64,000 nt of DNA, from NCBI GenBank assembly GCA_918797485.1, contig CAKKNE010000001.1, positions 5,084,001 to 5,148,000 of the forward strand, written 5' to 3'. Of this stretch, positions 1-64,000 are shown piece by piece; position 1 is the stretch's first letter; every line of letters starts with the position of its first letter. This stretch comes from Pelagomonas calceolata. Taxonomy: Eukaryota. A program made the position numbers and the translations under genes. Under the pieces are notes generated by a model. The model ran no database searches, was not told the DNA's origin, and worked only from the letters and a program-made list of their open reading frames with translations.

Positions 1-1
1 T

Positions 2-766
2 TGGCGGCTCTGCAGAGAACACAAGGACGCGTCGGAATTTGATCCGTTGGAGTTCGCCGATACTTCGGTACTGGTCAAGCAGCTCGAAAAAAGGTTAGTA
101 GAGGACTTCCTGGAGGACGGCGGTAGATTACCTTCTGAGATTGCTGTCGATGCTCGAAAGGAGTGTATTGCTGCTATGTACCCCCACGGCGAGAAGGCTT
201 TACCGGTGAACGAAGTGCGCGCCGCATGTGTCGCGGAACTCCACGCGCTAGCCTATGACCAGTTCAAGACCACCCAAGACTACAAGGAGTACTGCCTCTC
301 GAAAAAAGATCTCGGTGAACCTGTTGAGGAAGGTGAGAGAGTGTTGATCTACACGCCCAAGGATCCCGCTGCATTAAAAGAACGGCTCGCGAAGATGCCC
401 AAGTGTTCTACGAAGTTGAAAGCGCTAGATGCGATCAAGAACGGCTCCGGGAAAAGGGTGTATGAGGCCTGGACTTCGTTAAAACATTCTACGGAGAAGA
501 CCGAACGCGTCATGATCGGTAGGGACCACAAGTGCGACGTCGCCGTCGACGACGACAAGCGCGTCTCGCGCGAACACGCGCGCATCGATTCGCTCAAGGA
601 CGGCCGCGTCGTGTTCCTGGATCTTGGAAGTTCGCACGGCTCGAAGGTGAACGGCAAGACGGTCTCTGGTAGAGTGTTCTTGAATGCTGGAGACGTCGTC
701 CACGTCGGCAAGACGGACATGGTCTTCACCGTGATTCCTTCTGGTACGGCGAACCCGCTCCGCTAG
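2..766 (+). CDS. 5'-partial protein with an RGS-like region and a C-terminal FHA domain
   Basis: Frame is open from position 2. FHA motifs IGR...CDV...VSREHARI...DLGSSHGSKVNG...GDVVHVG. The N-terminal part resembles an RGS helical domain (weaker call). Confidence 0.75.
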   Translation, partial: WRLCREHKDASEFDPLEFADTSVLVKQLEKRLVEDFLEDGGRLPSEIAVDARKECIAAMYPHGEKALPVNEVRAACVAELHALAYDQFKTTQDYKEYCLSKKDLGEPVEEGERVLIYTPKDPAALKERLAKMPKCSTKLKALDAIKNGSGKRVYEAWTSLKHSTEKTERVMIGRDHKCDVAVDDDKRVSREHARIDSLKDGRVVFLDLGSSHGSKVNGKTVSGRVFLNAGDVVHVGKTDMVFTVIPSGTANPLR

Positions 767-876
767 GTCGTGTGCCTGCAGCAGCGCTCCTCTGTCGATC
801 CCCTGTTCCCCCCTACGAGTGACGCGCGCTTGTTCCCCATCCCCTGTCTGTGCGTTATAACTATAATGTGCTCTTA

Positions 877-1686
877 TCAAAATAGGGGTATCTTCGGCTG
901 CTCCCGGTCTCGCCGCTCGGCGGCCTTCCGCGCCTGCCGCGCCGCGACCCTCGCTTGTACGATGTTGAGCAATAGAGCGCCGCCCCGCCACAGGAACCGC
1001 TTGTGCTCCCGGACGAATGCGAGGAGCCGCTCCCTTTGTGAAGGAAGGTCGCCGTCGCTCATTTGGAGACTTTCAAGCGACTGCGCGGCGAGCGCGTCCT
1101 CGACGATCGTGGCGACCGTGTCCCGAAACGCCTCGACGGCGTCGTCCGTCTCGTAGTGCAAACTCGTGCAACGCTCTATTTCATCGGCGAACGCAAATTC
1201 CGCCTCGACGGCCTGTTCCGCGATGCGCTCGGGCGAATCATTGGCATCCAGGGCGTCGGCGAAGGCCTTGGCGGCCCTCGCGCGCAGCACGGCGACGTGC
1301 AGGCGGTAGGTCGGTTCTAAACGAGAGGCGAGTTGTGCGACGTTCCCACAGCCGTCGGCGAGCAGCGCCGTCGTCTCCGCGAAGCCGGCGTACGGATGTT
1401 GAGGGGTCGACGCGGCGACGCGCTCCTCCAGCGCGGCGACGGCGGCGGCGTCGTACGTTGTTGTGTTTTCTCCGGCGCCGCCGCGGTGGACCCGCACGAC
1501 GGCGTCGTAAGTTGTTGTGTTTGCTCCGGTGCCGCCGCGACTGCGGGTCCACCGCGGCGGCGCGGTTGTGAGTTTTTTCGGCGCTTCGACGGCGGCAGCA
1601 CCACCGCGGCAGATGCGACGATGCGTGCGATGAGTGATGCCCCCTGCCGTCGCTGCCAGCAGCAGCGTGCAAAGCAGGCGCCGCAT
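877..1686 (-). CDS. Hypothetical protein with signal peptide and a short internal duplication (RGG..NTTTYDA x2)
   Basis: 269-aa ORF with hydrophobic N-terminus; divergent partner of the ligase gene. Confidence 0.6.
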   Translation of the reverse strand: MRRLLCTLLLAATAGGITHRTHRRICRGGAAAVEAPKKLTTAPPRWTRSRGGTGANTTTYDAVVRVHRGGAGENTTTYDAAAVAALEERVAASTPQHPYAGFAETTALLADGCGNVAQLASRLEPTYRLHVAVLRARAAKAFADALDANDSPERIAEQAVEAEFAFADEIERCTSLHYETDDAVEAFRDTVATIVEDALAAQSLESLQMSDGDLPSQRERLLAFVREHKRFLWRGGALLLNIVQARVAARQARKAAERRDREQPKIPLF

Positions 1687-1832
1687 CGCTTTTTACCACT
1701 ACGCGCCGCCTAGCGTCGCACGGCTCAAAGCGATGGATGGCAAACGTTGACGGGTCAGAGACGAAGCACACGCGTGATCCTCACACCCAGTGCGTGCCCT
1801 TTGAGCAGCTTAAGCGGTCCCGGCTCGGCTTG

Positions 1833-1855
1833 CTAGTGTCTTTACATGCCGCTAG
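1833..1855 (+). promoter_or_regulatory. CTAG-box promoter-region motif (ctagtgtctttacatgccgctag)
   Basis: Recurrent motif between divergent genes. Confidence 0.7.
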
Positions 1856-1940
1856 GTGCGCTTGGCAAGGTTTCTCGAGCGCGAGGCCGCGCGGAGACCT
1901 ATTATATCAACTGAGACGCATCATTTGACGCAGACATGCC

Positions 1941-3878
1941 ATGCGACAAGTTTTATTAGCGATGCTGCTGTGTGCGGCCCGGGCATTGCTACGCGCAGCA
2001 CGCCCGCCGCTGCGGCGCTGCGCGCGCGCCTACGCAGCGAAGAGCGATGACCTCGCGTCCCTAGAAAAAGAATTAGAGCGCCACGACAACCTCTACTACA
2101 ACCAAGCGAAACCGGAGCTCACGGACGAGGCCTACGACGCGCTCGCGCGAAAAGTAGATGAATTGAGAACGACGCCGCGCGGCGTCGGCGCGAAAAGGGG
2201 AGGCACCCTCGCCAAAGCCACACCACATACGACGCCCATGCTGAGCCTGGACACGTTGAAGGTCAAGGACGGAACCGTAACCACTATAGCGAAATGGCTC
2301 AAGAAAACAATCAAAGCCTGCGCCCCAGAAGCGATGCACGGTATTGTCGGAGAGCCGAAGCTCGACGGGCTGAGCGTCTCCCTGACCTATGTCGATGGTG
2401 TGTTGACGCAGGCGGCGACGCGCGGCGACGGCGTGGTGGGCGACGACGTGACTGACCAGATGCTGGAGGGGACGGCCATACCGACGCAACTTGATGATGC
2501 TTTTACGGGCGACGTGCGGGGCGAGGTCATCGTCCCCGTCGCCTTTTTTCGAGGCTTGGAGAAAGATAGTGCAGTAAGTGCCCGAAATTACGCGGCGGGC
2601 TCGCTGCGCCAGAAGAACGCCTCGGATGTTAGCGGACGAGGTCTGCGCTTCGTCGTACATGATGTGGTTGGTGGTGCTGAGAATTACACGGAGCGACGCT
2701 CAAAGGCCAAAAAGTGGGGCTTCGAGGTGGCACAACCGTCCATAAGAGTGGAGGTCGACGACGACGTGCCCGCGGATGCTTTACCGGACCACCTCCAAGC
2801 CTGTGCTGAGAAGTTGGCGGCTTACCACGCTTCACTCGGCGAGCAACGGCCGCCGCCGGCCGTCGCCGGGACACGATCGTCGAAGAAGGACGAGCTCCCG
2901 TACGAGATCGACGGCGTCGTCTTCAAGGTGGACTCGTGCAAAGCGGACGCGCAAGCGGGTTTCACGGCGCGAGCGCCGCGCGCGCGCGTGGCCCTCAAGT
3001 TCGATCGCGACGCTATCGTCGTTACTACAACTCTACTGGATGTGGAGATCGGCGTCGGGCGGCTTGGTGCGTTAACACCAGTCGCGAAACTGGAGCCCGT
3101 GAACTGCGGCGGCGTCACGGTCTCGTCGGCGACGCTCCACAATTTTGATGTATTAAGGGCCTCCCTCGGCGGCGCGCGCATTGGGGATACGGTCTTAGTG
3201 AAGCGCGCCGGCGACGTGATTCCGCAGATCGCGCCCGCGATCGAAGGGACGGGCGACGCCTGGCCGCCGCCCTCGAAATGTCCGCGGTGCGGCGCGCCGA
3301 CACGAGTCACGGGCGACGGCCAAGTCGCGTGCACCGCCGGTCTCCAATGCGACGCCCAGGCGGCGGGTCGGCTGCAGCACGCCCTGGGTCGAGGCGCGCT
3401 TGACCTAGGAAGCGGGTCCCTGGGCGCGAAGAAGGTCGAGCAACTCGTTGAGGAGGGCGTCCTGCGCTCCGCGGCGGACCTCCTCGACTTCGTGGATGAA
3501 AGGGAAGCGAGCCTCTCCAAACTATCGGCGCTGGACGGCTGGGGCGCCACGTCCTCGGAGAAGGTGCTCGACGCGCTGGAGACGCGCACCGCGACGCCGA
3601 TCCCGCTCGCGGCGTTCGTCTTCGCGCTGGGCGCGCCGCGGATCGGCAAGGCGACCGCTAAAAAAGTTGCGGGCATTTGCGGGTCGTGGACGGCGCTGCG
3701 GCGGTCTCTCTCCCCCACGACGGCGGCGGACGACGCGTTGCGCACGGCGCTGGCCGAGGCGCGGGGCGTCGGCCCGGCCGCGGTCGAGGGGCTGCTCGAG
3801 TTCTTCGCTGGTGTTGAGGACGCCGCGGTGGCGGACCGGCTGGCGGCGCGGCTTGATGTGGTGGACGATGATACATAA
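1941..3878 (+). CDS. ligA: NAD+-dependent DNA ligase (LigA family) with N-terminal targeting presequence and no BRCT domain
   Basis: Domain Ia HDNLYY...DEAYD, MLSLD, motif I EPKLDG, ATRGDG, RGEV, EIDGVVFK, OB fold GRLGALTPVA/ATLHN/RAGDVIPQI, C4 zinc finger, HhH repeats. Confidence 0.93.
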   Translation: MRQVLLAMLLCAARALLRAARPPLRRCARAYAAKSDDLASLEKELERHDNLYYNQAKPELTDEAYDALARKVDELRTTPRGVGAKRGGTLAKATPHTTPMLSLDTLKVKDGTVTTIAKWLKKTIKACAPEAMHGIVGEPKLDGLSVSLTYVDGVLTQAATRGDGVVGDDVTDQMLEGTAIPTQLDDAFTGDVRGEVIVPVAFFRGLEKDSAVSARNYAAGSLRQKNASDVSGRGLRFVVHDVVGGAENYTERRSKAKKWGFEVAQPSIRVEVDDDVPADALPDHLQACAEKLAAYHASLGEQRPPPAVAGTRSSKKDELPYEIDGVVFKVDSCKADAQAGFTARAPRARVALKFDRDAIVVTTTLLDVEIGVGRLGALTPVAKLEPVNCGGVTVSSATLHNFDVLRASLGGARIGDTVLVKRAGDVIPQIAPAIEGTGDAWPPPSKCPRCGAPTRVTGDGQVACTAGLQCDAQAAGRLQHALGRGALDLGSGSLGAKKVEQLVEEGVLRSAADLLDFVDEREASLSKLSALDGWGATSSEKVLDALETRTATPIPLAAFVFALGAPRIGKATAKKVAGICGSWTALRRSLSPTTAADDALRTALAEARGVGPAAVEGLLEFFAGVEDAAVADRLAARLDVVDDDT

Positions 3879-3923
3879 GAGTTGTTACACATTCCGACCC
3901 TGATCTGGCTCTCGTGGACGCCC

Positions 3924-4817
3924 TCATCTTCCAACATCTGGCGCGCGCGGCCGCAGAACGGCGAGAGCTCGTAGCCGAAGATGACCACTGGGGCGGCCCA
4001 CTGGCAAGTTCAATTTTTTGGACCCTGTCCCGCCGGTCCCGGGGACTTGGTACTGGTAGCATCCGAGATGGGCCCAGTATTCCACGATCTTCGGAATAAC
4101 GTCAGCAGGGAGGCGCCTACCGCGGCTAAAAATTGCCGCGAACATGGAGCGGTGTCCCCTCGCGTAGGCAGGAAAGCCGCCGGCCGTGTGCACGGCTTGC
4201 ACGTACTCAATGACTTTCCTTTCGGAAGGGCTGATAAAGGCGTTGGTCTCGTCCAAAAGTTCAAAAAACTCTGTAACTGCGGGTTCGTTGATGGACGCGC
4301 CAGCACGTAAGAGCACCGTAATAATGGAGTGGTCTGCGTTTTCGCCCCTCCTTCGGTGTGGACAAGTGGTGAACCTGATGGCTCTGACGAGCGGCGACAC
4401 AGGCTTCGAAAAGTCTTCACTGCGGCGGTTTACGTCAGCGCCAGCCGCTAGTAGCGCACGGACAGCTTGAGCGTGCCCAAAATCAATTGCGTAGTGCAGC
4501 GGTGTAAGGGACCCATACCCATATGGTGGAACAAAATCAACCTGAGCACCGCTGGCCAAAAGCACGCGAATTGTTTCTGTGTACCCACTCGAGGCGGCTG
4601 AGTTTAGCGGCGTTCGACCCTTGTCTGTGTAACAATCCGGGTGCGCGCCGGCCTCGATCAATTTCGCGACGCAATCTGTGTTATTGTTGCACACCGCAAA
4701 GATCAAAGGCGTGTAGCCGTCAGCGTCCATGGCGTTCGGGTCAGCGCCCTCGGCCAGAGCGCGATTAAGGGCCGCGAGGTCACGCTTGAGGGCAGCCGCT
4801 CGCAATCGCGGGTCCAT
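3924..4817 (-). CDS. Ankyrin-repeat protein
   Basis: GYTPLIFA, GRTPLNSAA, TPLHYAI...GADVN repeats; first ATG at 4817. Confidence 0.85.
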   Translation of the reverse strand: MDPRLRAAALKRDLAALNRALAEGADPNAMDADGYTPLIFAVCNNNTDCVAKLIEAGAHPDCYTDKGRTPLNSAASSGYTETIRVLLASGAQVDFVPPYGYGSLTPLHYAIDFGHAQAVRALLAAGADVNRRSEDFSKPVSPLVRAIRFTTCPHRRRGENADHSIITVLLRAGASINEPAVTEFFELLDETNAFISPSERKVIEYVQAVHTAGGFPAYARGHRSMFAAIFSRGRRLPADVIPKIVEYWAHLGCYQYQVPGTGGTGSKKLNLPVGRPSGHLRLRALAVLRPRAPDVGR

Positions 4818-4909
4818 CACAGTGTCACCGTTCGAAGCTGCCCCAAGAAGCAAAGTGGGACCCCACTGCAAGCTTTCAACTGTCGGTCTGAATTTGGGCA
4901 GCGTCAATG

Positions 4910-4929
4910 CTAGTATCTTACTGCGCTAG
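4910..4929 (+). promoter_or_regulatory. CTAG-box motif (ctagtatcttactgcgctag)
   Basis: Variant copy between divergent genes. Confidence 0.55.
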
Positions 4930-5014
4930 TTAACGACGGCGCCGGCAAGCTAGCCGGATTTCACGCCGACGAAGCGATCATTCGTCTGAAAAACACCGGC
5001 CCTGAACACTAGCC

Positions 5015-6349
5015 ATGCGTTGCGCCAGCCTCGTGCTGATCCTCGGCACTGCCGGGTCGCTCCAGCACGGTGCACCACCAAGGAGAGCATCTCCACCAGC
5101 CCGCGCTGCCCGCGGCCACTGCAAAACACCGAGGAGAAGAGCACCCCTCACCCGCCTGCACAACGCGGCCCAGAGCTCCCACCCCAGCTGGATCACCGCC
5201 GTAGACATTGAACAGGACGTTTATAATACCGCCGTCCAGGCCGAGAAGCCGCCCTGGAAGTTCACGAAGTCCCACGCCGAGGCCACCATAGGGAGAGAGG
5301 CCTTCTGCGACGTCTCCCAGGAGAAGACGTCGCGCGTGCGCTGCGTCGCCCAGAGTCAGCACCACGTGGCCTGGGATAGAACGCCACAACGGGTGTTGGT
5401 GCTGGCGAAGCGCCACGCGGACGATGAAGAGCTCGATGTGGCCTACCGCATTGCAAGGCACCTCCACGAGGCCTGTGGGGTGGACGTGCTACTAGCTGAT
5501 CCGTTGTACGAGCAGATCGGCAAAAGGCTACCAGCAGTGGAATTATGGCAAGGCGAGCACGTCTCGAGGTCACCGGATTTCGTGGCCACACTCGGTGGCG
5601 ACGGGTTGCTGTTGTACGCGAACACGCTGTTCCAGGCCACGCCGCCGCCGCCCGTCGTCGCGTTTGGCGCGGGCTCGCTCGGCTTCCTCGCACCGTTCGA
5701 CGTCGATGATGAACAGACGGGAGGTACTGTAGAAGAGACGCTCGACGAGGCCGTGTCGCTGGGCGAAGGCGAGTTGGAGCCCTGGCCCGTTTCTCTCAGA
5801 ATGCGGTTGCGGTGTCGCGTCGTGGACGGTGCTTCTGGTAAAGTCGTGGGTGGTCATGAGGCATTAAATGAAGTAGCCTTGGACCGGGGCAACTCGCCCT
5901 TTTTGTCTGCGGTCGAATGCTTTTGCAACGATGAACATTTAACAACAGCTCAGGCCGATGGGTTGATTGTGGCGACACCAACAGGCTCCACAGCGTACTC
6001 GTTAAGTGCGGGAGGCCCCATGGTCCACCCGTCCGTCAACGCCATGGTCTTCACGCCCATCTGTGCCCACTCGCTGAGTTTCCGACCCATCGTCTTCCCC
6101 GATAGCTGTACTTTACGTTTTGATGTTGACCCGGACGCGCGCGCGGACGCGTGGGTCACCTTTGATGGACGAAGTAGGGTGTGTCTGAAGCGGGGCGACT
6201 CGTTGATCGTGACGGCGTCGCCGCACCCTTTACCTACGGTCCTACGACTAGGGAACACGGCGGACTGGTTCGGGGGGTTGCGGACGCACTTCAATTTCAA
6301 CGTGCGACGGCGGCAGCAGAAGATCGCGGAGCAGTTCCTAAATGGCTAG
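5015..6349 (+). CDS. NAD(H) kinase with presequence
   Basis: LGGDG, GSLGFL, LNE, ADGLIVATPTGSTAYSLSAGG, PICAHSLSFRP. Confidence 0.93.
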   Translation: MRCASLVLILGTAGSLQHGAPPRRASPPARAARGHCKTPRRRAPLTRLHNAAQSSHPSWITAVDIEQDVYNTAVQAEKPPWKFTKSHAEATIGREAFCDVSQEKTSRVRCVAQSQHHVAWDRTPQRVLVLAKRHADDEELDVAYRIARHLHEACGVDVLLADPLYEQIGKRLPAVELWQGEHVSRSPDFVATLGGDGLLLYANTLFQATPPPPVVAFGAGSLGFLAPFDVDDEQTGGTVEETLDEAVSLGEGELEPWPVSLRMRLRCRVVDGASGKVVGGHEALNEVALDRGNSPFLSAVECFCNDEHLTTAQADGLIVATPTGSTAYSLSAGGPMVHPSVNAMVFTPICAHSLSFRPIVFPDSCTLRFDVDPDARADAWVTFDGRSRVCLKRGDSLIVTASPHPLPTVLRLGNTADWFGGLRTHFNFNVRRRQQKIAEQFLNG

Positions 6350-6352
6350 TAC

Positions 6353-8155
6353 TTACGCTGTTTCTAGGATAGCCTGGGAGCACTCATCTAAGGCAAGGTC
6401 CAGCTCTGAGGTCGCCTCCGATAACACGGAATCGAGCAGCTCCTCGGCGAGGGCCTCGATGATCTGCGGCTGGGTCAGGCCCGTCCCAAATAATTCCGCC
6501 GCGGAAAGCTCCGCCGCTCGTTTCACGGCGTCGCGGTACTCGAGGATCTCCCCCACCACTCTGGGTGGAACAGAACAATCCTTGGCGTGCAGGTTCTTCG
6601 GTTGTTCAACCTCCGGGGCCATGTTACCTTCAGGTATATGGAAGACGACGTCGGGTTTTGGAATACCTAAATGAGCGGCGACGTCCTCGGGGACCGTTAT
6701 CGTATCATTAACAGGTGGCGGTATCGGCTCGGGCCGCTTCTTCGGCTTGTGCGACACCGTGTCCAACAAGTCGCTCTCGGCCTGCTCGATGTCGCAGATC
6801 TTCGAGAAGAGCTTGTCGAGGAGTTCCGTCGAGTCCGCGGGCGGGATGCCCATGGGTTCCGAGGGCGGCTGGTTCAGGGGCGCGAAGGGTCTTCTAGAAG
6901 GTGGCGGCGGCCTTCTCAACTGCCGCAACAGATTCTGGTGCTGCTGGTGGAGCGTCTGCTGGAGCTTCGCCTCGACGCTCCGCTGCCACTCCCTCAAATC
7001 CGCGGGCGCGCCGTTCTCGCCGCCGCCCAGCGCGAACGCGTCACTCTTCGAAACCTGCTTCGCGGCCATGTCCACCAAGCCACTCACCGCGCGCGCCATC
7101 GCGCCGACGTCGGAAATGACCCCGATGTGCGCCTTCTGCGCGTCGGCGGCGGCGGCCGCGTTCGCCGTCGCTGCCGCTGCGAGTCTACGAGCCGCCGCTA
7201 ACGCCGTGGGCTCGTCGTTCACAGGTAAGGACGCGGCCTCGGCTGCGGCATACTCCGTATAAGCCCGAGCCGCTTCGGCGGAAAAAGGGTCCGCGGCGGC
7301 CGCGGCGCCCAGCCGCGCGCGGTGCGCGTTACTGTCGTACGCGGCCAGCGACCTTGCAATTTTCGCGTCGTCGAAGGGCGAGGTACCTCTTGTGCGCGTG
7401 CCGACGTGCGCGCTCGTGTACCCTCTCCCCCTCATTGGTGCGGGCTCGCCGACGCATTCTGACGTGACGCTCGATTCCTCGTGCACGATGGACCGTCTTC
7501 TTCGATGCGTAGGCTGGTGGCGGCTCGACGAGGTAGAAGTGTAGTCGCCGCTCGACCCGCGGCTCCGTCGCCGCGGCGGCGTCGTCGAGCGGCTCGAGCG
7601 GCGGGACCTCGGGACATCGGAATCCGAGGGGAAGCGCCGCCTTGCTCTTTCCTGATCAGAGGGTGTCGCGAACGCGCGCGTCGCGGCCCTTTCCCGCTCC
7701 TCGACGGGCGTGCGCGGCGCTCGTGCGGCTGCTCGCCTTTTAGCGGCTGCCCTCCTACCCTCAAGGAAGGCGTCGTCCAGTAATGATACTGTTTTTTCAG
7801 CTGGTGTCCGCGACCATGGGGCTTCTATTTCATCCAGGTCCATGGACGCGGACTTCGGTGTCGCGATGCGATTGATCTCTCGTTCCGGATCCGGGAGCTG
7901 CGGCCTCGACGGGGGCACGCCGCGCGCGATGCGCCTCCTCTCGACCGCCTCGTCGTGCGCGCGCTGCCGGTCCGCCGGTCGCGACGGCGGCGTCGCGTCC
8001 CAGGCCTTGCGCTGCTTCCTGCCTTTGGACTTGGCGGCGGCGCGCGCCGCCGCCCTTTCTCTAGCTTGCGCCACGAAGAAGCTCGTGTTCGTCGCGGCGG
8101 CGGCCCGCCTCAGCGCGTAGTCGCGCGTCCGCGGCACGCGGGCTTGAGGCTCCAT
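6353..8155 (-). CDS. Low-complexity protein whose C-terminus resembles Moonraker/KIAA0753
   Basis: 600-aa ORF; C-terminal VPPRVVGEILEY...IIEALAEELLDSVLSEATSEL. Family call from memory and tentative. Confidence 0.55.
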   Translation of the reverse strand: MEPQARVPRTRDYALRRAAAATNTSFFVAQARERAAARAAAKSKGRKQRKAWDATPPSRPADRQRAHDEAVERRRIARGVPPSRPQLPDPEREINRIATPKSASMDLDEIEAPWSRTPAEKTVSLLDDAFLEGRRAAAKRRAAARAPRTPVEERERAATRAFATPSDQERARRRFPSDSDVPRSRRSSRSTTPPRRRSRGSSGDYTSTSSSRHQPTHRRRRSIVHEESSVTSECVGEPAPMRGRGYTSAHVGTRTRGTSPFDDAKIARSLAAYDSNAHRARLGAAAAADPFSAEAARAYTEYAAAEAASLPVNDEPTALAAARRLAAAATANAAAAADAQKAHIGVISDVGAMARAVSGLVDMAAKQVSKSDAFALGGGENGAPADLREWQRSVEAKLQQTLHQQHQNLLRQLRRPPPPSRRPFAPLNQPPSEPMGIPPADSTELLDKLFSKICDIEQAESDLLDTVSHKPKKRPEPIPPPVNDTITVPEDVAAHLGIPKPDVVFHIPEGNMAPEVEQPKNLHAKDCSVPPRVVGEILEYRDAVKRAAELSAAELFGTGLTQPQIIEALAEELLDSVLSEATSELDLALDECSQAILETA

Positions 8156-8414
8156 CCTCTTTTGTTCGCTGGGTATGCCACGAGTCTCCCGTTTGCTGGT
8201 GCGCCGCTGCTATTCCACCAGTCTACCGTTTACTCGTGCGCCGTCGTTTGTTGGGCAGCTGCTGGATGCCGTGTTCGCGCCGGCGGCCCAGTTTCAATTT
8301 TGCCGGGTTCGGGTTCGGGTTCACCTGCAGATGCTTCTTCACCCCGATCCCTGCGAGTCATAGTCCCGGCGAGGGGCTGCGTCTGTGTGGAATTCAGTGC
8401 GGCGCGCAATACTG

Positions 8415-8437
8415 CTAGCGGCCTGTAAAGACACTAG
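8415..8437 (-). promoter_or_regulatory. CTAG-box motif (ctagcggcctgtaaagacactag on +)
   Basis: Identical to 21372-21394. Confidence 0.7.
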
Positions 8438-8511
8438 CCTACAAAAGCATGCAGGAGGCTCGAGCGCTTTGCATCGTAGGGCTGCCCCCGAGCGAGTTGA
8501 CCATATACAAG

Positions 8512-9675
8512 ATGATCCTCACGCAGTGCGCCGTCTGCGCCACCGAGCTTGGCTTGTCCTCGGGCAAGAAATGCGGCCGCTGCAGCACGCGCTACTGTGG
8601 GCCTGAATGCCAGGTGCAGCACTGGAAAGAGGGTGGTCATGACCTGCTCTGCAAGACAATAAAGAAAGCAGGCGGCGCGGAACAATACAACGCAAATGAA
8701 AAGTACGCGGAGGCCGTCGGAGCCGCAGCAGAGGCGTGCGCGGAGGACACAAAGGGCCAGACGTGCTACATCTGCACGCAGGCCCTCCACTGGAAAACGA
8801 AGGAGGGCCTCGTGCGCGGGTGCGCGTGCCGCGGGACGGCGGGGTTCGCGCACGTGTCGTGTCTGGCGGAGCAGGCCAAGATTTTGTGCGAGGAGGCCGA
8901 GGAAAACAATTTGGGCGCCAAGGCGAAGAATGAGAGGTGGAATCGGTGGTACACATGCAGCATGTGCGAGCAACACTACCATGGCGTCGTGAAATGCGCG
9001 CTCGGATGGGCGTGCTGGAAGACGTACGTGGGGCGGCCGGAGACTGACTCGGCTCGGCAAATGGCGATGAACGTGCTTGGGCTCGGTTTAACCGCTGCAG
9101 ACCACCACGAGGCCGCGCTGAGGGTGAAAGAGGCCGAGTTGTCTATGCTGCGGCGCCTTGGCGCAGACGAAGACAACATGCTCGTCGCTCAGTGCAACCT
9201 TGCGAACTCGTATGTAGAGCTTGGACGAAACGAAGAGGCTCTGAGAATAAAACAGGACGTATACTCCGGATACTTAAAGTTAAAAGGCGAGGAACATCCA
9301 AAAACCTTCCAAGCAGCCAACAACTACGTAGTGTCCCTTAATGGTCTACAGCGCTTCGGAGAAGCCAAGGCACTGTTGCGCAAAGCTATGCCCGTGACCC
9401 GACGTGTTCTCGGCGATAGCAATGAACTCACGCTCAGGATGAGCGCAACTTACGCGATGGCGCTCTACTTGGACCCCGTTGCCACGCTCGGCGATCTCCG
9501 CGAGGCCGTGTCGATGCTCGAGGAGGCCGCACGGACCGCGCGGCGCGTGTTTGGTGGCGCGCACCCATATTCAGTGGGAATGGAACAGGCCCTGCGAGAG
9601 TCGCGAGCAGCGCTCAGTGCCCGTGACGACGTGAGCGCCATCCGCGGGGCGCTGGAAGCAATGAACGCGACGTAA
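8512..9675 (+). CDS. MYND zinc finger + RING-CH + TPR-like repeat protein
   Basis: CAVC...CGRC...YCGPECQVQHW...H...C; CYIC...CACRG...HVSC...CSMC; kinesin-light-chain-type TPRs (GEEHPKT, GGAHPYS). Confidence 0.85.
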   Translation: MILTQCAVCATELGLSSGKKCGRCSTRYCGPECQVQHWKEGGHDLLCKTIKKAGGAEQYNANEKYAEAVGAAAEACAEDTKGQTCYICTQALHWKTKEGLVRGCACRGTAGFAHVSCLAEQAKILCEEAEENNLGAKAKNERWNRWYTCSMCEQHYHGVVKCALGWACWKTYVGRPETDSARQMAMNVLGLGLTAADHHEAALRVKEAELSMLRRLGADEDNMLVAQCNLANSYVELGRNEEALRIKQDVYSGYLKLKGEEHPKTFQAANNYVVSLNGLQRFGEAKALLRKAMPVTRRVLGDSNELTLRMSATYAMALYLDPVATLGDLREAVSMLEEAARTARRVFGGAHPYSVGMEQALRESRAALSARDDVSAIRGALEAMNAT

Positions 9676-9721
9676 AAAAACGACTAACCAGGATATATAA
9701 TAACACGACCTTAGGACCACC

Positions 9722-12037
9722 TCAACTACACGCCCGCAGCCCCTCCTCGACGACGCCCGCGAAGAACGACGCGTCGCCCGCGCCCTCCGTTTTGACGGTC
9801 AGCTGCGTCGACGAATCGGCCGTGGAGATGACGGCCTGGGCCAGGTACAGCGCCCCCAGGGAATCCCGCGCGTAGACGAAGAACTTGAGCTCCTGGCCGA
9901 CCTCACCCGACGCCATCGTGTGCACGTTTAATGAGGCGAGCATCGCATCCACCAGATCGGCGCCCTGCGTCACGGGCCCCACGCGCAACGTGCGCTCGTC
10001 CTGGTCGGAGATGGCCGCCCACTTGGCTTGAAACAGGTCGCCCGTGACCGAGCCCGCAGACTCCACCAATGATCTAGATGGTGGCGCGGGCGGCGCGACG
10101 TCCTCCGAGCCCAACAAGTCGAAGCTGTCCTCGACCGGCGCCGCCGGCGGTGCATCGTTTGAAACAAGGGGTGCATCGTTAGAAACGAGGGGCTCGTCGT
10201 CGGCGTCGGGCTTGTCGCGCGCCCGATGAGCCCTATCCACAAATTGGTCGGGCGTCTCGCCGTAGACCACCGCTAAGGTATTGAACGCCTCGTCGACGAG
10301 GCGGTCCATGACCGCGCAGTTGTCCTCGGCGAAGGCCCCCTGGATGGAGCAGGGGTCCCTTCCGGATATCACTCTTTGTGCCACGTTGACATCACGTCGT
10401 AACAATCGGAAATATAACAGAGCCTTGTCCCGCACGTCCGACGACGTCTGATCTTCCAAAGCCGCATCTAGCAACCGCCCGAGCATGTTCTGCACCTCCG
10501 GCGGCCGCTTGAAGAACAAGCGACACGTCGCCGTTAAGAGTGCGAGTTTGACGTCCACAGAGGTCTCGGTCGCATAAGCATCGATGAGCGGTTCCAACAC
10601 ATAAGGCGCGGACGGTATTTCCTCGCCCCACTGCCCTACTAGGAAGAGAGCCGCGGCTCGACCTTGCGGCTCCTCGGCGTCTAACTCGCCCAAGTATCTT
10701 CCCAATGAAGGGAGCACGTCGCCCCGTCTCTCGGGGTACTTCCTTAATACGTCCTTTGCGACCAGTAACGCTTCGGCCTTGACGTAGGAGTACTCCAAAT
10801 CTAAAAACTCCACTAATAAGGAGCAGCACGCCTCCGCTTTTGATCTTAATCTTGATGCGACGACGCCGGTCGCTCGGATCGCCGCTTTGGCTAAGGAAGG
10901 GTCACAGTCGCCGGCATATTCTCGTAGCTCCGATAAGATATCCTCCGCACTACTCTCAGAAGCTAATTGCGCCAGCAATTGGACCTTCTGATGTTTCACG
11001 CAGGCCGGCTCGTCGTATCGAATGTAGAACTGCCGATATTCCGACGCGAAGACCTCCCGACACCTGAATACGAGTAATTCGGCGTGTTTAAGTAAACAAT
11101 ATAACCCTTCATTGTTCGACTTGGACATTAATGTCAACAAAGGGGCTTTTAACCTTTCGTAGACTTGCGCATGTAACTCTGGTAGATCTTTTGTTAACTG
11201 TACAAAACAACCGATGGCCTCCAACACGACGCCGGCATTGGAAGTGCGCAAAACAGGATCCAGGACGTTCATCACCTGAAATCTTTCGTCATCCGACTCG
11301 GGCGCATATCTCGCGGCTAATTTCAGAGTGGCACACAGCCCCCACTCGTTGAAGTCGTTCAACCTTGATAACAAATGGTGGACAATAGCCTTGTTGATGG
11401 CGATGCCGCCCTCCTCGAGCATGATCTCATCGAGTACTACGACGCAATTACTCACGACCATCCCATCGGTGTCGCGTAACATGTCGTACAACACATCGAT
11501 CAAATCCGAAGACCGCACCGTCGACTGGTCCATGTGGTAGACCTTGAGGACGCCCATGACCGCCGTTCTTCGCACGTACGCGGACCGATCTTTGAGAGCT
11601 CCTCGCAACAACGGCTGGATGTACTCTAGTAAAATAGGTAATCGTAGAGAGCATAAATTCCTCAACGCTAGACCACGAACCATGGGATCATCATTCGAGC
11701 AATCTCTCTGTAACGTATTCACACACATGAGACCCATCTCCGGCTGCTCGTGCGCATAACTACAAAGATAGTGGTAGACCATCTTCTTCACGACCAAGTC
11801 CCGCGTCTCCACGGACATGACCATCTGGCTGAAGAGCGGAGACACATCTATCCCTAACGTCATATATGCAATAACTTTTTTGATGACCTCGCGCTTTCTT
11901 TTCGGGTCCCTTTCCACCGCTGGGCTTCTTAGTAGCGTTCTCAATTCATTCACTTCGCCCTTCTTGCCCTGCTCGGAAAAGTATTGGCTATTTTGGGGTG
12001 GTGCGCTGCCTCTTCTTTGCGGCGGCGGCTGCGCCAT
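9722..12037 (-). CDS. AP4B1: Adaptor protein complex beta subunit, AP-4 beta-like
   Basis: KGEVNEL, KKVIAYMTLGIDVS, KKMVYHYL, DPMVRGLALR, FFKRPPE, DVRDKALLY, FNTLAVVY; short ear domain. Confidence 0.88.
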   Translation of the reverse strand: MAQPPPQRRGSAPPQNSQYFSEQGKKGEVNELRTLLRSPAVERDPKRKREVIKKVIAYMTLGIDVSPLFSQMVMSVETRDLVVKKMVYHYLCSYAHEQPEMGLMCVNTLQRDCSNDDPMVRGLALRNLCSLRLPILLEYIQPLLRGALKDRSAYVRRTAVMGVLKVYHMDQSTVRSSDLIDVLYDMLRDTDGMVVSNCVVVLDEIMLEEGGIAINKAIVHHLLSRLNDFNEWGLCATLKLAARYAPESDDERFQVMNVLDPVLRTSNAGVVLEAIGCFVQLTKDLPELHAQVYERLKAPLLTLMSKSNNEGLYCLLKHAELLVFRCREVFASEYRQFYIRYDEPACVKHQKVQLLAQLASESSAEDILSELREYAGDCDPSLAKAAIRATGVVASRLRSKAEACCSLLVEFLDLEYSYVKAEALLVAKDVLRKYPERRGDVLPSLGRYLGELDAEEPQGRAAALFLVGQWGEEIPSAPYVLEPLIDAYATETSVDVKLALLTATCRLFFKRPPEVQNMLGRLLDAALEDQTSSDVRDKALLYFRLLRRDVNVAQRVISGRDPCSIQGAFAEDNCAVMDRLVDEAFNTLAVVYGETPDQFVDRAHRARDKPDADDEPLVSNDAPLVSNDAPPAAPVEDSFDLLGSEDVAPPAPPSRSLVESAGSVTGDLFQAKWAAISDQDERTLRVGPVTQGADLVDAMLASLNVHTMASGEVGQELKFFVYARDSLGALYLAQAVISTADSSTQLTVKTEGAGDASFFAGVVEEGLRACS

Positions 12038-12314
12038 CTGGGGCGGCGCGTTGCGCAGGCCTCCGATGGACCGGGCGTCGCTTTTATGTGCGGCCCGGAC
12101 GCTGGCCTGAACAGAATAGCGCCGCGGCGCCGTGGTCTGGTCTAGCCGAGCTGCGCAAGTGACTTGGCGCCTGGAAGCTGCTGCGCGGCGTTTTCGCGTC
12201 GGTTCACCTAGGATCGAGAGCACAGCGCTCGTGGCTGCTCGCTAGAGCTATTCTATGAGTAGAACGTGATCAACCACCGATAACTGGGGCCAAAGGTTAA
12301 TCTCGAGTAGCGTG

Positions 12315-12336
12315 CTAGTGTCTTACTCGACGCTAG
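12315..12336 (+). promoter_or_regulatory. CTAG-box motif (ctagtgtcttactcgacgctag)
   Basis: Between divergent genes. Confidence 0.7.
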
Positions 12337-12517
12337 CTGCCATCGAATGTGATCGAGGTCTCAGCGCTGCCACAGGGCCGCCGCGTGCCTATTTGCTGGC
12401 TCAGAAGTCGCACGGCTCACTGGTGGTTGCCGGTGTGCAATCGAACGTTCAGCCGTACGCCAGCCGCCGCGCAATCACACGCCAAAGCCAGCGGCCGAAT
12501 TTTCACGCGCAATCACC

Positions 12518-13672
12518 ATGCGCTTAGCACTCACACTCCTCATCATCACCACGACAAGGGCCCAGCCCCAGCTCTGGCGCGACTTGAAAGAGCGCAACGA
12601 GCGCTTCGCGAGGAAGCCGATCCGGCCAACGAGGCAGACGCGCGGCCAAGCTAGAATAACGCCGCGCAAGCCCCAGTTACCTCATTTGCAATATCGAAAG
12701 CACGAGCTCGATTATGCCAGCCACCACGCCTATGTTGATTTCGAGCACAAGTTGCTGTACTGCGCGATCCCCAAAGTCGCGTGCACGGAGTTCTTTCGTT
12801 TGTTCCACCGCATGGCCGATTCCAAAAAAAAGTGTGCCACCGTGGGCCAATGTGCGACTCAAATGACCGAACGGCAGCGCAACCGCTGGAAGGGCGACCC
12901 GCACTTCCGGCCCGACAAACCAATTCTCAACAAAGTCGCGACGCCCGAGGAAGCCACGCACGCCATGAACGACAAAAACTTCACGAAATTCGTGTTTTTC
13001 CGGGACCCTGCGGAGAGGTTACTTTCAGCATATTTGGACAAGTTCGAGCACGGGTCGAGGTATCGCGTCGGGTATGGTTTACGTATCTTCAAAGATCCGA
13101 AGATGAACTTTTCGGGGTTTGTGGAACGGATTGAGAGAGTGAACAAACGAAGATCAAACCCAGATGGGTTGCACCCGCACACGAACCCGCACTGGCGGCC
13201 GCAGCGCTTCATGTGCAATTTGGAGAAGTTTTTACCGCTGTACACCTTCGTGGGGTCCTTTACTCATCTGAGGGAGCACACCGAGTTGATGCTGAGACAG
13301 GCTAACTTGTGGGAGGAGTTCGGTGCGCGTGGGTGGCCGCTCAAAGCACCAGGAGGTTCAGGGAAGGTGCCGGCGCGGGGGCCCACCGGTAGTATGTTTC
13401 AGAAGAACACGGCCTGGCACGCCGATGGTACTTCCAGCAAAACGGAGCAGTACTACACGCCCGAGCTCCTTGCTCGTGTGAGAAAAGCCTACGCCATGGA
13501 CTACGAGATGCTTGAATCTATCAACGCTTTGGGTTCGGAACCGACGACGGGCGCCGCGTGGGCTGCCTCATTGAATGCGAAGCAGAAGCTCTGGCACTTC
13601 GACCGCGGCTTTTATGATGAGGCGCTCAAGCCGCCCGAGTCAAAGTGTCCTGAAAAGCCCTATAGCTGTTAA
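12518..13672 (+). CDS. Carbohydrate sulfotransferase (Sulfotransfer_2 family)
   Basis: 5'-PSB IPKVACT, 3'-PB RDPAERLLSAY, NPHWRPQ, YAMDY; signal peptide. Confidence 0.88.
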   Translation: MRLALTLLIITTTRAQPQLWRDLKERNERFARKPIRPTRQTRGQARITPRKPQLPHLQYRKHELDYASHHAYVDFEHKLLYCAIPKVACTEFFRLFHRMADSKKKCATVGQCATQMTERQRNRWKGDPHFRPDKPILNKVATPEEATHAMNDKNFTKFVFFRDPAERLLSAYLDKFEHGSRYRVGYGLRIFKDPKMNFSGFVERIERVNKRRSNPDGLHPHTNPHWRPQRFMCNLEKFLPLYTFVGSFTHLREHTELMLRQANLWEEFGARGWPLKAPGGSGKVPARGPTGSMFQKNTAWHADGTSSKTEQYYTPELLARVRKAYAMDYEMLESINALGSEPTTGAAWAASLNAKQKLWHFDRGFYDEALKPPESKCPEKPYSC

Positions 13673-13753
13673 TTTTGAATTTTGTCAACTCGCGACGATG
13701 GCGTCACGGCGAGACCGCGACGATGGCGTCGCGGTAGACTTTGAAACTAGACT

Positions 13754-14470
13754 TTACGCCTCCCGGTCGAGCCAGTCGACGTCCCGGTACCGCTCGTCCG
13801 TGAGCTTCGCGTCCTCGCGCGCCAGCTTGTCCTTCACCGACGCCCCTCCCTCGACGCCGACCAGTCCCAACTCCGAGGCCGACGATAATAGCGCCTCCGC
13901 GGCGGGCGCTGACAACCGTACTTTCGTACCGGGCGGCGCCTGCGCCGCCACGATGTCCAACAACCCGCGCTCCGAGCGCACCACCACATCAGGGTCGCGC
14001 TGGTCCGGCGTCATCAGTAAATGCACGATGTCGAAGCGGTCTTCATTGGTTTGGACGCACGCGACGCCGGCCGCCTGCGTCTCCGAGTTCCGCAGAATGC
14101 CGTACACCTGGGCGCCCTTCCAGTCCTCGCCTAAGGTTTTGGCGATGGCCTCGGGCCCCGCCATCGACGCCGTCGCGAAGGTCCGCATGTCGTTGTAGGC
14201 CCGGAAATACGCCTTCTGCACGAACATGCTTCGCTGCACGGACCGGTCCGGGTGCGTGTGCTCCGGCAGGAAACCCAATGCAATGTCGTTCTCGACGCCC
14301 GTCTTCCACTTCGTCACGAGCATGGCGCCCTGCGCCGGCGCCAGGGCCTTGAGCTCGTCGGCGACGGCCGCGGCGCGCAGTCGCGTGCTTGGCCTCAGCT
14401 GGCGCGCCGGCGAAAATGCATGCGACGCTAGCAGGAGAGTGCCGAGGACTGTGGTGGCAATGCGTGACAT
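13754..14470 (-). CDS. Hypothetical plastid-targeted protein
   Basis: MSRIATT...LLLASHAFSP bipartite presequence. Confidence 0.7.
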   Translation of the reverse strand: MSRIATTVLGTLLLASHAFSPARQLRPSTRLRAAAVADELKALAPAQGAMLVTKWKTGVENDIALGFLPEHTHPDRSVQRSMFVQKAYFRAYNDMRTFATASMAGPEAIAKTLGEDWKGAQVYGILRNSETQAAGVACVQTNEDRFDIVHLLMTPDQRDPDVVVRSERGLLDIVAAQAPPGTKVRLSAPAAEALLSSASELGLVGVEGGASVKDKLAREDAKLTDERYRDVDWLDREA

Positions 14471-14883
14471 GGCGAGTTCGCTTGCGTGTCGTTTTACTGC
14501 AATGATTTTGCTGCCTTGTCTTGCAGCAGCAATATCTCGCGCTGTTCGTCCTCCGAGCACGCGGTTTGTTGCCCAGTGGGGCACCGATGTACGGTGGTCG
14601 CTTTCAAATGCCCAGCAGTCAATGCAAGCAATTAATGGGCTCGCAAACAGCGGCACGAGCGCAACACCGTCATCTCGAGTTTTTGGAGAGGAGCCTCCGG
14701 GCGGGGCATCGTATGAGGCATCAAACGGAGCGAGTGATCTCTCGCAACAACCAGGACGGGTAGGGCCCGTTGGTTTCGCTTTTTTTCCTTAAAATGCACC
14801 TCGCGACGCGCGGGATTCTCATCAGCTCGTAGAAGTACAAAACACTTATGTCAAAGAACGACTCGCGGCGGCGGTGGCCCGCG

Positions 14884-16671
14884 TCAGTCTCGCTTCCATC
14901 CCTGGATGCGCAGCTCCAGCGCCTCCCCCACCCAGTACGCGTTCTTGGTGTGGTCGGCGTAGTCGCTGTCGGTGGAGTGGGGATGAATCAACACCGACAG
15001 ATCCCCCGCCTCCGACTCCAGCCACGCGCGCACTTCGTCCCACCGGTTCCGGTTTTCGTAGGACGAAAAGTCAGCTTCCCACATCGGCACGGGATGAGGC
15101 CCAATTGGTCGATCGAACGGCCGGTGGAAGCGCATCCACTCAAACTTCACCTGCATCCTCTCCCGCAGCTCCATGGCCCGGGCCCGGGATTCCGCATCAG
15201 AATAGTATACGTGCACGTCGTAGGGATTCCGACGCTTCAGGGTGTAGGCTCGTTTGGGGGCCATACCAGCCGCCGCCGCGGCCCGCGTCAGCCCCTCCGC
15301 GCGCACGAGCGCCGCCGGGCTGTGCAACAGACGCGCGGCATTGCGGGACGCTGCGACCTTCGCCGACGCGCGCGGCGCCATTTCCGCCCAGTACTCGGCG
15401 AGCGCTTCAGGCACAGAACGACGCGCCGGGCCCGGCGCCAGGTCCGTCTTTACTAGACATCGCGCGAGCGACACGGCGTCGAGCAACGCCTGGTTCGCGC
15501 CCTGGGCCTTGAAGGGCGCCATCGGGTGCGCGGCGTCGCCCAGGAGCGTAGCGTACGGAGGTAAAGCACCAGGCAGGTCTCGATCGACGATCGGATACCC
15601 CGTCACGTCGCCCGGCGCCGTCGCTTCGACGAGGCGAGCCGCGTCGGGGCAGCCCGGCCAGGCCGAGACTTGTGCGAGCGCGGCCTCGCGGAGTGCTTCT
15701 CCGTCGCCGCCCGCCGGCCCGTCGCCGCGCCAGCTGAGCTGCCACATCGTTCGCGTCGCGTCGAACGGCATCGTGTATATCCGCACGGTGCCGTCGACGG
15801 CCTCGAAGCAGTCCGCGGCGTACTCGAACGGCGTCGAGCAGAAGCCCAGCACCACGAAGACGCCCAGAGGCGTCGCCGCCGCGTCTTCGGCGCAGAGCAG
15901 CCGCCGCGCCGTCGACCGCACGCCGTCCGCGCCGACCAGAATCGAACACGACTCGGTGACGCCATCGACCGTCAGCGACCAGCCGTCCTCAGAAGGCGAT
16001 GCCGATTCAAGCTTCGCGCCCCAGCGAACCGTGTCCGGTTGGAGCCTCGCGAGCAGGACGTCTCGCAGCGTCCCGCGCGGCAGGTGCGTCGCGGCGGCCT
16101 TCGCCCGCGCCCCGCGCCCGCGCCGCGCCGCGGCGGACCGCTCGCCGTGCACACCCAGCTCGGCGCCCGTGTTCGCATCGATGGACACGTGCCTGTCGGT
16201 CGGCGTCGCCGCGGCGCGGACCGCCTCGCTCACACCGAGGGCGTCCAGAGCGCGGCCGCCCTGCTGCATCGTCAGGCCGTACCCCGCCTTCCGCGTGCTC
16301 GCGTCGGCGTCGCGCTCGTAGACCACACAATTGATGGAGCGGTGCTGCAGGGCCAACGCTAAAGCCAGGCCGCCCACGCCGCCGCCCGCGATCGCCACGG
16401 TGGCGTTCGTCGTCGGCGATTGTGGCGCACCGGCGACGATGCCTCGTCCCGCGCACGTTTCGCAGCGTTTGCGTGGTGGCGGTCCGCCGTTTCGTCGTCG
16501 TCTCCGCGATCTGGTGTATATGCTGCCGACGCTGCTGCACGCCTCGCAGGCGCGCCAGGCGTCGACTGCCGCCGCAGTGACCGTGCGCCGATGGTGCTGC
16601 AGGTGCTGCACAGGACTGCTGCGCACCAACGGCGCCACGCGTCGCATAAATAGCAGCATCACGAGCAGCAT
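14884..16671 (-). CDS. FAD-dependent monooxygenase fused to a C-terminal DOPA 4,5-dioxygenase-family domain
   Basis: GGGVGG, GADGVRS, LLGDAAHPMAPFKAQGANQALLDA; then YDVHVYY...IGPHPVPMWE...LSVLIHPHS...DH...AYWVG. Confidence 0.85.
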   Translation of the reverse strand: MLLVMLLFMRRVAPLVRSSPVQHLQHHRRTVTAAAVDAWRACEACSSVGSIYTRSRRRRRNGGPPPRKRCETCAGRGIVAGAPQSPTTNATVAIAGGGVGGLALALALQHRSINCVVYERDADASTRKAGYGLTMQQGGRALDALGVSEAVRAAATPTDRHVSIDANTGAELGVHGERSAAARRGRGARAKAAATHLPRGTLRDVLLARLQPDTVRWGAKLESASPSEDGWSLTVDGVTESCSILVGADGVRSTARRLLCAEDAAATPLGVFVVLGFCSTPFEYAADCFEAVDGTVRIYTMPFDATRTMWQLSWRGDGPAGGDGEALREAALAQVSAWPGCPDAARLVEATAPGDVTGYPIVDRDLPGALPPYATLLGDAAHPMAPFKAQGANQALLDAVSLARCLVKTDLAPGPARRSVPEALAEYWAEMAPRASAKVAASRNAARLLHSPAALVRAEGLTRAAAAAGMAPKRAYTLKRRNPYDVHVYYSDAESRARAMELRERMQVKFEWMRFHRPFDRPIGPHPVPMWEADFSSYENRNRWDEVRAWLESEAGDLSVLIHPHSTDSDYADHTKNAYWVGEALELRIQGWKRD

Positions 16672-16708
16672 TGTTTAACGCATCGTTGGGCCACTCGTCG
16701 CCGTGTAA

Positions 16709-16730
16709 CTAGCCGGCGTCGCGGAACTAG
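16709..16730. promoter_or_regulatory. Degenerate CTAG-box (ctagccggcgtcgcggaactag)
   Basis: CTAG-N14-CTAG between divergent genes; core diverged. Confidence 0.4.
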
Positions 16731-16867
16731 GACTCGACGCTCTCTGCTCCGCGAGGCGCTGCCAGCTTCAGCTGAGCTTTTGGCGGGCGTGCGCCAGCGC
16801 TCGCAGCGCTCGAAATAAATTGTCCGCGCGCCGTCTGCACAGCAATCGAGCACATGCTCACGGCTGG

Positions 16868-18163
16868 ATGATGCGCTACGTGCTACTTTTCACGTGCTGC
16901 CATGCGGTGCAGTACAAAGTCACCTTCAAGAGGGTCAGCGCCTTCGCGAAGCCGGGCACCGCAGTGCGAGGAGACGTGGACGACGCGACGTGCCCGTACC
17001 GCTTCGACCTCTACGCGGGCGGGCGGTCGCGCAAGGCCGGCGAGCGCGAGCGGTCGTCTATCATTGTTTCGACGGAGAGGGCCGTCGACGCGACGTGGAC
17101 GCTGCGACTCATTGGCGAGAAGGTGGCCGTCGAGGCCGACGGCGGCTGCCGCTTCACGGCGAAGAATCGGGAGAGCAAGGGCGTGCCGTTCGTAACTCCA
17201 GAAATATTGCCTCGGTTTGTAGATGAAGACGGCACCGTATGTTGCGAATGCGACGTCACCGAGTGGCCACCGACCGAAGCAGTGTCCTGGCCAGACGCGC
17301 TCCCCGCGGCCGACGTCCGGCCGAAGCGGGAGTTGCACGCGGGCGCGACGTTTGTACCCATCTGGCGGGACCTGAAGCAGCGCGCCAACCTCGGAGAGAA
17401 GGGCTGCTACGGCGGCGTAGACTACGTCGTCGAGCGCGTCTCGGTGGATGGCGAGGCCGCCTTCGAGGCAGCACCGGGCGCGATCCTGACGGTGCGGCCG
17501 GCGTATCCACTGGTGAGGCGCCTGGAACGGGTCTGGCCCGTGGACGTCCGCGAGGACGAGATCCCGGTCGCGCTGTCGTCGGCGGACTACACGGCGTTAA
17601 CGGGTGTAGGCTTCGCGGGCGTCGCGGCTGCTTGGCTGGCGATCGCAGGTTTTCTTGCAACTCAAGTTGGCGGGCTCGTCGAGGTACCGACGCTGTCCAT
17701 GACGCCTACGATCGAGCCGGGCGACACGCTCGTCGTGGAACGCGTGACTCCTCGATTCAGGTCGCCGGCGGTCGGCGATGTGGTCGTGTTTGACGCGCCC
17801 GCCGCGTTGAAACGCGTCAGCGGCAATAGCAAGGCGCAACTGTACGTGAAACGCGTCGCGGCGGTCGCCGGCGACCGCGTCCGCGTCGACGACGACGGCG
17901 GCGTCTCGGTGAACGGCGCGCCGCGGCGGAGTCCGGCCGGCGACCGCGTTTGCGATCTCCCGGAGGCGCGCGCCGAGCTCAAACGAGTCCTCGGCGACGC
18001 GCGACGGTCAAAGATCGCCGTCGAGGAGCTCTCGGTTCCCCGTGGCTCGGTCTACGTCCTCGGCGACTGCGCGGACGTGTCCGTCGACTCGCGGGTCTGG
18101 GGGCCGCTCCGCACGTCGGAGATCCGCGCCCGTCCGCTCAACACGCTCAAGGGGAGAAGGTAG
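16868..18163 (+). CDS. Signal peptidase I (S26) with long N-terminal extension (MATH-like region)
   Basis: PTLSMTPTIEPGD, GDVVVF, YVKRVAAVAGD, VLGD...SVDSRVWG. Confidence 0.85.
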   Translation: MMRYVLLFTCCHAVQYKVTFKRVSAFAKPGTAVRGDVDDATCPYRFDLYAGGRSRKAGERERSSIIVSTERAVDATWTLRLIGEKVAVEADGGCRFTAKNRESKGVPFVTPEILPRFVDEDGTVCCECDVTEWPPTEAVSWPDALPAADVRPKRELHAGATFVPIWRDLKQRANLGEKGCYGGVDYVVERVSVDGEAAFEAAPGAILTVRPAYPLVRRLERVWPVDVREDEIPVALSSADYTALTGVGFAGVAAAWLAIAGFLATQVGGLVEVPTLSMTPTIEPGDTLVVERVTPRFRSPAVGDVVVFDAPAALKRVSGNSKAQLYVKRVAAVAGDRVRVDDDGGVSVNGAPRRSPAGDRVCDLPEARAELKRVLGDARRSKIAVEELSVPRGSVYVLGDCADVSVDSRVWGPLRTSEIRARPLNTLKGRR

Positions 18164-18222
18164 CTAAGTTAGGTGTGAAATGTACTCGGCGGCCCGTACG
18201 AAATCGATATGGATAGGAGGAT

Positions 18223-19476
18223 CTAGTTCTCGCGCTCGTAGCCGCCGCGGCCCTCGAAGTCGTCGGGCAGGCCCTGGGGCGACAGGACGAACTGCCAGAG
18301 GTGGATCGACCGCGCCGCGAAGCCCGCGGCACTCCCTTGCAGGTAGTACTCCCACATGCGCCAGAAGCGCTCGTCGTATTTTTCGGCCGGTAACTCACCG
18401 CGCGCCGCGATAGAATTGTCCCACCAGGCCTGGCACGTCCGCTTGTAGTCGACCCCAAAGTTGTGCCAGTCCTCGAGCTTCCAGCCGTCGCCGATGCAGC
18501 CCGGCTGGAAGAAGGTCTGGGGCCCCGGGATGCACGCGCCCGGGAAGACGTACTTCTCGAACCAGGGGTCCTGGTTTCTATCGTCGACACTGTTGCCGAT
18601 CGTGTGCAGTAAAAACAGGCCCTGCGGTTTAATGACCTTCCGGATCTGGCGGAAGAAGTTCGGGAAGTTGCGAGGACCGACGTGTTCCATCATGCCCACG
18701 CTGACCACGCGATCGAACAGCGGCGTGCCCTCCCGGATGTGGCGCTTGAGGAAGTCCCGGTAGTCGATGATCTCGAACGTCTTGTTCTCATGGTTGAAAT
18801 GCTCCTTGCTATAGACCTCGTGCTCCACGCTCAAATCACAAGCGTGCACGGAGACGCCGAAGTGCGTGCAGAGGTAGTAGCTCAAACCACCAAAGCCGCC
18901 GCCCAGCTCCAGCACGCGCATGCCCGGCTTGAGCTTGAGCTTGCGGCCGATCAAGTCCAGTTTTTGCCGCTGGGCCTGTTCTAATCCTCCTACCATGTTG
19001 CCTGTCCACGTTAAGTCGTTGCAGCCCTTCCAGTACGCACACGTGTACTGCATGTGGCTACACAACATCTTCTCGTAGAGATCATTGCCCAGATCATAGT
19101 GCATCTTCGCGACTTTCCGAGACCGGAAGATGGACTGCGGATTCAACAAACCCAAATTAGCGGCAAAAAATTGGATAAACTTGAAAAACGCCTGGAACCG
19201 CGACTCCAGACTACCAGTCTCGATGCCCTTCTTCAGTACATCAAATAATTTGGTACCGGGCGTCCAGTCGCCGTCCATGTACGCCTCGCCGAAGGCGATG
19301 GCGCCCTTGTAGATGATTCTAAAATATAAACGGTCGTCGTGGACGACGATCTGATGACTTTCGAGGTCCTCCTTCTTCTCAGAGGCGTCGACGCACTCGA
19401 GGCCGGCCTGCCACTTCATGAGCCGCTGCACCGGGCCCTTGAGCTTGGAGCCGATGAAGGTCTCGAGGCCAGGCAT
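18223..19476 (-). CDS. cfa: Cyclopropane-fatty-acyl-phospholipid synthase-like methyltransferase
   Basis: FGEAYMDGDW, HYDLGNDLY, MQYTCAYW, LEQAQRQK, VSVGMMEHVG, KYVFPG, RFWRMWEYYL. Confidence 0.92.
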   Translation of the reverse strand: MPGLETFIGSKLKGPVQRLMKWQAGLECVDASEKKEDLESHQIVVHDDRLYFRIIYKGAIAFGEAYMDGDWTPGTKLFDVLKKGIETGSLESRFQAFFKFIQFFAANLGLLNPQSIFRSRKVAKMHYDLGNDLYEKMLCSHMQYTCAYWKGCNDLTWTGNMVGGLEQAQRQKLDLIGRKLKLKPGMRVLELGGGFGGLSYYLCTHFGVSVHACDLSVEHEVYSKEHFNHENKTFEIIDYRDFLKRHIREGTPLFDRVVSVGMMEHVGPRNFPNFFRQIRKVIKPQGLFLLHTIGNSVDDRNQDPWFEKYVFPGACIPGPQTFFQPGCIGDGWKLEDWHNFGVDYKRTCQAWWDNSIAARGELPAEKYDERFWRMWEYYLQGSAAGFAARSIHLWQFVLSPQGLPDDFEGRGGYEREN

Positions 19477-19879
19477 GATTTTTTTTTGGTGCTCACGCTT
19501 GGTCTGTGCAGCGGTTGCGCGGCGGGCAGCGTCCTGCGGCTTCAAGCAGCTTCTGCAAGCAGCGCTTGCTTGCCGCGTCGACGAGTAAGCTGCTTATCCA
19601 CGAATGACGGGCAGCTCGCTGCTGGATGCCGAAATCGCGCGCTTCGCTTTGTGGCTCGCCATGTAGGGGCTCGGAGTCCCTACGCGACGGGTGCCGCCGT
19701 GACGAGAGCACTGCGGTCGGCGAAACGAGGGCGCGCACGAATCTCGCGCATCCGCGCCGCCACCACAGGTCGCGACTCGCCAGACGCCTGTCGCCGTCCT
19801 GTCGCCCCCAAAGCAAGTAAAACTCGCCAGACGCCTGTCGCCGCGCACATCAACCCAAGGTAAGTACACAACAAAACCT

Positions 19880-21202
19880 TTAGTCTTCGACCTCGGCGAT
19901 GCGCGGAACGCCAGGCGCGGGCGCTGGCGCCTCCGCCTCAGCCGGTGCCGGCGCGTCGGCGAGGCCCGCCTCCATCTCCAGGATCGCGCCCCGCATCCGG
20001 TCGACGAAGCCCTCCTTGCCCAGATCACAATCCTCCAGAACCTTCTCGAAGATGAGCGGCGGCGCGCATTCTAACGGTTGCGGCGGGAAGCAATTGGCTT
20101 CTGAGGGTACTGGCGGCGGCTCGTGCAGGTTCAGGTCGCCCCGGTAGATTTGCTTCGAGACTGCCGCGGTTAAAGCTTGCCGGACGCTCCTCGCGTCGCC
20201 TTCGGGCAATGAACCTTCCCCCAACGCTACTCTTCCGAGAGCGTAGGCGGCGAACAGTTCCAAACATCTAGGCGCGTCGAGCGCTTTCGCCTGCTCGCTC
20301 ACGGTCAGCACGTCCTTGCGCGCGGCGGCGAGGGCTTTGCCCAGCGTAGCTCTATCTCTCTTAGCGAGCTTCTCGGCGCAGGCCGACGCCACCTCCCCAA
20401 CACATGCTCGTAAGGCAAGATCCAGCGCGTGCTTCTTCGAGGCCAACGTCCGCTCCCGAGCCTCCCGGGCGCGCTCCTGTAACACCTCAAGATCCTCGGG
20501 GAGGATGGGCGGGCCCGCTTGCCGAGCTCGGTCGGCCGCATTCAACACCTCCTGTATTTGATCACTTGATACAGTAACAGCAAAGCGCTCCCAGCCCATC
20601 CGCAGGGGGTCGGGCGGTTCCAGGTCGCGCGCCATCTGCGTTATTGTTTCAGCAGGCACCTTCTCCCTCCCACTTCGCGTCGCGTTGCGCGCCTCCGCGA
20701 CTTCTTGAGAGCAATCTAATCGAATAGTGGCGTAGGCCCACCCATTATCGCGCGCGAGCCTAAAGAGCGCGTGGCGCATGCTCCTCAGATGGTTGTTGTC
20801 GTCCGCGATGATGATCGAGGCTGACGAGGTCTCCAGGAGCCCGGCGACCCTTCTCAAAGAAATGGCCCGCGCTTCATGATATTTCTCCGGGGCCCACTCA
20901 TCGAAAGCGCCCGTCGCCTCCAGGTCGTCATCAAAACGCACTATCTTGATATCGTGCGTTTTTACGTCCATCAGCTTCTCGCATAAGGTACTCTTGCCCG
21001 CGGCGGGCAGGCCCATCAAGCCCAGCAAGGTCCCCTTGGCCGGCTTGAATGTTTTTAACTCCTTAAGGGACTCCGGGGCGTCGTCGTCGGATACAATCAA
21101 GTTATCGTCCGGGTGGCGCTCGAGGGCGACCATGGCCTCGGCGGCGGCGGCCGCCGCGTCGATCGCTTGCATCGTTTCGGCTGCGGCGTCTGCGGCCTCC
21201 AT
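19880..21202 (-). CDS. PSTK: L-seryl-tRNA(Sec) kinase-like P-loop kinase
   Basis: GLPAAGKST, DDNNHLRSMR, RNATR, LEPPDP...WE. Confidence 0.75.
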   Translation of the reverse strand: MEAADAAAETMQAIDAAAAAAEAMVALERHPDDNLIVSDDDAPESLKELKTFKPAKGTLLGLMGLPAAGKSTLCEKLMDVKTHDIKIVRFDDDLEATGAFDEWAPEKYHEARAISLRRVAGLLETSSASIIIADDNNHLRSMRHALFRLARDNGWAYATIRLDCSQEVAEARNATRSGREKVPAETITQMARDLEPPDPLRMGWERFAVTVSSDQIQEVLNAADRARQAGPPILPEDLEVLQERAREARERTLASKKHALDLALRACVGEVASACAEKLAKRDRATLGKALAAARKDVLTVSEQAKALDAPRCLELFAAYALGRVALGEGSLPEGDARSVRQALTAAVSKQIYRGDLNLHEPPPVPSEANCFPPQPLECAPPLIFEKVLEDCDLGKEGFVDRMRGAILEMEAGLADAPAPAEAEAPAPAPGVPRIAEVED

Positions 21203-21371
21203 TGTGCTATTGTGCTACGCGGCTGCCTGGGCGTTTCGCGCGCTCGTTTCGATGCTGTCGCACGTCGTTATCGAGGAGAGCTGCTCAGGACCACTTTTCG
21301 GCAGCTATGTGGTCCCGTAATCGCTCAAATGGCGCAGGTGTTGGGCTGGTGAAACGAGTTAACTTTTGTGG

Positions 21372-21394
21372 CTAGCGGCCTGTAAAGACACTAG
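21372..21394 (-). promoter_or_regulatory. CTAG-box motif
   Basis: ctagcggcctgtaaagacactag, between divergent genes. Confidence 0.7.
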
Positions 21395-21761
21395 CAAGCA
21401 GCTAAATTTCGATCCGTGCTTCTTTGACTGCTCAAGCAAGGCTCCGGCAGTTACTTGACGGTTGTAGGAGCTCCCAGAAGCAGCACGACTTGACATTGTG
21501 ACGGCCCAGGGTTCTGCCAAGCTTCACGCTGTTTGTGAGCCATCTAGCGCGGTTGGAGACCTTCTGAACACTCCTGGCAGCCCTTTCGGTCGCCTGTACT
21601 TCGCCAAACCAGCCACAGCTCGCGCGACCCTCCAGCAGGCGCTTTTGGAACTGAGAGCTGCCTCAAAGTTTGAGTGCAAACGCTGCGTCCCGACCCTTCG
21701 AGACGCCAGCAGCCGCTCGACACCGTCAGACAGACCGCTTGATTAGCTCGACCCAGTAATA

Positions 21762-22265
21762 ATGGCCTGCTACGCCGTCACGCGCCGGGACAGCCTCGAC
21801 TTGGCCGCCCCGCACGAGCCCCTCGTCATGGACGATCCGTTCGACCCGCCGCCGCCGCCCTCGAGCCCGAAGCTCATCGTCGACCGCGCGGGCGTCGCCC
21901 TCGACCAGCCCGACGTGCTGCTCCTGGAGGGCCCGCGCTTCCGGCGCAAGAGCGTCAAGTTCCAGGAGCGCGCCTTCGGCATCCTGAACCCGCCGCCCGA
22001 GCCGGCCGAGCCGCAGAGCGGCCGCTTGCTGGTCGAACTCAACGGCGAGTGCCACTTCGAGCCGTCGGCCAAGCGCAAGACGCTGCGCTCCGTGCTCAAG
22101 CGCGACGCGATCCTGAACCGGAACCCCGAGGTCTTCACGCCGGCGTCGCCCACATTGGTGGCGTCGCCGACCAAGGTCTTCGAGCAGACGGAGATCAAGC
22201 TTCTCGAGTCGCCGGTGAGCGTCGCGCAGCGCCTCGACTTCGACGTGCCGCCGCTGGCGCTCTAA
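21762..22265 (+). CDS. Hypothetical protein
   Basis: 167-aa ORF with strong GC3 codon bias. Confidence 0.65.
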   Translation: MACYAVTRRDSLDLAAPHEPLVMDDPFDPPPPPSSPKLIVDRAGVALDQPDVLLLEGPRFRRKSVKFQERAFGILNPPPEPAEPQSGRLLVELNGECHFEPSAKRKTLRSVLKRDAILNRNPEVFTPASPTLVASPTKVFEQTEIKLLESPVSVAQRLDFDVPPLAL

Positions 22266-22394
22266 TTGATGCCCCCGACCCTGTCTCACCACCACCCCCT
22301 GTAATAGAAGAAATGCTACTTGGCTTAGTTATCTAGCGCCCCGGTTCGAGACGGGGACGCGCTCGCGGCACGGGTCGTCGCGTCGCGGTAGGTC

Positions 22395-23159
22395 TTAGCT
22401 GAGCGCCTTGAAAGCGAGCGCGCCGAAGAGCGCGAGCCACGCCAGCGGGAGCTTGTTGTAGTCGTCCGGAGCGCCGTGGAAGACGAAGATGGCTACGTGG
22501 GCGCAGATCAATGCGGCCGTGATGCCGAAGGCCTCGAGCGGCTCCTTGCCGGCCGCCAACGCGGCAAGGTACGCACCCGAGAAGAGCATCATCGCTCCCG
22601 AGAGCTTTTGCGTCGCCACACCGAGCTTCGAGAGACCCTTCTTGCCCGAGCACCCGTACATCTTGAGAGTTTCTTCAGTGAAGAAGTATGACATCACGCC
22701 GTTGCCGAGGTAGAGCCCGGTGATGACCCACGGCGACAGGTCGGTGAACTTCGTGCCCATGGCCACGAGGAGAGCGATCCAGGCCAGGATCGGCTCCTTC
22801 GGCGCGTCGAACGGCTCGCAGTTTGGCACGATAGCTAGTAGAGACGCCGCGGACACGAGCGGAGCGGCCGCGAGGGGATTCTCGGCCGTGAGGAGGTACG
22901 CGAGCCCCAGCTGCCACGCGCCGACGCCGCGGCGCAGCGCTAAAGCTGACGCGTCGGTCTTCGTCACGCCGTAGACCTCGAAGCTCGCCTTCGGCGAGAT
23001 CCACTGGTTGAGGCCCGCGGCGCCCAGGGCCGCGGCGCCGACTTGGACGACGTCTAGGTCGTCGAGGCCGCCGCCGCGCAGCTGCAGAGCAGCCTTGGAG
23101 CGCGGGGCACTGATGGCGTTTGCTCCGCCGAGCGCTAAGACGAGAAGAGCGGTGCGCAT
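22395..23159 (-). CDS. Multi-pass membrane protein with signal peptide
   Basis: Presequence ending LRGG; several hydrophobic helices; internal two-fold repeat. Confidence 0.75.
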   Translation of the reverse strand: MRTALLVLALGGANAISAPRSKAALQLRGGGLDDLDVVQVGAAALGAAGLNQWISPKASFEVYGVTKTDASALALRRGVGAWQLGLAYLLTAENPLAAAPLVSAASLLAIVPNCEPFDAPKEPILAWIALLVAMGTKFTDLSPWVITGLYLGNGVMSYFFTEETLKMYGCSGKKGLSKLGVATQKLSGAMMLFSGAYLAALAAGKEPLEAFGITAALICAHVAIFVFHGAPDDYNKLPLAWLALFGALAFKALS

Positions 23160-23251
23160 GTTGGAGTGTTAAGCGAAGAGCTGTCTTTGCACTGCGAGAG
23201 TGAAATAGTTGTGCAGCAGCGGTGGTCTCAGCGAGCCAGAACACGCATTAA

Positions 23252-23272
23252 CTAGCTGCGTAAAGACACTAG
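23252..23272 (-). promoter_or_regulatory. CTAG-box motif (ctagctgcgtaaagacactag)
   Basis: Between divergent genes. Confidence 0.7.
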
Positions 23273-23423
23273 CATTCCCAACCTCGAGGCAAAATCGTCC
23301 GTAGCGATCGCGATTGAAGCCTTCGCGGTCCTCAGTGGTGCGGAGCCGACTTATTCTATCGGTGCCTCGCGGTTGGCCCGCCAGCGATAAGCGCCGGGCC
23401 GCCAAGATAGCGCAAACCACACC

Positions 23424-24752
23424 ATGCTGAGCAGCCAGCTAAAGCATGAGCCGCACGGCTGGCTGCTGCAAGCGCTCGCGGGCGACAGCGGTGCTGCGAA
23501 GGGCAGCAGCGGTGCCACAAAAACCACAACAAACGGGGCCGACGCGAAGCGCCTCGCAGCGCTCGAGAAACGCGTCAAAAGATTGGAGGACCGAAGGGCC
23601 GGCGGCGCGCGCACGGCATTACGAGCCGCTAGAGCGGCCACCGACTGCGTCGCGACGCGGTGGGTCCCCGACGACTACTATGGGAGGTCCATGCGCGACC
23701 GTAGTAAACTTTTGAACTGCGACGTTCGCCAGATGTGCAAGTCGATGCTGCTCGAGAACAAACAATGGCGCGGGACGGACGAGTTCGACCCGAGCAACGC
23801 GAGATTTTACTTGGTCGTGGTCCAGTACGCGGCGACCTTTGATGCCGGGAGGTTGCGAAGCGCGCTCGTGGAGCGCACGAAGCTGCCGGCGAAGGCGTTC
23901 AATTTTCGGGTCGCCGACGAGGCGGACAACGACAGGTTGTCAGGCTTCAAGCACAACGCCGTGACGCCGTTCGGCTTTGCCGAATCTAGAGTTCCTGTCG
24001 TGCTTTCCGACGCGGCGTCGAAGATGGGGTTCATCTGGATGGGCGGCGGGCACGAGGCCTTTAAATTAGGCGTGCCGGTCGACGCGTTCCTCGCGTGTTT
24101 CAAGCCCTGGGTCCTGGACTGCTCGACGGCGCGCGACGAGCGCGAGTGGGACACTGCATCAAAACCGGCCGGGAAGCCGGCGAAGGCCAAGGCGCCGAAG
24201 GCGAAACCAGCCAAGACAGCAGCTGCGGCCTTCGAGGACTACGGCGACGCCGACGACACGGCCGCTTCTCGTTTGGCGCTCGTGGTCGGCAAGATTGTAG
24301 ACGTCTGGCCGCACCCCGACTCCGACAAGTTATTTTGCGAGAAGATCGACTGCGGCGAGGCGTTCGGGGGCGTACGGGAAGTCGCGTCGGGCCTGCAGAA
24401 GCACTATAAAGTCGAGGATCTGAAGGATCGGATGGTCCTCGTCGCGGCGAACCTCAAGGCGAAGAAGCTCGGCGGCTTCCCCTCGCACGGCATGGTGCTC
24501 TGCGCGTCGACGGCCGGCTCGCTGTCCTTCGTCGACCCGCCCAAGGGCGCGAAGCCGGGCGACGCCGTCGCGTTGCCCGGCCTTGCGAACCCGCCGGCGA
24601 GCGAGGCCCAGGTCGACAAGAAGAAGCTCTTCGCGAAGGCACAGCCGCACTTCGTCGTCCGCAACGGGACCTGCTACTACAAGGACAAGCCGTTCGATAT
24701 AAACGGGGCGCCGTGCACGGCGTCGGTCGCGGACGGCGCGTCGATCAGCTAA
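23424..24752 (+). CDS. YbaK/ProX-like deacylase domain + EMAPII/Arc1p-type tRNA-binding domain
   Basis: CKSMLLEN, VVVQY, GFKHNAVTPFG, WMGGGH; HPDSDKLFCEKID, SGL, NLK..KLGGFPSHGMVLCA. Confidence 0.85.
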   Translation: MLSSQLKHEPHGWLLQALAGDSGAAKGSSGATKTTTNGADAKRLAALEKRVKRLEDRRAGGARTALRAARAATDCVATRWVPDDYYGRSMRDRSKLLNCDVRQMCKSMLLENKQWRGTDEFDPSNARFYLVVVQYAATFDAGRLRSALVERTKLPAKAFNFRVADEADNDRLSGFKHNAVTPFGFAESRVPVVLSDAASKMGFIWMGGGHEAFKLGVPVDAFLACFKPWVLDCSTARDEREWDTASKPAGKPAKAKAPKAKPAKTAAAAFEDYGDADDTAASRLALVVGKIVDVWPHPDSDKLFCEKIDCGEAFGGVREVASGLQKHYKVEDLKDRMVLVAANLKAKKLGGFPSHGMVLCASTAGSLSFVDPPKGAKPGDAVALPGLANPPASEAQVDKKKLFAKAQPHFVVRNGTCYYKDKPFDINGAPCTASVADGASIS

Positions 24753-24905
24753 ATTTTATACGTATATCAATAGTTTATCACAGTTTAAGAGAGAAGCGCC
24801 GCGTCGCTGGCGTGAAAGTGGACGAGGACGTGGGTCTAGGACGTGGGGAGACACACAGAGGGGAGTGCACGTCGATGGCGTCGAGGCGGACGTATACAGG
24901 GACGA

Positions 24906-25436
24906 CTACTTGGCCTCCGCGCCGTCGTCGTGCGGGCGCAGCAGCGCCGCGCAGGCGCCGTCGCGCGCCAGGTCGAGCGCGGTACTTCCTCGCTCGTCGC
25001 GCATCGCGCAGTACTCTCGCGAACGCGAACCTGCGTACTCTAGCAATTCGCGCACGGCGTCCGCGCGACCGAGATCCGCGGCGTGGTGCAGCAGCGTCCT
25101 CCCGAGGTCCGCGTCCCTCAGACTCAGGGCCGCCGCGTCCTCGAGACCCCCCGACGCCGCGTCGTCGCGCAGGTCTAGCGGCGCGCCGCGGACGAGCGCG
25201 TCCCTTAATACAACCACTCTCCGTCGGACGCCATCGGGATCCGCCCGCACGTCTAGCTCCTTCGCCTCCAGTTCGATGCAGTGCTTCGCGTCGGCGGGCG
25301 CGGGGTCGCACCACACCGCCGCCACGGGCGCGTCGTCGTATAACTTGGCGTCGGCGTCTTGTATTAATTCGGCCGTGATCGGCACCGCTTCGGCCACGAC
25401 CGCGACGGCTTCGCAGGCCTTCATGTCCATTGCCAT
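24906..25436 (-). CDS. Small ankyrin-repeat protein
   Basis: GRTLLHHAADLG...VRELL, GSTALDLA. Confidence 0.7.
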   Translation of the reverse strand: MAMDMKACEAVAVVAEAVPITAELIQDADAKLYDDAPVAAVWCDPAPADAKHCIELEAKELDVRADPDGVRRRVVVLRDALVRGAPLDLRDDAASGGLEDAAALSLRDADLGRTLLHHAADLGRADAVRELLEYAGSRSREYCAMRDERGSTALDLARDGACAALLRPHDDGAEAK

Positions 25437-25597
25437 GAGGCTTTTGATGGGCAGCCCGGTGGGCAGCCGTGCCCTCTGCGCTTACGGTCCAAGCAGCGGC
25501 GGCGTGGACAACGAAGCAACAGAACACGTCCAAGTGAGCGCTGCAGTGCACTACGCGTGCTTACTAGTAGCCGGCTTGCCGGCTTGCCAGGCTGTTG

Positions 25598-25620
25598 CTA
25601 GTGTCTTTATAGACCGCTAG
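25598..25620 (+). promoter_or_regulatory. CTAG-box motif (ctagtgtctttatagaccgctag)
   Basis: Between divergent genes. Confidence 0.7.
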
Positions 25621-25772
25621 TTATTATTTTTTGCCCGTTTCGCCTCGAGCTGAGCGTAAGCTCGGCACCTAATTAGCCTCTGACGCAGGAGCGTTGTTTA
25701 ACGAATACCTCTACTCGGATTCTGCAGCGTGAAGCCGAGGCGCAGCTCGCGGCGGTCGATTAACAGCACAAC

Positions 25773-26489
25773 ATGAGCCGCTGGGGCAAGGCAAGGCGCG
25801 ACGTGAGCCAGTCCATCCCGGACCACATCGACACGTACAGAGCACGCTCGGAATTCCTGGAGCTGCGCACCCACGCGCGACGGCTCACCGACGAGAACGA
25901 GCGCCTGCGCCACCGGCTCGCGGGCTGCCTCGGCCGCAAGTCGCTCGGCCGCGGCGCGGCGTCGACGAGCCTCGGGCGGTCGCCGCGGCGGCCCCAACGC
26001 CGCGCCGCCGCGTCGCCCGTGCGCGCGCCGGCGGCTCCGGCTGTCGACGCGGGCGTCAAAGACCTGATCAAGAACTACCGACGGGCGCTGCGCCGCGCCG
26101 ACGCGCGCGCGGTTGACTTGCAAGCCAGAGCACAGGCCGCCGAGGCGCGGGCCGTCGCAGCGGAGCGACGCGCGGCGGCCGCGGAGCTTCGAGCCGCCGA
26201 GGCCGAGGCGCGCGAGGCCGCGGCTCCGCCGGCGGCGCCAACGCAGGAGGTGCCGCGCGCGGTGGCGCCGCCCCGGCCGCCCCCGCCGCGGCCGCGGACC
26301 CCGGACACGCCGGACTCGGACGACGGCGTCGCGGCGGCGCTCCGCGACGAGGTGTCGAACCTCGACGCCGAAATCGACGTCCTGCGCGGTGCTCTCAAGG
26401 CAGCAGGCGACCGGGTGACGGCTGCCTCGCTCGAGGAACGCGCACGCGAGGCTGCGCGAGCGATCCTCGCCGCATCGAGCCGGCGATAG
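25773..26489 (+). CDS. Coiled-coil hypothetical protein
   Basis: 238-aa ORF with heptad-like segments. Confidence 0.6.
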   Translation: MSRWGKARRDVSQSIPDHIDTYRARSEFLELRTHARRLTDENERLRHRLAGCLGRKSLGRGAASTSLGRSPRRPQRRAAASPVRAPAAPAVDAGVKDLIKNYRRALRRADARAVDLQARAQAAEARAVAAERRAAAAELRAAEAEAREAAAPPAAPTQEVPRAVAPPRPPPPRPRTPDTPDSDDGVAAALRDEVSNLDAEIDVLRGALKAAGDRVTAASLEERAREAARAILAASSRR

Positions 26490-26509
26490 AATAATACAAC
26501 AAAACAAGG

Positions 26510-26983
26510 TTATTGGGACCACTTCCCGTCGTCGGCGCGCGCGTCGACCCACTTCGACACTTCAGCGATGTCCGCGTCGGAGAGGCGTGCGCCAAAGGTG
26601 CAGGCCGGTTTGGGGGCGCACGCTTCCCCGAAGCCGGGCATCTGATTTTTGCCCATCGTCACGATCGTAGCGATATCAACGTTGTTGGCCGTCAGTGCCG
26701 CCCGATCGAGCGTCTTGCCGCGGGCCACAACGTTACCGCCACCGGCATGGCAGGCGGCGCACTTCGCCTCGAAGAGAACTGCACCGTCCGCCATTGCTGG
26801 TCGCGGCGACAGCGCCGACAGCGTCAGCGCCAGCGATGCGATCGCGCATCGGTGCGCGAGCCCTGGCCGCGGCCGCGTCGTCGAGCAGCTGACGGCACTG
26901 CATGCTGAGCTCCTGTGCGCAACGAGTGAGAGCGCCCTGCAAGCCGTCGCAGCAGTAACGAGGATGCCCAGTCTCGATCGCAT
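26510..26983 (-). CDS. Cytochrome c6A-like protein, plastid/thylakoid-targeted
   Basis: CAACH heme motif, GKNQMPGFG, two-Cys loop insertion EACAPKPACTFG, multipartite presequence. Confidence 0.85.
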   Translation of the reverse strand: MRSRLGILVTAATACRALSLVAHRSSACSAVSCSTTRPRPGLAHRCAIASLALTLSALSPRPAMADGAVLFEAKCAACHAGGGNVVARGKTLDRAALTANNVDIATIVTMGKNQMPGFGEACAPKPACTFGARLSDADIAEVSKWVDARADDGKWSQ

Positions 26984-27049
26984 GTCTCGAAACCGATCCG
27001 TGAGTCGTCAAAAATGGCCAAACACCAGCACACGGCGTTCAGAGCATAG

Positions 27050-27071
27050 CTAGCGTCATGTAAGACACTAG
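27050..27071 (-). promoter_or_regulatory. CTAG-box motif (ctagcgtcatgtaagacactag)
   Basis: Exact reverse complement of 62159-62180. Confidence 0.7.
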
Positions 27072-27091
27072 CAAACCAGCCACACCTCTCG

Positions 27092-29793
27092 CAACCCGAC
27101 CGCTGGGCTCACAAAATAAACCCGGTTTGACCGCATTTCGGCCATTTGCCAAAAAAGGCGGCGTGCGCCAGACGTAGGGCGCGACGCTTGTCTGTGGCGA
27201 TCGGTCTGTCCTACGCCACCCTTGGGCCGGCCGAGGGGCGGCGGGCGCGTGCAAAACGACGCGCGGGATGCCGAGAACTCGGCCTTGTCTCGGTACGATG
27301 CCTGAGCGCAAACTCTTCCTCCGTCGCCGCTGGGGCCTACGGGGAGCCGGGTCGACTCACCAAAAACGAATACCCAACAAAGAATTTAAAAAGTACTAGT
27401 AGGTTACTAGTAGGTTGCCATACGCAGGCTTCCGGGTACTTCTGAAGGGGGGACTCGACGGTTTTGAGACGGGCGGGTCCCGCCCGATCCATTGGAGTAA
27501 AGTCCCTCTAGTGAAAAGACCCGCTAGCAAACCTCGTGACCCGCACGAGCTCAGAGCAGCCCACTTTTTGCGGCCGCGCGCGGCCCAATCGGTACGCACA
27601 GCACACAGCAGCACTTGATAAGACGTCCACGCGCGCCGGCGCCCACGCGCGCCGAAAAATTCGCGCGCGTTGCGCCACAGAGGCCGCCAACCAGCAAGAC
27701 CAGTGTAAGGAGGCGCTACGCGCGCCCTAATCGCTGCCCGAACCGCGTCCCGGACGGCGGGCGCGAACGGGCTACTTCCGAAGGCTGCCCTGGACACGCG
27801 GCGCGCACGAACAGCATGTCGACCGCGACCGCGCGACCGTCGTCGAGCGGCGCGGCGGCACCGCGGTGGGGTTCGCGCACCCATCAGCACAGCCGCGCGC
27901 TTTCGTGGGCCTTGAGGGGTATTATTAGGTAGTCTAAGGGCGAAAAACTTATTTTCCGTATTATGGATGATTCCGGTTGGCTTTATGGTGAGTCGACCCA
28001 GCCCTGTGATTTATTGTGGCAAGATCACGACCTGAACGAGCGTCCCTGAAGTTTTGAGCGAAATCGCCTCCACAGTAACGGAGAAAAAAAATCGAGCGCG
28101 GGACGGCGTTTTCGGCGACGTGCCCAAAAACGCCCTTGGCGCTGCGGGGGCGGCGCCTGGTTGAAACGGCAGAAGGAGTGGTCCCTCCGCGGCGCGTTCG
28201 TGGGCGGCGTGTTCTTGAAACGACTTCCGGCTCCGCGGTCAAGCCGCGCGGGACGCCCCGAGAGTCCGAGACCGCCCGACGGGGCGCGCCGGGCGCGTAG
28301 ACGACAATTGACGGCGAGCGCGCCGTCGGACTCGGCCGTGGGACGGGTGCGGACGTCTGATGCCGCGAGAGCCTTAGGCTGAGGGCTTAGTGTCGTTCGC
28401 GCGCCTACTTGTGCCGACATATGAATTATAGTAGGCAATCAAATTACCAGGGTAATTGCCGGTAGTGGAAATTACCGGTAATTACCGGTAATTACCGGAG
28501 TCGATTTTTGGCTACCGGGTAATGACCCCTGGGGTGGAAAGGTAAAACGCGTGAGTAAAGGGTGGACGCGGCAGACGCGTTTTGGACTATGGGCAGGATA
28601 TGGCCAAGCCCATGCCCCAGGGGCATCGTCCCACGGTCCCAAGTGAGCTTTTTACGCGTCAGTCCCATTGGAAATGCTAATCTGGGTTCTGGGAGGCTGC
28701 CCCGGCCCGGCTCACCTTGGACCTCCCAGATTACCGGTAATTTCCGTTACCAGGGTAATTTACCGGTAATTACCGGTAATTACCGACCCTGAGATCTCGT
28801 TACCGGGTAATTTGCCAACTATAATATGAATTTTAATTAATAGCTAAAAATGCCTTTGTGGCGAATGCGCTGCAAAGATGTCAAGGAGACATCCAACGTA
28901 CCCCTAGTGTACTACGCGAAGGTTATTAGCCCCCAAAAGCGATCAGGAGGCCCAGGCGTGGGGGCCCGGCGCGGCGTCCCCGGCCCGTGCACGAAAGCCA
29001 CTTAGCCCTTTTTTTGGAGGCACGCAATTCGTAGTAGAGCCCGAGGCGTCTCGAAACACAACGCGGGAGCCGGCCGTGCCGCTCCGACGGCCGGAGAAGG
29101 GCAAACCTAGTCATTTCGTAGACTGGGTGAATCGCCGGCGATACACAAGTCCAAATTTAAAGCGCGGCCGACAGCAGATCTCGTTCATACTCGATCAGTC
29201 GTTTAGACGCGTGTCGACGCCGTTTCCACAAATCGCGCTACTAGCTGCGACGAGATTTCGAGATCGTACGGGCACCGACCTCGAAAATCTCCTCGTCGCG
29301 GCTTTATCACCTCGAAATAGCCTCGGCGGCTAGCAGCGCGGCACCGCGGCGTCCTTTGGACACCCCTTAACGTCTCTACGGCCCGAATCACGCTCAAGGC
29401 TGGCACCGCATCCGTGAGGCGCCTGTCCCCCGAATCGCGGCGACGCCCGCCGCGCCCAGTCCGCCAGCCCATTTGTCTCTCCGACCCGTCGCAGCGCCAT
29501 CATATCTCCCGGCGCGACTCTCGCGCACCTTTTTAGCGCCGCGCGACGAGTTTCCCTCCACAGTAACGCGCAGATTTGTCGTTTTCCCAAGTCCGTCGAT
29601 TTCTTCGCCGCGCCGGCGCCTCGGGCCGTCTCCTTTGGACCGGGGGCCGGGCGTGGGGCGGAGCGATCGCCCCTATCTCGGTTTTCTCGGAGGTGCCCGG
29701 CGCGCCGCGCAGGGCCGGGGCCATTGCGCTGGAAAACCCGTTTAAGAAGTGAATTGTTTTAGGGTTTTTTAGCTGAGCCAAGCGGTCGGGTTG
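27092..29793. mobile_element. Non-autonomous TIR DNA transposon, 2.7 kb, 7-bp TSD, CA...TG ends (P-superfamily-like)
   Basis: TIRs at 27092-27111 and 29774-29793 match at 19/20; TSD CCTCTCG at 27085-27091 and 29794-29800; no credible ORF. Confidence 0.8.
28427..28823. mobile_element. hAT-like MITE (397 bp) nested in the 2.7-kb element
   Basis: 8-bp TSD ATATGAAT at 28419-28426 and 28824-28831; TIR TATAGT(A/T)GGCAA; subterminal arrays of AATTACCGGT. Confidence 0.85.
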
Positions 29794-30012
29794 CCTCTCG
29801 CACACTGATTATCGCAACATAACTCTCCGCGCGACGTAGTGCGCGGCTCATCACAGCCCTCCGGCCGCCAGCAAAGCGCCACGCCATCGCTGGAGCCGTT
29901 TGGTTGTGCCTAGAGAGACTGCTGCCAGCGCTCGTAAGCGACTGCCGTGAACGCGCCGGCGCCGTCCTCCCGCACGGCAACTGATCGCGCAAAGGTCGCC
30001 GCGACCGCAAGG

Positions 30013-30504
30013 ATGGCCGCCGCCAAGAAGGCCTTCGCCAAGCTCACGACGGCCTTCGCTGCCGCGCCGCGCTGGACGCTCGGCCACTTCAAGGCGCACC
30101 TCAAGGAGGGCATGGACAAGGAGTCCTGGAAGACCATGCTGCCCGGCGTGCGCGGCTCCGCCCAGGTCGCCGAGATGAAGGACTCCATGAAGGTGTTAGA
30201 TGCCTTACAAGGCGACGAGCTCGATGGAAGTAATAGAGTGGAAGGTCTGCGCCTGACGCGCGTCGCGCGCGCGTCGGAGCAGTCGCGGAGTTATTGTGCT
30301 GATATATTAACGAGGTACGACCAGACCGTGCTGCTGCACCGCTGGTTTTTGAGGAGGCAGACGGCAGGATTGCCGATGCCGGAGACCCTGGAGGACGCGA
30401 CGCAGATGATGTCGCGCGACCCGCAGTCGCGGCCGCCGCGCGAGTCGCGAGCTAATAGAGCGATGCGGGCCGCGCAGAGAAGGGCGGCGCGGCGCGGGTT
30501 CTAG
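30013..30504 (+). CDS. Small protein with SRP54 M-domain-like fold
   Basis: WTLGHFK...KTMLPGV...VLDAL...RVARAS pattern; start codon uncertain. Confidence 0.6.
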   Translation: MAAAKKAFAKLTTAFAAAPRWTLGHFKAHLKEGMDKESWKTMLPGVRGSAQVAEMKDSMKVLDALQGDELDGSNRVEGLRLTRVARASEQSRSYCADILTRYDQTVLLHRWFLRRQTAGLPMPETLEDATQMMSRDPQSRPPRESRANRAMRAAQRRAARRGF

Positions 30505-30689
30505 AGACACGCGTCGCTGGCGTTGTGACGCCGTGGCGCAGCGGCGCGCGGCGATGGCGTCGAGGCGGCGGCGGCGCGTGACGCGGCGAGACGCGGTTCT
30601 GGAGTCGCGTCCGACCGCCGTGACGCCATCGACGCGACACGCCCTGCGACGCCGTCGGTACCCCCTTAACTAGTAGTCAATGTGCAGCA

Positions 30690-31625
30690 TTACTTGCGCG
30701 TAAAAGTTTTCCCGCCAGCCGTCTTCATCTCGCGCGGCTTATCGGAAGTCAGGACCGCGCGGTTCACGACCTGGATCCACGACGCCACCTTCCGCCGCAT
30801 GCGCATGTGCATGTTCGTCTTCGCCGCCTTGATGTGGAAGTGGACGTAGTTCCGGAAACCCACCAGTAAATCGCACGTCTTCTCGAGCTTTTGCGGCGTC
30901 GCGACGTGGCTTCTGAAAATCACAAAGGACACGTAGCCCGCTATCGTTGGGGATTCGGCACCTACCGATTGGATCTCGCGCGGCGGCCTAGAACCTTCGG
31001 AGAACACGCAAGGCGGCGCGCCGCCCAACGCCCGCGCTCGCTCCTGGAACTGCTGGAGGAAGACGCGCGCGTAGGCCTTGTCCGTCTCCTCGCGAAAATC
31101 GACGGCGAAGATGACCGTGACGCGGTCCCAGGAGTCGCGAGACGCCGGGTCGTTGCCGGCGACGATGTACGCGGACTCGCCCCGCCGCCACGGTAATCGA
31201 GCCACTGGTAAATCACGAGCCGTGCCATTCACTAACGCCTCGAAGGCGGCCTCGAAGGGCGCTCCCACTAAATGCCTCTTTATCCTCGCGAGTTTCCGCA
31301 GCGTTTCCGTCGGCGCCGCGCACTCGTCCGCATTGACCGACAACGCCACGTCATAGCCATTCTCCGGTTGCGTTACTAGTCCAGCAAAGGTCGTTTCCAA
31401 ACACCGCGCGCCGCCGTGCTCCAGTAACGTGTCGTAGCACGGCAATTTTGCGTGTAAAGTCAATACCGATTCCTGCCCCGGCAGCACGACGAGCTTAAAC
31501 AACGCATCGTCGAAGTCCGCGCAGCTCACCTCGCAGGGCTCGCGCTTCCCGTCAATTAAGCGCGCGCCGAGCGCCTCCTCGAGGATGGCGGACTGCGGCT
31601 CCAGTTTCAGCATCTGGGAGGCCAT
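30690..31625 (-). CDS. ARPC2: Arp2/3 complex 34-kDa subunit
   Basis: ADFD, PENGYDV, DRVTVIF, VFLQQF, FRNYVHFHIKAAKTNMHMRMR, MKTAGGKTF. Confidence 0.92.
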   Translation of the reverse strand: MASQMLKLEPQSAILEEALGARLIDGKREPCEVSCADFDDALFKLVVLPGQESVLTLHAKLPCYDTLLEHGGARCLETTFAGLVTQPENGYDVALSVNADECAAPTETLRKLARIKRHLVGAPFEAAFEALVNGTARDLPVARLPWRRGESAYIVAGNDPASRDSWDRVTVIFAVDFREETDKAYARVFLQQFQERARALGGAPPCVFSEGSRPPREIQSVGAESPTIAGYVSFVIFRSHVATPQKLEKTCDLLVGFRNYVHFHIKAAKTNMHMRMRRKVASWIQVVNRAVLTSDKPREMKTAGGKTFTRK

Positions 31626-31800
31626 GGGGCAGCCTCAAACGGTGCTGTTGGTGCCGGTGGTGAGCGGTGCAGCGCTACGTTTCGTGCCCCAGCGTCGTCG
31701 TCGTATTTTGGTGTGTTTTGAGAGGCCGCGGCGCGAGGCGGACCCCGCACCTTTCAAGGGAGGTGTCGTCTCGTCGAAGTAGGAGACTCGTCTGTAGGTT

Positions 31801-32472
31801 TTACCTCCCCCGGCCACGCCCTCGCCCGCCGCCGCCGCGACCGCGCCCACCCCGCCCGCGCCCCGCCGACGCGTCCGACGCGATGCGCTTCTTGAATGCC
31901 GCCGCCCGCTTCGATTCTCCTCCACGGGCAGCTTTCTTCGCGGCCTTGCGCGCGTCACGAGCAATTAATTGCTCGGCGCGCGCACGGTCGTCGGCCGAGA
32001 GCAAGGACGGGTCCTCCTTGAAGCGTGCACGCAGCTCCGCGTTGCGCCGGATCGTCGTCTCGTCGGCTTGCGCGCCCCAGGCCGTCGTCTTCTTGGCCCG
32101 CTTCGGAGGCGCCTCACCGACGGGCGCCGCCGCTCGCTTGGCCGCGCGGCGCGCTTCGGCCGCAGCCGATCTAGGGGCGCGCGCCGACGACGGCGCGGGA
32201 GCTGGTGCAGGTACGGGAGCTGGTGCAGGTACGGGAGCTGGTGCAGGTATGGGAGCCGGCGCTGGCACCGGCGCCGCCACTGCGCCCGCCCGTCGCGCAG
32301 CCCGCCGTGCCATCGCCGCGGGTGAGCGTTTCTCGGCCCTTTGCCTAGCGAACTGTTCTTGGCGCGTCATTTGTGGTGCTGCTGGTACCGGTGCCGGTGC
32401 CGGTGCCGGTGCGAGGGCCGCGCGTTTCGCTGCACGCCGGGCCTCGGCTGCTGCACTTCGCTTCCTCTCCAT
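31801..32472 (-). CDS. Basic low-complexity (Ala/Pro/Arg, RGG tail) protein
   Basis: 223-aa ORF; 18-bp tandem repeats encode APAPVP; RSAAAEARRAAKRAA occurs twice. Confidence 0.6.
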   Translation of the reverse strand: MERKRSAAAEARRAAKRAALAPAPAPAPVPAAPQMTRQEQFARQRAEKRSPAAMARRAARRAGAVAAPVPAPAPIPAPAPVPAPAPVPAPAPAPSSARAPRSAAAEARRAAKRAAAPVGEAPPKRAKKTTAWGAQADETTIRRNAELRARFKEDPSLLSADDRARAEQLIARDARKAAKKAARGGESKRAAAFKKRIASDASAGRGRGGRGRGGGGRGRGRGR

Positions 32473-32746
32473 TTCTAAGCCGAGCTACAGCTGCAGACGC
32501 TGGCTGCGTTGTACAGCGGTGCAATGCACAGGCGATTGATGTGTCAGAACCACCGATGCGCGAGCTACGCTGCTGCAATTGTGCGATTAATCTAGCCTGC
32601 AGGCAGCGTGTAACACACTATCTCAGAGCTAAAAAAAGAGGAAAGCACTACTTGACGCGCATCCATCCGTCGCCGCTGCGTTTTGATTGCGCGATCGGAA
32701 GCTCATTACACCTGCACTTCAGAGCACAGCACTTGCAGCTGCACTC

Positions 32747-34300
32747 ATGACTCTACTGGACCACCAACGCGCCCAAGAGCGCACCGAAGCGGCTGAAGCG
32801 CACCAAAAAGACGAAAAGCACGGCCTATTAATAACAAAGAAAGACGCCAAAGCGAAGCCGCCGTGCCCGCCAACGAAGAAATTAAGATCCCAGGCCTTCG
32901 TCCTCGACCAGATGCGGCACAGCATGAAGTTCTTCTCTCCCGAACGAGCTATTGATGAGAGTGGTGGCTACTTCCACTTCTTTGCGGCGGACGGTTCGAT
33001 CTTCGACGCGGACACTAAAGTGTTGGTCACTCAAGCTAGATTTATCTTCTCTCTATCTGTCGCGGCGGAGCACCTGAAAGACCCCAAATATCTCAAAGCC
33101 GTCGAGCACGGGGTGTCGTGGTTGGCGACGGGACCCCTGCGGAACAAAGCAAATGGCGCCTACCACTGGGCACTGAAAGATGGAAAACCGACGTCGTCTA
33201 AAATATTCACCTACGGCCTCGCGCAGTGTCTGCTGGCCTACGCGGCAGCACTCAGGGCGGGGTGCAAGGCCGCGGCGCCTTACCTAAATGAGACGTGGGA
33301 GACGCTTGAAACTAGATTATTCGTGGAAAGGGACGGTTTGTATGCCGAGGAGGCCTCATCAGATTGGAAGATTGATAAATATCGAAGTGAAAGTGGCAAC
33401 CTGCACATGACCGAGGCGCTCATCGCGTGCTACGAAGCTACGAGTGATCAAAAGTTCCTCGATAGAGCGCTGCTCGTCGCGGACCGGATCTGCAATAAGG
33501 CGGCGGGCCAGACGCAGGGTCTCGTCTGGGAGCACTTCGACGAAACTTGGACCGCGAATCTCGAGTTCGACAACGACAACGAGGCTCTCAAGATCTTCCG
33601 GCCCTGGGGCTTCCAGCCGGACCCTGTGTGGAAATCAAATTTCGGACGCCCCACGCCATCGACGCGACATCGTCCCCGCAACTGCATCTGCTCGATGGCG
33701 TGGAGGTTCCACGCCATCGACGCGACGTTGTCCCCGCAACTGCATCTGCTCGATGGCGTGGAGGTTCCACGCCATCGACGCGTTGTCCCCGTAACCTAAC
33801 TCACTGGTTGATTTCCACACAGGCCTGGCCATCAGGTGGAATGGGCGCGCTTTTTGTTGACGATTGATCGGCATTGTAAAGCGGCGGGCCAGGCGCGGTG
33901 GTGGCTCTTACCGAAAGCGCGCTTCCTCTTCGACGTCGCTACTGACAAGGCCTGGGACGACGAGTTTGGCGGGCTGTGCTACTCGATTGATTTGGATGGG
34001 GCCGTCTGCAACGGCGACAAGATCTTCTGGGTCCAGTGCGAATCGATCGGGACGGCCGCGATGCTCGCTTCCACTACTGGCGAGGACAAGTATTGGCAGA
34101 TATATGATAAATTGTGGCGCTACAGCTGGGACAAGTGGGTCGACCACGAGCACGGGTCCTGGTTCAGGCGCATGAACCGGGAGCACGTGCCGTACTTTAC
34201 GGAGAAGACCAAGTTGTCGTTGTGTGTGGACCCGGACTTCCACATGCTCGGCGCCTATGCGGGTTGTCTGACGTTTATGAATGACGCGGGCGTGGCCTAG
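32747..34300 (+). CDS. AGE/YihS-family sugar epimerase-isomerase; exons 32747-33615 and 33823-34300
   Basis: GGYFH, LVTQARF, YGLA, NLHMTEALI, EHFD; splicing restores RPWGFQPGHQVEW; KIFWVQCE, PDFH. Confidence 0.9.
33616..33822 (+). mobile_element. Introner element forming a GC-AG intron
   Basis: Perfect 15-bp TIR CTGTGTGGAAATCAA (33624-33638, 33808-33822); TSD gccggacc/gcctggcc (6/8); internal ~58-bp tandem duplication. Confidence 0.9.
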
Positions 34301-34379
34301 GTTATTTAGTAATTTTCGCTTAGAGAGAGATAATCGCGCGAGTATTGTTACGGTGCTAGAGAGATAATCGGCAAAAAAG

Positions 34380-34401
34380 CTAGTGTCTTACAGGACGCTA
34401 G
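34380..34401 (+). promoter_or_regulatory. CTAG-box motif (ctagtgtcttacaggacgctag)
   Basis: About 110 bp upstream of a tandem-oriented gene. Confidence 0.7.
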
Positions 34402-34508
34402 CTCGTTTTTTGGGTCGGCTCTGCGGCGCACGTCTGCGCGCGCAGCCGTCCAGCTGCTACCATAAGGCTGCAGCCAGTGCTCAAGGCACTGTTGCATCGG
34501 TCTGTTGC

Positions 34509-35483
34509 ATGGCGCGACTTGATGCTGATGCTGTGGGTGGCCAATTCAGCCCTACCTGGATGGGAAGGCACAGCCTATACACTCAGGTCACGGGAGACGC
34601 GAGAGGTCCTGATAATGTTGTAGCTCATGGAGCTAACAGACGGTTGTGGACCGCCGTCGACACGGGATACCTCCTCGGAATCCGTGCGGCCATCCGCGCG
34701 GGCGCGGACATCGACTCGGTCGATTTAGGGTGGGCAGCGGTGAACTGGGCTGTGAGCCAAAATAGACTCGACGTCGCTTCTGAACTGCTCTCCCTGGGCG
34801 CCAATCCGAATGCGGGACACCCGAGGGCATCCGGCCTGCATGTGGCGGCATACCGCGGGAGGTTTGACGTGGTTTTGATGCTACTTCGCAGCGGGGCAGA
34901 GCTTCGGGAGATACCGGGCGTAGAACATCCAATGAATGTGATTCCTGAGTGGTTTGGAGCTTCTCCGATCGTGCCCCGGAGCCGCGTCGAGAATTGTCCC
35001 ATTACGATTCAGTATTTAAGACGCGTGCACGAGTCGGGAGGCTTTAACACCTACAAGGAGACACGCTACCGCGGGTGCCTGGCTGTGCATCTCATTGCAC
35101 GCCATCGGCGCTTGCCTACTGATGTCCAAGGTGTAATTCTCAAGACTCTACTGGGCTCCCGGGGTCGCAAGATAATCATCGAAGTGGTTGACATGTTCTC
35201 TGGTCTTCCCGCCACAACATCGAGGATTATTCACTTTATTGTAGATGCAAAAATGTGTCTCCGGATCCTCTTTAAACGCTACCTTAGATTGATGAATGAC
35301 GACCTCTCCGAAGTGGTCGCGCGAGTGTATCAAGGGCGCCGAGTTAAGTTGAGCTTTCGCCTGCCGGACACGGACGTGGGGATCAATGGAACTGAAACGC
35401 TGCGATCCTTAGGTTTGTCCAGCGCCGCTGAGGCCGGCGAGATGGCGCCGGTGGTCTTCGAGGCGCATCTTTTGGAGGCCTAA
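34509..35483 (+). CDS. Ankyrin-repeat protein
   Basis: GADID, GANPN, LHVAAYRG; RVHESGGF..Y...RRLPTDV segment resembles that of 3924-4817. Confidence 0.75.
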   Translation: MARLDADAVGGQFSPTWMGRHSLYTQVTGDARGPDNVVAHGANRRLWTAVDTGYLLGIRAAIRAGADIDSVDLGWAAVNWAVSQNRLDVASELLSLGANPNAGHPRASGLHVAAYRGRFDVVLMLLRSGAELREIPGVEHPMNVIPEWFGASPIVPRSRVENCPITIQYLRRVHESGGFNTYKETRYRGCLAVHLIARHRRLPTDVQGVILKTLLGSRGRKIIIEVVDMFSGLPATTSRIIHFIVDAKMCLRILFKRYLRLMNDDLSEVVARVYQGRRVKLSFRLPDTDVGINGTETLRSLGLSSAAEAGEMAPVVFEAHLLEA

Positions 35484-35563
35484 TGTTCTGTTGTTTTATG
35501 ACACAACTACATATGAAACACACGACGCGCTAGGCGCCGTAGTCTCCAAATATTGTCAACAAT

Positions 35564-36607
35564 TTACCCGCCGCCCCGCACGAGGTCCAAGTACCGCCCC
35601 GCCTTCGCACACAAGGCGTCGAGCGCAGCGTTGTCGCCGCCGCGGCGCGCCGCCTCGACGGCGTCGGCGCCAGCTTTTCGAGCGTCGTCCGCGTCGGACG
35701 GCTCGTCGTCGAAGAGGCCGCCGCGCGGCTTGGCCGGCGACGCGCGGTGGCCGTGGTGGTGCGCGACGAGCAAATCGCGCACCGTGCCGGCGAGTGTGTC
35801 GCGCGTGGCGCGCGTCCGCACCAAGTCCTCCACGAGGGCCTCGCGCTCCGACCGCGCGCTCTGCAGTTCCTCCCTTAATTTCTGCTGCGCTTGCGACGAG
35901 TGCCACGTCTGCAACAGGAGTAACTTGGGCGGCGGCGCCGATGCAAACACCGTCGCGAGGAAGTTCCGCAGGGACAGCACCAGGGCGTCGTGCCACTCCC
36001 GCTTGAAGTAGGGCGCGAAGAGCGGGTCGCGGTCGGGCCGCGGCACGTGCGGCATGGCGAACCACTCGCGCCAGCGCGCGCCGTTGCGCGCGTCGACGGG
36101 CGGCGGCTTGGTTGGTCGGTCGTCGTCATCATATAAAGCCCAGACGACCTCGGCGTCCTGCTTTGGTGCTGATGGCGGTTTGCTGGTCGCGTCGGCGGCG
36201 TCGCGGCGGGCGAGCTCCGTCAGGAGTTGCGTCGCCTTCTGGCGCTCGCCTCTTTTCACCGCGGCCACGCAGTAGGCCCTATACACACCCCGTTCCAACG
36301 CTTGCGCGTGTGCCGTCATCTCCGCGTCCAGGCGCCGGAAGAAGCGACTCGAGAGAAAATCCCACGCATCGAGCAAAGCCGCGTGGTCCAGCGTCTGGAT
36401 AGGTTTCAATAAAGCGTCGGTGGCGAAGGTTGCGTCGTAGGCGCCCCGTCTCGTGGCGTCGTCCGCTCTCGCGGCGTTGAGCGCGCGAAAGACCTCGTTG
36501 AAACCGCGAAAGGCGACGTATTCGAGGACGACCTCGTCGGCGGCGTCGAGGGCTTTGCGTTGCGCCGACGGGCTGGTTGTTGTTTCTGGTGTGGCCATTT
36601 GTGCCAT
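35564..36607 (-). CDS. WDR91 N-terminal-like protein lacking WD40 repeats
   Basis: LisH-like EYVAFRGF; WREWFAMP...DPLFAPYF..EW.DAL.LSLRNFL. Confidence 0.75.
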   Translation of the reverse strand: MAQMATPETTTSPSAQRKALDAADEVVLEYVAFRGFNEVFRALNAARADDATRRGAYDATFATDALLKPIQTLDHAALLDAWDFLSSRFFRRLDAEMTAHAQALERGVYRAYCVAAVKRGERQKATQLLTELARRDAADATSKPPSAPKQDAEVVWALYDDDDRPTKPPPVDARNGARWREWFAMPHVPRPDRDPLFAPYFKREWHDALVLSLRNFLATVFASAPPPKLLLLQTWHSSQAQQKLREELQSARSEREALVEDLVRTRATRDTLAGTVRDLLVAHHHGHRASPAKPRGGLFDDEPSDADDARKAGADAVEAARRGGDNAALDALCAKAGRYLDLVRGGG

Positions 36608-36808
36608 CGCTGCGCGCGTTTTTTTACTGTCGCGTCTGGCGTGAGCAGGGCTGCACCCAAATCACCCAAATCAATGAATGTGCTGTAAAAGCTGGCTACC
36701 GATGGATTGCTGTCGCTGCGGCTGCAGTGATACCACGAATAACGATGCCCAAGCACCTCACAAGCTTTGGCAGCTTTGTTTTCTTCTGCTTGCAAAATGC
36801 TGGGCTTG

Positions 36809-36829
36809 CTAGTGCCTTACAAGCGCTAG
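36809..36829 (+). promoter_or_regulatory. CTAG-box motif (ctagtgccttacaagcgctag)
   Basis: Between divergent genes. Confidence 0.65.
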
Positions 36830-36938
36830 CTGCGGCTGCGGCCAAGCCGCGTTTTGCCGCATCGATTGCAGAAACAGGTCAAAGACATCAAATTGTTGAA
36901 CAAGTGCCGCTGCACAGCGCAAGCGCAAGTGCAGCAAC

Positions 36939-38960
36939 ATGGAAGACACAGTGCCGCCAGCCGCAGCACAAGCCATCATCACAGCCTCCAACCTCCTCAA
37001 CGACGAGCAGCAGTGCCACAAAGCCGCGGCCCACTTCACCCAAGCCTTTCGACTCGCACCGCAACTAGCAACGGCATTCGCGGAGGAGTTCGCGGAGGCG
37101 GCGGACGCGCTCGCCACGCACCGGTCGCAAAACAAAGGCAGTGAGGAGGCGTGGCGCGCCGTCGTGGGCGCCTACCTGACCTGCATCAACGCCTGCCCCG
37201 CCAACGCCCTGCTCCTGACGCGCCTCGGCGTCGCCGCGCACGCGCGCGGCAAGCTCGTGGAGGCGCGGGCGGCGTTCGTGAAAGCGGCGACCCTCGACGA
37301 CGCCGTCGCGGCCGAGGCGGCGCGACGGTGCGGCGCCGCGCTCATAGAAAACTGGCACTGACGCATGCTCGCGGACACGGCGCGGAACGAGTTCTTCGCC
37401 GGTGCGGTGGCGCGGGCGGTCGCCGCCGGGGCAACGACCGTCTTGGACGTCGGGAGCGGGACCGGATTATTGGCGATGGCCGCGGCGCGGGCCGGCGCGG
37501 CGCGCGTCGACGCCGTCGAGCGGTGCCCGGCGATGGCGCGCGTCTGCAGCGAGGTGCTGCGCCTGAATAGGAGCGACGTCACCCTGCACTGCGCCGAGTC
37601 GACGCGTTACGGAACGGATATCAGGTACGACGTCGTCGTCGCCGAGGTCGTCGACGCCGCTTTGTTTGGCGAGGGCTGCCTCGCGACGCTGGCTGATGTT
37701 TCAAAGCGGCTGGCGCACGATACAACGAAAATTATACCGCGACGCGCCGCGTTGTACGCCGTCGCGGTGCAGTCGCCCGAGCTGCGGAGCCGCTACGCGG
37801 CCGGAGCCGCGCGGGCGCGCGAGCCGTATACGGTGTGCGACCTCGACGCGACGCCCCATACGAAACTGGCGACGTTGGACCTCGGCGAGCTCGACTTGGT
37901 AAGTGTCGCCCTGCAGGGCAGACGGGAGACGGTGCTCGGCGAGGCCGAGGCTGTTGTAATGCAAGGGGGGCGCCTCGAGGGCTTCGCCGTGTACTTCGAG
38001 CTGCGAGACGGGGACGCGCGGCTCACGACGGCGCCGGCCCTCTACGCCGGGAATACACCGCGTGCGGTGTCCTGGACCCAGGCCCTCTTCCACGTCGACG
38101 CCGCGCCCGTCGTCAAGGCGGGCGACGTTTTGAGATTAAGAGCGTCGGTCGCGCCCGACGGCGGCATCGACGTCCTGCGGCTGGCCTACGGCATCAACGA
38201 CGCGCCCTCCCAAGCGACGGCCGCCGTGAGCGACGACGCCCCGTCCGCCGACGACGTCGAGCGCGCGAACGATGGCGTCTACGCCGCGGCGCACGCGCGC
38301 GCCGTGCAAAAGGCAGTCGCCGAGACGAACGCCCCGGTCTGCGAGTGCGGTCTGTTCGCCGGGTCGACTCCAACGCCGGGTCAGGTCGTCGTCTCCCACG
38401 CGCCCGTCGAGGCTTCCGGGCTCCTGCGGCCGGCTGCTTTTGACCTGCCGCTCGCGCGGGCCGTCCGCGTCGTGCCGCGCGCGGCGACGTGCGTGGGCCG
38501 CCTCGTCGCGTCTCCATCATTGCGACGGGCCTACTTCTGCGACGAGGCGCTGGGTTTCGACGTCAAGCCGCTGAACGCCTTCGCGTCGCCTATCGCAAGG
38601 GACGTCGACCCGCGCGCGTTCTCTGATTTGACGTACCTGACGGCGACGGGTATGGTACGCCGCGTCGATTTTGTGACAGGAGCGGACCCGGCCGCGGTGC
38701 CCGAGGCGTGTTCGTTAGACGTCGCGACGACAGGCGTCGCCGACGCTCTCTTATATTGGTGGCGCCTCGGCTACGACGCGGAGTCGCTCTCGACGCGGCC
38801 CGACCTGGATGGGGGCGGGCCCCTGTCGCACTGGCGCTGCGCGGCGTGCGTCCTGCGGCCGGGCTTGTCTGTGAGTGATGGTGATACAGTGCGGATTGCG
38901 TGCGCGGTGCGGTTCGGGTGCCTGGAGGTGTTGTCCGCGGAGGTGTTGTCTTCTGAGTGA
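36939..38960 (+). CDS. TPR + tandem arginine methyltransferase (PRMT9/PRMT7-like) with in-frame TGA at 37359-37361
   Basis: TPR-like N-terminus; ENWH*RMLADTARN; VLDVGSGTGLLAM; EVVDAALFGEG; second degenerate module ending SHW. Confidence 0.8.
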
Positions 38961-39021
38961 GTAGTTTTGTCCTAAGCGTTGGTAAGTTTTATTAACTGGC
39001 GGCGACGGCGTGCCGCATATA

Positions 39022-39372
39022 CTAGTCGAGGCGCCACGGCGGGAGAATTGTGCCGAAGAGCTCGAGGCCGCGGATGTGCATGCATCGAAAAGGCCGGTGG
39101 CTTTGCGGAGGCATCAGCCGGATCCGGAAGCGGGTCGAGGCGCCGGCGACGCCCAAGTGCCGAAAAATAACGGGGTGGGTGCGCCCGCTATAATTCCCGC
39201 CAGGCCACGGACTGTGCGCGCAGAAGTAGAGCTGGCGCCATTCCCCACCATCGAAGGCCTCGAACGTCCAATCGAAAAAGTGTTCTGCAGCGCAGGTGGA
39301 AAATCCGAAGCTGAACGCTGTAACTTGCAACTGGAACGGGAGATCATACTGAATCGAAGAGTCCGTTGTAAG
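39022..39372 (-). pseudogene. 5'-truncated gene fragment (discoidin/F5-8C-like C-terminus)
   Basis: WTFEAFDGGEW...RFRIRL...MHIRGLELFG; no room for a 5' end or promoter. Confidence 0.5.
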
Positions 39373-40173
39373 AACTTCTACCATGCGGCGATTATGATCC
39401 TCATGTGGCTCCAGCTCCCGATGACGGACGGGGCGTCCCTGATGTACGATAAAGTTACCAAGAAGATCGCCGTGCCGTTACTCGAGCCTTATGTCTCAAA
39501 ATTCAACGACGGCTCCATCCTCGGCTCCATCGCCAAGTTCATAGGCTTCGGCGTCAGCGCTAGTCATGTCATGTTCCTCTACTTCATCTTCATCATCCTA
39601 CCGTCGAGCGTGGAGCGTTTCATCGTCGTCGTCACGGGCTGCCTCTATCCCATCGCGGCGTCGATCGTGGCGGTCACGACGGACATGGCCAACGACGACA
39701 CGCAGTGGCTCGTGTATTGGGTATGCTTCGCCAGTACGCACCTGCGCGGAAATCGAATCTGAGTTTGAGTAGGGCGCCAGGACGACCGATGCGTCACCCA
39801 AGCCATCGACGCGACGTCCCTGCCCCCCACAGGTATGTACCTCGTCATGCTCGCCTCGGACGACATATTGTACTGGATCCCGGGCTACCACTCGGCGATG
39901 CTCACGTTCGTCTGTTACCTTATGTTGCCGGCACGCTCACCCGCGCAGAAATTAAGAGATATCACGCCGTCGACGAGACATGTCACACAGGTGTTCAACG
40001 GCGCCGACTCCATCTTCCGCGGCATCCTCGTGCCCGTCTTCGGTTTGAAAGCTCAGCTACTCCGCCGCGACGCGCGCGTTCTCGCCGAGGAGACGACCAA
40101 GGGCCTCACGGAAGAGCAAAAGGCCGCCGTGGTGGCGTCGTTCAACGAAGGCGTAGCCAAGAAGACGAACTAA
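39373..40173 (+). CDS. 5'-truncated HVA22/TB2/DP1 (REEP)-family membrane protein; introns 39734-39832 and 39931-39990
   Basis: WLQLPMTDGA, YPIAASI...DDTQWLVYW, WIPGY, spliced YLMLP|VFNGA. Confidence 0.75.
39734..39832 (+). other. GT-AG intron, decayed introner
   Basis: TSD remnant gtacgcac/gtatgtac (6/8), left TIR remnant ctgcgcggaaatcga, internal gccatcgacgcg. Confidence 0.8.
39931..39990 (+). other. In-frame 60-nt GC-AG intron
   Basis: Ends cacacag; removal restores LPVFNGA. Confidence 0.7.
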
Positions 40174-40209
40174 CGTCTCACAAGCCCCTCCCCTCTAACA
40201 ACTCCTCAT

Positions 40210-41043
40210 TTACTCGGACATATCACATCGAACGACCGTCACCACCGTCCCGCGCCGTCGACCCTGAGAGGACGCGGCACAAATGGCAGGCTTCTCCCCG
40301 CCGCGGCAGCGCGCCGCCCACGCCCCGAGCTGCTTCTTGAAGCCCGCGTTCGGGCGGCACTGCGGCCGCCGATTCTGGACGATGCGGAGCGCCTCGCCGG
40401 CGGACAAGGAGCCGCTCCAGATGAGATAGGCGGCGACGGACGTGCATGCCCGCGACACGCCGGCCCCGCAGTGGACGTACGCGATTTCTCGCGCCCGTCG
40501 AGCTTCGTCGAGGAAAGCTGCGATCTGTGGAAACGCGTTCGCGAGCGGCGCATTCTCGTCGTCGCGGCAGACGACGTGCAAGTGATGCGTCACGAACGCA
40601 GGCAGCGTGCGAGGCGTGTCTGCGGTGACGACGGAACACACTCGACTAATCTTCTGCTCCCGGAGCACGCGGCAGTCGTCGTTGAGAGCCGCCCAGCCGC
40701 CTACGTATAAATATTCGAGGACCTGGTGCACGAGCGCAAATTTTCCGGGTCGGGCGCGTTTCAGCCGCCGCCGCATCTCGTCGCCGAGGCCCGCGTCCGT
40801 GAGGGCCGCGGCGGCCGCTTCCCTCGCACGTTCGCATGCCGCATCGCCGTCCTCGTTCGTGACCGCCATGCGCAGCTTGTCGACGGCCTCACGCGCCACC
40901 ACATGTGCGTCGCTCGTCGCCTCGGCGTCGTCCAGCGCCTCCGCGGCGACGTAAGCAAACATTAACAGGCGGCCAGCGGCCTTTTTTCCCTTCGTCTTAT
41001 CCTTGGCAGCCGCCGCCGCGACGTGAAGGGTGCTGGCAGCCAT
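40210..41043 (-). CDS. Dual-specificity protein phosphatase
   Basis: LYVGG, VHCGAGVSR, AYLI, RPNAGF; alternative start at 41190. Confidence 0.85.
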   Translation of the reverse strand: MAASTLHVAAAAAKDKTKGKKAAGRLLMFAYVAAEALDDAEATSDAHVVAREAVDKLRMAVTNEDGDAACERAREAAAAALTDAGLGDEMRRRLKRARPGKFALVHQVLEYLYVGGWAALNDDCRVLREQKISRVCSVVTADTPRTLPAFVTHHLHVVCRDDENAPLANAFPQIAAFLDEARRAREIAYVHCGAGVSRACTSVAAYLIWSGSLSAGEALRIVQNRRPQCRPNAGFKKQLGAWAARCRGGEKPAICAASSQGRRRGTVVTVVRCDMSE

Positions 41044-41352
41044 GGTGTCGTCGTAGAGGAGAGTATGTGCCGATTTGCCCGTGATAGGTGCGAGAAGGGC
41101 CGCGTTTGCTGCCGCGTTTTTTGCAATGCGTCGTCCGACTGCCGGGGCCCAGCCGGGGCTGCCCCTCGGCGCTCGGCCATGCTCCGCCATTGGTACAGCT
41201 GCTGGCTGCCCTGCCTCGATCACGACTTGTCACGATGTCACGCAGGCGTCGTCCAGAGCTGGTCCTCACTGAGAATGTATCGGAACTGTGTCAGATTCCT
41301 CGGGGGGCAGCACTACTGCCGTGTATGGCGGCGCGGGGGGCAAACTGGCTTG

Positions 41353-41374
41353 CTAGTGTCTTACAGGCCGCTAG
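41353..41374 (+). promoter_or_regulatory. CTAG-box motif (ctagtgtcttacaggccgctag)
   Basis: Upstream of the minus-strand phosphatase gene. Confidence 0.7.
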
Positions 41375-41432
41375 CTGCGCTTTTTAGTCGTCGACGCGAC
41401 ATGGCGTGCTGGAGACTAATAGAAATCCTAAA

Positions 41433-42428
41433 TTACGCGAGGAACGTCGTCCAGACCTGGGGCGCGAGCTTGGACAAAGCCTCCTTCACCTTGTCCTGGA
41501 CCGCCGCCGACGGCGTCAGCGCGATCATCAACCCCCCTCGCCCGGTGCCGCTCATCTTCGCGCCAATAGCACCGGCAGACCGCGCCGCGTCCACCAAAGC
41601 GTCTAATTCCGGACAGGACACCGTGAGCTCTTGACACAACGCGTGGTTCTCGTCGAGACATTTCCCGAGTGCGTTGACGTCGCCCGCGTCCAATGCACTC
41701 TCCCCTCTTTTCAATAGAGCCTCGTACTTCGTCAACAACCCCGCGAACCAAGCTTCATCCGCTTCTTTCTTCGCTCTAACATCACCGACAACAGTTGTGG
41801 TCGAGGCGGTAATCCCCGTCGACGCATAAACAATTCTAATGGGCTCCCTCAGTTTCTTCTTCTCGAAGATCGGCGCGCCGTCCGTCCGACAAAACCGTAA
41901 AACCCCACCGAACGTCGCCGCCGTGTTGTCAATGCCCGACGGCGTGCCGTGGTAGCCCTTTTCGCCCTCGTAGCCGGCCGCGTTTATCTCGTCCTCGCTC
42001 ATTTTCAGTGGTAGAGCACGGCCCACTGCTCTAGCCAAGGCCACGACCTGCGCCGCCGACGCGCCGATGCCCGAGACGGCGCAGAGGTCGCCGCCGAACG
42101 TAAGTTTTACTCCCCGCTTGGTAGTATCCACGTTCAGATGCTTCAGCGTGAGCTGGATGGCCTCCTGCGCCTCGTCGGCCTTTTTGACCTTGTAGTGCGG
42201 CACCGCCGGCCGCTCGTCGATTACTGTGAGGCCCGGTTCCTCCAGAAATTCGCAGTCGCAGTCCGTGTACGCGGCGACCGCGCCGACCAATGCGGGCACC
42301 TTGTAGACCACGAAGTGCTCTCCGAATAATATGAGCTTACCATAACCGCGGCACTGCGCTAGTGCTCGTGCTCCGATGGCCTCGTGCCTCGCGCGTTTTG
42401 CGGCTGGTGATTCGCCGGCGTCTGCCAT
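41433..42428 (-). CDS. MVK: Mevalonate kinase
   Basis: GKLILFGEHFVVY, SGIGASAA, HGTPSGIDN, GAKMSGTGRGG. Confidence 0.92.
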   Translation of the reverse strand: MADAGESPAAKRARHEAIGARALAQCRGYGKLILFGEHFVVYKVPALVGAVAAYTDCDCEFLEEPGLTVIDERPAVPHYKVKKADEAQEAIQLTLKHLNVDTTKRGVKLTFGGDLCAVSGIGASAAQVVALARAVGRALPLKMSEDEINAAGYEGEKGYHGTPSGIDNTAATFGGVLRFCRTDGAPIFEKKKLREPIRIVYASTGITASTTTVVGDVRAKKEADEAWFAGLLTKYEALLKRGESALDAGDVNALGKCLDENHALCQELTVSCPELDALVDAARSAGAIGAKMSGTGRGGLMIALTPSAAVQDKVKEALSKLAPQVWTTFLA

Positions 42429-42546
42429 TGTCTTGTCTGCTCGATGGCGTGGCTGTGTGGCTGCAGCACGCTTGCGATATCACACCTTACGCTAATGCAG
42501 GCGTAGTAGGCGTAATCGTTAAACGTGCAAGCGCACGCCGGAAATG

Positions 42547-42568
42547 CTAGCGTCCAGTAAGGCACTAG
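42547..42568 (-). promoter_or_regulatory. CTAG-box motif (ctagcgtccagtaaggcactag)
   Basis: Between divergent genes. Confidence 0.7.
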
Positions 42569-42726
42569 AAAGCTACGCACGAAGCCCCAAAGCTCACGTC
42601 GCACTGATACGCGTGCTAATCGTCGTTTGGTACAGACGCGGGAGTCGTTTCGCAGCGTATACTGTCCACGGCTACTCTACGGCTGCTCATACCACGGGTA
42701 ACATTGTAATGGCAGCCCACCATGTC

Positions 42727-44141
42727 ATGCCGAGACTCGTCGGTTTCGCGCTCGCGCTGCTCGCAAAAGCGCAGCAAACCAACCGCTCGACAAATGGCAC
42801 GAACGTCTCACGACAAAACGACTGCGCCAAGCGGCCGGGCCTCCCGCCGGACTTTCCCGCGCTCTACGAGGAATTAAATAATGGCTCGTACAGCGAGCGG
42901 CTCTACGGTGCGCGGCACAAGCTGCCGCGCTGCTCGCAGCTGCGCCTGCTCTGGCTGTCGCTCATGGACAACGCTACGTTAAGGACGATCCATTTATGTG
43001 GCGACAAGGGCATGGTGCCCCGGCCCATCCCGCCGCGGCTGCTCTACTTCCCGTTCACCTACGAGTACAAGGATTCGGCGATGGTCCCCACTTTACTAGG
43101 AAACGCGCCCGACCTGCGGGACCCGCCGCTCGAGCCGTGGGGGCTTCCGTCGAACGCGTGGGTCGAGGTCACGCACTGCCCCGTCGGCGCCTGCGTGGAA
43201 ATCAACCAGTGAGTGAGGTTATCCTGAGGAATATTGCGGAGACCTCCGTGCGCCTCCACGCCATCGAGCAGACGCGGTCATGGGAACAACGTCGCGTCGA
43301 TGGCGTAGAATCTCCACGCCATCGAGCAGACGCGGTCATGGGAACAACGTCGCGACGAAGGCGTGGGGCGCCTGAAGTTTGATTTCCACGCAGGTCGGCG
43401 CCGAGGGCGAGAACTTGTATTTCTACCGCATGCCGGGCAGCGGCCTCTCGATCTACACGGGTCATGTCCTCGTGCTCAACAAGAACGCCCCGAAAAATAC
43501 CCAGGCCTCAAATAAAAGCTTCTACAAGACGGAGAACGAGTTCCGCGGCCCCGGCGAGCCCATGCGTAAAAGGTTCGAGCGCGTCAAAAGTGAAGGCTTC
43601 GACACGGTCCACGCGCCCCAATCCAAGGGCCTGGGCCAGGAGATTCTGGCCCTGCGCCACGCGGGCCAATCCCTCGGCAGGAGGGGGCATCGGATCAACG
43701 GCCACGATCTCGTGAAGGCCGGCCACATGCGGTGCGGCCAGCCGCCCGACGTCCGCGTCTGCGCCTGTGTGGAAATCAAAATTTTACGGCGCGTTCGTGC
43801 TGAATCGTCGCGTCGTCCTCCACGCCATCGACGCGACGCCTGCTCGATGGCATGGCGATGTCGGTTCCTCACCGCACCCGACGCACTGGTTGATTTCCAC
43901 ACAGGTCTGCGCGCCGGATGAGCCCGCAGCTTTGTTACATGAGGCCTGCCCGCCGTGGAACTCGCACCGCCCCGGTGAGCGGCTCACGGAGAAGAACCGG
44001 GAGCATATTCTACATGAGGTCGAGGGCCACGGCATCCACAGCTGCTGGAAGGGCGGCGACGACAGCGTCATGGAGAACCCGATGGCGCAGGTCGGGCGAA
44101 AACTCCGCGACGCGGTCTCGGTGCTTTTCGCGGGCTACTCG
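42727..44141 (+). CDS. Hypothetical secreted protein with two introner introns; reads in frame into the downstream FBPase-like gene
   Basis: Signal peptide MPRLVGFALALLAKA; exons join as HCP|VGAEGE and DVR|VCAPDE; no stop codon before 45215. Confidence 0.65.
43183..43393 (+). mobile_element. Introner element (GT-AG intron) in reverse orientation relative to 33616 and 43757
   Basis: Perfect 8-bp TSD GTCGGCGC (43183-43190, 43394-43401); perfect TIR CTGCGTGGAAATCAA (43191-43205, 43379-43393). Confidence 0.93.
43757..43904 (+). mobile_element. Introner element (GT-AG intron)
   Basis: Perfect 8-bp TSD GTCTGCGC (43757-43764, 43905-43912); perfect TIR CTGTGTGGAAATCAA (43765-43779, 43890-43904). 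Confidence 0.93.
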
Positions 44142-45215
44142 ACGCGCGGGCGGCTCCTGGCGCTGGCCGCCGTGGCCTCGGCGCTCCAGCCCCAGGTGCG
44201 CGCGGCGCTCAACCACTGGGAGCCCGAACTCGTGGACATCGTCGCGACGACGGCCGGCGCGACGCGGCGTCCTTATAGACATGCCTTCAATTATATTCTG
44301 GATCTCTGCTTTACGCCATCGACGCCACGTCCAACCGGCAGTCGTTTCCTCACAGACTGCTGCGCCATGATCGCGCGGCGGGTGTCTTCCCCATTGGTGC
44401 GCGAGACTTCTGGCGGTGGCGGCGTGAACGTCCAGGGCGAAAAGCAGACACCGATGGACGTCTTCGCCGACACGCTTCTCAACGACGCGCTGCGACCGCT
44501 CGCCAAGACGCTGGCGTCGGAAGAGGCAGACTCGATCATCGCCGGTTCGGGCGACACGTACAGCATCGCGTTCGACCCGCTGGACGGCTCGTCAAACGTT
44601 GCGGTCTCTCTCCCAACGGGCACCATCTTCGGCGTGTTCAAGGGGGACGCGCTCCTCGGAAAGCCGCGGCAAAACCTGGTCGCGGCCGGCTACTGCCTTT
44701 ATTCGTCGTCGTGCGAGTTCGTCGTGGCGACAGTAGACGACGGCTTGCCGCGACGCTTCTACCTCGACGGCATAATGTTTCGGGACGCGGGGACGATGCA
44801 AGAGACGCCCAAACGCGGACCATACTACAGTCTCAACGATGCGCGCGAACCGGATTGGCCAGCAGGTCTGCAGTCCTGGGTATACTCTGCCAAGCGCGGC
44901 AAGACCGCTGCGGGCACAAAGTACTCCAGTCGCTACGTCTGCGCGTTAGTCGCGGACGTCCACCGGACTCTTATCACCGGCGGGTGGGCGGGTAATCCGC
45001 GGCCGCACCTCCGGTCGCTCTACGAGGCGGCGCCGCTCGCGTTCGTGGCCAACGCGTGTGGCGGCTACGCGTCGGACGGCGTCGGCGACGTGTTGGATAT
45101 GGACATTCGCGATATTCACGCGCGAACATCATACTTCTGCGGCAGCGTCGACGACGTCAAGGACCTCGAGGCCTGCGGCGACGTCCAGCAGGGGGCGGCG
45201 ACGTATGACGCATAA
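44142..45215 (+). CDS. Class I FBPase/SBPase-family phosphatase with in-frame GC-AG intron 44257-44355
   Basis: NVQGEKQTPMDV, SEE, FDPLDGSSN, GTIFGV, AAGY, RYVCALVADVHRTL, LYEAAP; start unclear. Confidence 0.85.
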   Translation, partial: TRGRLLALAAVASALQPQVRAALNHWEPELVDIVATTAGATRRPYRHAFNYILDLCFTPSTPRPTGSRFLTDCCAMIARRVSSPLVRETSGGGGVNVQGEKQTPMDVFADTLLNDALRPLAKTLASEEADSIIAGSGDTYSIAFDPLDGSSNVAVSLPTGTIFGVFKGDALLGKPRQNLVAAGYCLYSSSCEFVVATVDDGLPRRFYLDGIMFRDAGTMQETPKRGPYYSLNDAREPDWPAGLQSWVYSAKRGKTAAGTKYSSRYVCALVADVHRTLITGGWAGNPRPHLRSLYEAAPLAFVANACGGYASDGVGDVLDMDIRDIHARTSYFCGSVDDVKDLEACGDVQQGAATYDA

Positions 45216-45325
45216 CGCTCCCCTCGATCCGGCACCGAACGACCAGCGCGACGGCGGTGAGTCCCGTGACGAGTCGCGTCGTCGTCGTGTCCTTCTTTAG
45301 GATATTCCACCCCTAATCATTTTTA

Positions 45326-46021
45326 CTAATCTTTCTTAGTACCCCCACCACCAGGCTCCCAGGCCCAGACGTCCGCGACCGTCGTCTCGTCGATCCACGC
45401 GATCAACCGCTGCACCGGTGCCGAGCAGATTATGCGCCAAAATATGAGCGGCGTGAGGATACCGAGGCCCCATTTGCCCGCTCGCCACGTCAGCCACGGC
45501 GTCAACGAACAAAGCGCGACCGCCGACGCGACGAGGAAGGATTTGACGAGCGCTCCTCCCAGGTAGGGCCGCACGCCGAGTGTCCAGGCCGCGGGCAGCG
45601 TCTCCGCGTAGCCCGGAAATATGAGCCACGTGGACCCGATCAAGAGGGTCGCGAATTGGCCGACGCAGCACCGCACGAAGACGGCCAGCGGTTTATTTTT
45701 ACCGCTGCCGACGAGCCACGCGCACGCACTAAACCCCACGACGTAGCCTATGGTAGGTTTGTGCACGCCTCGCCGCCAGCCCGTGTAGACCGGCAGGCCC
45801 GCGAGCGCCGCGACGGCGTATAACGCGGAGCCCACCGTCGCCGCGGTGCGTCCCAAAAAGACAGCGCTCGCGCATACCGCCAGCGTGTGGCCCGTCATCG
45901 CGGGCGCGTCCGGGATGGGTCGTACTCGAATACGCGCTCCCATCAAGATGCTCCCGATCGTCAGGAACACGCGGGGGCCGTAGTGGATCGTGGCCTTGGC
46001 TGCAGCTTTGTGCCACGCCAT
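45326..46021 (-). CDS. bioY: BioY-family biotin transporter-like membrane protein
   Basis: PAMTGHTLAV...LG...LY...GLPVY, PTIGYVVGF, GVRPYL.GALVK. Confidence 0.8.
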   Translation of the reverse strand: MAWHKAAAKATIHYGPRVFLTIGSILMGARIRVRPIPDAPAMTGHTLAVCASAVFLGRTAATVGSALYAVAALAGLPVYTGWRRGVHKPTIGYVVGFSACAWLVGSGKNKPLAVFVRCCVGQFATLLIGSTWLIFPGYAETLPAAWTLGVRPYLGGALVKSFLVASAVALCSLTPWLTWRAGKWGLGILTPLIFWRIICSAPVQRLIAWIDETTVADVWAWEPGGGGTKKD

Positions 46022-46292
46022 GAGGGCTGCCTTTTTTTTATGTAGGCGCCTCCTAGAATGTCCGTCGATGTTCTGCACGTGCGACAAGCTGGATATACAG
46101 CCGTTTATGCACCAATTTCAGAGCGGCGGACGATATCTAGTATGTCTATACCTCCTTTGCAGCAGCCATTGCAGCCATTGCAGCCATTACAGGTCGGTGC
46201 AGGCGCTAATTACCTGCATTCTGGTTGCATACGGGATAGTGCACAAAGCTCGGCGCAAACGGGCATCGCTGCGGGCACGCCATCGCTGCACC

Positions 46293-46907
46293 ATGGAGCT
46301 TGATGACAGCGAGGACAGGAGCGACGGCGTCGACTTCGAGCAGGGCTGCACGGAGGACGCGCAGGGCTCCTGCCGCTGGCGCGACGGCGCGACCGAAGTC
46401 GTGGCGACGGTCGACGGCCCCACGCATCGAACCGACCGCGCGGCGTCGCAGGACCCCGGTCGCGGCGGCCTCGAGATCCGGGCGCAACTCGCCGCGCGGT
46501 CGTCGGTCAAGGACCGCAACGCCGCCGAAAAGGCGGTGGAGGACGCGTTACATGCGTCGCTGGGCGCCGCGCTCGACGCCGCCGCGTGCCCGCGGCGCGT
46601 GACGACGGTCTTCTGCCTCGTGATCGCCGACGACCAGACGGCGGCGCAGCGGTGCGCGCTGAACGCGGCGTCGCTGGCGTTGTTAGACGCGCGCGCGCCG
46701 ATGCGAGCGATACCCCTGGCGGTTTCGGTCGACTGCGGCGGATGCGCCGTGGACGTGGTCCTGGACGCGGCGCGCGACGACGCCGCGGTGCTCGCGCTCG
46801 AGTCGCGCGGCGCGCCAGTTAAAGGCAACGAGATGCTCGAGGCCGTCCGGCGGGCGGGCGAGGACGTCAAGGCGCTCCGCGCGCGCGTGCTCGCGGGTGG
46901 ACGATAA
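46293..46907 (+). CDS. RNase PH-like exosome subunit (Rrp46/EXOSC5-like)
   Basis: AQGSC.W..G.TEVVATVDGP, CPR, ALNAASLALLDA..PM. Confidence 0.78.
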   Translation: MELDDSEDRSDGVDFEQGCTEDAQGSCRWRDGATEVVATVDGPTHRTDRAASQDPGRGGLEIRAQLAARSSVKDRNAAEKAVEDALHASLGAALDAAACPRRVTTVFCLVIADDQTAAQRCALNAASLALLDARAPMRAIPLAVSVDCGGCAVDVVLDAARDDAAVLALESRGAPVKGNEMLEAVRRAGEDVKALRARVLAGGR

Positions 46908-47084
46908 TAATAGTGTACGTTGCTTATATACACGGGGGAAAACAGGGGGCAGAACGTGAGCCATATAGGCGACGGTCCCGCCGGGGAAACAAGGGAGGCT
47001 TCGTCCTCCGTCCGTCCCGTCCGCGTGTTGATTCCGCAGGTTAGACCCCGCTGTAGGCGACGGAGCAGTCTGAGGCGTGCTAGG

Positions 47085-47306
47085 ATGCCCCGGACACGCT
47101 TCATCGAGTGGAACGCGATTGCGAAAATCGACGGGCGCGGAGTGCTCTTTGCTCATCCAATTGAGCGCCAGAGCCTCAACAACCAGTTCTCCTTCCAGAC
47201 CCTCCAGCAGTTCAAGAAGTTCTACACGGGCACGGCGTGGGACGGCATCGTGGCCTACGTCAACAAGGCGTACGAGATGCAGTGGAGCTACGGCCGCCGC
47301 TTCTAG
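47085..47306 (+). CDS. Short coding-like fragment of unknown function
   Basis: GC3-biased codons (QFSFQTLQQFKKFYTGTAWDGIVAYV...); no clear 5' end. Confidence 0.3.
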   Translation: MPRTRFIEWNAIAKIDGRGVLFAHPIERQSLNNQFSFQTLQQFKKFYTGTAWDGIVAYVNKAYEMQWSYGRRF

Positions 47307-47927
47307 GCGCATAACATTCCTTACTCGCCTCGACGAGCATGGGGGGCCGCGAGAAGGCGGAGCCCGAATCTTCCGGCGGGCTTGGGATTGCACGGGTGAG
47401 TGTTCGCGCCAGAGATCGCACATTCGTACCCCAAGGAACAGGCTCGGAGACGGTGACGACGCGCGCGGCGGCTTATGGCTTATTGGTGGCCGCGCCGCGT
47501 CCGTCTTCTCGCCGCGTTTTCACGAGGCGCGGCCACCCGCGCTCGACGAAGCTGGAGCGTTGGATGCTGCGGCCCTCGCTGGCGCCTCACACGCACGACG
47601 ATGCTGTCATGCAGCAGCCGCACTCAGCGGTGCGCCAGGCGGCCATTTGCATTCATGGGGTGGCTACACGTCAGTCGCGGAGTCGTTGCTACTGGTGCGC
47701 GCGCCATCGGTCATGCTTCTGGGACAGCCGCCGCTCCGCGCGGTCCTTGCGTGCACCGCTGCTGCATGCTGCAGCAGCAGAGCAGCCACCTTGCCCGGCG
47801 CTGATTCGCGCGCCTCAGATCGCACAGGTGCAGTTGAGACATTGAGGCATCAGCTGCTGCTCCGTGCGTGGCCTGTTGTCGCACAGAGATTCGTAGCTCG
47901 CTTATACGCGTGCGTGTGCGCTGAAAG

Positions 47928-47949
47928 CTAGTATGTGTCAACACGCTAG
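47928..47949 (+). promoter_or_regulatory. CTAG-box variant (ctagtatgtgtcaacacgctag)
   Basis: About 135 bp upstream of the ATG at 48085. Confidence 0.55.
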
Positions 47950-48084
47950 CTCCATTGGCTTGTGTTTTTGCGCGGCCCCAGTGGTCTCAATATCGAGCCC
48001 CTGCTCCCATAAAACTCCACCGAAGTATCTCTTATCAGCTGCCTCGAATCACTCTTGCGTTACCGCGCTGTCGCCTCGCACCCC

Positions 48085-50169
48085 ATGGCCCAGCAGCCTC
48101 AGCAGGTCAGGCTGCGCCTCCAGAAAGGAGACACGATCGGCGAACAAATTACCGTAGCGGCTCTCGCGGCCCTCCAAGACAAACCCGGCGAGACGTGGGG
48201 CTTCGACCCCAACGCCTTCGTATATAAACTAGTCGCGCCGAAGAGGAAAGACCCGCCCAAGAGCTGGACAACTAAGCAAAGGAGACTTACTGTGAGCTCT
48301 GTCTACGTGGGACAGGAAAAAGTAGATATATGGCCATGTGTGTCCACGAAAGTAGTCGACGGGAATCCCGTGCTGGATGCCAAGAAGATCGTGTTTGGGG
48401 AGCGCGTCCGCTACACCAAAGGGACCGGCGAGCCCTGGTTTAAGGGAGGGGATGGAACGATTTCTGGTGCGTACATGCGGAAGCTTCTCGAGCGAGCCGG
48501 TCCCGACTCCGAGGGGGAGCTGGTGAAGGCGGCTCAAAAGTCCGTGAAGCCGACGCAGTACGAACCGCTGCCGGACTGTATTGTGGTTGTGTGCGAGGTC
48601 GATGGCCGCAAAGGCGGCACAAAAAAGCATTACTGCTGCCGCGGAGCTCCGGACGACGCCGACATCAGAGAAGAGGCCGCGATTGCGGCCATCGGCGCCG
48701 CGCTGTCCTACCGCAACGTCCCGAACATCAAGGAGGACTCGATCTACCTCAAGATGTCCACTAGGATCCAGGAGGCCACGCGGAAGGCGTTGGAGGGGAA
48801 GCCCTGGAAGGAGTATAACCTGGCGGACTACATCGTCGCGAACCTGCCCGGCGAGCGGACTACAATAGACCGCAAGGGCAAGGCGCACCACTTCTCGGCA
48901 ACTGCGGAGCCTCGGACGTTCAAGAGCGCCCCGTCTCGCAAAGTCGCCCATGAGAGGGGCGTGAAGGCCAATCCGGGCGCAGCGCGGAACGAGGAGGATC
49001 GGCGCAAATTTATCGGCGACTACAACGCGGTCCGGCGGCGACGCGGGCTCCCGGCCTGGGACGCGGCCGAGGCCGCGCCGCTGACGTTTGCTGAAGCGCC
49101 GCTGGACCAGGGGCGCGGCAAGGCTATCGAGGCTCTGGAGACGCTGGACGGCCTGAACGTAAAGGTCACGTTATATTTTCGCGCCCTGGGCGTCGCGAAT
49201 TTTATTGCCGCGGCTCCTGGGGCGTGGCGCCCGCATCAAAAATACTTCTTGGGCGACGACGCAAGCGTCTCGAGGGCCCTCCGCTTGGAGACGGACGAGA
49301 TCTGGGACGACTCGCTGAAGGAGGCGGCTCGGACGGGCACCCACGTGAAGGACGTGTTCCCGCGCCTCGCCATCGCGCGGAAGTTGCATTTGATGGTGGC
49401 GGCGGAGGCGGGTTATGATTTAGATGAGACTCAGGCGGCCGCGTTCACGGAGTATTATGGCTTCGGCTTTATGCTGAAGAAGGGCCTCGCGTCGCGCGCT
49501 TCCATTGTGCTCGCGCTGAACGTGGTGCTTGAAACCGCGAACATCGAGAGCCACGTTTGGACCGCCTTCGCCCGGGACGAATATCGCTTAGCTAATGAGA
49601 ACCAGCAGTATACGTTCAAGGTCGCGGCGATCCGGGCGGCGCGGAAGCTGCGCTGGGAGCGCGAGGGCGACTCGTTAGGTGGTGGAGACGTAGTTACGTA
49701 CGTCGCGGCGCGCGCGGTCGGCGTGACGGACGAGGACATCGCGCTCGTCGCCGAGCAGGAGTGTGACGAGCGCGTGGCCGAGGTCGCCGAGACGCTCGCG
49801 TCGCTCAAAGGCGCGGCGAAGGCGAAGTACGTCAAGGAGGTCCGCGCGCTGCTCGACAAGGCGAAGGAGGAGATGGCGATGGACGCGGAGGAGAACGCGT
49901 CGTCGTCGGACTCGGACTCGGACTCGGACTCGGGCTCGGGCTCGGGCTCGGGCTCGAACTCGAGCTCGGACGCGGACTCGGACGCGCCGCCGCCGCCTCC
50001 CAAAAAGAAACGACGCGGGCCGCCTCCCAAAAAGAAGCGACCGCCGCGGGCGACGCCCTCGCCGTCGTCGTCGCCGAGGCCGTCGTCGTACTCATCGCCG
50101 TTGAAGGAGCGGCACCAGGCTTTATCGGAGCGTCTCCGAAGCCTTGGTGGACGACGCGGTAGTCGCTAG
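48085..50169 (+). CDS. Unrecognised ~694-aa protein with SD/SG repeat and NLS-like tail
   Basis: Long ORF; PPKKKRR/PPKKKR; hexamer repeats at about 49905-49980. Confidence 0.75.
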   Translation: MAQQPQQVRLRLQKGDTIGEQITVAALAALQDKPGETWGFDPNAFVYKLVAPKRKDPPKSWTTKQRRLTVSSVYVGQEKVDIWPCVSTKVVDGNPVLDAKKIVFGERVRYTKGTGEPWFKGGDGTISGAYMRKLLERAGPDSEGELVKAAQKSVKPTQYEPLPDCIVVVCEVDGRKGGTKKHYCCRGAPDDADIREEAAIAAIGAALSYRNVPNIKEDSIYLKMSTRIQEATRKALEGKPWKEYNLADYIVANLPGERTTIDRKGKAHHFSATAEPRTFKSAPSRKVAHERGVKANPGAARNEEDRRKFIGDYNAVRRRRGLPAWDAAEAAPLTFAEAPLDQGRGKAIEALETLDGLNVKVTLYFRALGVANFIAAAPGAWRPHQKYFLGDDASVSRALRLETDEIWDDSLKEAARTGTHVKDVFPRLAIARKLHLMVAAEAGYDLDETQAAAFTEYYGFGFMLKKGLASRASIVLALNVVLETANIESHVWTAFARDEYRLANENQQYTFKVAAIRAARKLRWEREGDSLGGGDVVTYVAARAVGVTDEDIALVAEQECDERVAEVAETLASLKGAAKAKYVKEVRALLDKAKEEMAMDAEENASSSDSDSDSDSGSGSGSGSNSSSDADSDAPPPPPKKKRRGPPPKKKRPPRATPSPSSSPRPSSYSSPLKERHQALSERLRSLGGRRGSR

Positions 50170-50317
50170 ACCTGTTGTGAGGTCGTTTTTAAGAATGTCA
50201 TACTTGTACATTACGAAAGGGGGGGGGGGGACTCAACACGCATTGAGTGGGTTGTTGTAGCCGCACGCCGCGTTGGATACGTCGTTGGATGGGAGTTACT
50301 ACTAGCATAAGCAACCT

Positions 50318-51666
50318 CTACTTAGCAAACTCCGCCGCCGCCTGACCCTGCGCCAGTACCACGGCCGCCCGCACGACCGACGCCGCCTGGTCCGCTTTCA
50401 ACCGCGCCTCGGCGTCCGCGAGCCAGTCGTCCAACGGCGACGCGATCGAGGCGGGCCGCACGGAGCGCGCCGCCCGGAGGCGCCGGACCGCCCCCGACAA
50501 ATCGCCGATCTCCAGGCACCGCGCCCCGGCGTCGAGCTCGTCGCGCGCCTGGCGCCGGTCGTCGCCCGCGCCGCCGACGCCGCCCCGGACCCCCAGCCAC
50601 GCCGCCGCCGCCGCGAAGGCGTGCCCGAGCACGCCGTCCGCGTGGTCCGGCACCAATAACCACGCCCGCGCGGGCCCCTCGACGCGGTGCTTGAAGCGGC
50701 CCGCGAGCTTTTCTCGCGACGGCGCGCCCCGGACGCCGGAGGCCGCAGCTCTAACGACGGCCGCCTCCAATAAAGCGCAGGGCCCCGCGTCGAGCTGGTC
50801 GCCTTCCAGAGCGGCGGCGCACCGCAGACCGGCCCGCGCCGTCGCCAGAGCGGCCGCGGAGCGCTCGTCGCGGTTCATCTTCGTGGCGATTTTCGACGTG
50901 CATGCCTCGAGTTCCTGCGTGAGTTCCTGGGCCTGCGCGGCACGCGATCATCGAGCAGGCGTCGCGCCGATGGCGTCGAGGCGAGGTAGATCCCACCCGC
51001 ACGCCATTGCCTCGACGCTCTCGAGCAGTCGTCGCGTCGACGGCGTCCGAACGGCAGACGACTGGTGATTTGGCGCTCTCTCGTTGCCATCGGCACCGTC
51101 GAGCAGGCGCGCGAGGGGGGGGAGGGGCGCTTCGGAGGACGCCGCTCAAAGACCGTCTGGAGCCGCGGCGCGTCGTCCCGCTCGTTCGCGGCGGCCTCGA
51201 TCTCGGCTAATAACGTTTCTCGAGCTTTCCCGTGGGCTTCGCTCTCGGCCCCCTGGACCTTGCCGCGCCAGACCGCCGCGAGCGCGTCGTCGTACTCCGT
51301 GAGGAGCCGCCGCACGTCGGCGCGCGCCTCGGCGCGCTCGCGCACCGCGGCCGCCTCGTCGCTCTTGTCGCGTTGCTCCGCCGTCCGCGCGCGCTCCTCG
51401 GCGAAGGCCTTGGCGTCCTCCGCGGCGGCCTTTTCCAACGTGGCGGCCCGCTCGCGGGAGTGCTCCTCGTCGACGGCGCGCATGAGCTGGTGCAATCTCC
51501 TAGCTTCCCAGTCCGTGCGCTCGCGCTGGGCGGCTGCCAACGCGAGCAACTTGGCGCGCAGTTCGGCGGCCTGCGCTTCGTCTGCTGGCGCCTCGGCGGC
51601 GCGCGCTGGTGCCGCGAGCAGCGCGGATGTGGTGGCGGCGGCGGCGAGCTTGCGGAGCGCAGCCAT
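50318..51666 (-). CDS. MICOS Mic60/mitofilin-like protein; one intron (acceptor 50933, donor probably 51153)
   Basis: Coiled-coil region; C-terminal L..RF...GVLGHA...GDLSGAV...DWLADAEARL..DQA. Confidence 0.75.
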
Positions 51667-51738
51667 TTCTGTCTCGCTATCGATTGGTGATCCCTTCCTT
51701 GCTGTGGCTCCAACCTCTGCACGAGTTATTGGCAGGGG

Positions 51739-51759
51739 CTAGCCCCTTAAAGGTACTAG
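51739..51759 (-). promoter_or_regulatory. CTAG-box variant (ctagccccttaaaggtactag)
   Basis: About 70 bp upstream of the Mic60-like ATG. Confidence 0.55.
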
Positions 51760-51795
51760 CAAAACGGCTATGGGGGCGTAGTAGGCGTCTAAGTA

Positions 51796-51955
51796 TTACC
51801 CTACATAGATCCGGAGCTTTCCTTCTATGGTACCACGACATAGCGGGCACGTCAACACGCGCTCGCCGCATTCCGAGCAACACACGAAGTGACCGCACGG
51901 ATCGAAGGCGACTTCCCGCGCGCGCTCGTGGCACACGACGCAGTGTCGGTGGAGT
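51796..51955 (-). pseudogene. Isolated C-terminal C3HC4 RING finger fragment
   Basis: CVVC...FDPCGHFVCCSEC...CPLCR...IYV*; no 5' part. Confidence 0.65.
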
Positions 51956-51957
51956 AA

Positions 51958-52568
51958 ACTCAGCCATCCGCCACGCCATCGCAGCGGCGCCCCTGACGAC
52001 ACTCTCGCTGAAATTAACTTTGAGTGTGCCGGGGCCCCAAGGGAGTTCTATTTTAGTAGCCGATCCCAATGGCTCCCTCGATGCTTTTGAAAATCATCCG
52101 ACCCTCAAACATCTCTCATTGGCATTCTTTGGCTACGTCGCTCCCGAGAGCAGAGTAGGCTGGCTACCTGAGCGCTTGCCGAAGCTCGAGACCCTCTCAA
52201 TTCAGGTAGGATGGCGATCCTCGTTCAATTGGGACTCCGCGCTGCCCTTCTGCCCGTCCCTCAAGAAACTCATAATTGACGACCAGTGCGGCGACGTCCA
52301 CGTCGGCGGCGAGCCAGCGCCCTTGGGAGCGCTCACGCCGCGAACCCTCCACCAGCTGATGGCCGGCATCCCCTCGCTGCAGACGTGCCACGTGACCCAC
52401 GTCGCCTCGATCGTCCTCTTCTCGTGCTGGACGGTGCACGACGGCGAGTGGATCATCTGCTACAGGACGCCGCCGGGCGTCTCGCTGACGTTCGGTCCCA
52501 CGGCTACCCGCGGCATCCGCGTCGTCGTCGACGACGTCGACACAACCCCTCCCCCACTCGAGGAGTAA
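51958..52568 (+). pseudogene. 5'-truncated LRR/F-box-like gene fragment
   Basis: PTLKHLSL, LPKLETLSI, CPSLKKLII, IPSLQT; no in-frame start ATG at its 5' end. Confidence 0.5.
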
Positions 52569-52594
52569 ATCGGCAAACACCCTTACTCCGCTAC

Positions 52595-53529
52595 CTAGGG
52601 CGTCTTCACGGAGATCCCCTCCTGGCCCGCGATGATCACCGCCGTCGTCATGCCGATGAAGAAGCCGTGGTCGACGACGCCGCACGTGTTTTTGAGCTGC
52701 GCCGCCGCCGCCGGCGCGTCTTCAATCGGTTTGTCGAAGACCAGGTCGACGATGTAGTTACCATTGTCCGTGACCGCGATGTTGTCGCCGTCGTTCTGGT
52801 TGTTCGACGACGAGCCCATCCTGAGGACCGGTTTGCACTTGCCCTTGAGTGCGGGCAAGTCACCAACAACGCGAATCGTGTGCTCGTGGCAGAAGGGCGT
52901 GATCTCGACCGGTACCTGCGCGGAGCATCGCGGTCGCTCGACTCGGTCCGAATGGCCTCAAATCGATGGACACGAGTCGCGTCGATGGCGTAAAGGCACC
53001 GCAGCACCGCGGGACGCCGAGATCGCACCGGGAAGCCGGGGCCGAGCGCATCGCACAGCTTCGACTCGTCGACAATCACAATAAACTTGTCCGCGACGAT
53101 CTCGACCATCTTCTCCCTCAGCAAGGCGCCGCCGCCGCCCTTGACCAAGTTGAGGTCAGGGTCGACCTCGTCGGCGCCGTCGATCGCGACGTCCAACCTG
53201 GAAAATTCATCCAAAGTGGTTAAAGGAATGCCCAACTCCTCGGCCTGCTCCTTCGTCCTGACCGAAGTGGGCACGGCGATGATATCTTTTAAAGTGCCAT
53301 CCTTGAGCAACATGCCCAGCCGCTCGACGGCGAACGCGGCCGTCGAGCCCGTGCCCAGGCCGACCTTCATGCCACTGGTCACGTAGTCGTCGATGGCTTG
53401 ATACCCAACCTGCTTCTTGAGCTCGTCCTGCGACGGCATGGCCGCGACGGCTACGCTGGGCCGGCTCGCCGCCTTGGGGGCAAAGGCTGCTGCACTGGAC
53501 AGCAGAAGCGCGACGGCGAACGAGTGCAT
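52595..53529 (-). CDS. rpiA: Plastid ribose-5-phosphate isomerase A; exons 53529-53029 and 52915-52595
   Basis: AAAFAP presequence; GLGTGST, DGADE, KGGGGALLREK, GFP|VPVEI, TDNGNYIVD, GVVDHG; GT-AG intron 52916-53028. Confidence 0.95.
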
Positions 53530-53720
53530 TATTGATTGCACAGCACTGTGGTCTTATTGATCCACAATGCAATAATTGCGATCGGCTTGGGCGCGTGCGC
53601 TGCGAATGGATGATGTGTCTGCAGCCGTCCGGAGAGTGTTTTACGACTCGCGCGGAGAGCACTCGTCGCGGGCCAGGGACTCGCTCGTATATGCAAAAAA
53701 ACACGTCGGGCGCGCGGTTG

Positions 53721-53741
53721 CTAGCGGCTCTAAGACACTAG
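53721..53741 (-). promoter_or_regulatory. CTAG-box motif (ctagcggctctaagacactag)
   Basis: Between divergent genes. Confidence 0.7.
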
Positions 53742-53963
53742 CAAGAGCTCTGGCCGATGACAGACTTTGCATGCAGCAAACGCGTCGTCCTGGGCACAGC
53801 AGCACGTGCATTTTGCAGAGTGCACTCTCATACGTAAGCTGCGTGATATCACCAGTTCTCGTGCCGCAACGCGAGAGGGTCAGCGAGGACACCACAGATT
53901 GTAGCTGAGTGCAGCGACTGCAAACAGCCTGCGTCGAGGCGCACGACTGGAAAACGTGGTACC

Positions 53964-55642
53964 ATGCGTACGCTCAGTATCACTCTAACCTTATGCAGCG
54001 CCCTGCAACCGCTACACAAAACCCCGCAGCGAACAACGCGACTGCGAAGTGCCGAGTCGCCCTACGTCGCCGACTACGACCAACCGCCGGGCCCCCACAG
54101 TACAAAATGGCTCGCGACTTCGGAAAACAACGACCAGTGGATCGAATTCGACGAGCGGCACTACCGGAGCATGTACGCGGACATGAGTCGAACGGAGATG
54201 TTCACCCAGACCCTTGAGAAGAAGCTTGCGAAGTTCCCGCCGAAGACGGCCGTGGTGTGTGACCTGGGAACGGGGCCCTACCTGCTGTTTGCGAAGGCCG
54301 CGGCGGCCGCAGGTGCTAGGAAAGTTTATGCTATAGAGGCCGTGCCGGGCTCGCAAAACAAAGCGAGGGAAGAATTAGCCCAGCTCGAGGCGGCGGACAA
54401 TTCAGGAGTGGAGCCCGGCGTCATCGAGCTCGTTTGCGGTTTTTCGACGGATGTGGAGCTCCCGGAGAAGGTCGACATCCTGATCAGCGAGATCGCGGGG
54501 TCGATCGCGTCCGAGGAGGGCGTCTACGGTTTGTGTTCAGCGTCCATGTCTTTCAACGTGCCGCGTCGATGGCGTAGGGTTCGGGACAGTTCGTACGCGA
54601 CTCACATTGAAAGTCTGCGAGAGCTCGTGCGCCGTCGTCACTCTAATATCACACAGCGACCATCAAGGACGCGCGGGAACGCTTCGTGAAAGAACCAAGA
54701 AACCCCGACTCCTTCGTGCCTTTCAGTTATGAGACCTGGGGCGCGCCGGGCACGGATTTGTGCCACCATTCCGGCGGCTCCCAATCATTACCGAACGACG
54801 GGACTGCTCTCAGAATAGACTCGCAAGACAATTCCATGCAGTTGTTGGCGGATCCTGTGCTCGTGGAGGACATCCAGTTCGCCGGTGAACTACCAGAGCA
54901 CAAGCAGGAGGCTTCATTTGAATGGACAGTAAGTCCTGAGAGGATCGCGGCGAACGAGCGCGCGTTCGGGGAGATCCTGGGCCAGGACCGCGAGGCCATC
55001 GAGGCCAACGGTCTAGATGTCGAGCGATTAGCCAAGGACGTCGCGCGGTCCATGACGGGCATCGCCCTCTGGCCGACGATCGTCTTCGAGCAGGATCGGT
55101 CCGTGGTCTACGAGACGCGCGGGCCGTTGGGGGAGATGCGGCTCTCGCACTGGCCTACTGTCTTGCCTCCTCTCCGAGAAAGGCCTCTGCTCGTGAGTCC
55201 GGGCACGATTGTAAAAGCGGACTGGTGCGCGGACCTGCGAGACGGAAAGCCGTCGACGCCCCTCGAGTATTCGCTGGTCTGCGACACGGCGCCGCCCGTC
55301 GATGCAGCTTCTGCGGAGGCCGCGGCGCAGGCCGCCGCCCAGCGGTTGAGCGAGGAAGCCGCCGCCGCGGCCGCGGCCGCGGCGCCCGCGAAAGAGAAAG
55401 AGGAGGCGGACCTCGCGGCCCTCAAGAAAGCTAGGGATGAAGCTTTAAAAGCGGGCTGGGCAGCCCAAGGCAAGCAGGTGTCGGGCGAGTTCATGCAGGC
55501 GGCGGCGTCGGCGCCCACCGCGGCCGTGCCCGAGGACTTCGACGCGTCGGAGTGGGTCTCGGCCGTCGACGAGGCGTCGGGGAAGACATACTACTACAAC
55601 TCGAAGACGGGCGCGTCGAGCTGGGTGTGGCCACCCGTGTAA
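53964..55642 (+). CDS. PRMT-like SAM methyltransferase with signal peptide and C-terminal WW domain; intron 54529-54656
   Basis: HY.SM.AD..R, DLGTG, LPEKVDILISEIAG...EEG, SHW; WW domain W...D..SGKTYYYN..TG.SSW..P. Confidence 0.82.
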
Positions 55643-55644
55643 GT

Positions 55645-55862
55645 TTATGAGCTTAAGAAAGAAGCGGGCGGCGGCTGCACGGCCTCGGACCCGAGGCGGC
55701 GGCGCCGCACGGCGGTCCACGCGCGCACGGCCTCGGCGAGCTCCGCCGCGACGCGGTACTCGTCGGTCTTCGCCAGGAGCTCGTCGGGGATGGCGTCGCC
55801 CCAGCCGAACGTCCGCGCGCCCCAGAAATGATTGAAATGCAGCTTCTCCGGCGGCAGGTCCC
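55645..55862 (-). pseudogene. Orphan last-exon-like fragment preceded by an intron remnant
   Basis: DLPPEKLHFNHFWGAR... downstream of an intron-type motif whose acceptor lacks AG. Confidence 0.4.
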
Positions 55863-56292
55863 CGTGTGTGTGTAAGATTGGTTTAAAAGACGTCGCGTCG
55901 ATTGCGTGGACCGCGACCCCGGCGCGAGGCCTACAGGGCGCCCGCGAGTCCGCGGCGCGCGCGTCGCGGGCGTTGCTCAAAGGAGCCACCGCCACCGCCT
56001 CCCACCGCGTCCGGACGACTACGTAGCCGGCGGGAAGCGTACCGAGGGCTCCCAGGACCCGGGCAGCGACGCACTCCCGCACGTTGGGACAGCGCGAAGC
56101 CAGCGCAATCAACGACTGGCGGCGCTGCCCGCGCGGACCACGCGAGCACACGGCCAGCAGCATTGGCTCCGGACGCTCCCTGCGAACGCTACCCACGCGT
56201 TTGGCGGCGCGCGAAGCTGCCCCGAGCACAAAACAAAGGCTGCCCAAGCCAACGCCATCGCCGCGGCGCCACGACAAAGACCACGACAAAAG

Positions 56293-58161
56293 ATGGACCG
56301 CCCGCCGCCCCCAAGCCTCACGGACCACGACGCCGACGGCCTCGTCTTCAACAGCAGTTTTGACCACGCCAATTTGAAGCATGCCGAAAGAGCCAGGGAC
56401 GGCGCGTGGGACCTGACGATGGCGAAGGACGCCGAAAATACGAGCAACGAAAAGCGGAGCAGCACGTGGTTCTACTTTCGAGTTAGAGATGAGAGAGAAG
56501 GCCCGAAGCGACAAGCTAGATTCAGATTTGCGGGCATGGCGCGCCAGGGCCAACTCTATAAACACGGTCATCGGCCCGTGGTGCGTCGCATGAAGGACAA
56601 ACAACAATTAGGTAATGAGAAGTGCTGGTCTACACTAACAGGAAGTGGCGGCTGGAAGCGGCTGAACAACTGCAGTTATCGGGACCAAGGTGATAGAACC
56701 GGCGATTTACAATTTGATTATTTGTTTGGAGAGAAGGGCGACGAGGTCGAGTTCGCCTTCTGCTTCCCCTATGCCTACGAAGAATCGCTAGCGACGCATC
56801 GCGAGGTGCTGAAGCGGGTTACTGGCGATATTGTGGTGTACAACGAGTTACTGTGCTTCTCGGCGGAAGGGCGGAGAATCGAGATGCTGACCGTCACCGA
56901 TAATCACGGTGCCGATAAGCGAGAAGAAGACCTGTTGTACGACCACGCTGATGTAGCTTCTACTTCCCACTTATTCCCGGAAGTGCGGGACGGCACGGCA
57001 ACAAGGCCACCGAGGTATCCAGAGAAAGCCGAGGTCATTATCAGTGCGAGGGTGCACCCCGGCGAGACGCCGGCGTCGTTCGTACTAGATGGACTCCTAG
57101 AGTTGTTATTGAGGCCGGACGACCGACGGGCGAAGGTACTGCGACGGAATTATGTGTTCCGGTTCATCCCGCAACTCAACCCGGACGGTGTCCATCGTGG
57201 GCATTATAGACATGATAGTTACGGCGTGAATCTGAACCGGGTCTACTGGCCCTCGCCAGATTCTGAAAAAGCCCCGGCGCAAGCGGCTCTGATGGTGCTG
57301 GCCAAGGCCGCATCCACGCGACCCAAGGGCCTGGCGCTCTTCGTGGATTTACATGCTCACGCGTCGAAGCGGGGCGTGTTTATCTACGGCAACCACCTGG
57401 AAGATACCGAACAACATATAGAGAACCGCCTCTACGCTCTACTACTCTCAGTAAACTCGTCGCACTTCGATTATCATGCGTGCAACTTTAGCAAAGAGCA
57501 CATGTTACGGTGCGACGGTCCCAGTGCAGCCACGCCGGGGGCAAGTGCGGAAGGGTCCGCGCGCGTCGCCTGCATGCGTTATACGGGTCTAGCAAGGGCC
57601 TACACGTTGGAGTGCAACTACAACTGCGGGCGGTTGACAAATAATGTGCCCAAAGCTTCCGGCGAAGGAGCACAACGAGGCGCCTCGCCGGAACGACCCG
57701 CGACCATAACCCCGGAGCCGTTCACGCCCGACTCCTGGCGGGAAGTTGGAAGGGCATTAGGTGCATCACTCTTAGATGTCGCGGGCACGAACCCCTGGGA
57801 CCGGGTCAAGCAGTCGCGCTACAAGAACGTGCAATTGGCCAGACGGTTCATCGAAGATCAGACGGTGCGCAAAAGGGCCGGCGCCGTCGCCTTAGCTGTT
57901 CATTCCGTGGCGCGCATGTCGTCGCTGCGAACGCGCAAGGCGGCGCGCGAGTCGACGTCCACCGAGGACATCCGCAAATTGGCGGCCGACGCGCGGCGTG
58001 CCGTCGCCGCCGCCCGTCCCAAAGAGAAGGAGGAGGTCACGTTGCCGCGGCTCCCGATCACAAAACGGGGCCGCAAGGCGACCTCCAAGGTCCGGGCCGC
58101 TTTGCGGATGAACGCCGCGAACGTCGGGCGGGCTACTTTTGTGGCTTCTAGAAGTCGATAA
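56293..58161 (+). CDS. Cytosolic carboxypeptidase (M14D, CCP5/AGBL5-like tubulin deglutamylase)
   Basis: FDHANL, WFYF, AFCFPY, ARVHPGE, LNPDGV, NLNR, DLHAH, EGSARV, YTLECNY. Confidence 0.9.
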   Translation: MDRPPPPSLTDHDADGLVFNSSFDHANLKHAERARDGAWDLTMAKDAENTSNEKRSSTWFYFRVRDEREGPKRQARFRFAGMARQGQLYKHGHRPVVRRMKDKQQLGNEKCWSTLTGSGGWKRLNNCSYRDQGDRTGDLQFDYLFGEKGDEVEFAFCFPYAYEESLATHREVLKRVTGDIVVYNELLCFSAEGRRIEMLTVTDNHGADKREEDLLYDHADVASTSHLFPEVRDGTATRPPRYPEKAEVIISARVHPGETPASFVLDGLLELLLRPDDRRAKVLRRNYVFRFIPQLNPDGVHRGHYRHDSYGVNLNRVYWPSPDSEKAPAQAALMVLAKAASTRPKGLALFVDLHAHASKRGVFIYGNHLEDTEQHIENRLYALLLSVNSSHFDYHACNFSKEHMLRCDGPSAATPGASAEGSARVACMRYTGLARAYTLECNYNCGRLTNNVPKASGEGAQRGASPERPATITPEPFTPDSWREVGRALGASLLDVAGTNPWDRVKQSRYKNVQLARRFIEDQTVRKRAGAVALAVHSVARMSSLRTRKAARESTSTEDIRKLAADARRAVAAARPKEKEEVTLPRLPITKRGRKATSKVRAALRMNAANVGRATFVASRSR

Positions 58162-58188
58162 CAGTTACAGTTACTCTTCACATACAAG

Positions 58189-59292
58189 CTAGGACTCGTT
58201 CGCGGGCTGGCCGTACGCCGACGTCGTCTCGAAGCGTGCCACAACATAACCGAAGAGCGTGAACTCGCGCGTCGTGCGCTCGGTGCGCGCCTCATTCGAG
58301 GTACTCGCGCGCGACCGCGACCACGACCAGCCCTCCGACGCGCCAGTGCAGCCCGCGTCGTCGTTGTTGTTCACGGGCCGCGCCCGCGGCGGCGGCGGCG
58401 GCGGCGGGGCCGGCGCCCGGTCCGGCGGCGCTACGCGATTGGCCGAGCGGCGCCCCGGCAGCGCCGCCGCCGCGCCGCTCAGCGCGTCGTCGACGCGATT
58501 CCGCCTTCTTGGAACCTCGCTCGACCGGCGCCGCGGCGAGCGGTCTGTACCGTTCGCGCGCCGCTCGGACTTGGCCCGGCGCCAGTAGGCCTGGGCCCGG
58601 TCCGCGTCGGAGGGCGCCGCCGCCGCGGCCTTCGCCCGCCAGTTGTCGTCGTCCACATCAAAGCCCAGCTGCTCGAGCCGCTGGCGCCGATCTGCAGATA
58701 ATTTGCCCTCCTCGCGCGCGCGCCGCTGCGCCGCGCACCAGTCGCCTAACACACCATCCGGGTAGCAGTGACCCTTCTTGAGCTTGAACGCCGCGAGGGC
58801 CCAGTAGCGCTTCTCCCAGGCCGCGTCCCGGTCCTGGTTCTCGTCGAGGTCGACGCGCGTTTGTGCCGGCGGTTCCGGTGCCGGCGGCTTTTTTGGGGGC
58901 TTGGGCTTGCTCTTCCGGGAAGGCGGCGGCGCCTTCCGTGAGGGCCGCTTCTCACCGGATACGGCCTTGTGCGCCTCGGTGAGCGCCGCGAAGAGCTCGG
59001 ACGTGGCTCCATTTGTTTTGTCGGGGTGCAGCTTGAGCGCGAGCTTCCTATAAGCCTTCTTCGCGTCCGAGGCGCTGGCCTCTTCATTAAGTCCCAGCGC
59101 CTGCCGCGGGTGCCTCCTTATGTTATCGAGCGCCGCCTTGAGGAGGGCCGTCGCGTCCTCCGCGCCGCGTTCCGCGGTTAGTAGCAGCGCGGCGCACTCC
59201 GTGTATTGCGAGTGGTGGTGCAGATTCCTCGCTTGCGCGAGGTCTTGTGCTTTGACTTCGAGGCGTCGGTTCGGTGGCGGCGACGTCGACAT
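58189..59292 (-). CDS. J-domain protein with helicase-associated (HA) domain
   Basis: KKAYRKLALKLHPDK; WEKRY..L.AFK...GH...LG.W...QR...RLEQLGF. Confidence 0.85.
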   Translation of the reverse strand: MSTSPPPNRRLEVKAQDLAQARNLHHHSQYTECAALLLTAERGAEDATALLKAALDNIRRHPRQALGLNEEASASDAKKAYRKLALKLHPDKTNGATSELFAALTEAHKAVSGEKRPSRKAPPPSRKSKPKPPKKPPAPEPPAQTRVDLDENQDRDAAWEKRYWALAAFKLKKGHCYPDGVLGDWCAAQRRAREEGKLSADRRQRLEQLGFDVDDDNWRAKAAAAAPSDADRAQAYWRRAKSERRANGTDRSPRRRSSEVPRRRNRVDDALSGAAAALPGRRSANRVAPPDRAPAPPPPPPPRARPVNNNDDAGCTGASEGWSWSRSRASTSNEARTERTTREFTLFGYVVARFETTSAYGQPANES

Positions 59293-59684
59293 GCTGCTGT
59301 GCTTACTACTGGCAGACAGGCTGCCTCATGCTCAGGCTTTTTTTCGAGAGTTTCACGTGTTCCCGCCGACACGGCTCGGTTGGATGGCAGCGTAGAGCTG
59401 CAGGCAGGCCACAGGACGACCTAGAGACGGAGGTCGGGCCTCGCAAAGCAAGCTTTGCAATATTTGCAAGCTAAGTGAGTAAGGTACTAGAGAGGCCAGT
59501 CCAGGACTCACCCGGGGAGCCTTGCGTCCTAGTCCAGACCGGTAGCGCTCCCTAAACACCGATGCGGCGGGCTGGGGCGCTAGTGACAGCGCTGCGTGGG
59601 GGCAGCCGGTACAACGACTTGTAAAGCGCTGCAGCCGCAACCTGCGGGGGCTGCCTCGAAAAGCGAGAGCAACAAACGACAACA

Positions 59685-61031
59685 ATGCCGGCCACGGGCG
59701 CCTCGCCCGCGCCGCCGCCGCCGCCGCGCTCGAAGGTGAAGCGCAAGGCGCCGAAGCCCCCCGTCCAGCAGCCCTTTGCGGATGATCCCTACGGCCAGGG
59801 CATCCCGGGCGCGAACCCCTACGGCTTCACGTCCTACGACCCGGACCAAGCGGCGCCGTATGAGGACGCTTTTGACGAACAGCCGGTAGGTGGGTCGGGC
59901 TTCGCGGCCGTGAACGCCGCGCGCCAGGCTGTGGAAGATGAGGCCGGTGCTCTGGACGAGCAGCCGGAGGAGGACGATGAGGCGACGATGGAGCCGCCCG
60001 TCGAAGAAGCCCCGCAGAAGCCGCACATCTTGGAGAGCGAGCCCGAGACGGTCATCGGCGAAACGCTGCAGATCGAAGGGACATTAAGGTTCGAACGATT
60101 ACTGCGACTCGACGGCAAGTTCGAGGGCGATTTAGTATCCACGGGTGACTTGATCGTGGGCCCGCGCGGCGAGTTAGTGGGAGATGTCCGGGACATGGCC
60201 GATTTGGTGGTCTTCGGCAAGGTCATCGGCAACATCAACGTGGACCACCTGGAGCTCTGCGGCGCGGCGTCGATTTATGGGGACGTGACCTGCAAGACGC
60301 TGCTGATGGACCCGACGGTCGTATTGGTGGGCACGCTGAACGTGAACCCCTTCGCGCCGAATTTGATGGATCGACATGGAGACGAGGTGCCCCCTGAAGG
60401 CGCGGGCGTTGTTCCCAATTCGCCGCCGACATCTCCTGCGAAGGAGCCGGCGGAGGCTCCGGCTGCCGCGCCTCCTGTGGAGGAGCCACCGGCCTCGGCG
60501 CGGAGCGAGCCCGAGGCGACGCCGGCCGTCGAGGCCGCGCCGTCTCCCGTGAAGGCGCCCGAGCCCGCGAAATCGCCCGAGAAGCCCGCCGAGCCGGAGC
60601 CGGTCCCGAGCCCGGCGAAGAGCCCGGCGAAGGAGCCCGCGCCCGAGCCGACCGAGGCGCCGGCGTCGCCGGCCAAGGCGGCCCCGGCGCCCGAGCCCGT
60701 CGCGGAGCCCGCGAAGGCGCCGGAGCCCGAGCCCGCGGCGGCCGCCGAGCCCGCGAAATCGCCGGAGAAGCCTGCTCCGGCGGAGCAGGTCGGCGGCGCG
60801 CCGCCCGCCGCGGAGACTGCCGACAGCGCGCCGGCGGAGGCCGCGAAATCGCCAGCGAAGCCCGCCGAGCCCGCGGCCGAGCCCGCTGCCGAGCCCGTAA
60901 CCGCTGGTGGGGGCGGCGGGGTATCAGTCCCAGAGACTGCGACGGGCGCGGCAGATGGCGGCGAGAGCCGGCCTCCGAGCGCGGGAGAGGCCGCGGTCAG
61001 CGAGGCACCGGCTGCGGCGCCGGCGGCGTGA
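59685..61031 (+). CDS. Bactofilin-domain protein with long Pro/Ala/Glu, KSP-rich tail
   Basis: TVIGETLQIEGTL.F...LRLDG.FEG.L...G.L.VG..G...GDV...V.G.V.GNI....LEL...A.I.GDV....L. Confidence 0.85.
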   Translation: MPATGASPAPPPPPRSKVKRKAPKPPVQQPFADDPYGQGIPGANPYGFTSYDPDQAAPYEDAFDEQPVGGSGFAAVNAARQAVEDEAGALDEQPEEDDEATMEPPVEEAPQKPHILESEPETVIGETLQIEGTLRFERLLRLDGKFEGDLVSTGDLIVGPRGELVGDVRDMADLVVFGKVIGNINVDHLELCGAASIYGDVTCKTLLMDPTVVLVGTLNVNPFAPNLMDRHGDEVPPEGAGVVPNSPPTSPAKEPAEAPAAAPPVEEPPASARSEPEATPAVEAAPSPVKAPEPAKSPEKPAEPEPVPSPAKSPAKEPAPEPTEAPASPAKAAPAPEPVAEPAKAPEPEPAAAAEPAKSPEKPAPAEQVGGAPPAAETADSAPAEAAKSPAKPAEPAAEPAAEPVTAGGGGGVSVPETATGAADGGESRPPSAGEAAVSEAPAAAPAA

Positions 61032-61068
61032 TGGATTTATCCCGCTTCCCCAGATAAGTTACATACAC

Positions 61069-62099
61069 TTATGAGGACCACTGCGGATAGCTGCCGAACT
61101 GGAGCAGCCTCCGCAGGACCTCGCTCTCGCTGCCCGGGTCCGCGTCGGAGCCGTCGATGAAGCCGAGGCTCGGCGCCCGGCCGTAGTCGCGCGTGATGGC
61201 GTCGCCCGCCACGAGCGCTCGCGAGGCGACGACGAGGAGGTCGTCGCCGCCGGGGTCCTCGACGAGTGTTGCCGTCGCGCCGGCGGCGCCGTCGCGCAGC
61301 GTGTCGTACAAAGGGCAAACGACAATATCGTCACCGACGCGCGCGGCCCGAGAGAGTGCCCGAGAATAGAGCTCCGCCGCGTCGAGCTCGCGCCGCCGTC
61401 TAGCCGTGCCTTCGGTACGCGTCGGATTTCGGACCAGAGGAATGAGCGCCTCTCTGCACTCCCGCCACGCATAGCCTCGCTCGACGAGCGCCGCGCGCGC
61501 CGCCTTTTCGTTGCGGTGGCGGCACAGTGCCGAGAGCCGGTAGGCGGCGCGATCGACGGCCGGGTGGCCTGTGTGGTTGTCGACGCGTGAGTTTCGATGG
61601 CGTGAGGCGAAGGAGGTTTCCGACGCGGGCGCGTGCATTTCATCCCGAACTTCTTGAAAATTTCGAAATCATTGTCGCTGCCCGTCGCGAGCAGCGAATC
61701 GACGGTCTCTTTGTCCCTAGCTTCGAGATCATCGCTCGACGTCGCCCAGCCTCCCCCGCGCCATGACCGCACCCAGCTTCCCAAGTCTCCGCCTTCTTCC
61801 ATGGCCTCGATTGCTGCAGCTGTAAGCTTCCCGGGCCAGTCCTTCCTCCGTGGTGCGCTGAGTGTGAGCGAGCGCGGCACGCGTGCGAGCACTTCGAGGG
61901 CAGCGACGTCCTGCTTCACTGTCGCGCTGTCGCCGTCGAACGAGAGTTTGTCCGCATTGATTCCGGCATTCTCGCACCACGATTGGAGGTCCAACTCACT
62001 CAGCGTAGCAGCATGCAGCAGTGGACCGCGCGACGACGAAATCGCTGGCGGTCTGATGAATGCGTAAGCACTACTGCATAGTATGAGTAGTCGTTTCAT
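61069..62099 (-). CDS. Degenerate SET-domain (Rubisco LSMT-like) protein, plastid-targeted; GC-AG intron 61569-61636
   Basis: AYAF presequence; spliced MKC|HP; SRA...CPLYD...VVASR.L.AGD.IT.DYG. Confidence 0.7.
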
Positions 62100-62158
62100 G
62101 GTGGTGCAGCGCTTTGATACGATCTATACGTGCCACGCCGGTTGAACAAAATGGCATG

Positions 62159-62180
62159 CTAGTGTCTTACATGACGCTAG
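62159..62180 (+). promoter_or_regulatory. CTAG-box motif (ctagtgtcttacatgacgctag)
   Basis: Between divergent genes. Confidence 0.7.
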
Positions 62181-62325
62181 TTCGGCGGCCCGGTTACAAA
62201 AAAAGCGTGTAGTGCTCCTACAACCGCACGGTTTGAGCGCATAGCTCGTGTGCGCGACAGAAATCATAGTCACTGCCTGCACAGCAGACCGTGTGCCATA
62301 GTATTCCCTACACGCCAAGATCTGG

Positions 62326-63711
62326 ATGGCACAGTCCTTGCTTGACAAGAACACCCTGTTGCTTCTCGCCTGCTCGTTTCTGCTGCAGTCCGATCAGAAT
62401 CTCCTAGCGCCGCACTTAACGACGGTTGCCCATGAGTTCGGCATGAATGACGTCCAGCGCGACGAAAAGCTGGGCGGCGAACTTGCGATGGGACTATTCC
62501 TACTCGGAGCGCCGGCTGCTCTCGCGATCGGTGCGTGCGCCGATCGCTATCCTCGGAAACTCCTCCTCGTCATCATACTGCTCGTCGGCGGCGCCGCGTC
62601 GTTAGGCACTGCGCTCGCGCGCAGCTACTCCGACTTGTTCTGGATGCGCGCCTTGACCGGTGTGTCGCTCGGGTCAGCTCTTCCTGTCACGTTTTCACTC
62701 GTGGGCGACATGTTCGCACCGTCGCAGCGGACGGCGGCGAGCGGTCGCGTGGGAGTGGCCATGTCTGCGGGAGTCGGCTTCGGACAAGCGATGAGCGGCT
62801 TTCTTGGCGCGTGGCTAGCATCTTGGCGGGCACCCTTCGTAGTCGTCGGCGTGCTGTTCGTCGCCCTTGCGGCGATCGTCTGGATTGCATTCATAGAACC
62901 GAGGCGTGGCGCGTTCGATGACACGGGTTCGGACGAGGACGAGCCTCGTGCCGAAACGGCACGACGCGATCTGGCAGCGGTTTTTCGGACGCCGACGGCG
63001 CTGCTCGTGTTTCTACAAGGGATACCAGGTTGCGTGCCATGGGGCGTCATTATCGTCTATTTACAAGACTACTTACAAGCGGACCTCGGCCTCAGCCTCG
63101 AGCGAAGCGCAATGGTGCTCACGTGCTTTGCAATTGGCGGCTTCGGCGGCCAATTTATTGGCGGAGAGCTCGGCCAACGACTCTATTCGTGGCGCAAGTC
63201 TGCAGCGGCGTGGCATATGTCCATAGCTGAATTGCTGTCGGTCCCGCCACTCGTCGTAATTCTCACGACGACCAAAGCAGACGCCAGCTTCGAAAAATTG
63301 GCACCCGTAGCCGTGGTGCTCGGCCTGCTCGCCACGCAAACTGGCCCGATCGTTCGAGCTTGCCTGACCAACACGACCGCTCCCCGGGCCAGAGCCTCGG
63401 CTTTTGCCGTGTTTGCTCTGTTCGACGACCTCGGTAAAGGGTTCGGCCCAGTTGTTATTGCACGACTGGTGCGAGCGTATGGTCGCCGGCGGGCGTTCGT
63501 AATTGCGACCATTTTTGGCTGGGGCGTCGGTTCCCTAGTTAATGCGGCGATCACCCTGACGCTTGAAGCCGACGAGCGGCGGCTCCGTTCCACGAACGAG
63601 TTCGAGCTCGTGCCCACCGAGACGCTCGGCGGCGCTGAACAGCTCCATCGCCGCTCGCCAAGTCACTCGCCCGACGGCGACGCCGGCTTGATCTACTTGG
63701 ATGCGACGTGA
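62326..63711 (+). CDS. MFS transporter (spinster-like)
   Basis: DQNLLAP, GACADRYPRK, RALTG, WRAPF, EPRRG; about 12 hydrophobic segments. Confidence 0.9.
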   Translation: MAQSLLDKNTLLLLACSFLLQSDQNLLAPHLTTVAHEFGMNDVQRDEKLGGELAMGLFLLGAPAALAIGACADRYPRKLLLVIILLVGGAASLGTALARSYSDLFWMRALTGVSLGSALPVTFSLVGDMFAPSQRTAASGRVGVAMSAGVGFGQAMSGFLGAWLASWRAPFVVVGVLFVALAAIVWIAFIEPRRGAFDDTGSDEDEPRAETARRDLAAVFRTPTALLVFLQGIPGCVPWGVIIVYLQDYLQADLGLSLERSAMVLTCFAIGGFGGQFIGGELGQRLYSWRKSAAAWHMSIAELLSVPPLVVILTTTKADASFEKLAPVAVVLGLLATQTGPIVRACLTNTTAPRARASAFAVFALFDDLGKGFGPVVIARLVRAYGRRRAFVIATIFGWGVGSLVNAAITLTLEADERRLRSTNEFELVPTETLGGAEQLHRRSPSHSPDGDAGLIYLDAT

Positions 63712-63782
63712 AAACCACCGACACCGCGTCGACGGCGTTCGGGGCAATGTTAGTTGATATGTTGTTTAATTCACATTACATT

Positions 63783-64000
63783 CTAGAGCCGCCGCGCGTG
63801 CGTGGAAGCCGACGTCACCTGGATGCTGTAAGGAATGGTCGGGCGCTTGCCCGTCGTCGGCGACTTGGGTGGGGGCTTGTGGTCGTACCTTTTATCGTCG
63901 ATGAGCAGGTGGTACCGCATGGGCTTGGGAGTAGCAAGAGTCATGGGATCGACGCGCGGCGCCACCGTCGCCTTCACCTGACTCTTCCACGAATCGGACC
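63783..64000 (-). CDS. 3' end of a gene extending beyond the window
   Basis: Frame is open from the window end to the stop at 63783. Confidence 0.5.
   Translation of the reverse strand, partial: SDSWKSQVKATVAPRVDPMTLATPKPMRYHLLIDDKRYDHKPPPKSPTTGKRPTIPYSIQVTSASTHARRL

What the first reader, a model, noticed from the sequence alone, without database searches (positions are those of the whole stretch)
1833..62180. A CTAG-bracketed ~22-bp element marks nearly every promoter region: candidate undescribed bidirectional promoter system
Seen: consensus CTAG-TGTCTT(T)ACA-N2-4-CGCTAG (20-23 bp), occurring in either orientation. Copies with both CTAG ends lie in 13 of 16 head-to-head intergenic regions (1833, 4910, 8415, 12315, 16709, 21372, 23252, 25598, 27050, 36809, 42547, 53721, 62159). 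The other three regions have degenerate or half copies (about 32592-32620, 46137, 59471-59490). Four more copies lie upstream of tandem-oriented genes (34380, 41353, 47928, 51739). 8415 equals 21372, and 27050 is the exact reverse complement of 62159. I saw one per region and none in convergent spacers or within genes, and the flanking genes are functionally unrelated. Inference: a core promoter or general-regulatory-factor site (two palindromic half-sites about 17-19 bp apart) that organises bidirectional transcription and nucleosome-free regions. It could alternatively be a replication-origin mark or a domesticated transposon footprint. I know of no description of it.
Basis: partly seen in the sequence, partly recalled or inferred. 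Interest (0 to 1): 0.9.

Follow-up and report, generated by a model that had tools for sequence, protein, structure and literature searches.

The report
CTAG-armed promoter element of a picoalga
A conserved ~29-bp DNA element with two CTAG arms lies in the spacers in front of about two thirds of the genes in this compact marine-alga window, with mapped transcript 5' ends starting 3-32 bases from its edges on either side, so it is likely an undescribed two-way promoter element read by a still unknown protein.

Summary
Sixteen strong copies of (GCTTG)CTAGTGTCTT(T)ACA-N3-4-GCTAG(CT), plus one variant at 27508, lie in the 64 kb. All are in spacers in front of genes and none is in coding sequence. 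CTAG pairs 16-19 bp apart number 19, against 1.2 in shuffles.

RNA-seq laid on 40 kb shows transcripts ending just short of the element. Ten of 12 copies have a mapped 5' end 3-32 nt from an edge, often on both sides. That puts the element centre at about -30.

Over 120 marine metagenome stretches carry the same element with conserved flanks that were not in the search pattern. Their 83 copies in contigs of 1 kb or more avoid called coding sequence and sit mostly between divergent genes. Orientation shows no significant relation to the flanking genes.

It is most likely a bipartite, near-palindromic binding site that fixes initiation in both directions. Binding and causality are untested.

"Nearly every promoter" is overstated. 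About 28 of about 41 gene starts have a strong copy, and several mapped 5' ends have none. No description was found in print. The window looks like a Pelagomonas-type pelagophyte.

The parts
1828..1855 (+). element copy (CTAGTGTCTTTACATGCCGCTAG) between divergent ORFs 877-1686(-) and 1941-3878(+)
   Evidence: nhmmer E 1.6e-7 (training copy)
4906..4931 (+). element copy, short form (CTAGTATCTTACTGCGCTAG), between 3924-4907(-) and 5015-6349(+)
   Evidence: E 6e-5
8413..8441 (-). element copy, identical to 21372 copy, between 6353-8155(-) and 8449-9675(+)
   Evidence: E 1.9e-7
12310..12338 (+). element copy between 9722-12223(-) and 12518-13672(+)
   Evidence: E 1.9e-7
21370..21399 (-). element copy; minus-strand transcript contig ends at 21348 (24 nt from the CTAG-to-CTAG edge), plus-strand 5' ends at 21515-21537
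23250..23277 (-). element copy; 5' ends at 23182 (-) and 23294 (+, 22 nt from the edge)
25595..25622 (+). element copy (its reverse strand reads TATAAAG); minus-strand 5' ends at 25567-25578 (20-31 nt from the edge)
27048..27076 (-). element copy, reverse complement of the 62159 copy; 5' ends not resolved by the rows shown
27508..27527 (+). variant copy CTAGTGAAAAGACCCGCTAG, not in the finding; plus-strand 5' end at 27546 (19 nt from the edge)
34377..34403 (+). element copy in a tandem spacer: upstream gene's contig ends at 34325, downstream gene's contig begins at 34421-34427
36804..36831 (+). element copy flanked by 5' ends at 36785-36790 (-) and 36833-36835 (+), 43 bp apart
41348..41376 (+). 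element copy in a tandem spacer of two minus-strand genes: 5' end at 41321, upstream gene's 3' end at 41417
42545..42573 (-). element copy flanked by 5' ends at 42500-42517 (-) and 42582-42604 (+)
47923..47951 (+). element copy with a weak core (CTAGTATGTGTCAACACGCTAG), flanked by 5' ends at 47878 (-) and 47962-47980 (+)
51737..51763 (-). element copy with a weak core; minus-strand contig ends at 51730 (9 nt from the edge)
53719..53745 (-). element copy; listed minus-strand contig piece reaches 53623, so the 5' end is not resolved more closely
62154..62182 (+). element copy between 61059-62099(-) and 62326-63711(+)
32592..32620 (-). degenerate copy with a longer spacer; plus-strand contigs begin at 32640-32641 (20 nt away)
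   Evidence: (E 0.4)
59471..59490 (-). degenerate copy (CTAGTACCTTACTCACTTAG); minus-strand contigs end at 59452-59474
   Evidence: (E 3.6)

Best explanation
The element is likely the binding site of a sequence-specific nuclear protein, probably a dimer or a two-domain factor, that fixes where RNA polymerase II starts on both of its sides, so that it would act as a two-way core-promoter element.

Shown:
- A ~29-bp unit, GCTTG-CTAGTGTCTT-(T)ACA-N3-4-GCTAG-CT, lies only in spacers in front of genes.
- Transcripts begin 3-32 nt outside its edges in either direction, which places its centre at roughly -30.
- Orientation shows no significant relation to the flanking genes.
- The two boxes CTAGTGTCTT and CGCTAG are conserved, while the spacer between them varies in sequence and by 1-3 nt in length.
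- The same element, in the same setting, is abundant in related marine sequences.

Inferred:
- A protein reads the near-palindromic arms (GCTAGYGKC on each side).
- It keeps the spot free of nucleosomes and recruits or positions the pre-initiation complex on either side.
- This gives divergent start sites as little as about 45-110 bp apart.
For: 1. Non-random and real. There are 19 CTAG pairs at 16-19 bp against 1.19 in shuffles. The core gives 6 matches against 0.39 expected.

2. Placement in the window. All 16 strong copies and the 27508 variant are in 5' spacers. No profile hit better than E 0.4 lies elsewhere in 64 kb.

3. Transcript 5' ends.
- In 40 kb laid with stranded poly(A) RNA-seq reads and RNA contigs, 10 of 12 copies have a 5' end proxy 3-32 nt from an edge.
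- Four copies (36809, 42547, 47928, 23252) have proxies on both sides.
- Pairs of divergent 5' ends lie 43, 65, 84, 112 and 167 bp apart.
- 0 of 40 listed contig pieces crosses a strong copy. One piece (41417-42517) is bounded by a copy at each end.
- The two degenerate copies also sit 0-20 nt from 5' ends.

4. Independent copies.
All are GC 0.55-0.70.
- Bases outside the pattern are conserved: -3 T 87/121, -2 T 87/121, -1 G 89/121, +1 C 104/121. Nothing is conserved further out.
- Of 83 copies in 78 contigs of 1 kb or more, 0 lie in a called coding ORF. Flanking genes are divergent in 28, tandem in 19 and convergent in 1.
- Of 13 further copies not selected by the pattern, 8 are divergent, 2 tandem, 2 have a gene start on the one called side, and 1 is ambiguous.

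5. No clear polarity. ATG distances are 154 against 194 nt (medians) on the two sides, the split is 16 against 12 in pairs, and 12 against 7 in tandem spacers.

6. Uneven conservation, typical of a binding site. In 28 copies, CTAGTG, TT and CGCTAG are kept in about 80-100%, and the middle in only 40-70%. Total length is 20-23 nt.

7. Conserved block. In an otherwise poorly alignable divergent spacer between two roughly 84%-identical loci, L013 and L031, the element is a conserved block.
Against: - The 5' ends are RNA-seq contig ends and read-end pile-ups, not cap-based. The tables were truncated, so distances carry about 10-20 nt of uncertainty. Two of 12 copies were not resolved.
- Some 5' ends in the same spacers lie 70-143 nt from the element (23182, 21515-21537). 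At least three 5' ends (19609, 29778-29789, 31705-31710) have no copy at all, so the element is not required for every promoter.
- A few copies elsewhere in the genome are transcribed. Reads and 11 RNA contigs of run X1 cross-match the 21372 copy with a one-base difference.
- Spacer length varies by 1-3 nt, which many rigid dimeric factors would not tolerate.
- The L013/L031 comparison is biased, because both loci were fetched for having the element.
- No binding, chromatin or mutational data exist here.
- One homologue of the 8449 gene (in L020) has no strong copy detected in the contig near it.
Confidence: 0.62

Rival explanations
1. It is a general regulatory or boundary site. A bound factor excludes nucleosomes, or blocks or terminates polymerases that read through from the neighbouring gene, much as Reb1 and Abf1 sites do in yeast. 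It would not itself position the pre-initiation complex. Start sites would then follow from the open chromatin it creates.
For: - It occurs in front of functionally unrelated genes, with no clear dependence on orientation.
- It sits between the 3' end of one gene and the start of the next in tandem spacers (34325 / 34380-34401 / 34421; 41417 / 41353-41374 / 41321).
- Some 5' ends in element-bearing spacers lie 70-143 nt away.
Against: The nearest 5' end is usually only 3-32 nt from the edge (10 of 12 copies). From recall, yeast factor sites of this type lie roughly 80-150 nt upstream. Divergent 5' ends only 43-65 bp apart leave little room for separate core promoters beside the site.
Confidence: 0.15
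2. It is a miniature palindromic mobile element, or the remnant of one, that inserts preferentially into open promoter DNA. It would be carried along without a function of its own.
For: - It has imperfect 8-9-bp inverted arms (CTAGTGTC / GACGCTAG) around a short loop.
- Copy number is very high, and both orientations occur.
- A 10-bp indel, CTAGGGATGC, lies directly beside the element between two roughly 98%-identical contigs, L006 and L119.
- The hexamer GGATGC or GCATCC sits at that same spot in 8 of 121 copies.
- The genome carries active-looking introner transposons.
Against: - The conserved unit is only about 29 bp, with no conserved sequence and no target-site duplication outside it.
- Conservation is uneven along the unit rather than uniform decay.
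- No strong copy was seen in the introns or convergent spacers examined.
- The tight distance to 5' ends is not expected from insertion preference alone.
- The profile finds no match inside the window's introners.
- A mobile origin and a present promoter function are not mutually exclusive.
Confidence: 0.12
3. It acts as RNA or as a single-stranded hairpin, for example a leader or terminator stem-loop in transcripts.
For: Copies with a GAC-type spacer fold into 9-bp DNA hairpins far better than shuffles (z -4.1 to -4.3).
Against: - The commonest form (GGCC spacer, 40 of 121 copies) folds no better than shuffles (z +0.30, -0.08, +0.50).
- None of the 40 listed RNA contig pieces covers a strong copy.
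- Orientation relative to genes shows no clear bias.
- There is no Rfam match in the window.
Confidence: 0.03
4. It marks replication origins or another chromosomal function unrelated to transcription.
For: None beyond its regular spacing along the DNA.
Against: There is one copy per about 4 kb, tied to gene starts and to transcript 5' ends. It is rare in convergent spacers (1 of 48 two-sided cases).
Confidence: 0.03

Closest known systems
Oomycete INR+FPR core promoter block (Phytophthora infestans; PMC3599244, abstract read)
   Same: It is a long (16-19 nt), lineage-specific core-promoter sequence in a stramenopile whose promoters lack a TATA box. It was found by over-representation near start sites.
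   Different: INR+FPR overlaps the start site, whereas this element lies upstream of it. According to that abstract, the combined INR+FPR motif is well conserved in only about 13% of genes, and only INR seemed present outside oomycetes. This element has an unrelated sequence, is near-palindromic, serves both directions, and sits in front of about two thirds of the genes in the window.
TATA box / TBP site
   Same: The element centre lies roughly 30 nt upstream of mapped 5' ends. It holds the most AT-rich stretch of the local DNA (TGTAAGA on the reverse strand). Like a TATA box, it is nearly symmetric.
   Different: The TATAWAWR consensus (recalled) is met by only 1 of 16 strong copies (25598, reverse strand TATAAAG). 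The conserved CTAG arms have no counterpart in a TATA box.
Yeast general regulatory factor sites (Reb1, Abf1, Rap1); recalled, not looked up
   Same: They are sequence-specific sites found at many unrelated promoters. They work in either orientation, are associated with nucleosome-free regions and shared divergent promoters, and Reb1 also blocks read-through polymerases.
   Different: They are shorter sites with other sequences. The Reb1 core TTACCCG only loosely resembles CTTACAGG. They usually lie further upstream of start sites, and each occurs at a smaller share of promoters.
Vertebrate CGCG element TCTCGCGAGA (PMC6192621; title and start of abstract seen in the listing)
   Same: It is a palindromic promoter motif reported to induce bidirectional transcription in TATA-less promoters of housekeeping-type genes.
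   Different: It is 10 bp long and CpG-based, and it is found in a limited group of promoters. Its sequence is unrelated.
MITEs and bacterial REP-type palindromic repeats
   Same: They are short, very numerous, near-palindromic repeats confined to spacers, found in both orientations.
   Different: No target-site duplication or longer element was seen. This element has a fixed relation to transcript starts, and its conservation is box-like. At about 29 bp it would be far below known eukaryotic MITE sizes (recalled).

Membership tests
TATA box (TBP-binding core element) | Centred about 25-35 nt upstream of the start site | tested here: inconclusive
   The edge-to-5'-end distance is 3-32 nt for 10 of 12 copies, so the centre is about 14-43 nt away. 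However, the 5' ends are RNA-seq proxies, not cap-mapped.
TATA box (TBP-binding core element) | Sequence TATAWAWR (consensus recalled) | tested here: not met
   Only the 25598 copy reads TATAAAG on the reverse strand. The consensus reverse strand reads TGTAAGAC or TGTAAAGA.
TATA box (TBP-binding core element) | Bound by TBP | not testable with these tools
   No binding data, and no genome is held for the window.
General regulatory factor site at shared promoters (Reb1/Abf1 type) | Sequence-specific site in front of many functionally unrelated genes, in either orientation | tested here: met
   Flanking genes include a DNA ligase, NAD kinase, adaptin, sulfotransferase, KTI12 and a transporter, among others. 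No clear polarity.
General regulatory factor site at shared promoters (Reb1/Abf1 type) | Creates a nucleosome-free region | not testable with these tools
   No MNase or ATAC data are reachable.
General regulatory factor site at shared promoters (Reb1/Abf1 type) | Matches a known factor's site (for example Reb1 TTACCCG, recalled) | tested here: not met
   The consensus core is CTTACAGG. The resemblance is loose.
Oomycete INR+FPR block | Overlaps the transcription start site | tested here: not met
   The listed transcript contigs stop outside the element. The feature is taken from the abstract of PMC3599244.
Miniature inverted-repeat transposable element | Terminal inverted repeats | tested here: inconclusive
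   The arms CTAGTGTC / GACGCTAG form an 8-9-bp imperfect dyad. In the commonest form one position is a mismatch.
Miniature inverted-repeat transposable element | Target-site duplication flanking the element | tested here: not met
   No repeated or conserved bases lie beyond -5 and +2 in 121 copies. The two CTAGs belong to the dyad itself.
Miniature inverted-repeat transposable element | Presence/absence polymorphism at otherwise identical loci | tested here: inconclusive
   Only a 10-bp indel beside the element was seen (L006 against L119). All fetched loci were chosen for having the element.
Known RNA family | Match to an Rfam model at its gathering score | tested here: not met
   0 matches in the whole window.

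The most novel reading that the evidence does not exclude
This ~29-bp bipartite CTAG element is the main nuclear core promoter of a globally abundant pelagophyte picoalga, used in place of a TATA box. An unknown lineage-specific protein reads it and fires transcription outward on both sides from start sites as little as about 45 bp apart. It has multiplied through the genome by a transposition-like or conversion-like process that still leaves small footprints beside it.
Probability: 0.3. Interest if true: 0.85.

Novelty: new variant of a known kind. Interest (0 to 1): 0.72.

Why it matters
Core promoters outside animals, yeasts and plants are poorly known. Pelagophytes, which are among the most abundant small eukaryotic algae of the open ocean, have no described promoter grammar.

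A single long and easily recognised element in front of most genes would have several uses:
- It would give a direct handle for annotating start sites and gene models.
- It would help in building expression cassettes for genetic tools in these algae.
- It could be used to fish out the protein that reads it.
- It would help sort algal contigs from bacterial bins in ocean metagenomes. At least three such mis-binned contigs were seen here.

It would also be a compact natural example of how one site can drive two genes, with start sites only tens of base pairs apart.

Tried and rejected
- **Whole-genome scan.** No genome is held for this window.
- **Earlier notes of this scan.** Searches by place, sequence and words found nothing.
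- **Literature.** Ten searches were run. Three used the motif text in either orientation: the 10-mer gave 45 papers, of which the 20 listed were primer-type hits and 25 were not seen; the 13-mer gave none; the 11-mer gave 4 unrelated papers. Five used taxon and promoter words. One search found the Pelagomonas genome paper, and the oomycete paper. No description was found. The main text of the Pelagomonas calceolata genome paper (PMC9481584) holds 0 'motif' and 0 'promoter' (term search only). Its supplements were not read.
- **Protein atlas on the KTI12-like protein.** It gave no useful taxonomy.
- **GC3-only gene calling.** It was too crude and was replaced by codon log-odds calling. That method still misses several genes, so the gene tally is approximate.
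- **Viral contigs.** 0 matches.
- **Prokaryote genome collection.** 5 matches in 596 billion bases. One (L123, GC 0.38, flanks unlike the element's) looks like chance. L121 is uncertain, being a single copy in a 77-kb contig. L122, L124 and L125 have the element's flanks and look like algal contigs in ocean bins.
- **Hairpin idea.** Rejected for the commonest form.
- **Polarity of the element relative to genes.** None found.
- **Link to the introner repeats.** The profile finds no hit inside the window's introners. Only a loose TGT...ACAG resemblance to their ends was seen.

Full report
**What the window is.** The 64 kb are 54-69% G+C per 2-kb window, about 63% overall, and densely packed with mostly unspliced genes. 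Pfam hits include beta-adaptin, KTI12, a cytosolic carboxypeptidase, NAD kinase, a LigA-type DNA ligase and a bactofilin, so this is a compact eukaryote. No whole genome is held for it. RNA-seq shows a few introns of 99-221 nt. Several are multi-copy repeats with 12-bp inverted ends. These figures fit what the Pelagomonas calceolata genome paper reports: 63% GC, 0.45 introns per gene, and an intron length peak near 210 bp attributed to introner elements (PMC9481584, passages found by term search). I therefore treat the window as a Pelagomonas-like pelagophyte. That is an inference.

**The observation.**
- Every coordinate in the finding holds the sequence described.
- Put in one orientation, the copies read (c)TTG-CTAGTGTCTT(T)ACA-NGNC-GCTAG-C.
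- The core with up to 2 mismatches occurs 6 times against 0.39 expected.
- Of 131 CTAGs, 19 pairs are 16-19 bp apart. Dinucleotide-preserving shuffles give a mean of 1.19 and a maximum of 6 in 300.
- A profile built from the 16 convincing copies finds only those 16 in the window (by construction). The next hit has E 0.4, so there is no strong copy inside coding sequence.

Corrections to the finding:
- 16709 is a bare CTAG pair without the core.
- 27508-27527 is an extra variant copy.
- 6346-6367 is a weak pair over two convergent stop codons.
- The 47928 spacer is head-to-head rather than tandem.
- By my approximate gene list, about 28 of about 41 gene starts have a strong copy in their 5' spacer, which is not 'nearly every' one.

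**Relation to transcripts.** One run search gave stranded poly(A) RNA-seq raw reads and RNA contigs of one coded organism. I laid them on 19500-39499 and 40500-60499. Genes with Pfam support fix the reading of strands: a first mate on + means a minus-strand RNA.

The 5' ends, taken from contig ends and read-end pile-ups, lie just outside the element:

| Copy (CTAG to CTAG) | 5' end to the left (minus strand) | 5' end to the right (plus strand) |
|---|---|---|
| 21372-21394 | 21348 | 21515-21537 |
| 23252-23272 | 23182 | 23294 |
| 25598-25620 | 25567-25578 | not seen |
| 27508-27527 | not seen | 27546 |
| 34380-34401 | not applicable (tandem) | 34421-34427 |
| 36809-36829 | 36785-36790 | 36833-36835 |
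| 41353-41374 | 41321 | not applicable (tandem) |
| 42547-42568 | 42500-42517 | 42582-42604 |
| 47928-47949 | 47878 | 47962-47980 |
| 51739-51759 | 51730 | not seen |

- Ten of 12 copies thus have a 5' end 3-32 nt from an edge. The copies at 27050 and 53721 were not resolved by the rows shown.
- None of the 40 listed contig pieces crosses a strong copy. One piece, 41417-42517, is bounded by a copy at each end.
- The degenerate copies at 32592-32620 and 59471-59490 also sit 0-20 nt from 5' ends (32640; 59452-59474).
- With an element of 21-23 bp, the centre lies roughly 14-43 nt from the nearest start, typically about 30.

Caveats:
- These are not cap-mapped ends, and the tables were truncated.
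- 5' ends at 19609, 29778-29789 and 31705-31710 have no copy nearby.
- Reads and 11 RNA contigs that cross-match the 21372 copy with a one-base difference show that a few copies elsewhere in the genome are transcribed.

**Copies elsewhere.**
All 120 loci are GC 0.55-0.70.
- Several share the window's introner repeats or paralogues of its genes, so they come from the same or related organisms.
- Bases outside the search pattern are conserved: GCTTG at -5 to -1 (T 87/121, T 87/121, G 89/121 at -3 to -1) and C at +1 (104/121), then T (65/121). Nothing beyond that is conserved. The unit is therefore about 29 bp and is not part of a longer repeat.
- With ORFs called by a codon model trained on the window, 83 copies in 78 contigs of 1 kb or more gave 0 inside a called ORF. 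There were 28 between divergent genes, 19 in tandem spacers and 1 convergent. A further 29 had a gene start on the one called side, and 6 were uninformative.
- In 29 loci of 3 kb or more (174,881 nt), the profile found 13 further copies that the exact pattern had not selected. Eight are divergent, 2 tandem, 2 have a gene start on the one called side, and 1 is ambiguous.
- Orientation shows no significant relation to the flanking genes.
- Viral contigs gave 0 matches. The prokaryote collection gave 5, of which three carry the element's flanks and look like algal contigs binned with bacteria.

**Anatomy.** I aligned 28 copies: 17 from the window and 11 of the 13 non-selected ones. The other two lack an intact CTAG and were left out. 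CTAGTG, TT and CGCTAG are kept in about 80-100% of copies and the middle in 40-70%. Total length runs from 20 to 23 nt. The arms form an imperfect dyad, with GCTAGTGTC on one side and GCTAGCGKC when the other side is read in reverse.

A hairpin is not the selected feature. The commonest spacer (GGCC, 40 of 121) folds no better than shuffles (z +0.30, -0.08, +0.50), although GAC-type copies fold well (z about -4). There is no Rfam match. Between two roughly 84%-identical loci, the element is a conserved block in a divergent spacer that otherwise aligns poorly. Both loci were fetched for having it, so this comparison is biased.

**Mechanism.** The best reading is a bipartite binding site for a sequence-specific factor that sets initiation on both sides. 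Placement, distance to 5' ends, the lack of clear polarity and box-like conservation are shown. Binding, nucleosome exclusion and recruitment of the initiation complex are inferred.

The rivals are:
- a boundary or nucleosome-excluding site that does not itself position initiation;
- a promoter-seeking miniature mobile element;
- an RNA or hairpin element;
- a replication-origin mark.

The mobile-element idea keeps some weight. A 10-bp indel, CTAGGGATGC, lies directly beside the element between two roughly 98%-identical contigs. The hexamer GGATGC or GCATCC sits at that spot in 8 of 121 copies. A mobile origin and a present promoter role could both be true.

**Comparison with what is known.** The nearest precedent in stramenopiles is the oomycete INR+FPR block. 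It is 16-19 nt long, overlaps the start site, and the combined motif is well conserved in about 13% of genes. No TATA box was detected there, and only INR seemed present outside oomycetes (PMC3599244, abstract). The present element has another sequence, lies upstream of the start, is near-palindromic, works in both directions and is far more frequent.

It sits where a TATA box would, but it fails the TATA consensus in 15 of 16 strong copies. It behaves like yeast general regulatory factor sites and like the vertebrate CGCG element (PMC6192621, seen only in a search listing) without sharing their sequence. No description of it was found in ten literature searches. Supplements, subscription journals and 25 unlisted hits were not covered.

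**Verdict.** This is a real, strongly non-random, promoter-bound element that is likely functional and apparently undescribed. I rate it a new variant of a known kind, namely lineage-specific core-promoter or general-factor sites.

Noticed in passing
window 33616-33822, 43183-43393, 43757-43904: These three introns of 207, 211 and 148 nt are multi-copy repeats. They have 12-bp inverted ends (CTGTGTGGAAAT...ATTTCCACACAG) and a short direct repeat that supplies the 5' splice site (GTCTGC, GTCGGC; one uses GC-AG). Hundreds to thousands of reads fit them only in part, and several metagenome loci share them. These are introner-type transposon introns.
   Followed up: partly
window 37359-37361: An in-frame TGA splits an arginine-methyltransferase-like reading frame (36939-38960) into two ORFs. 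One contig of run X2 reads G at 37361 (TGG, Trp), while the other runs keep A. This is either a strain-specific nonsense or read-through codon, or an assembly difference.
   Followed up: partly
L006:4860-4895 against L119 (same locus, about 98% identical): A 10-bp indel, CTAGGGATGC, lies directly beside the element. The hexamer GGATGC or its complement GCATCC occupies that same spot in 8 of 121 metagenome copies. It could be a footprint, or an alternative spacing of a third half-site.
   Followed up: partly
window 27350-27390 and 27490-27527: About 150 reads per run match only 27350-27390 and run on into other sequence on both sides. One side includes CTAGTGAAAAGGCCCGCTAG. A more highly expressed paralogous locus elsewhere therefore carries nearly the same variant element as 27508.
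   Followed up: no
L122, L124, L125 (and perhaps L121): Contigs filed under bacterial or archaeal ocean bins in the prokaryote genome collection carry the element with its typical flanks. They look like algal DNA that was mis-binned.
   Followed up: partly
L022:1248-1301: Two copies of the element lie back to back, 3 bp apart, in opposite orientation within one divergent spacer.
   Followed up: no
flanks of 109 metagenome copies (-45 to -5 and +3 to +43): Extra GCTTG-type words (TTGCTT, CTTGCT, TGCTTG) are enriched on the GCTTG side, and TTTTG(C) on the other side. A+T rises to 0.42-0.46 near the element, from about 0.38 further away.
   Followed up: partly
window 1941-3878 and 59685-61031: The window encodes a bacterial-type NAD-dependent DNA ligase (adenylation, OB and HhH domains) and a bactofilin-domain protein. 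Both are unusual in a eukaryotic nuclear genome.
   Followed up: no
window 28171-28837, 46503-47169, 51839-52505: These bins have zero raw-read RNA depth between transcribed neighbours. They may be silent DNA, filtered repeats, or differences between strain and assembly.
   Followed up: no
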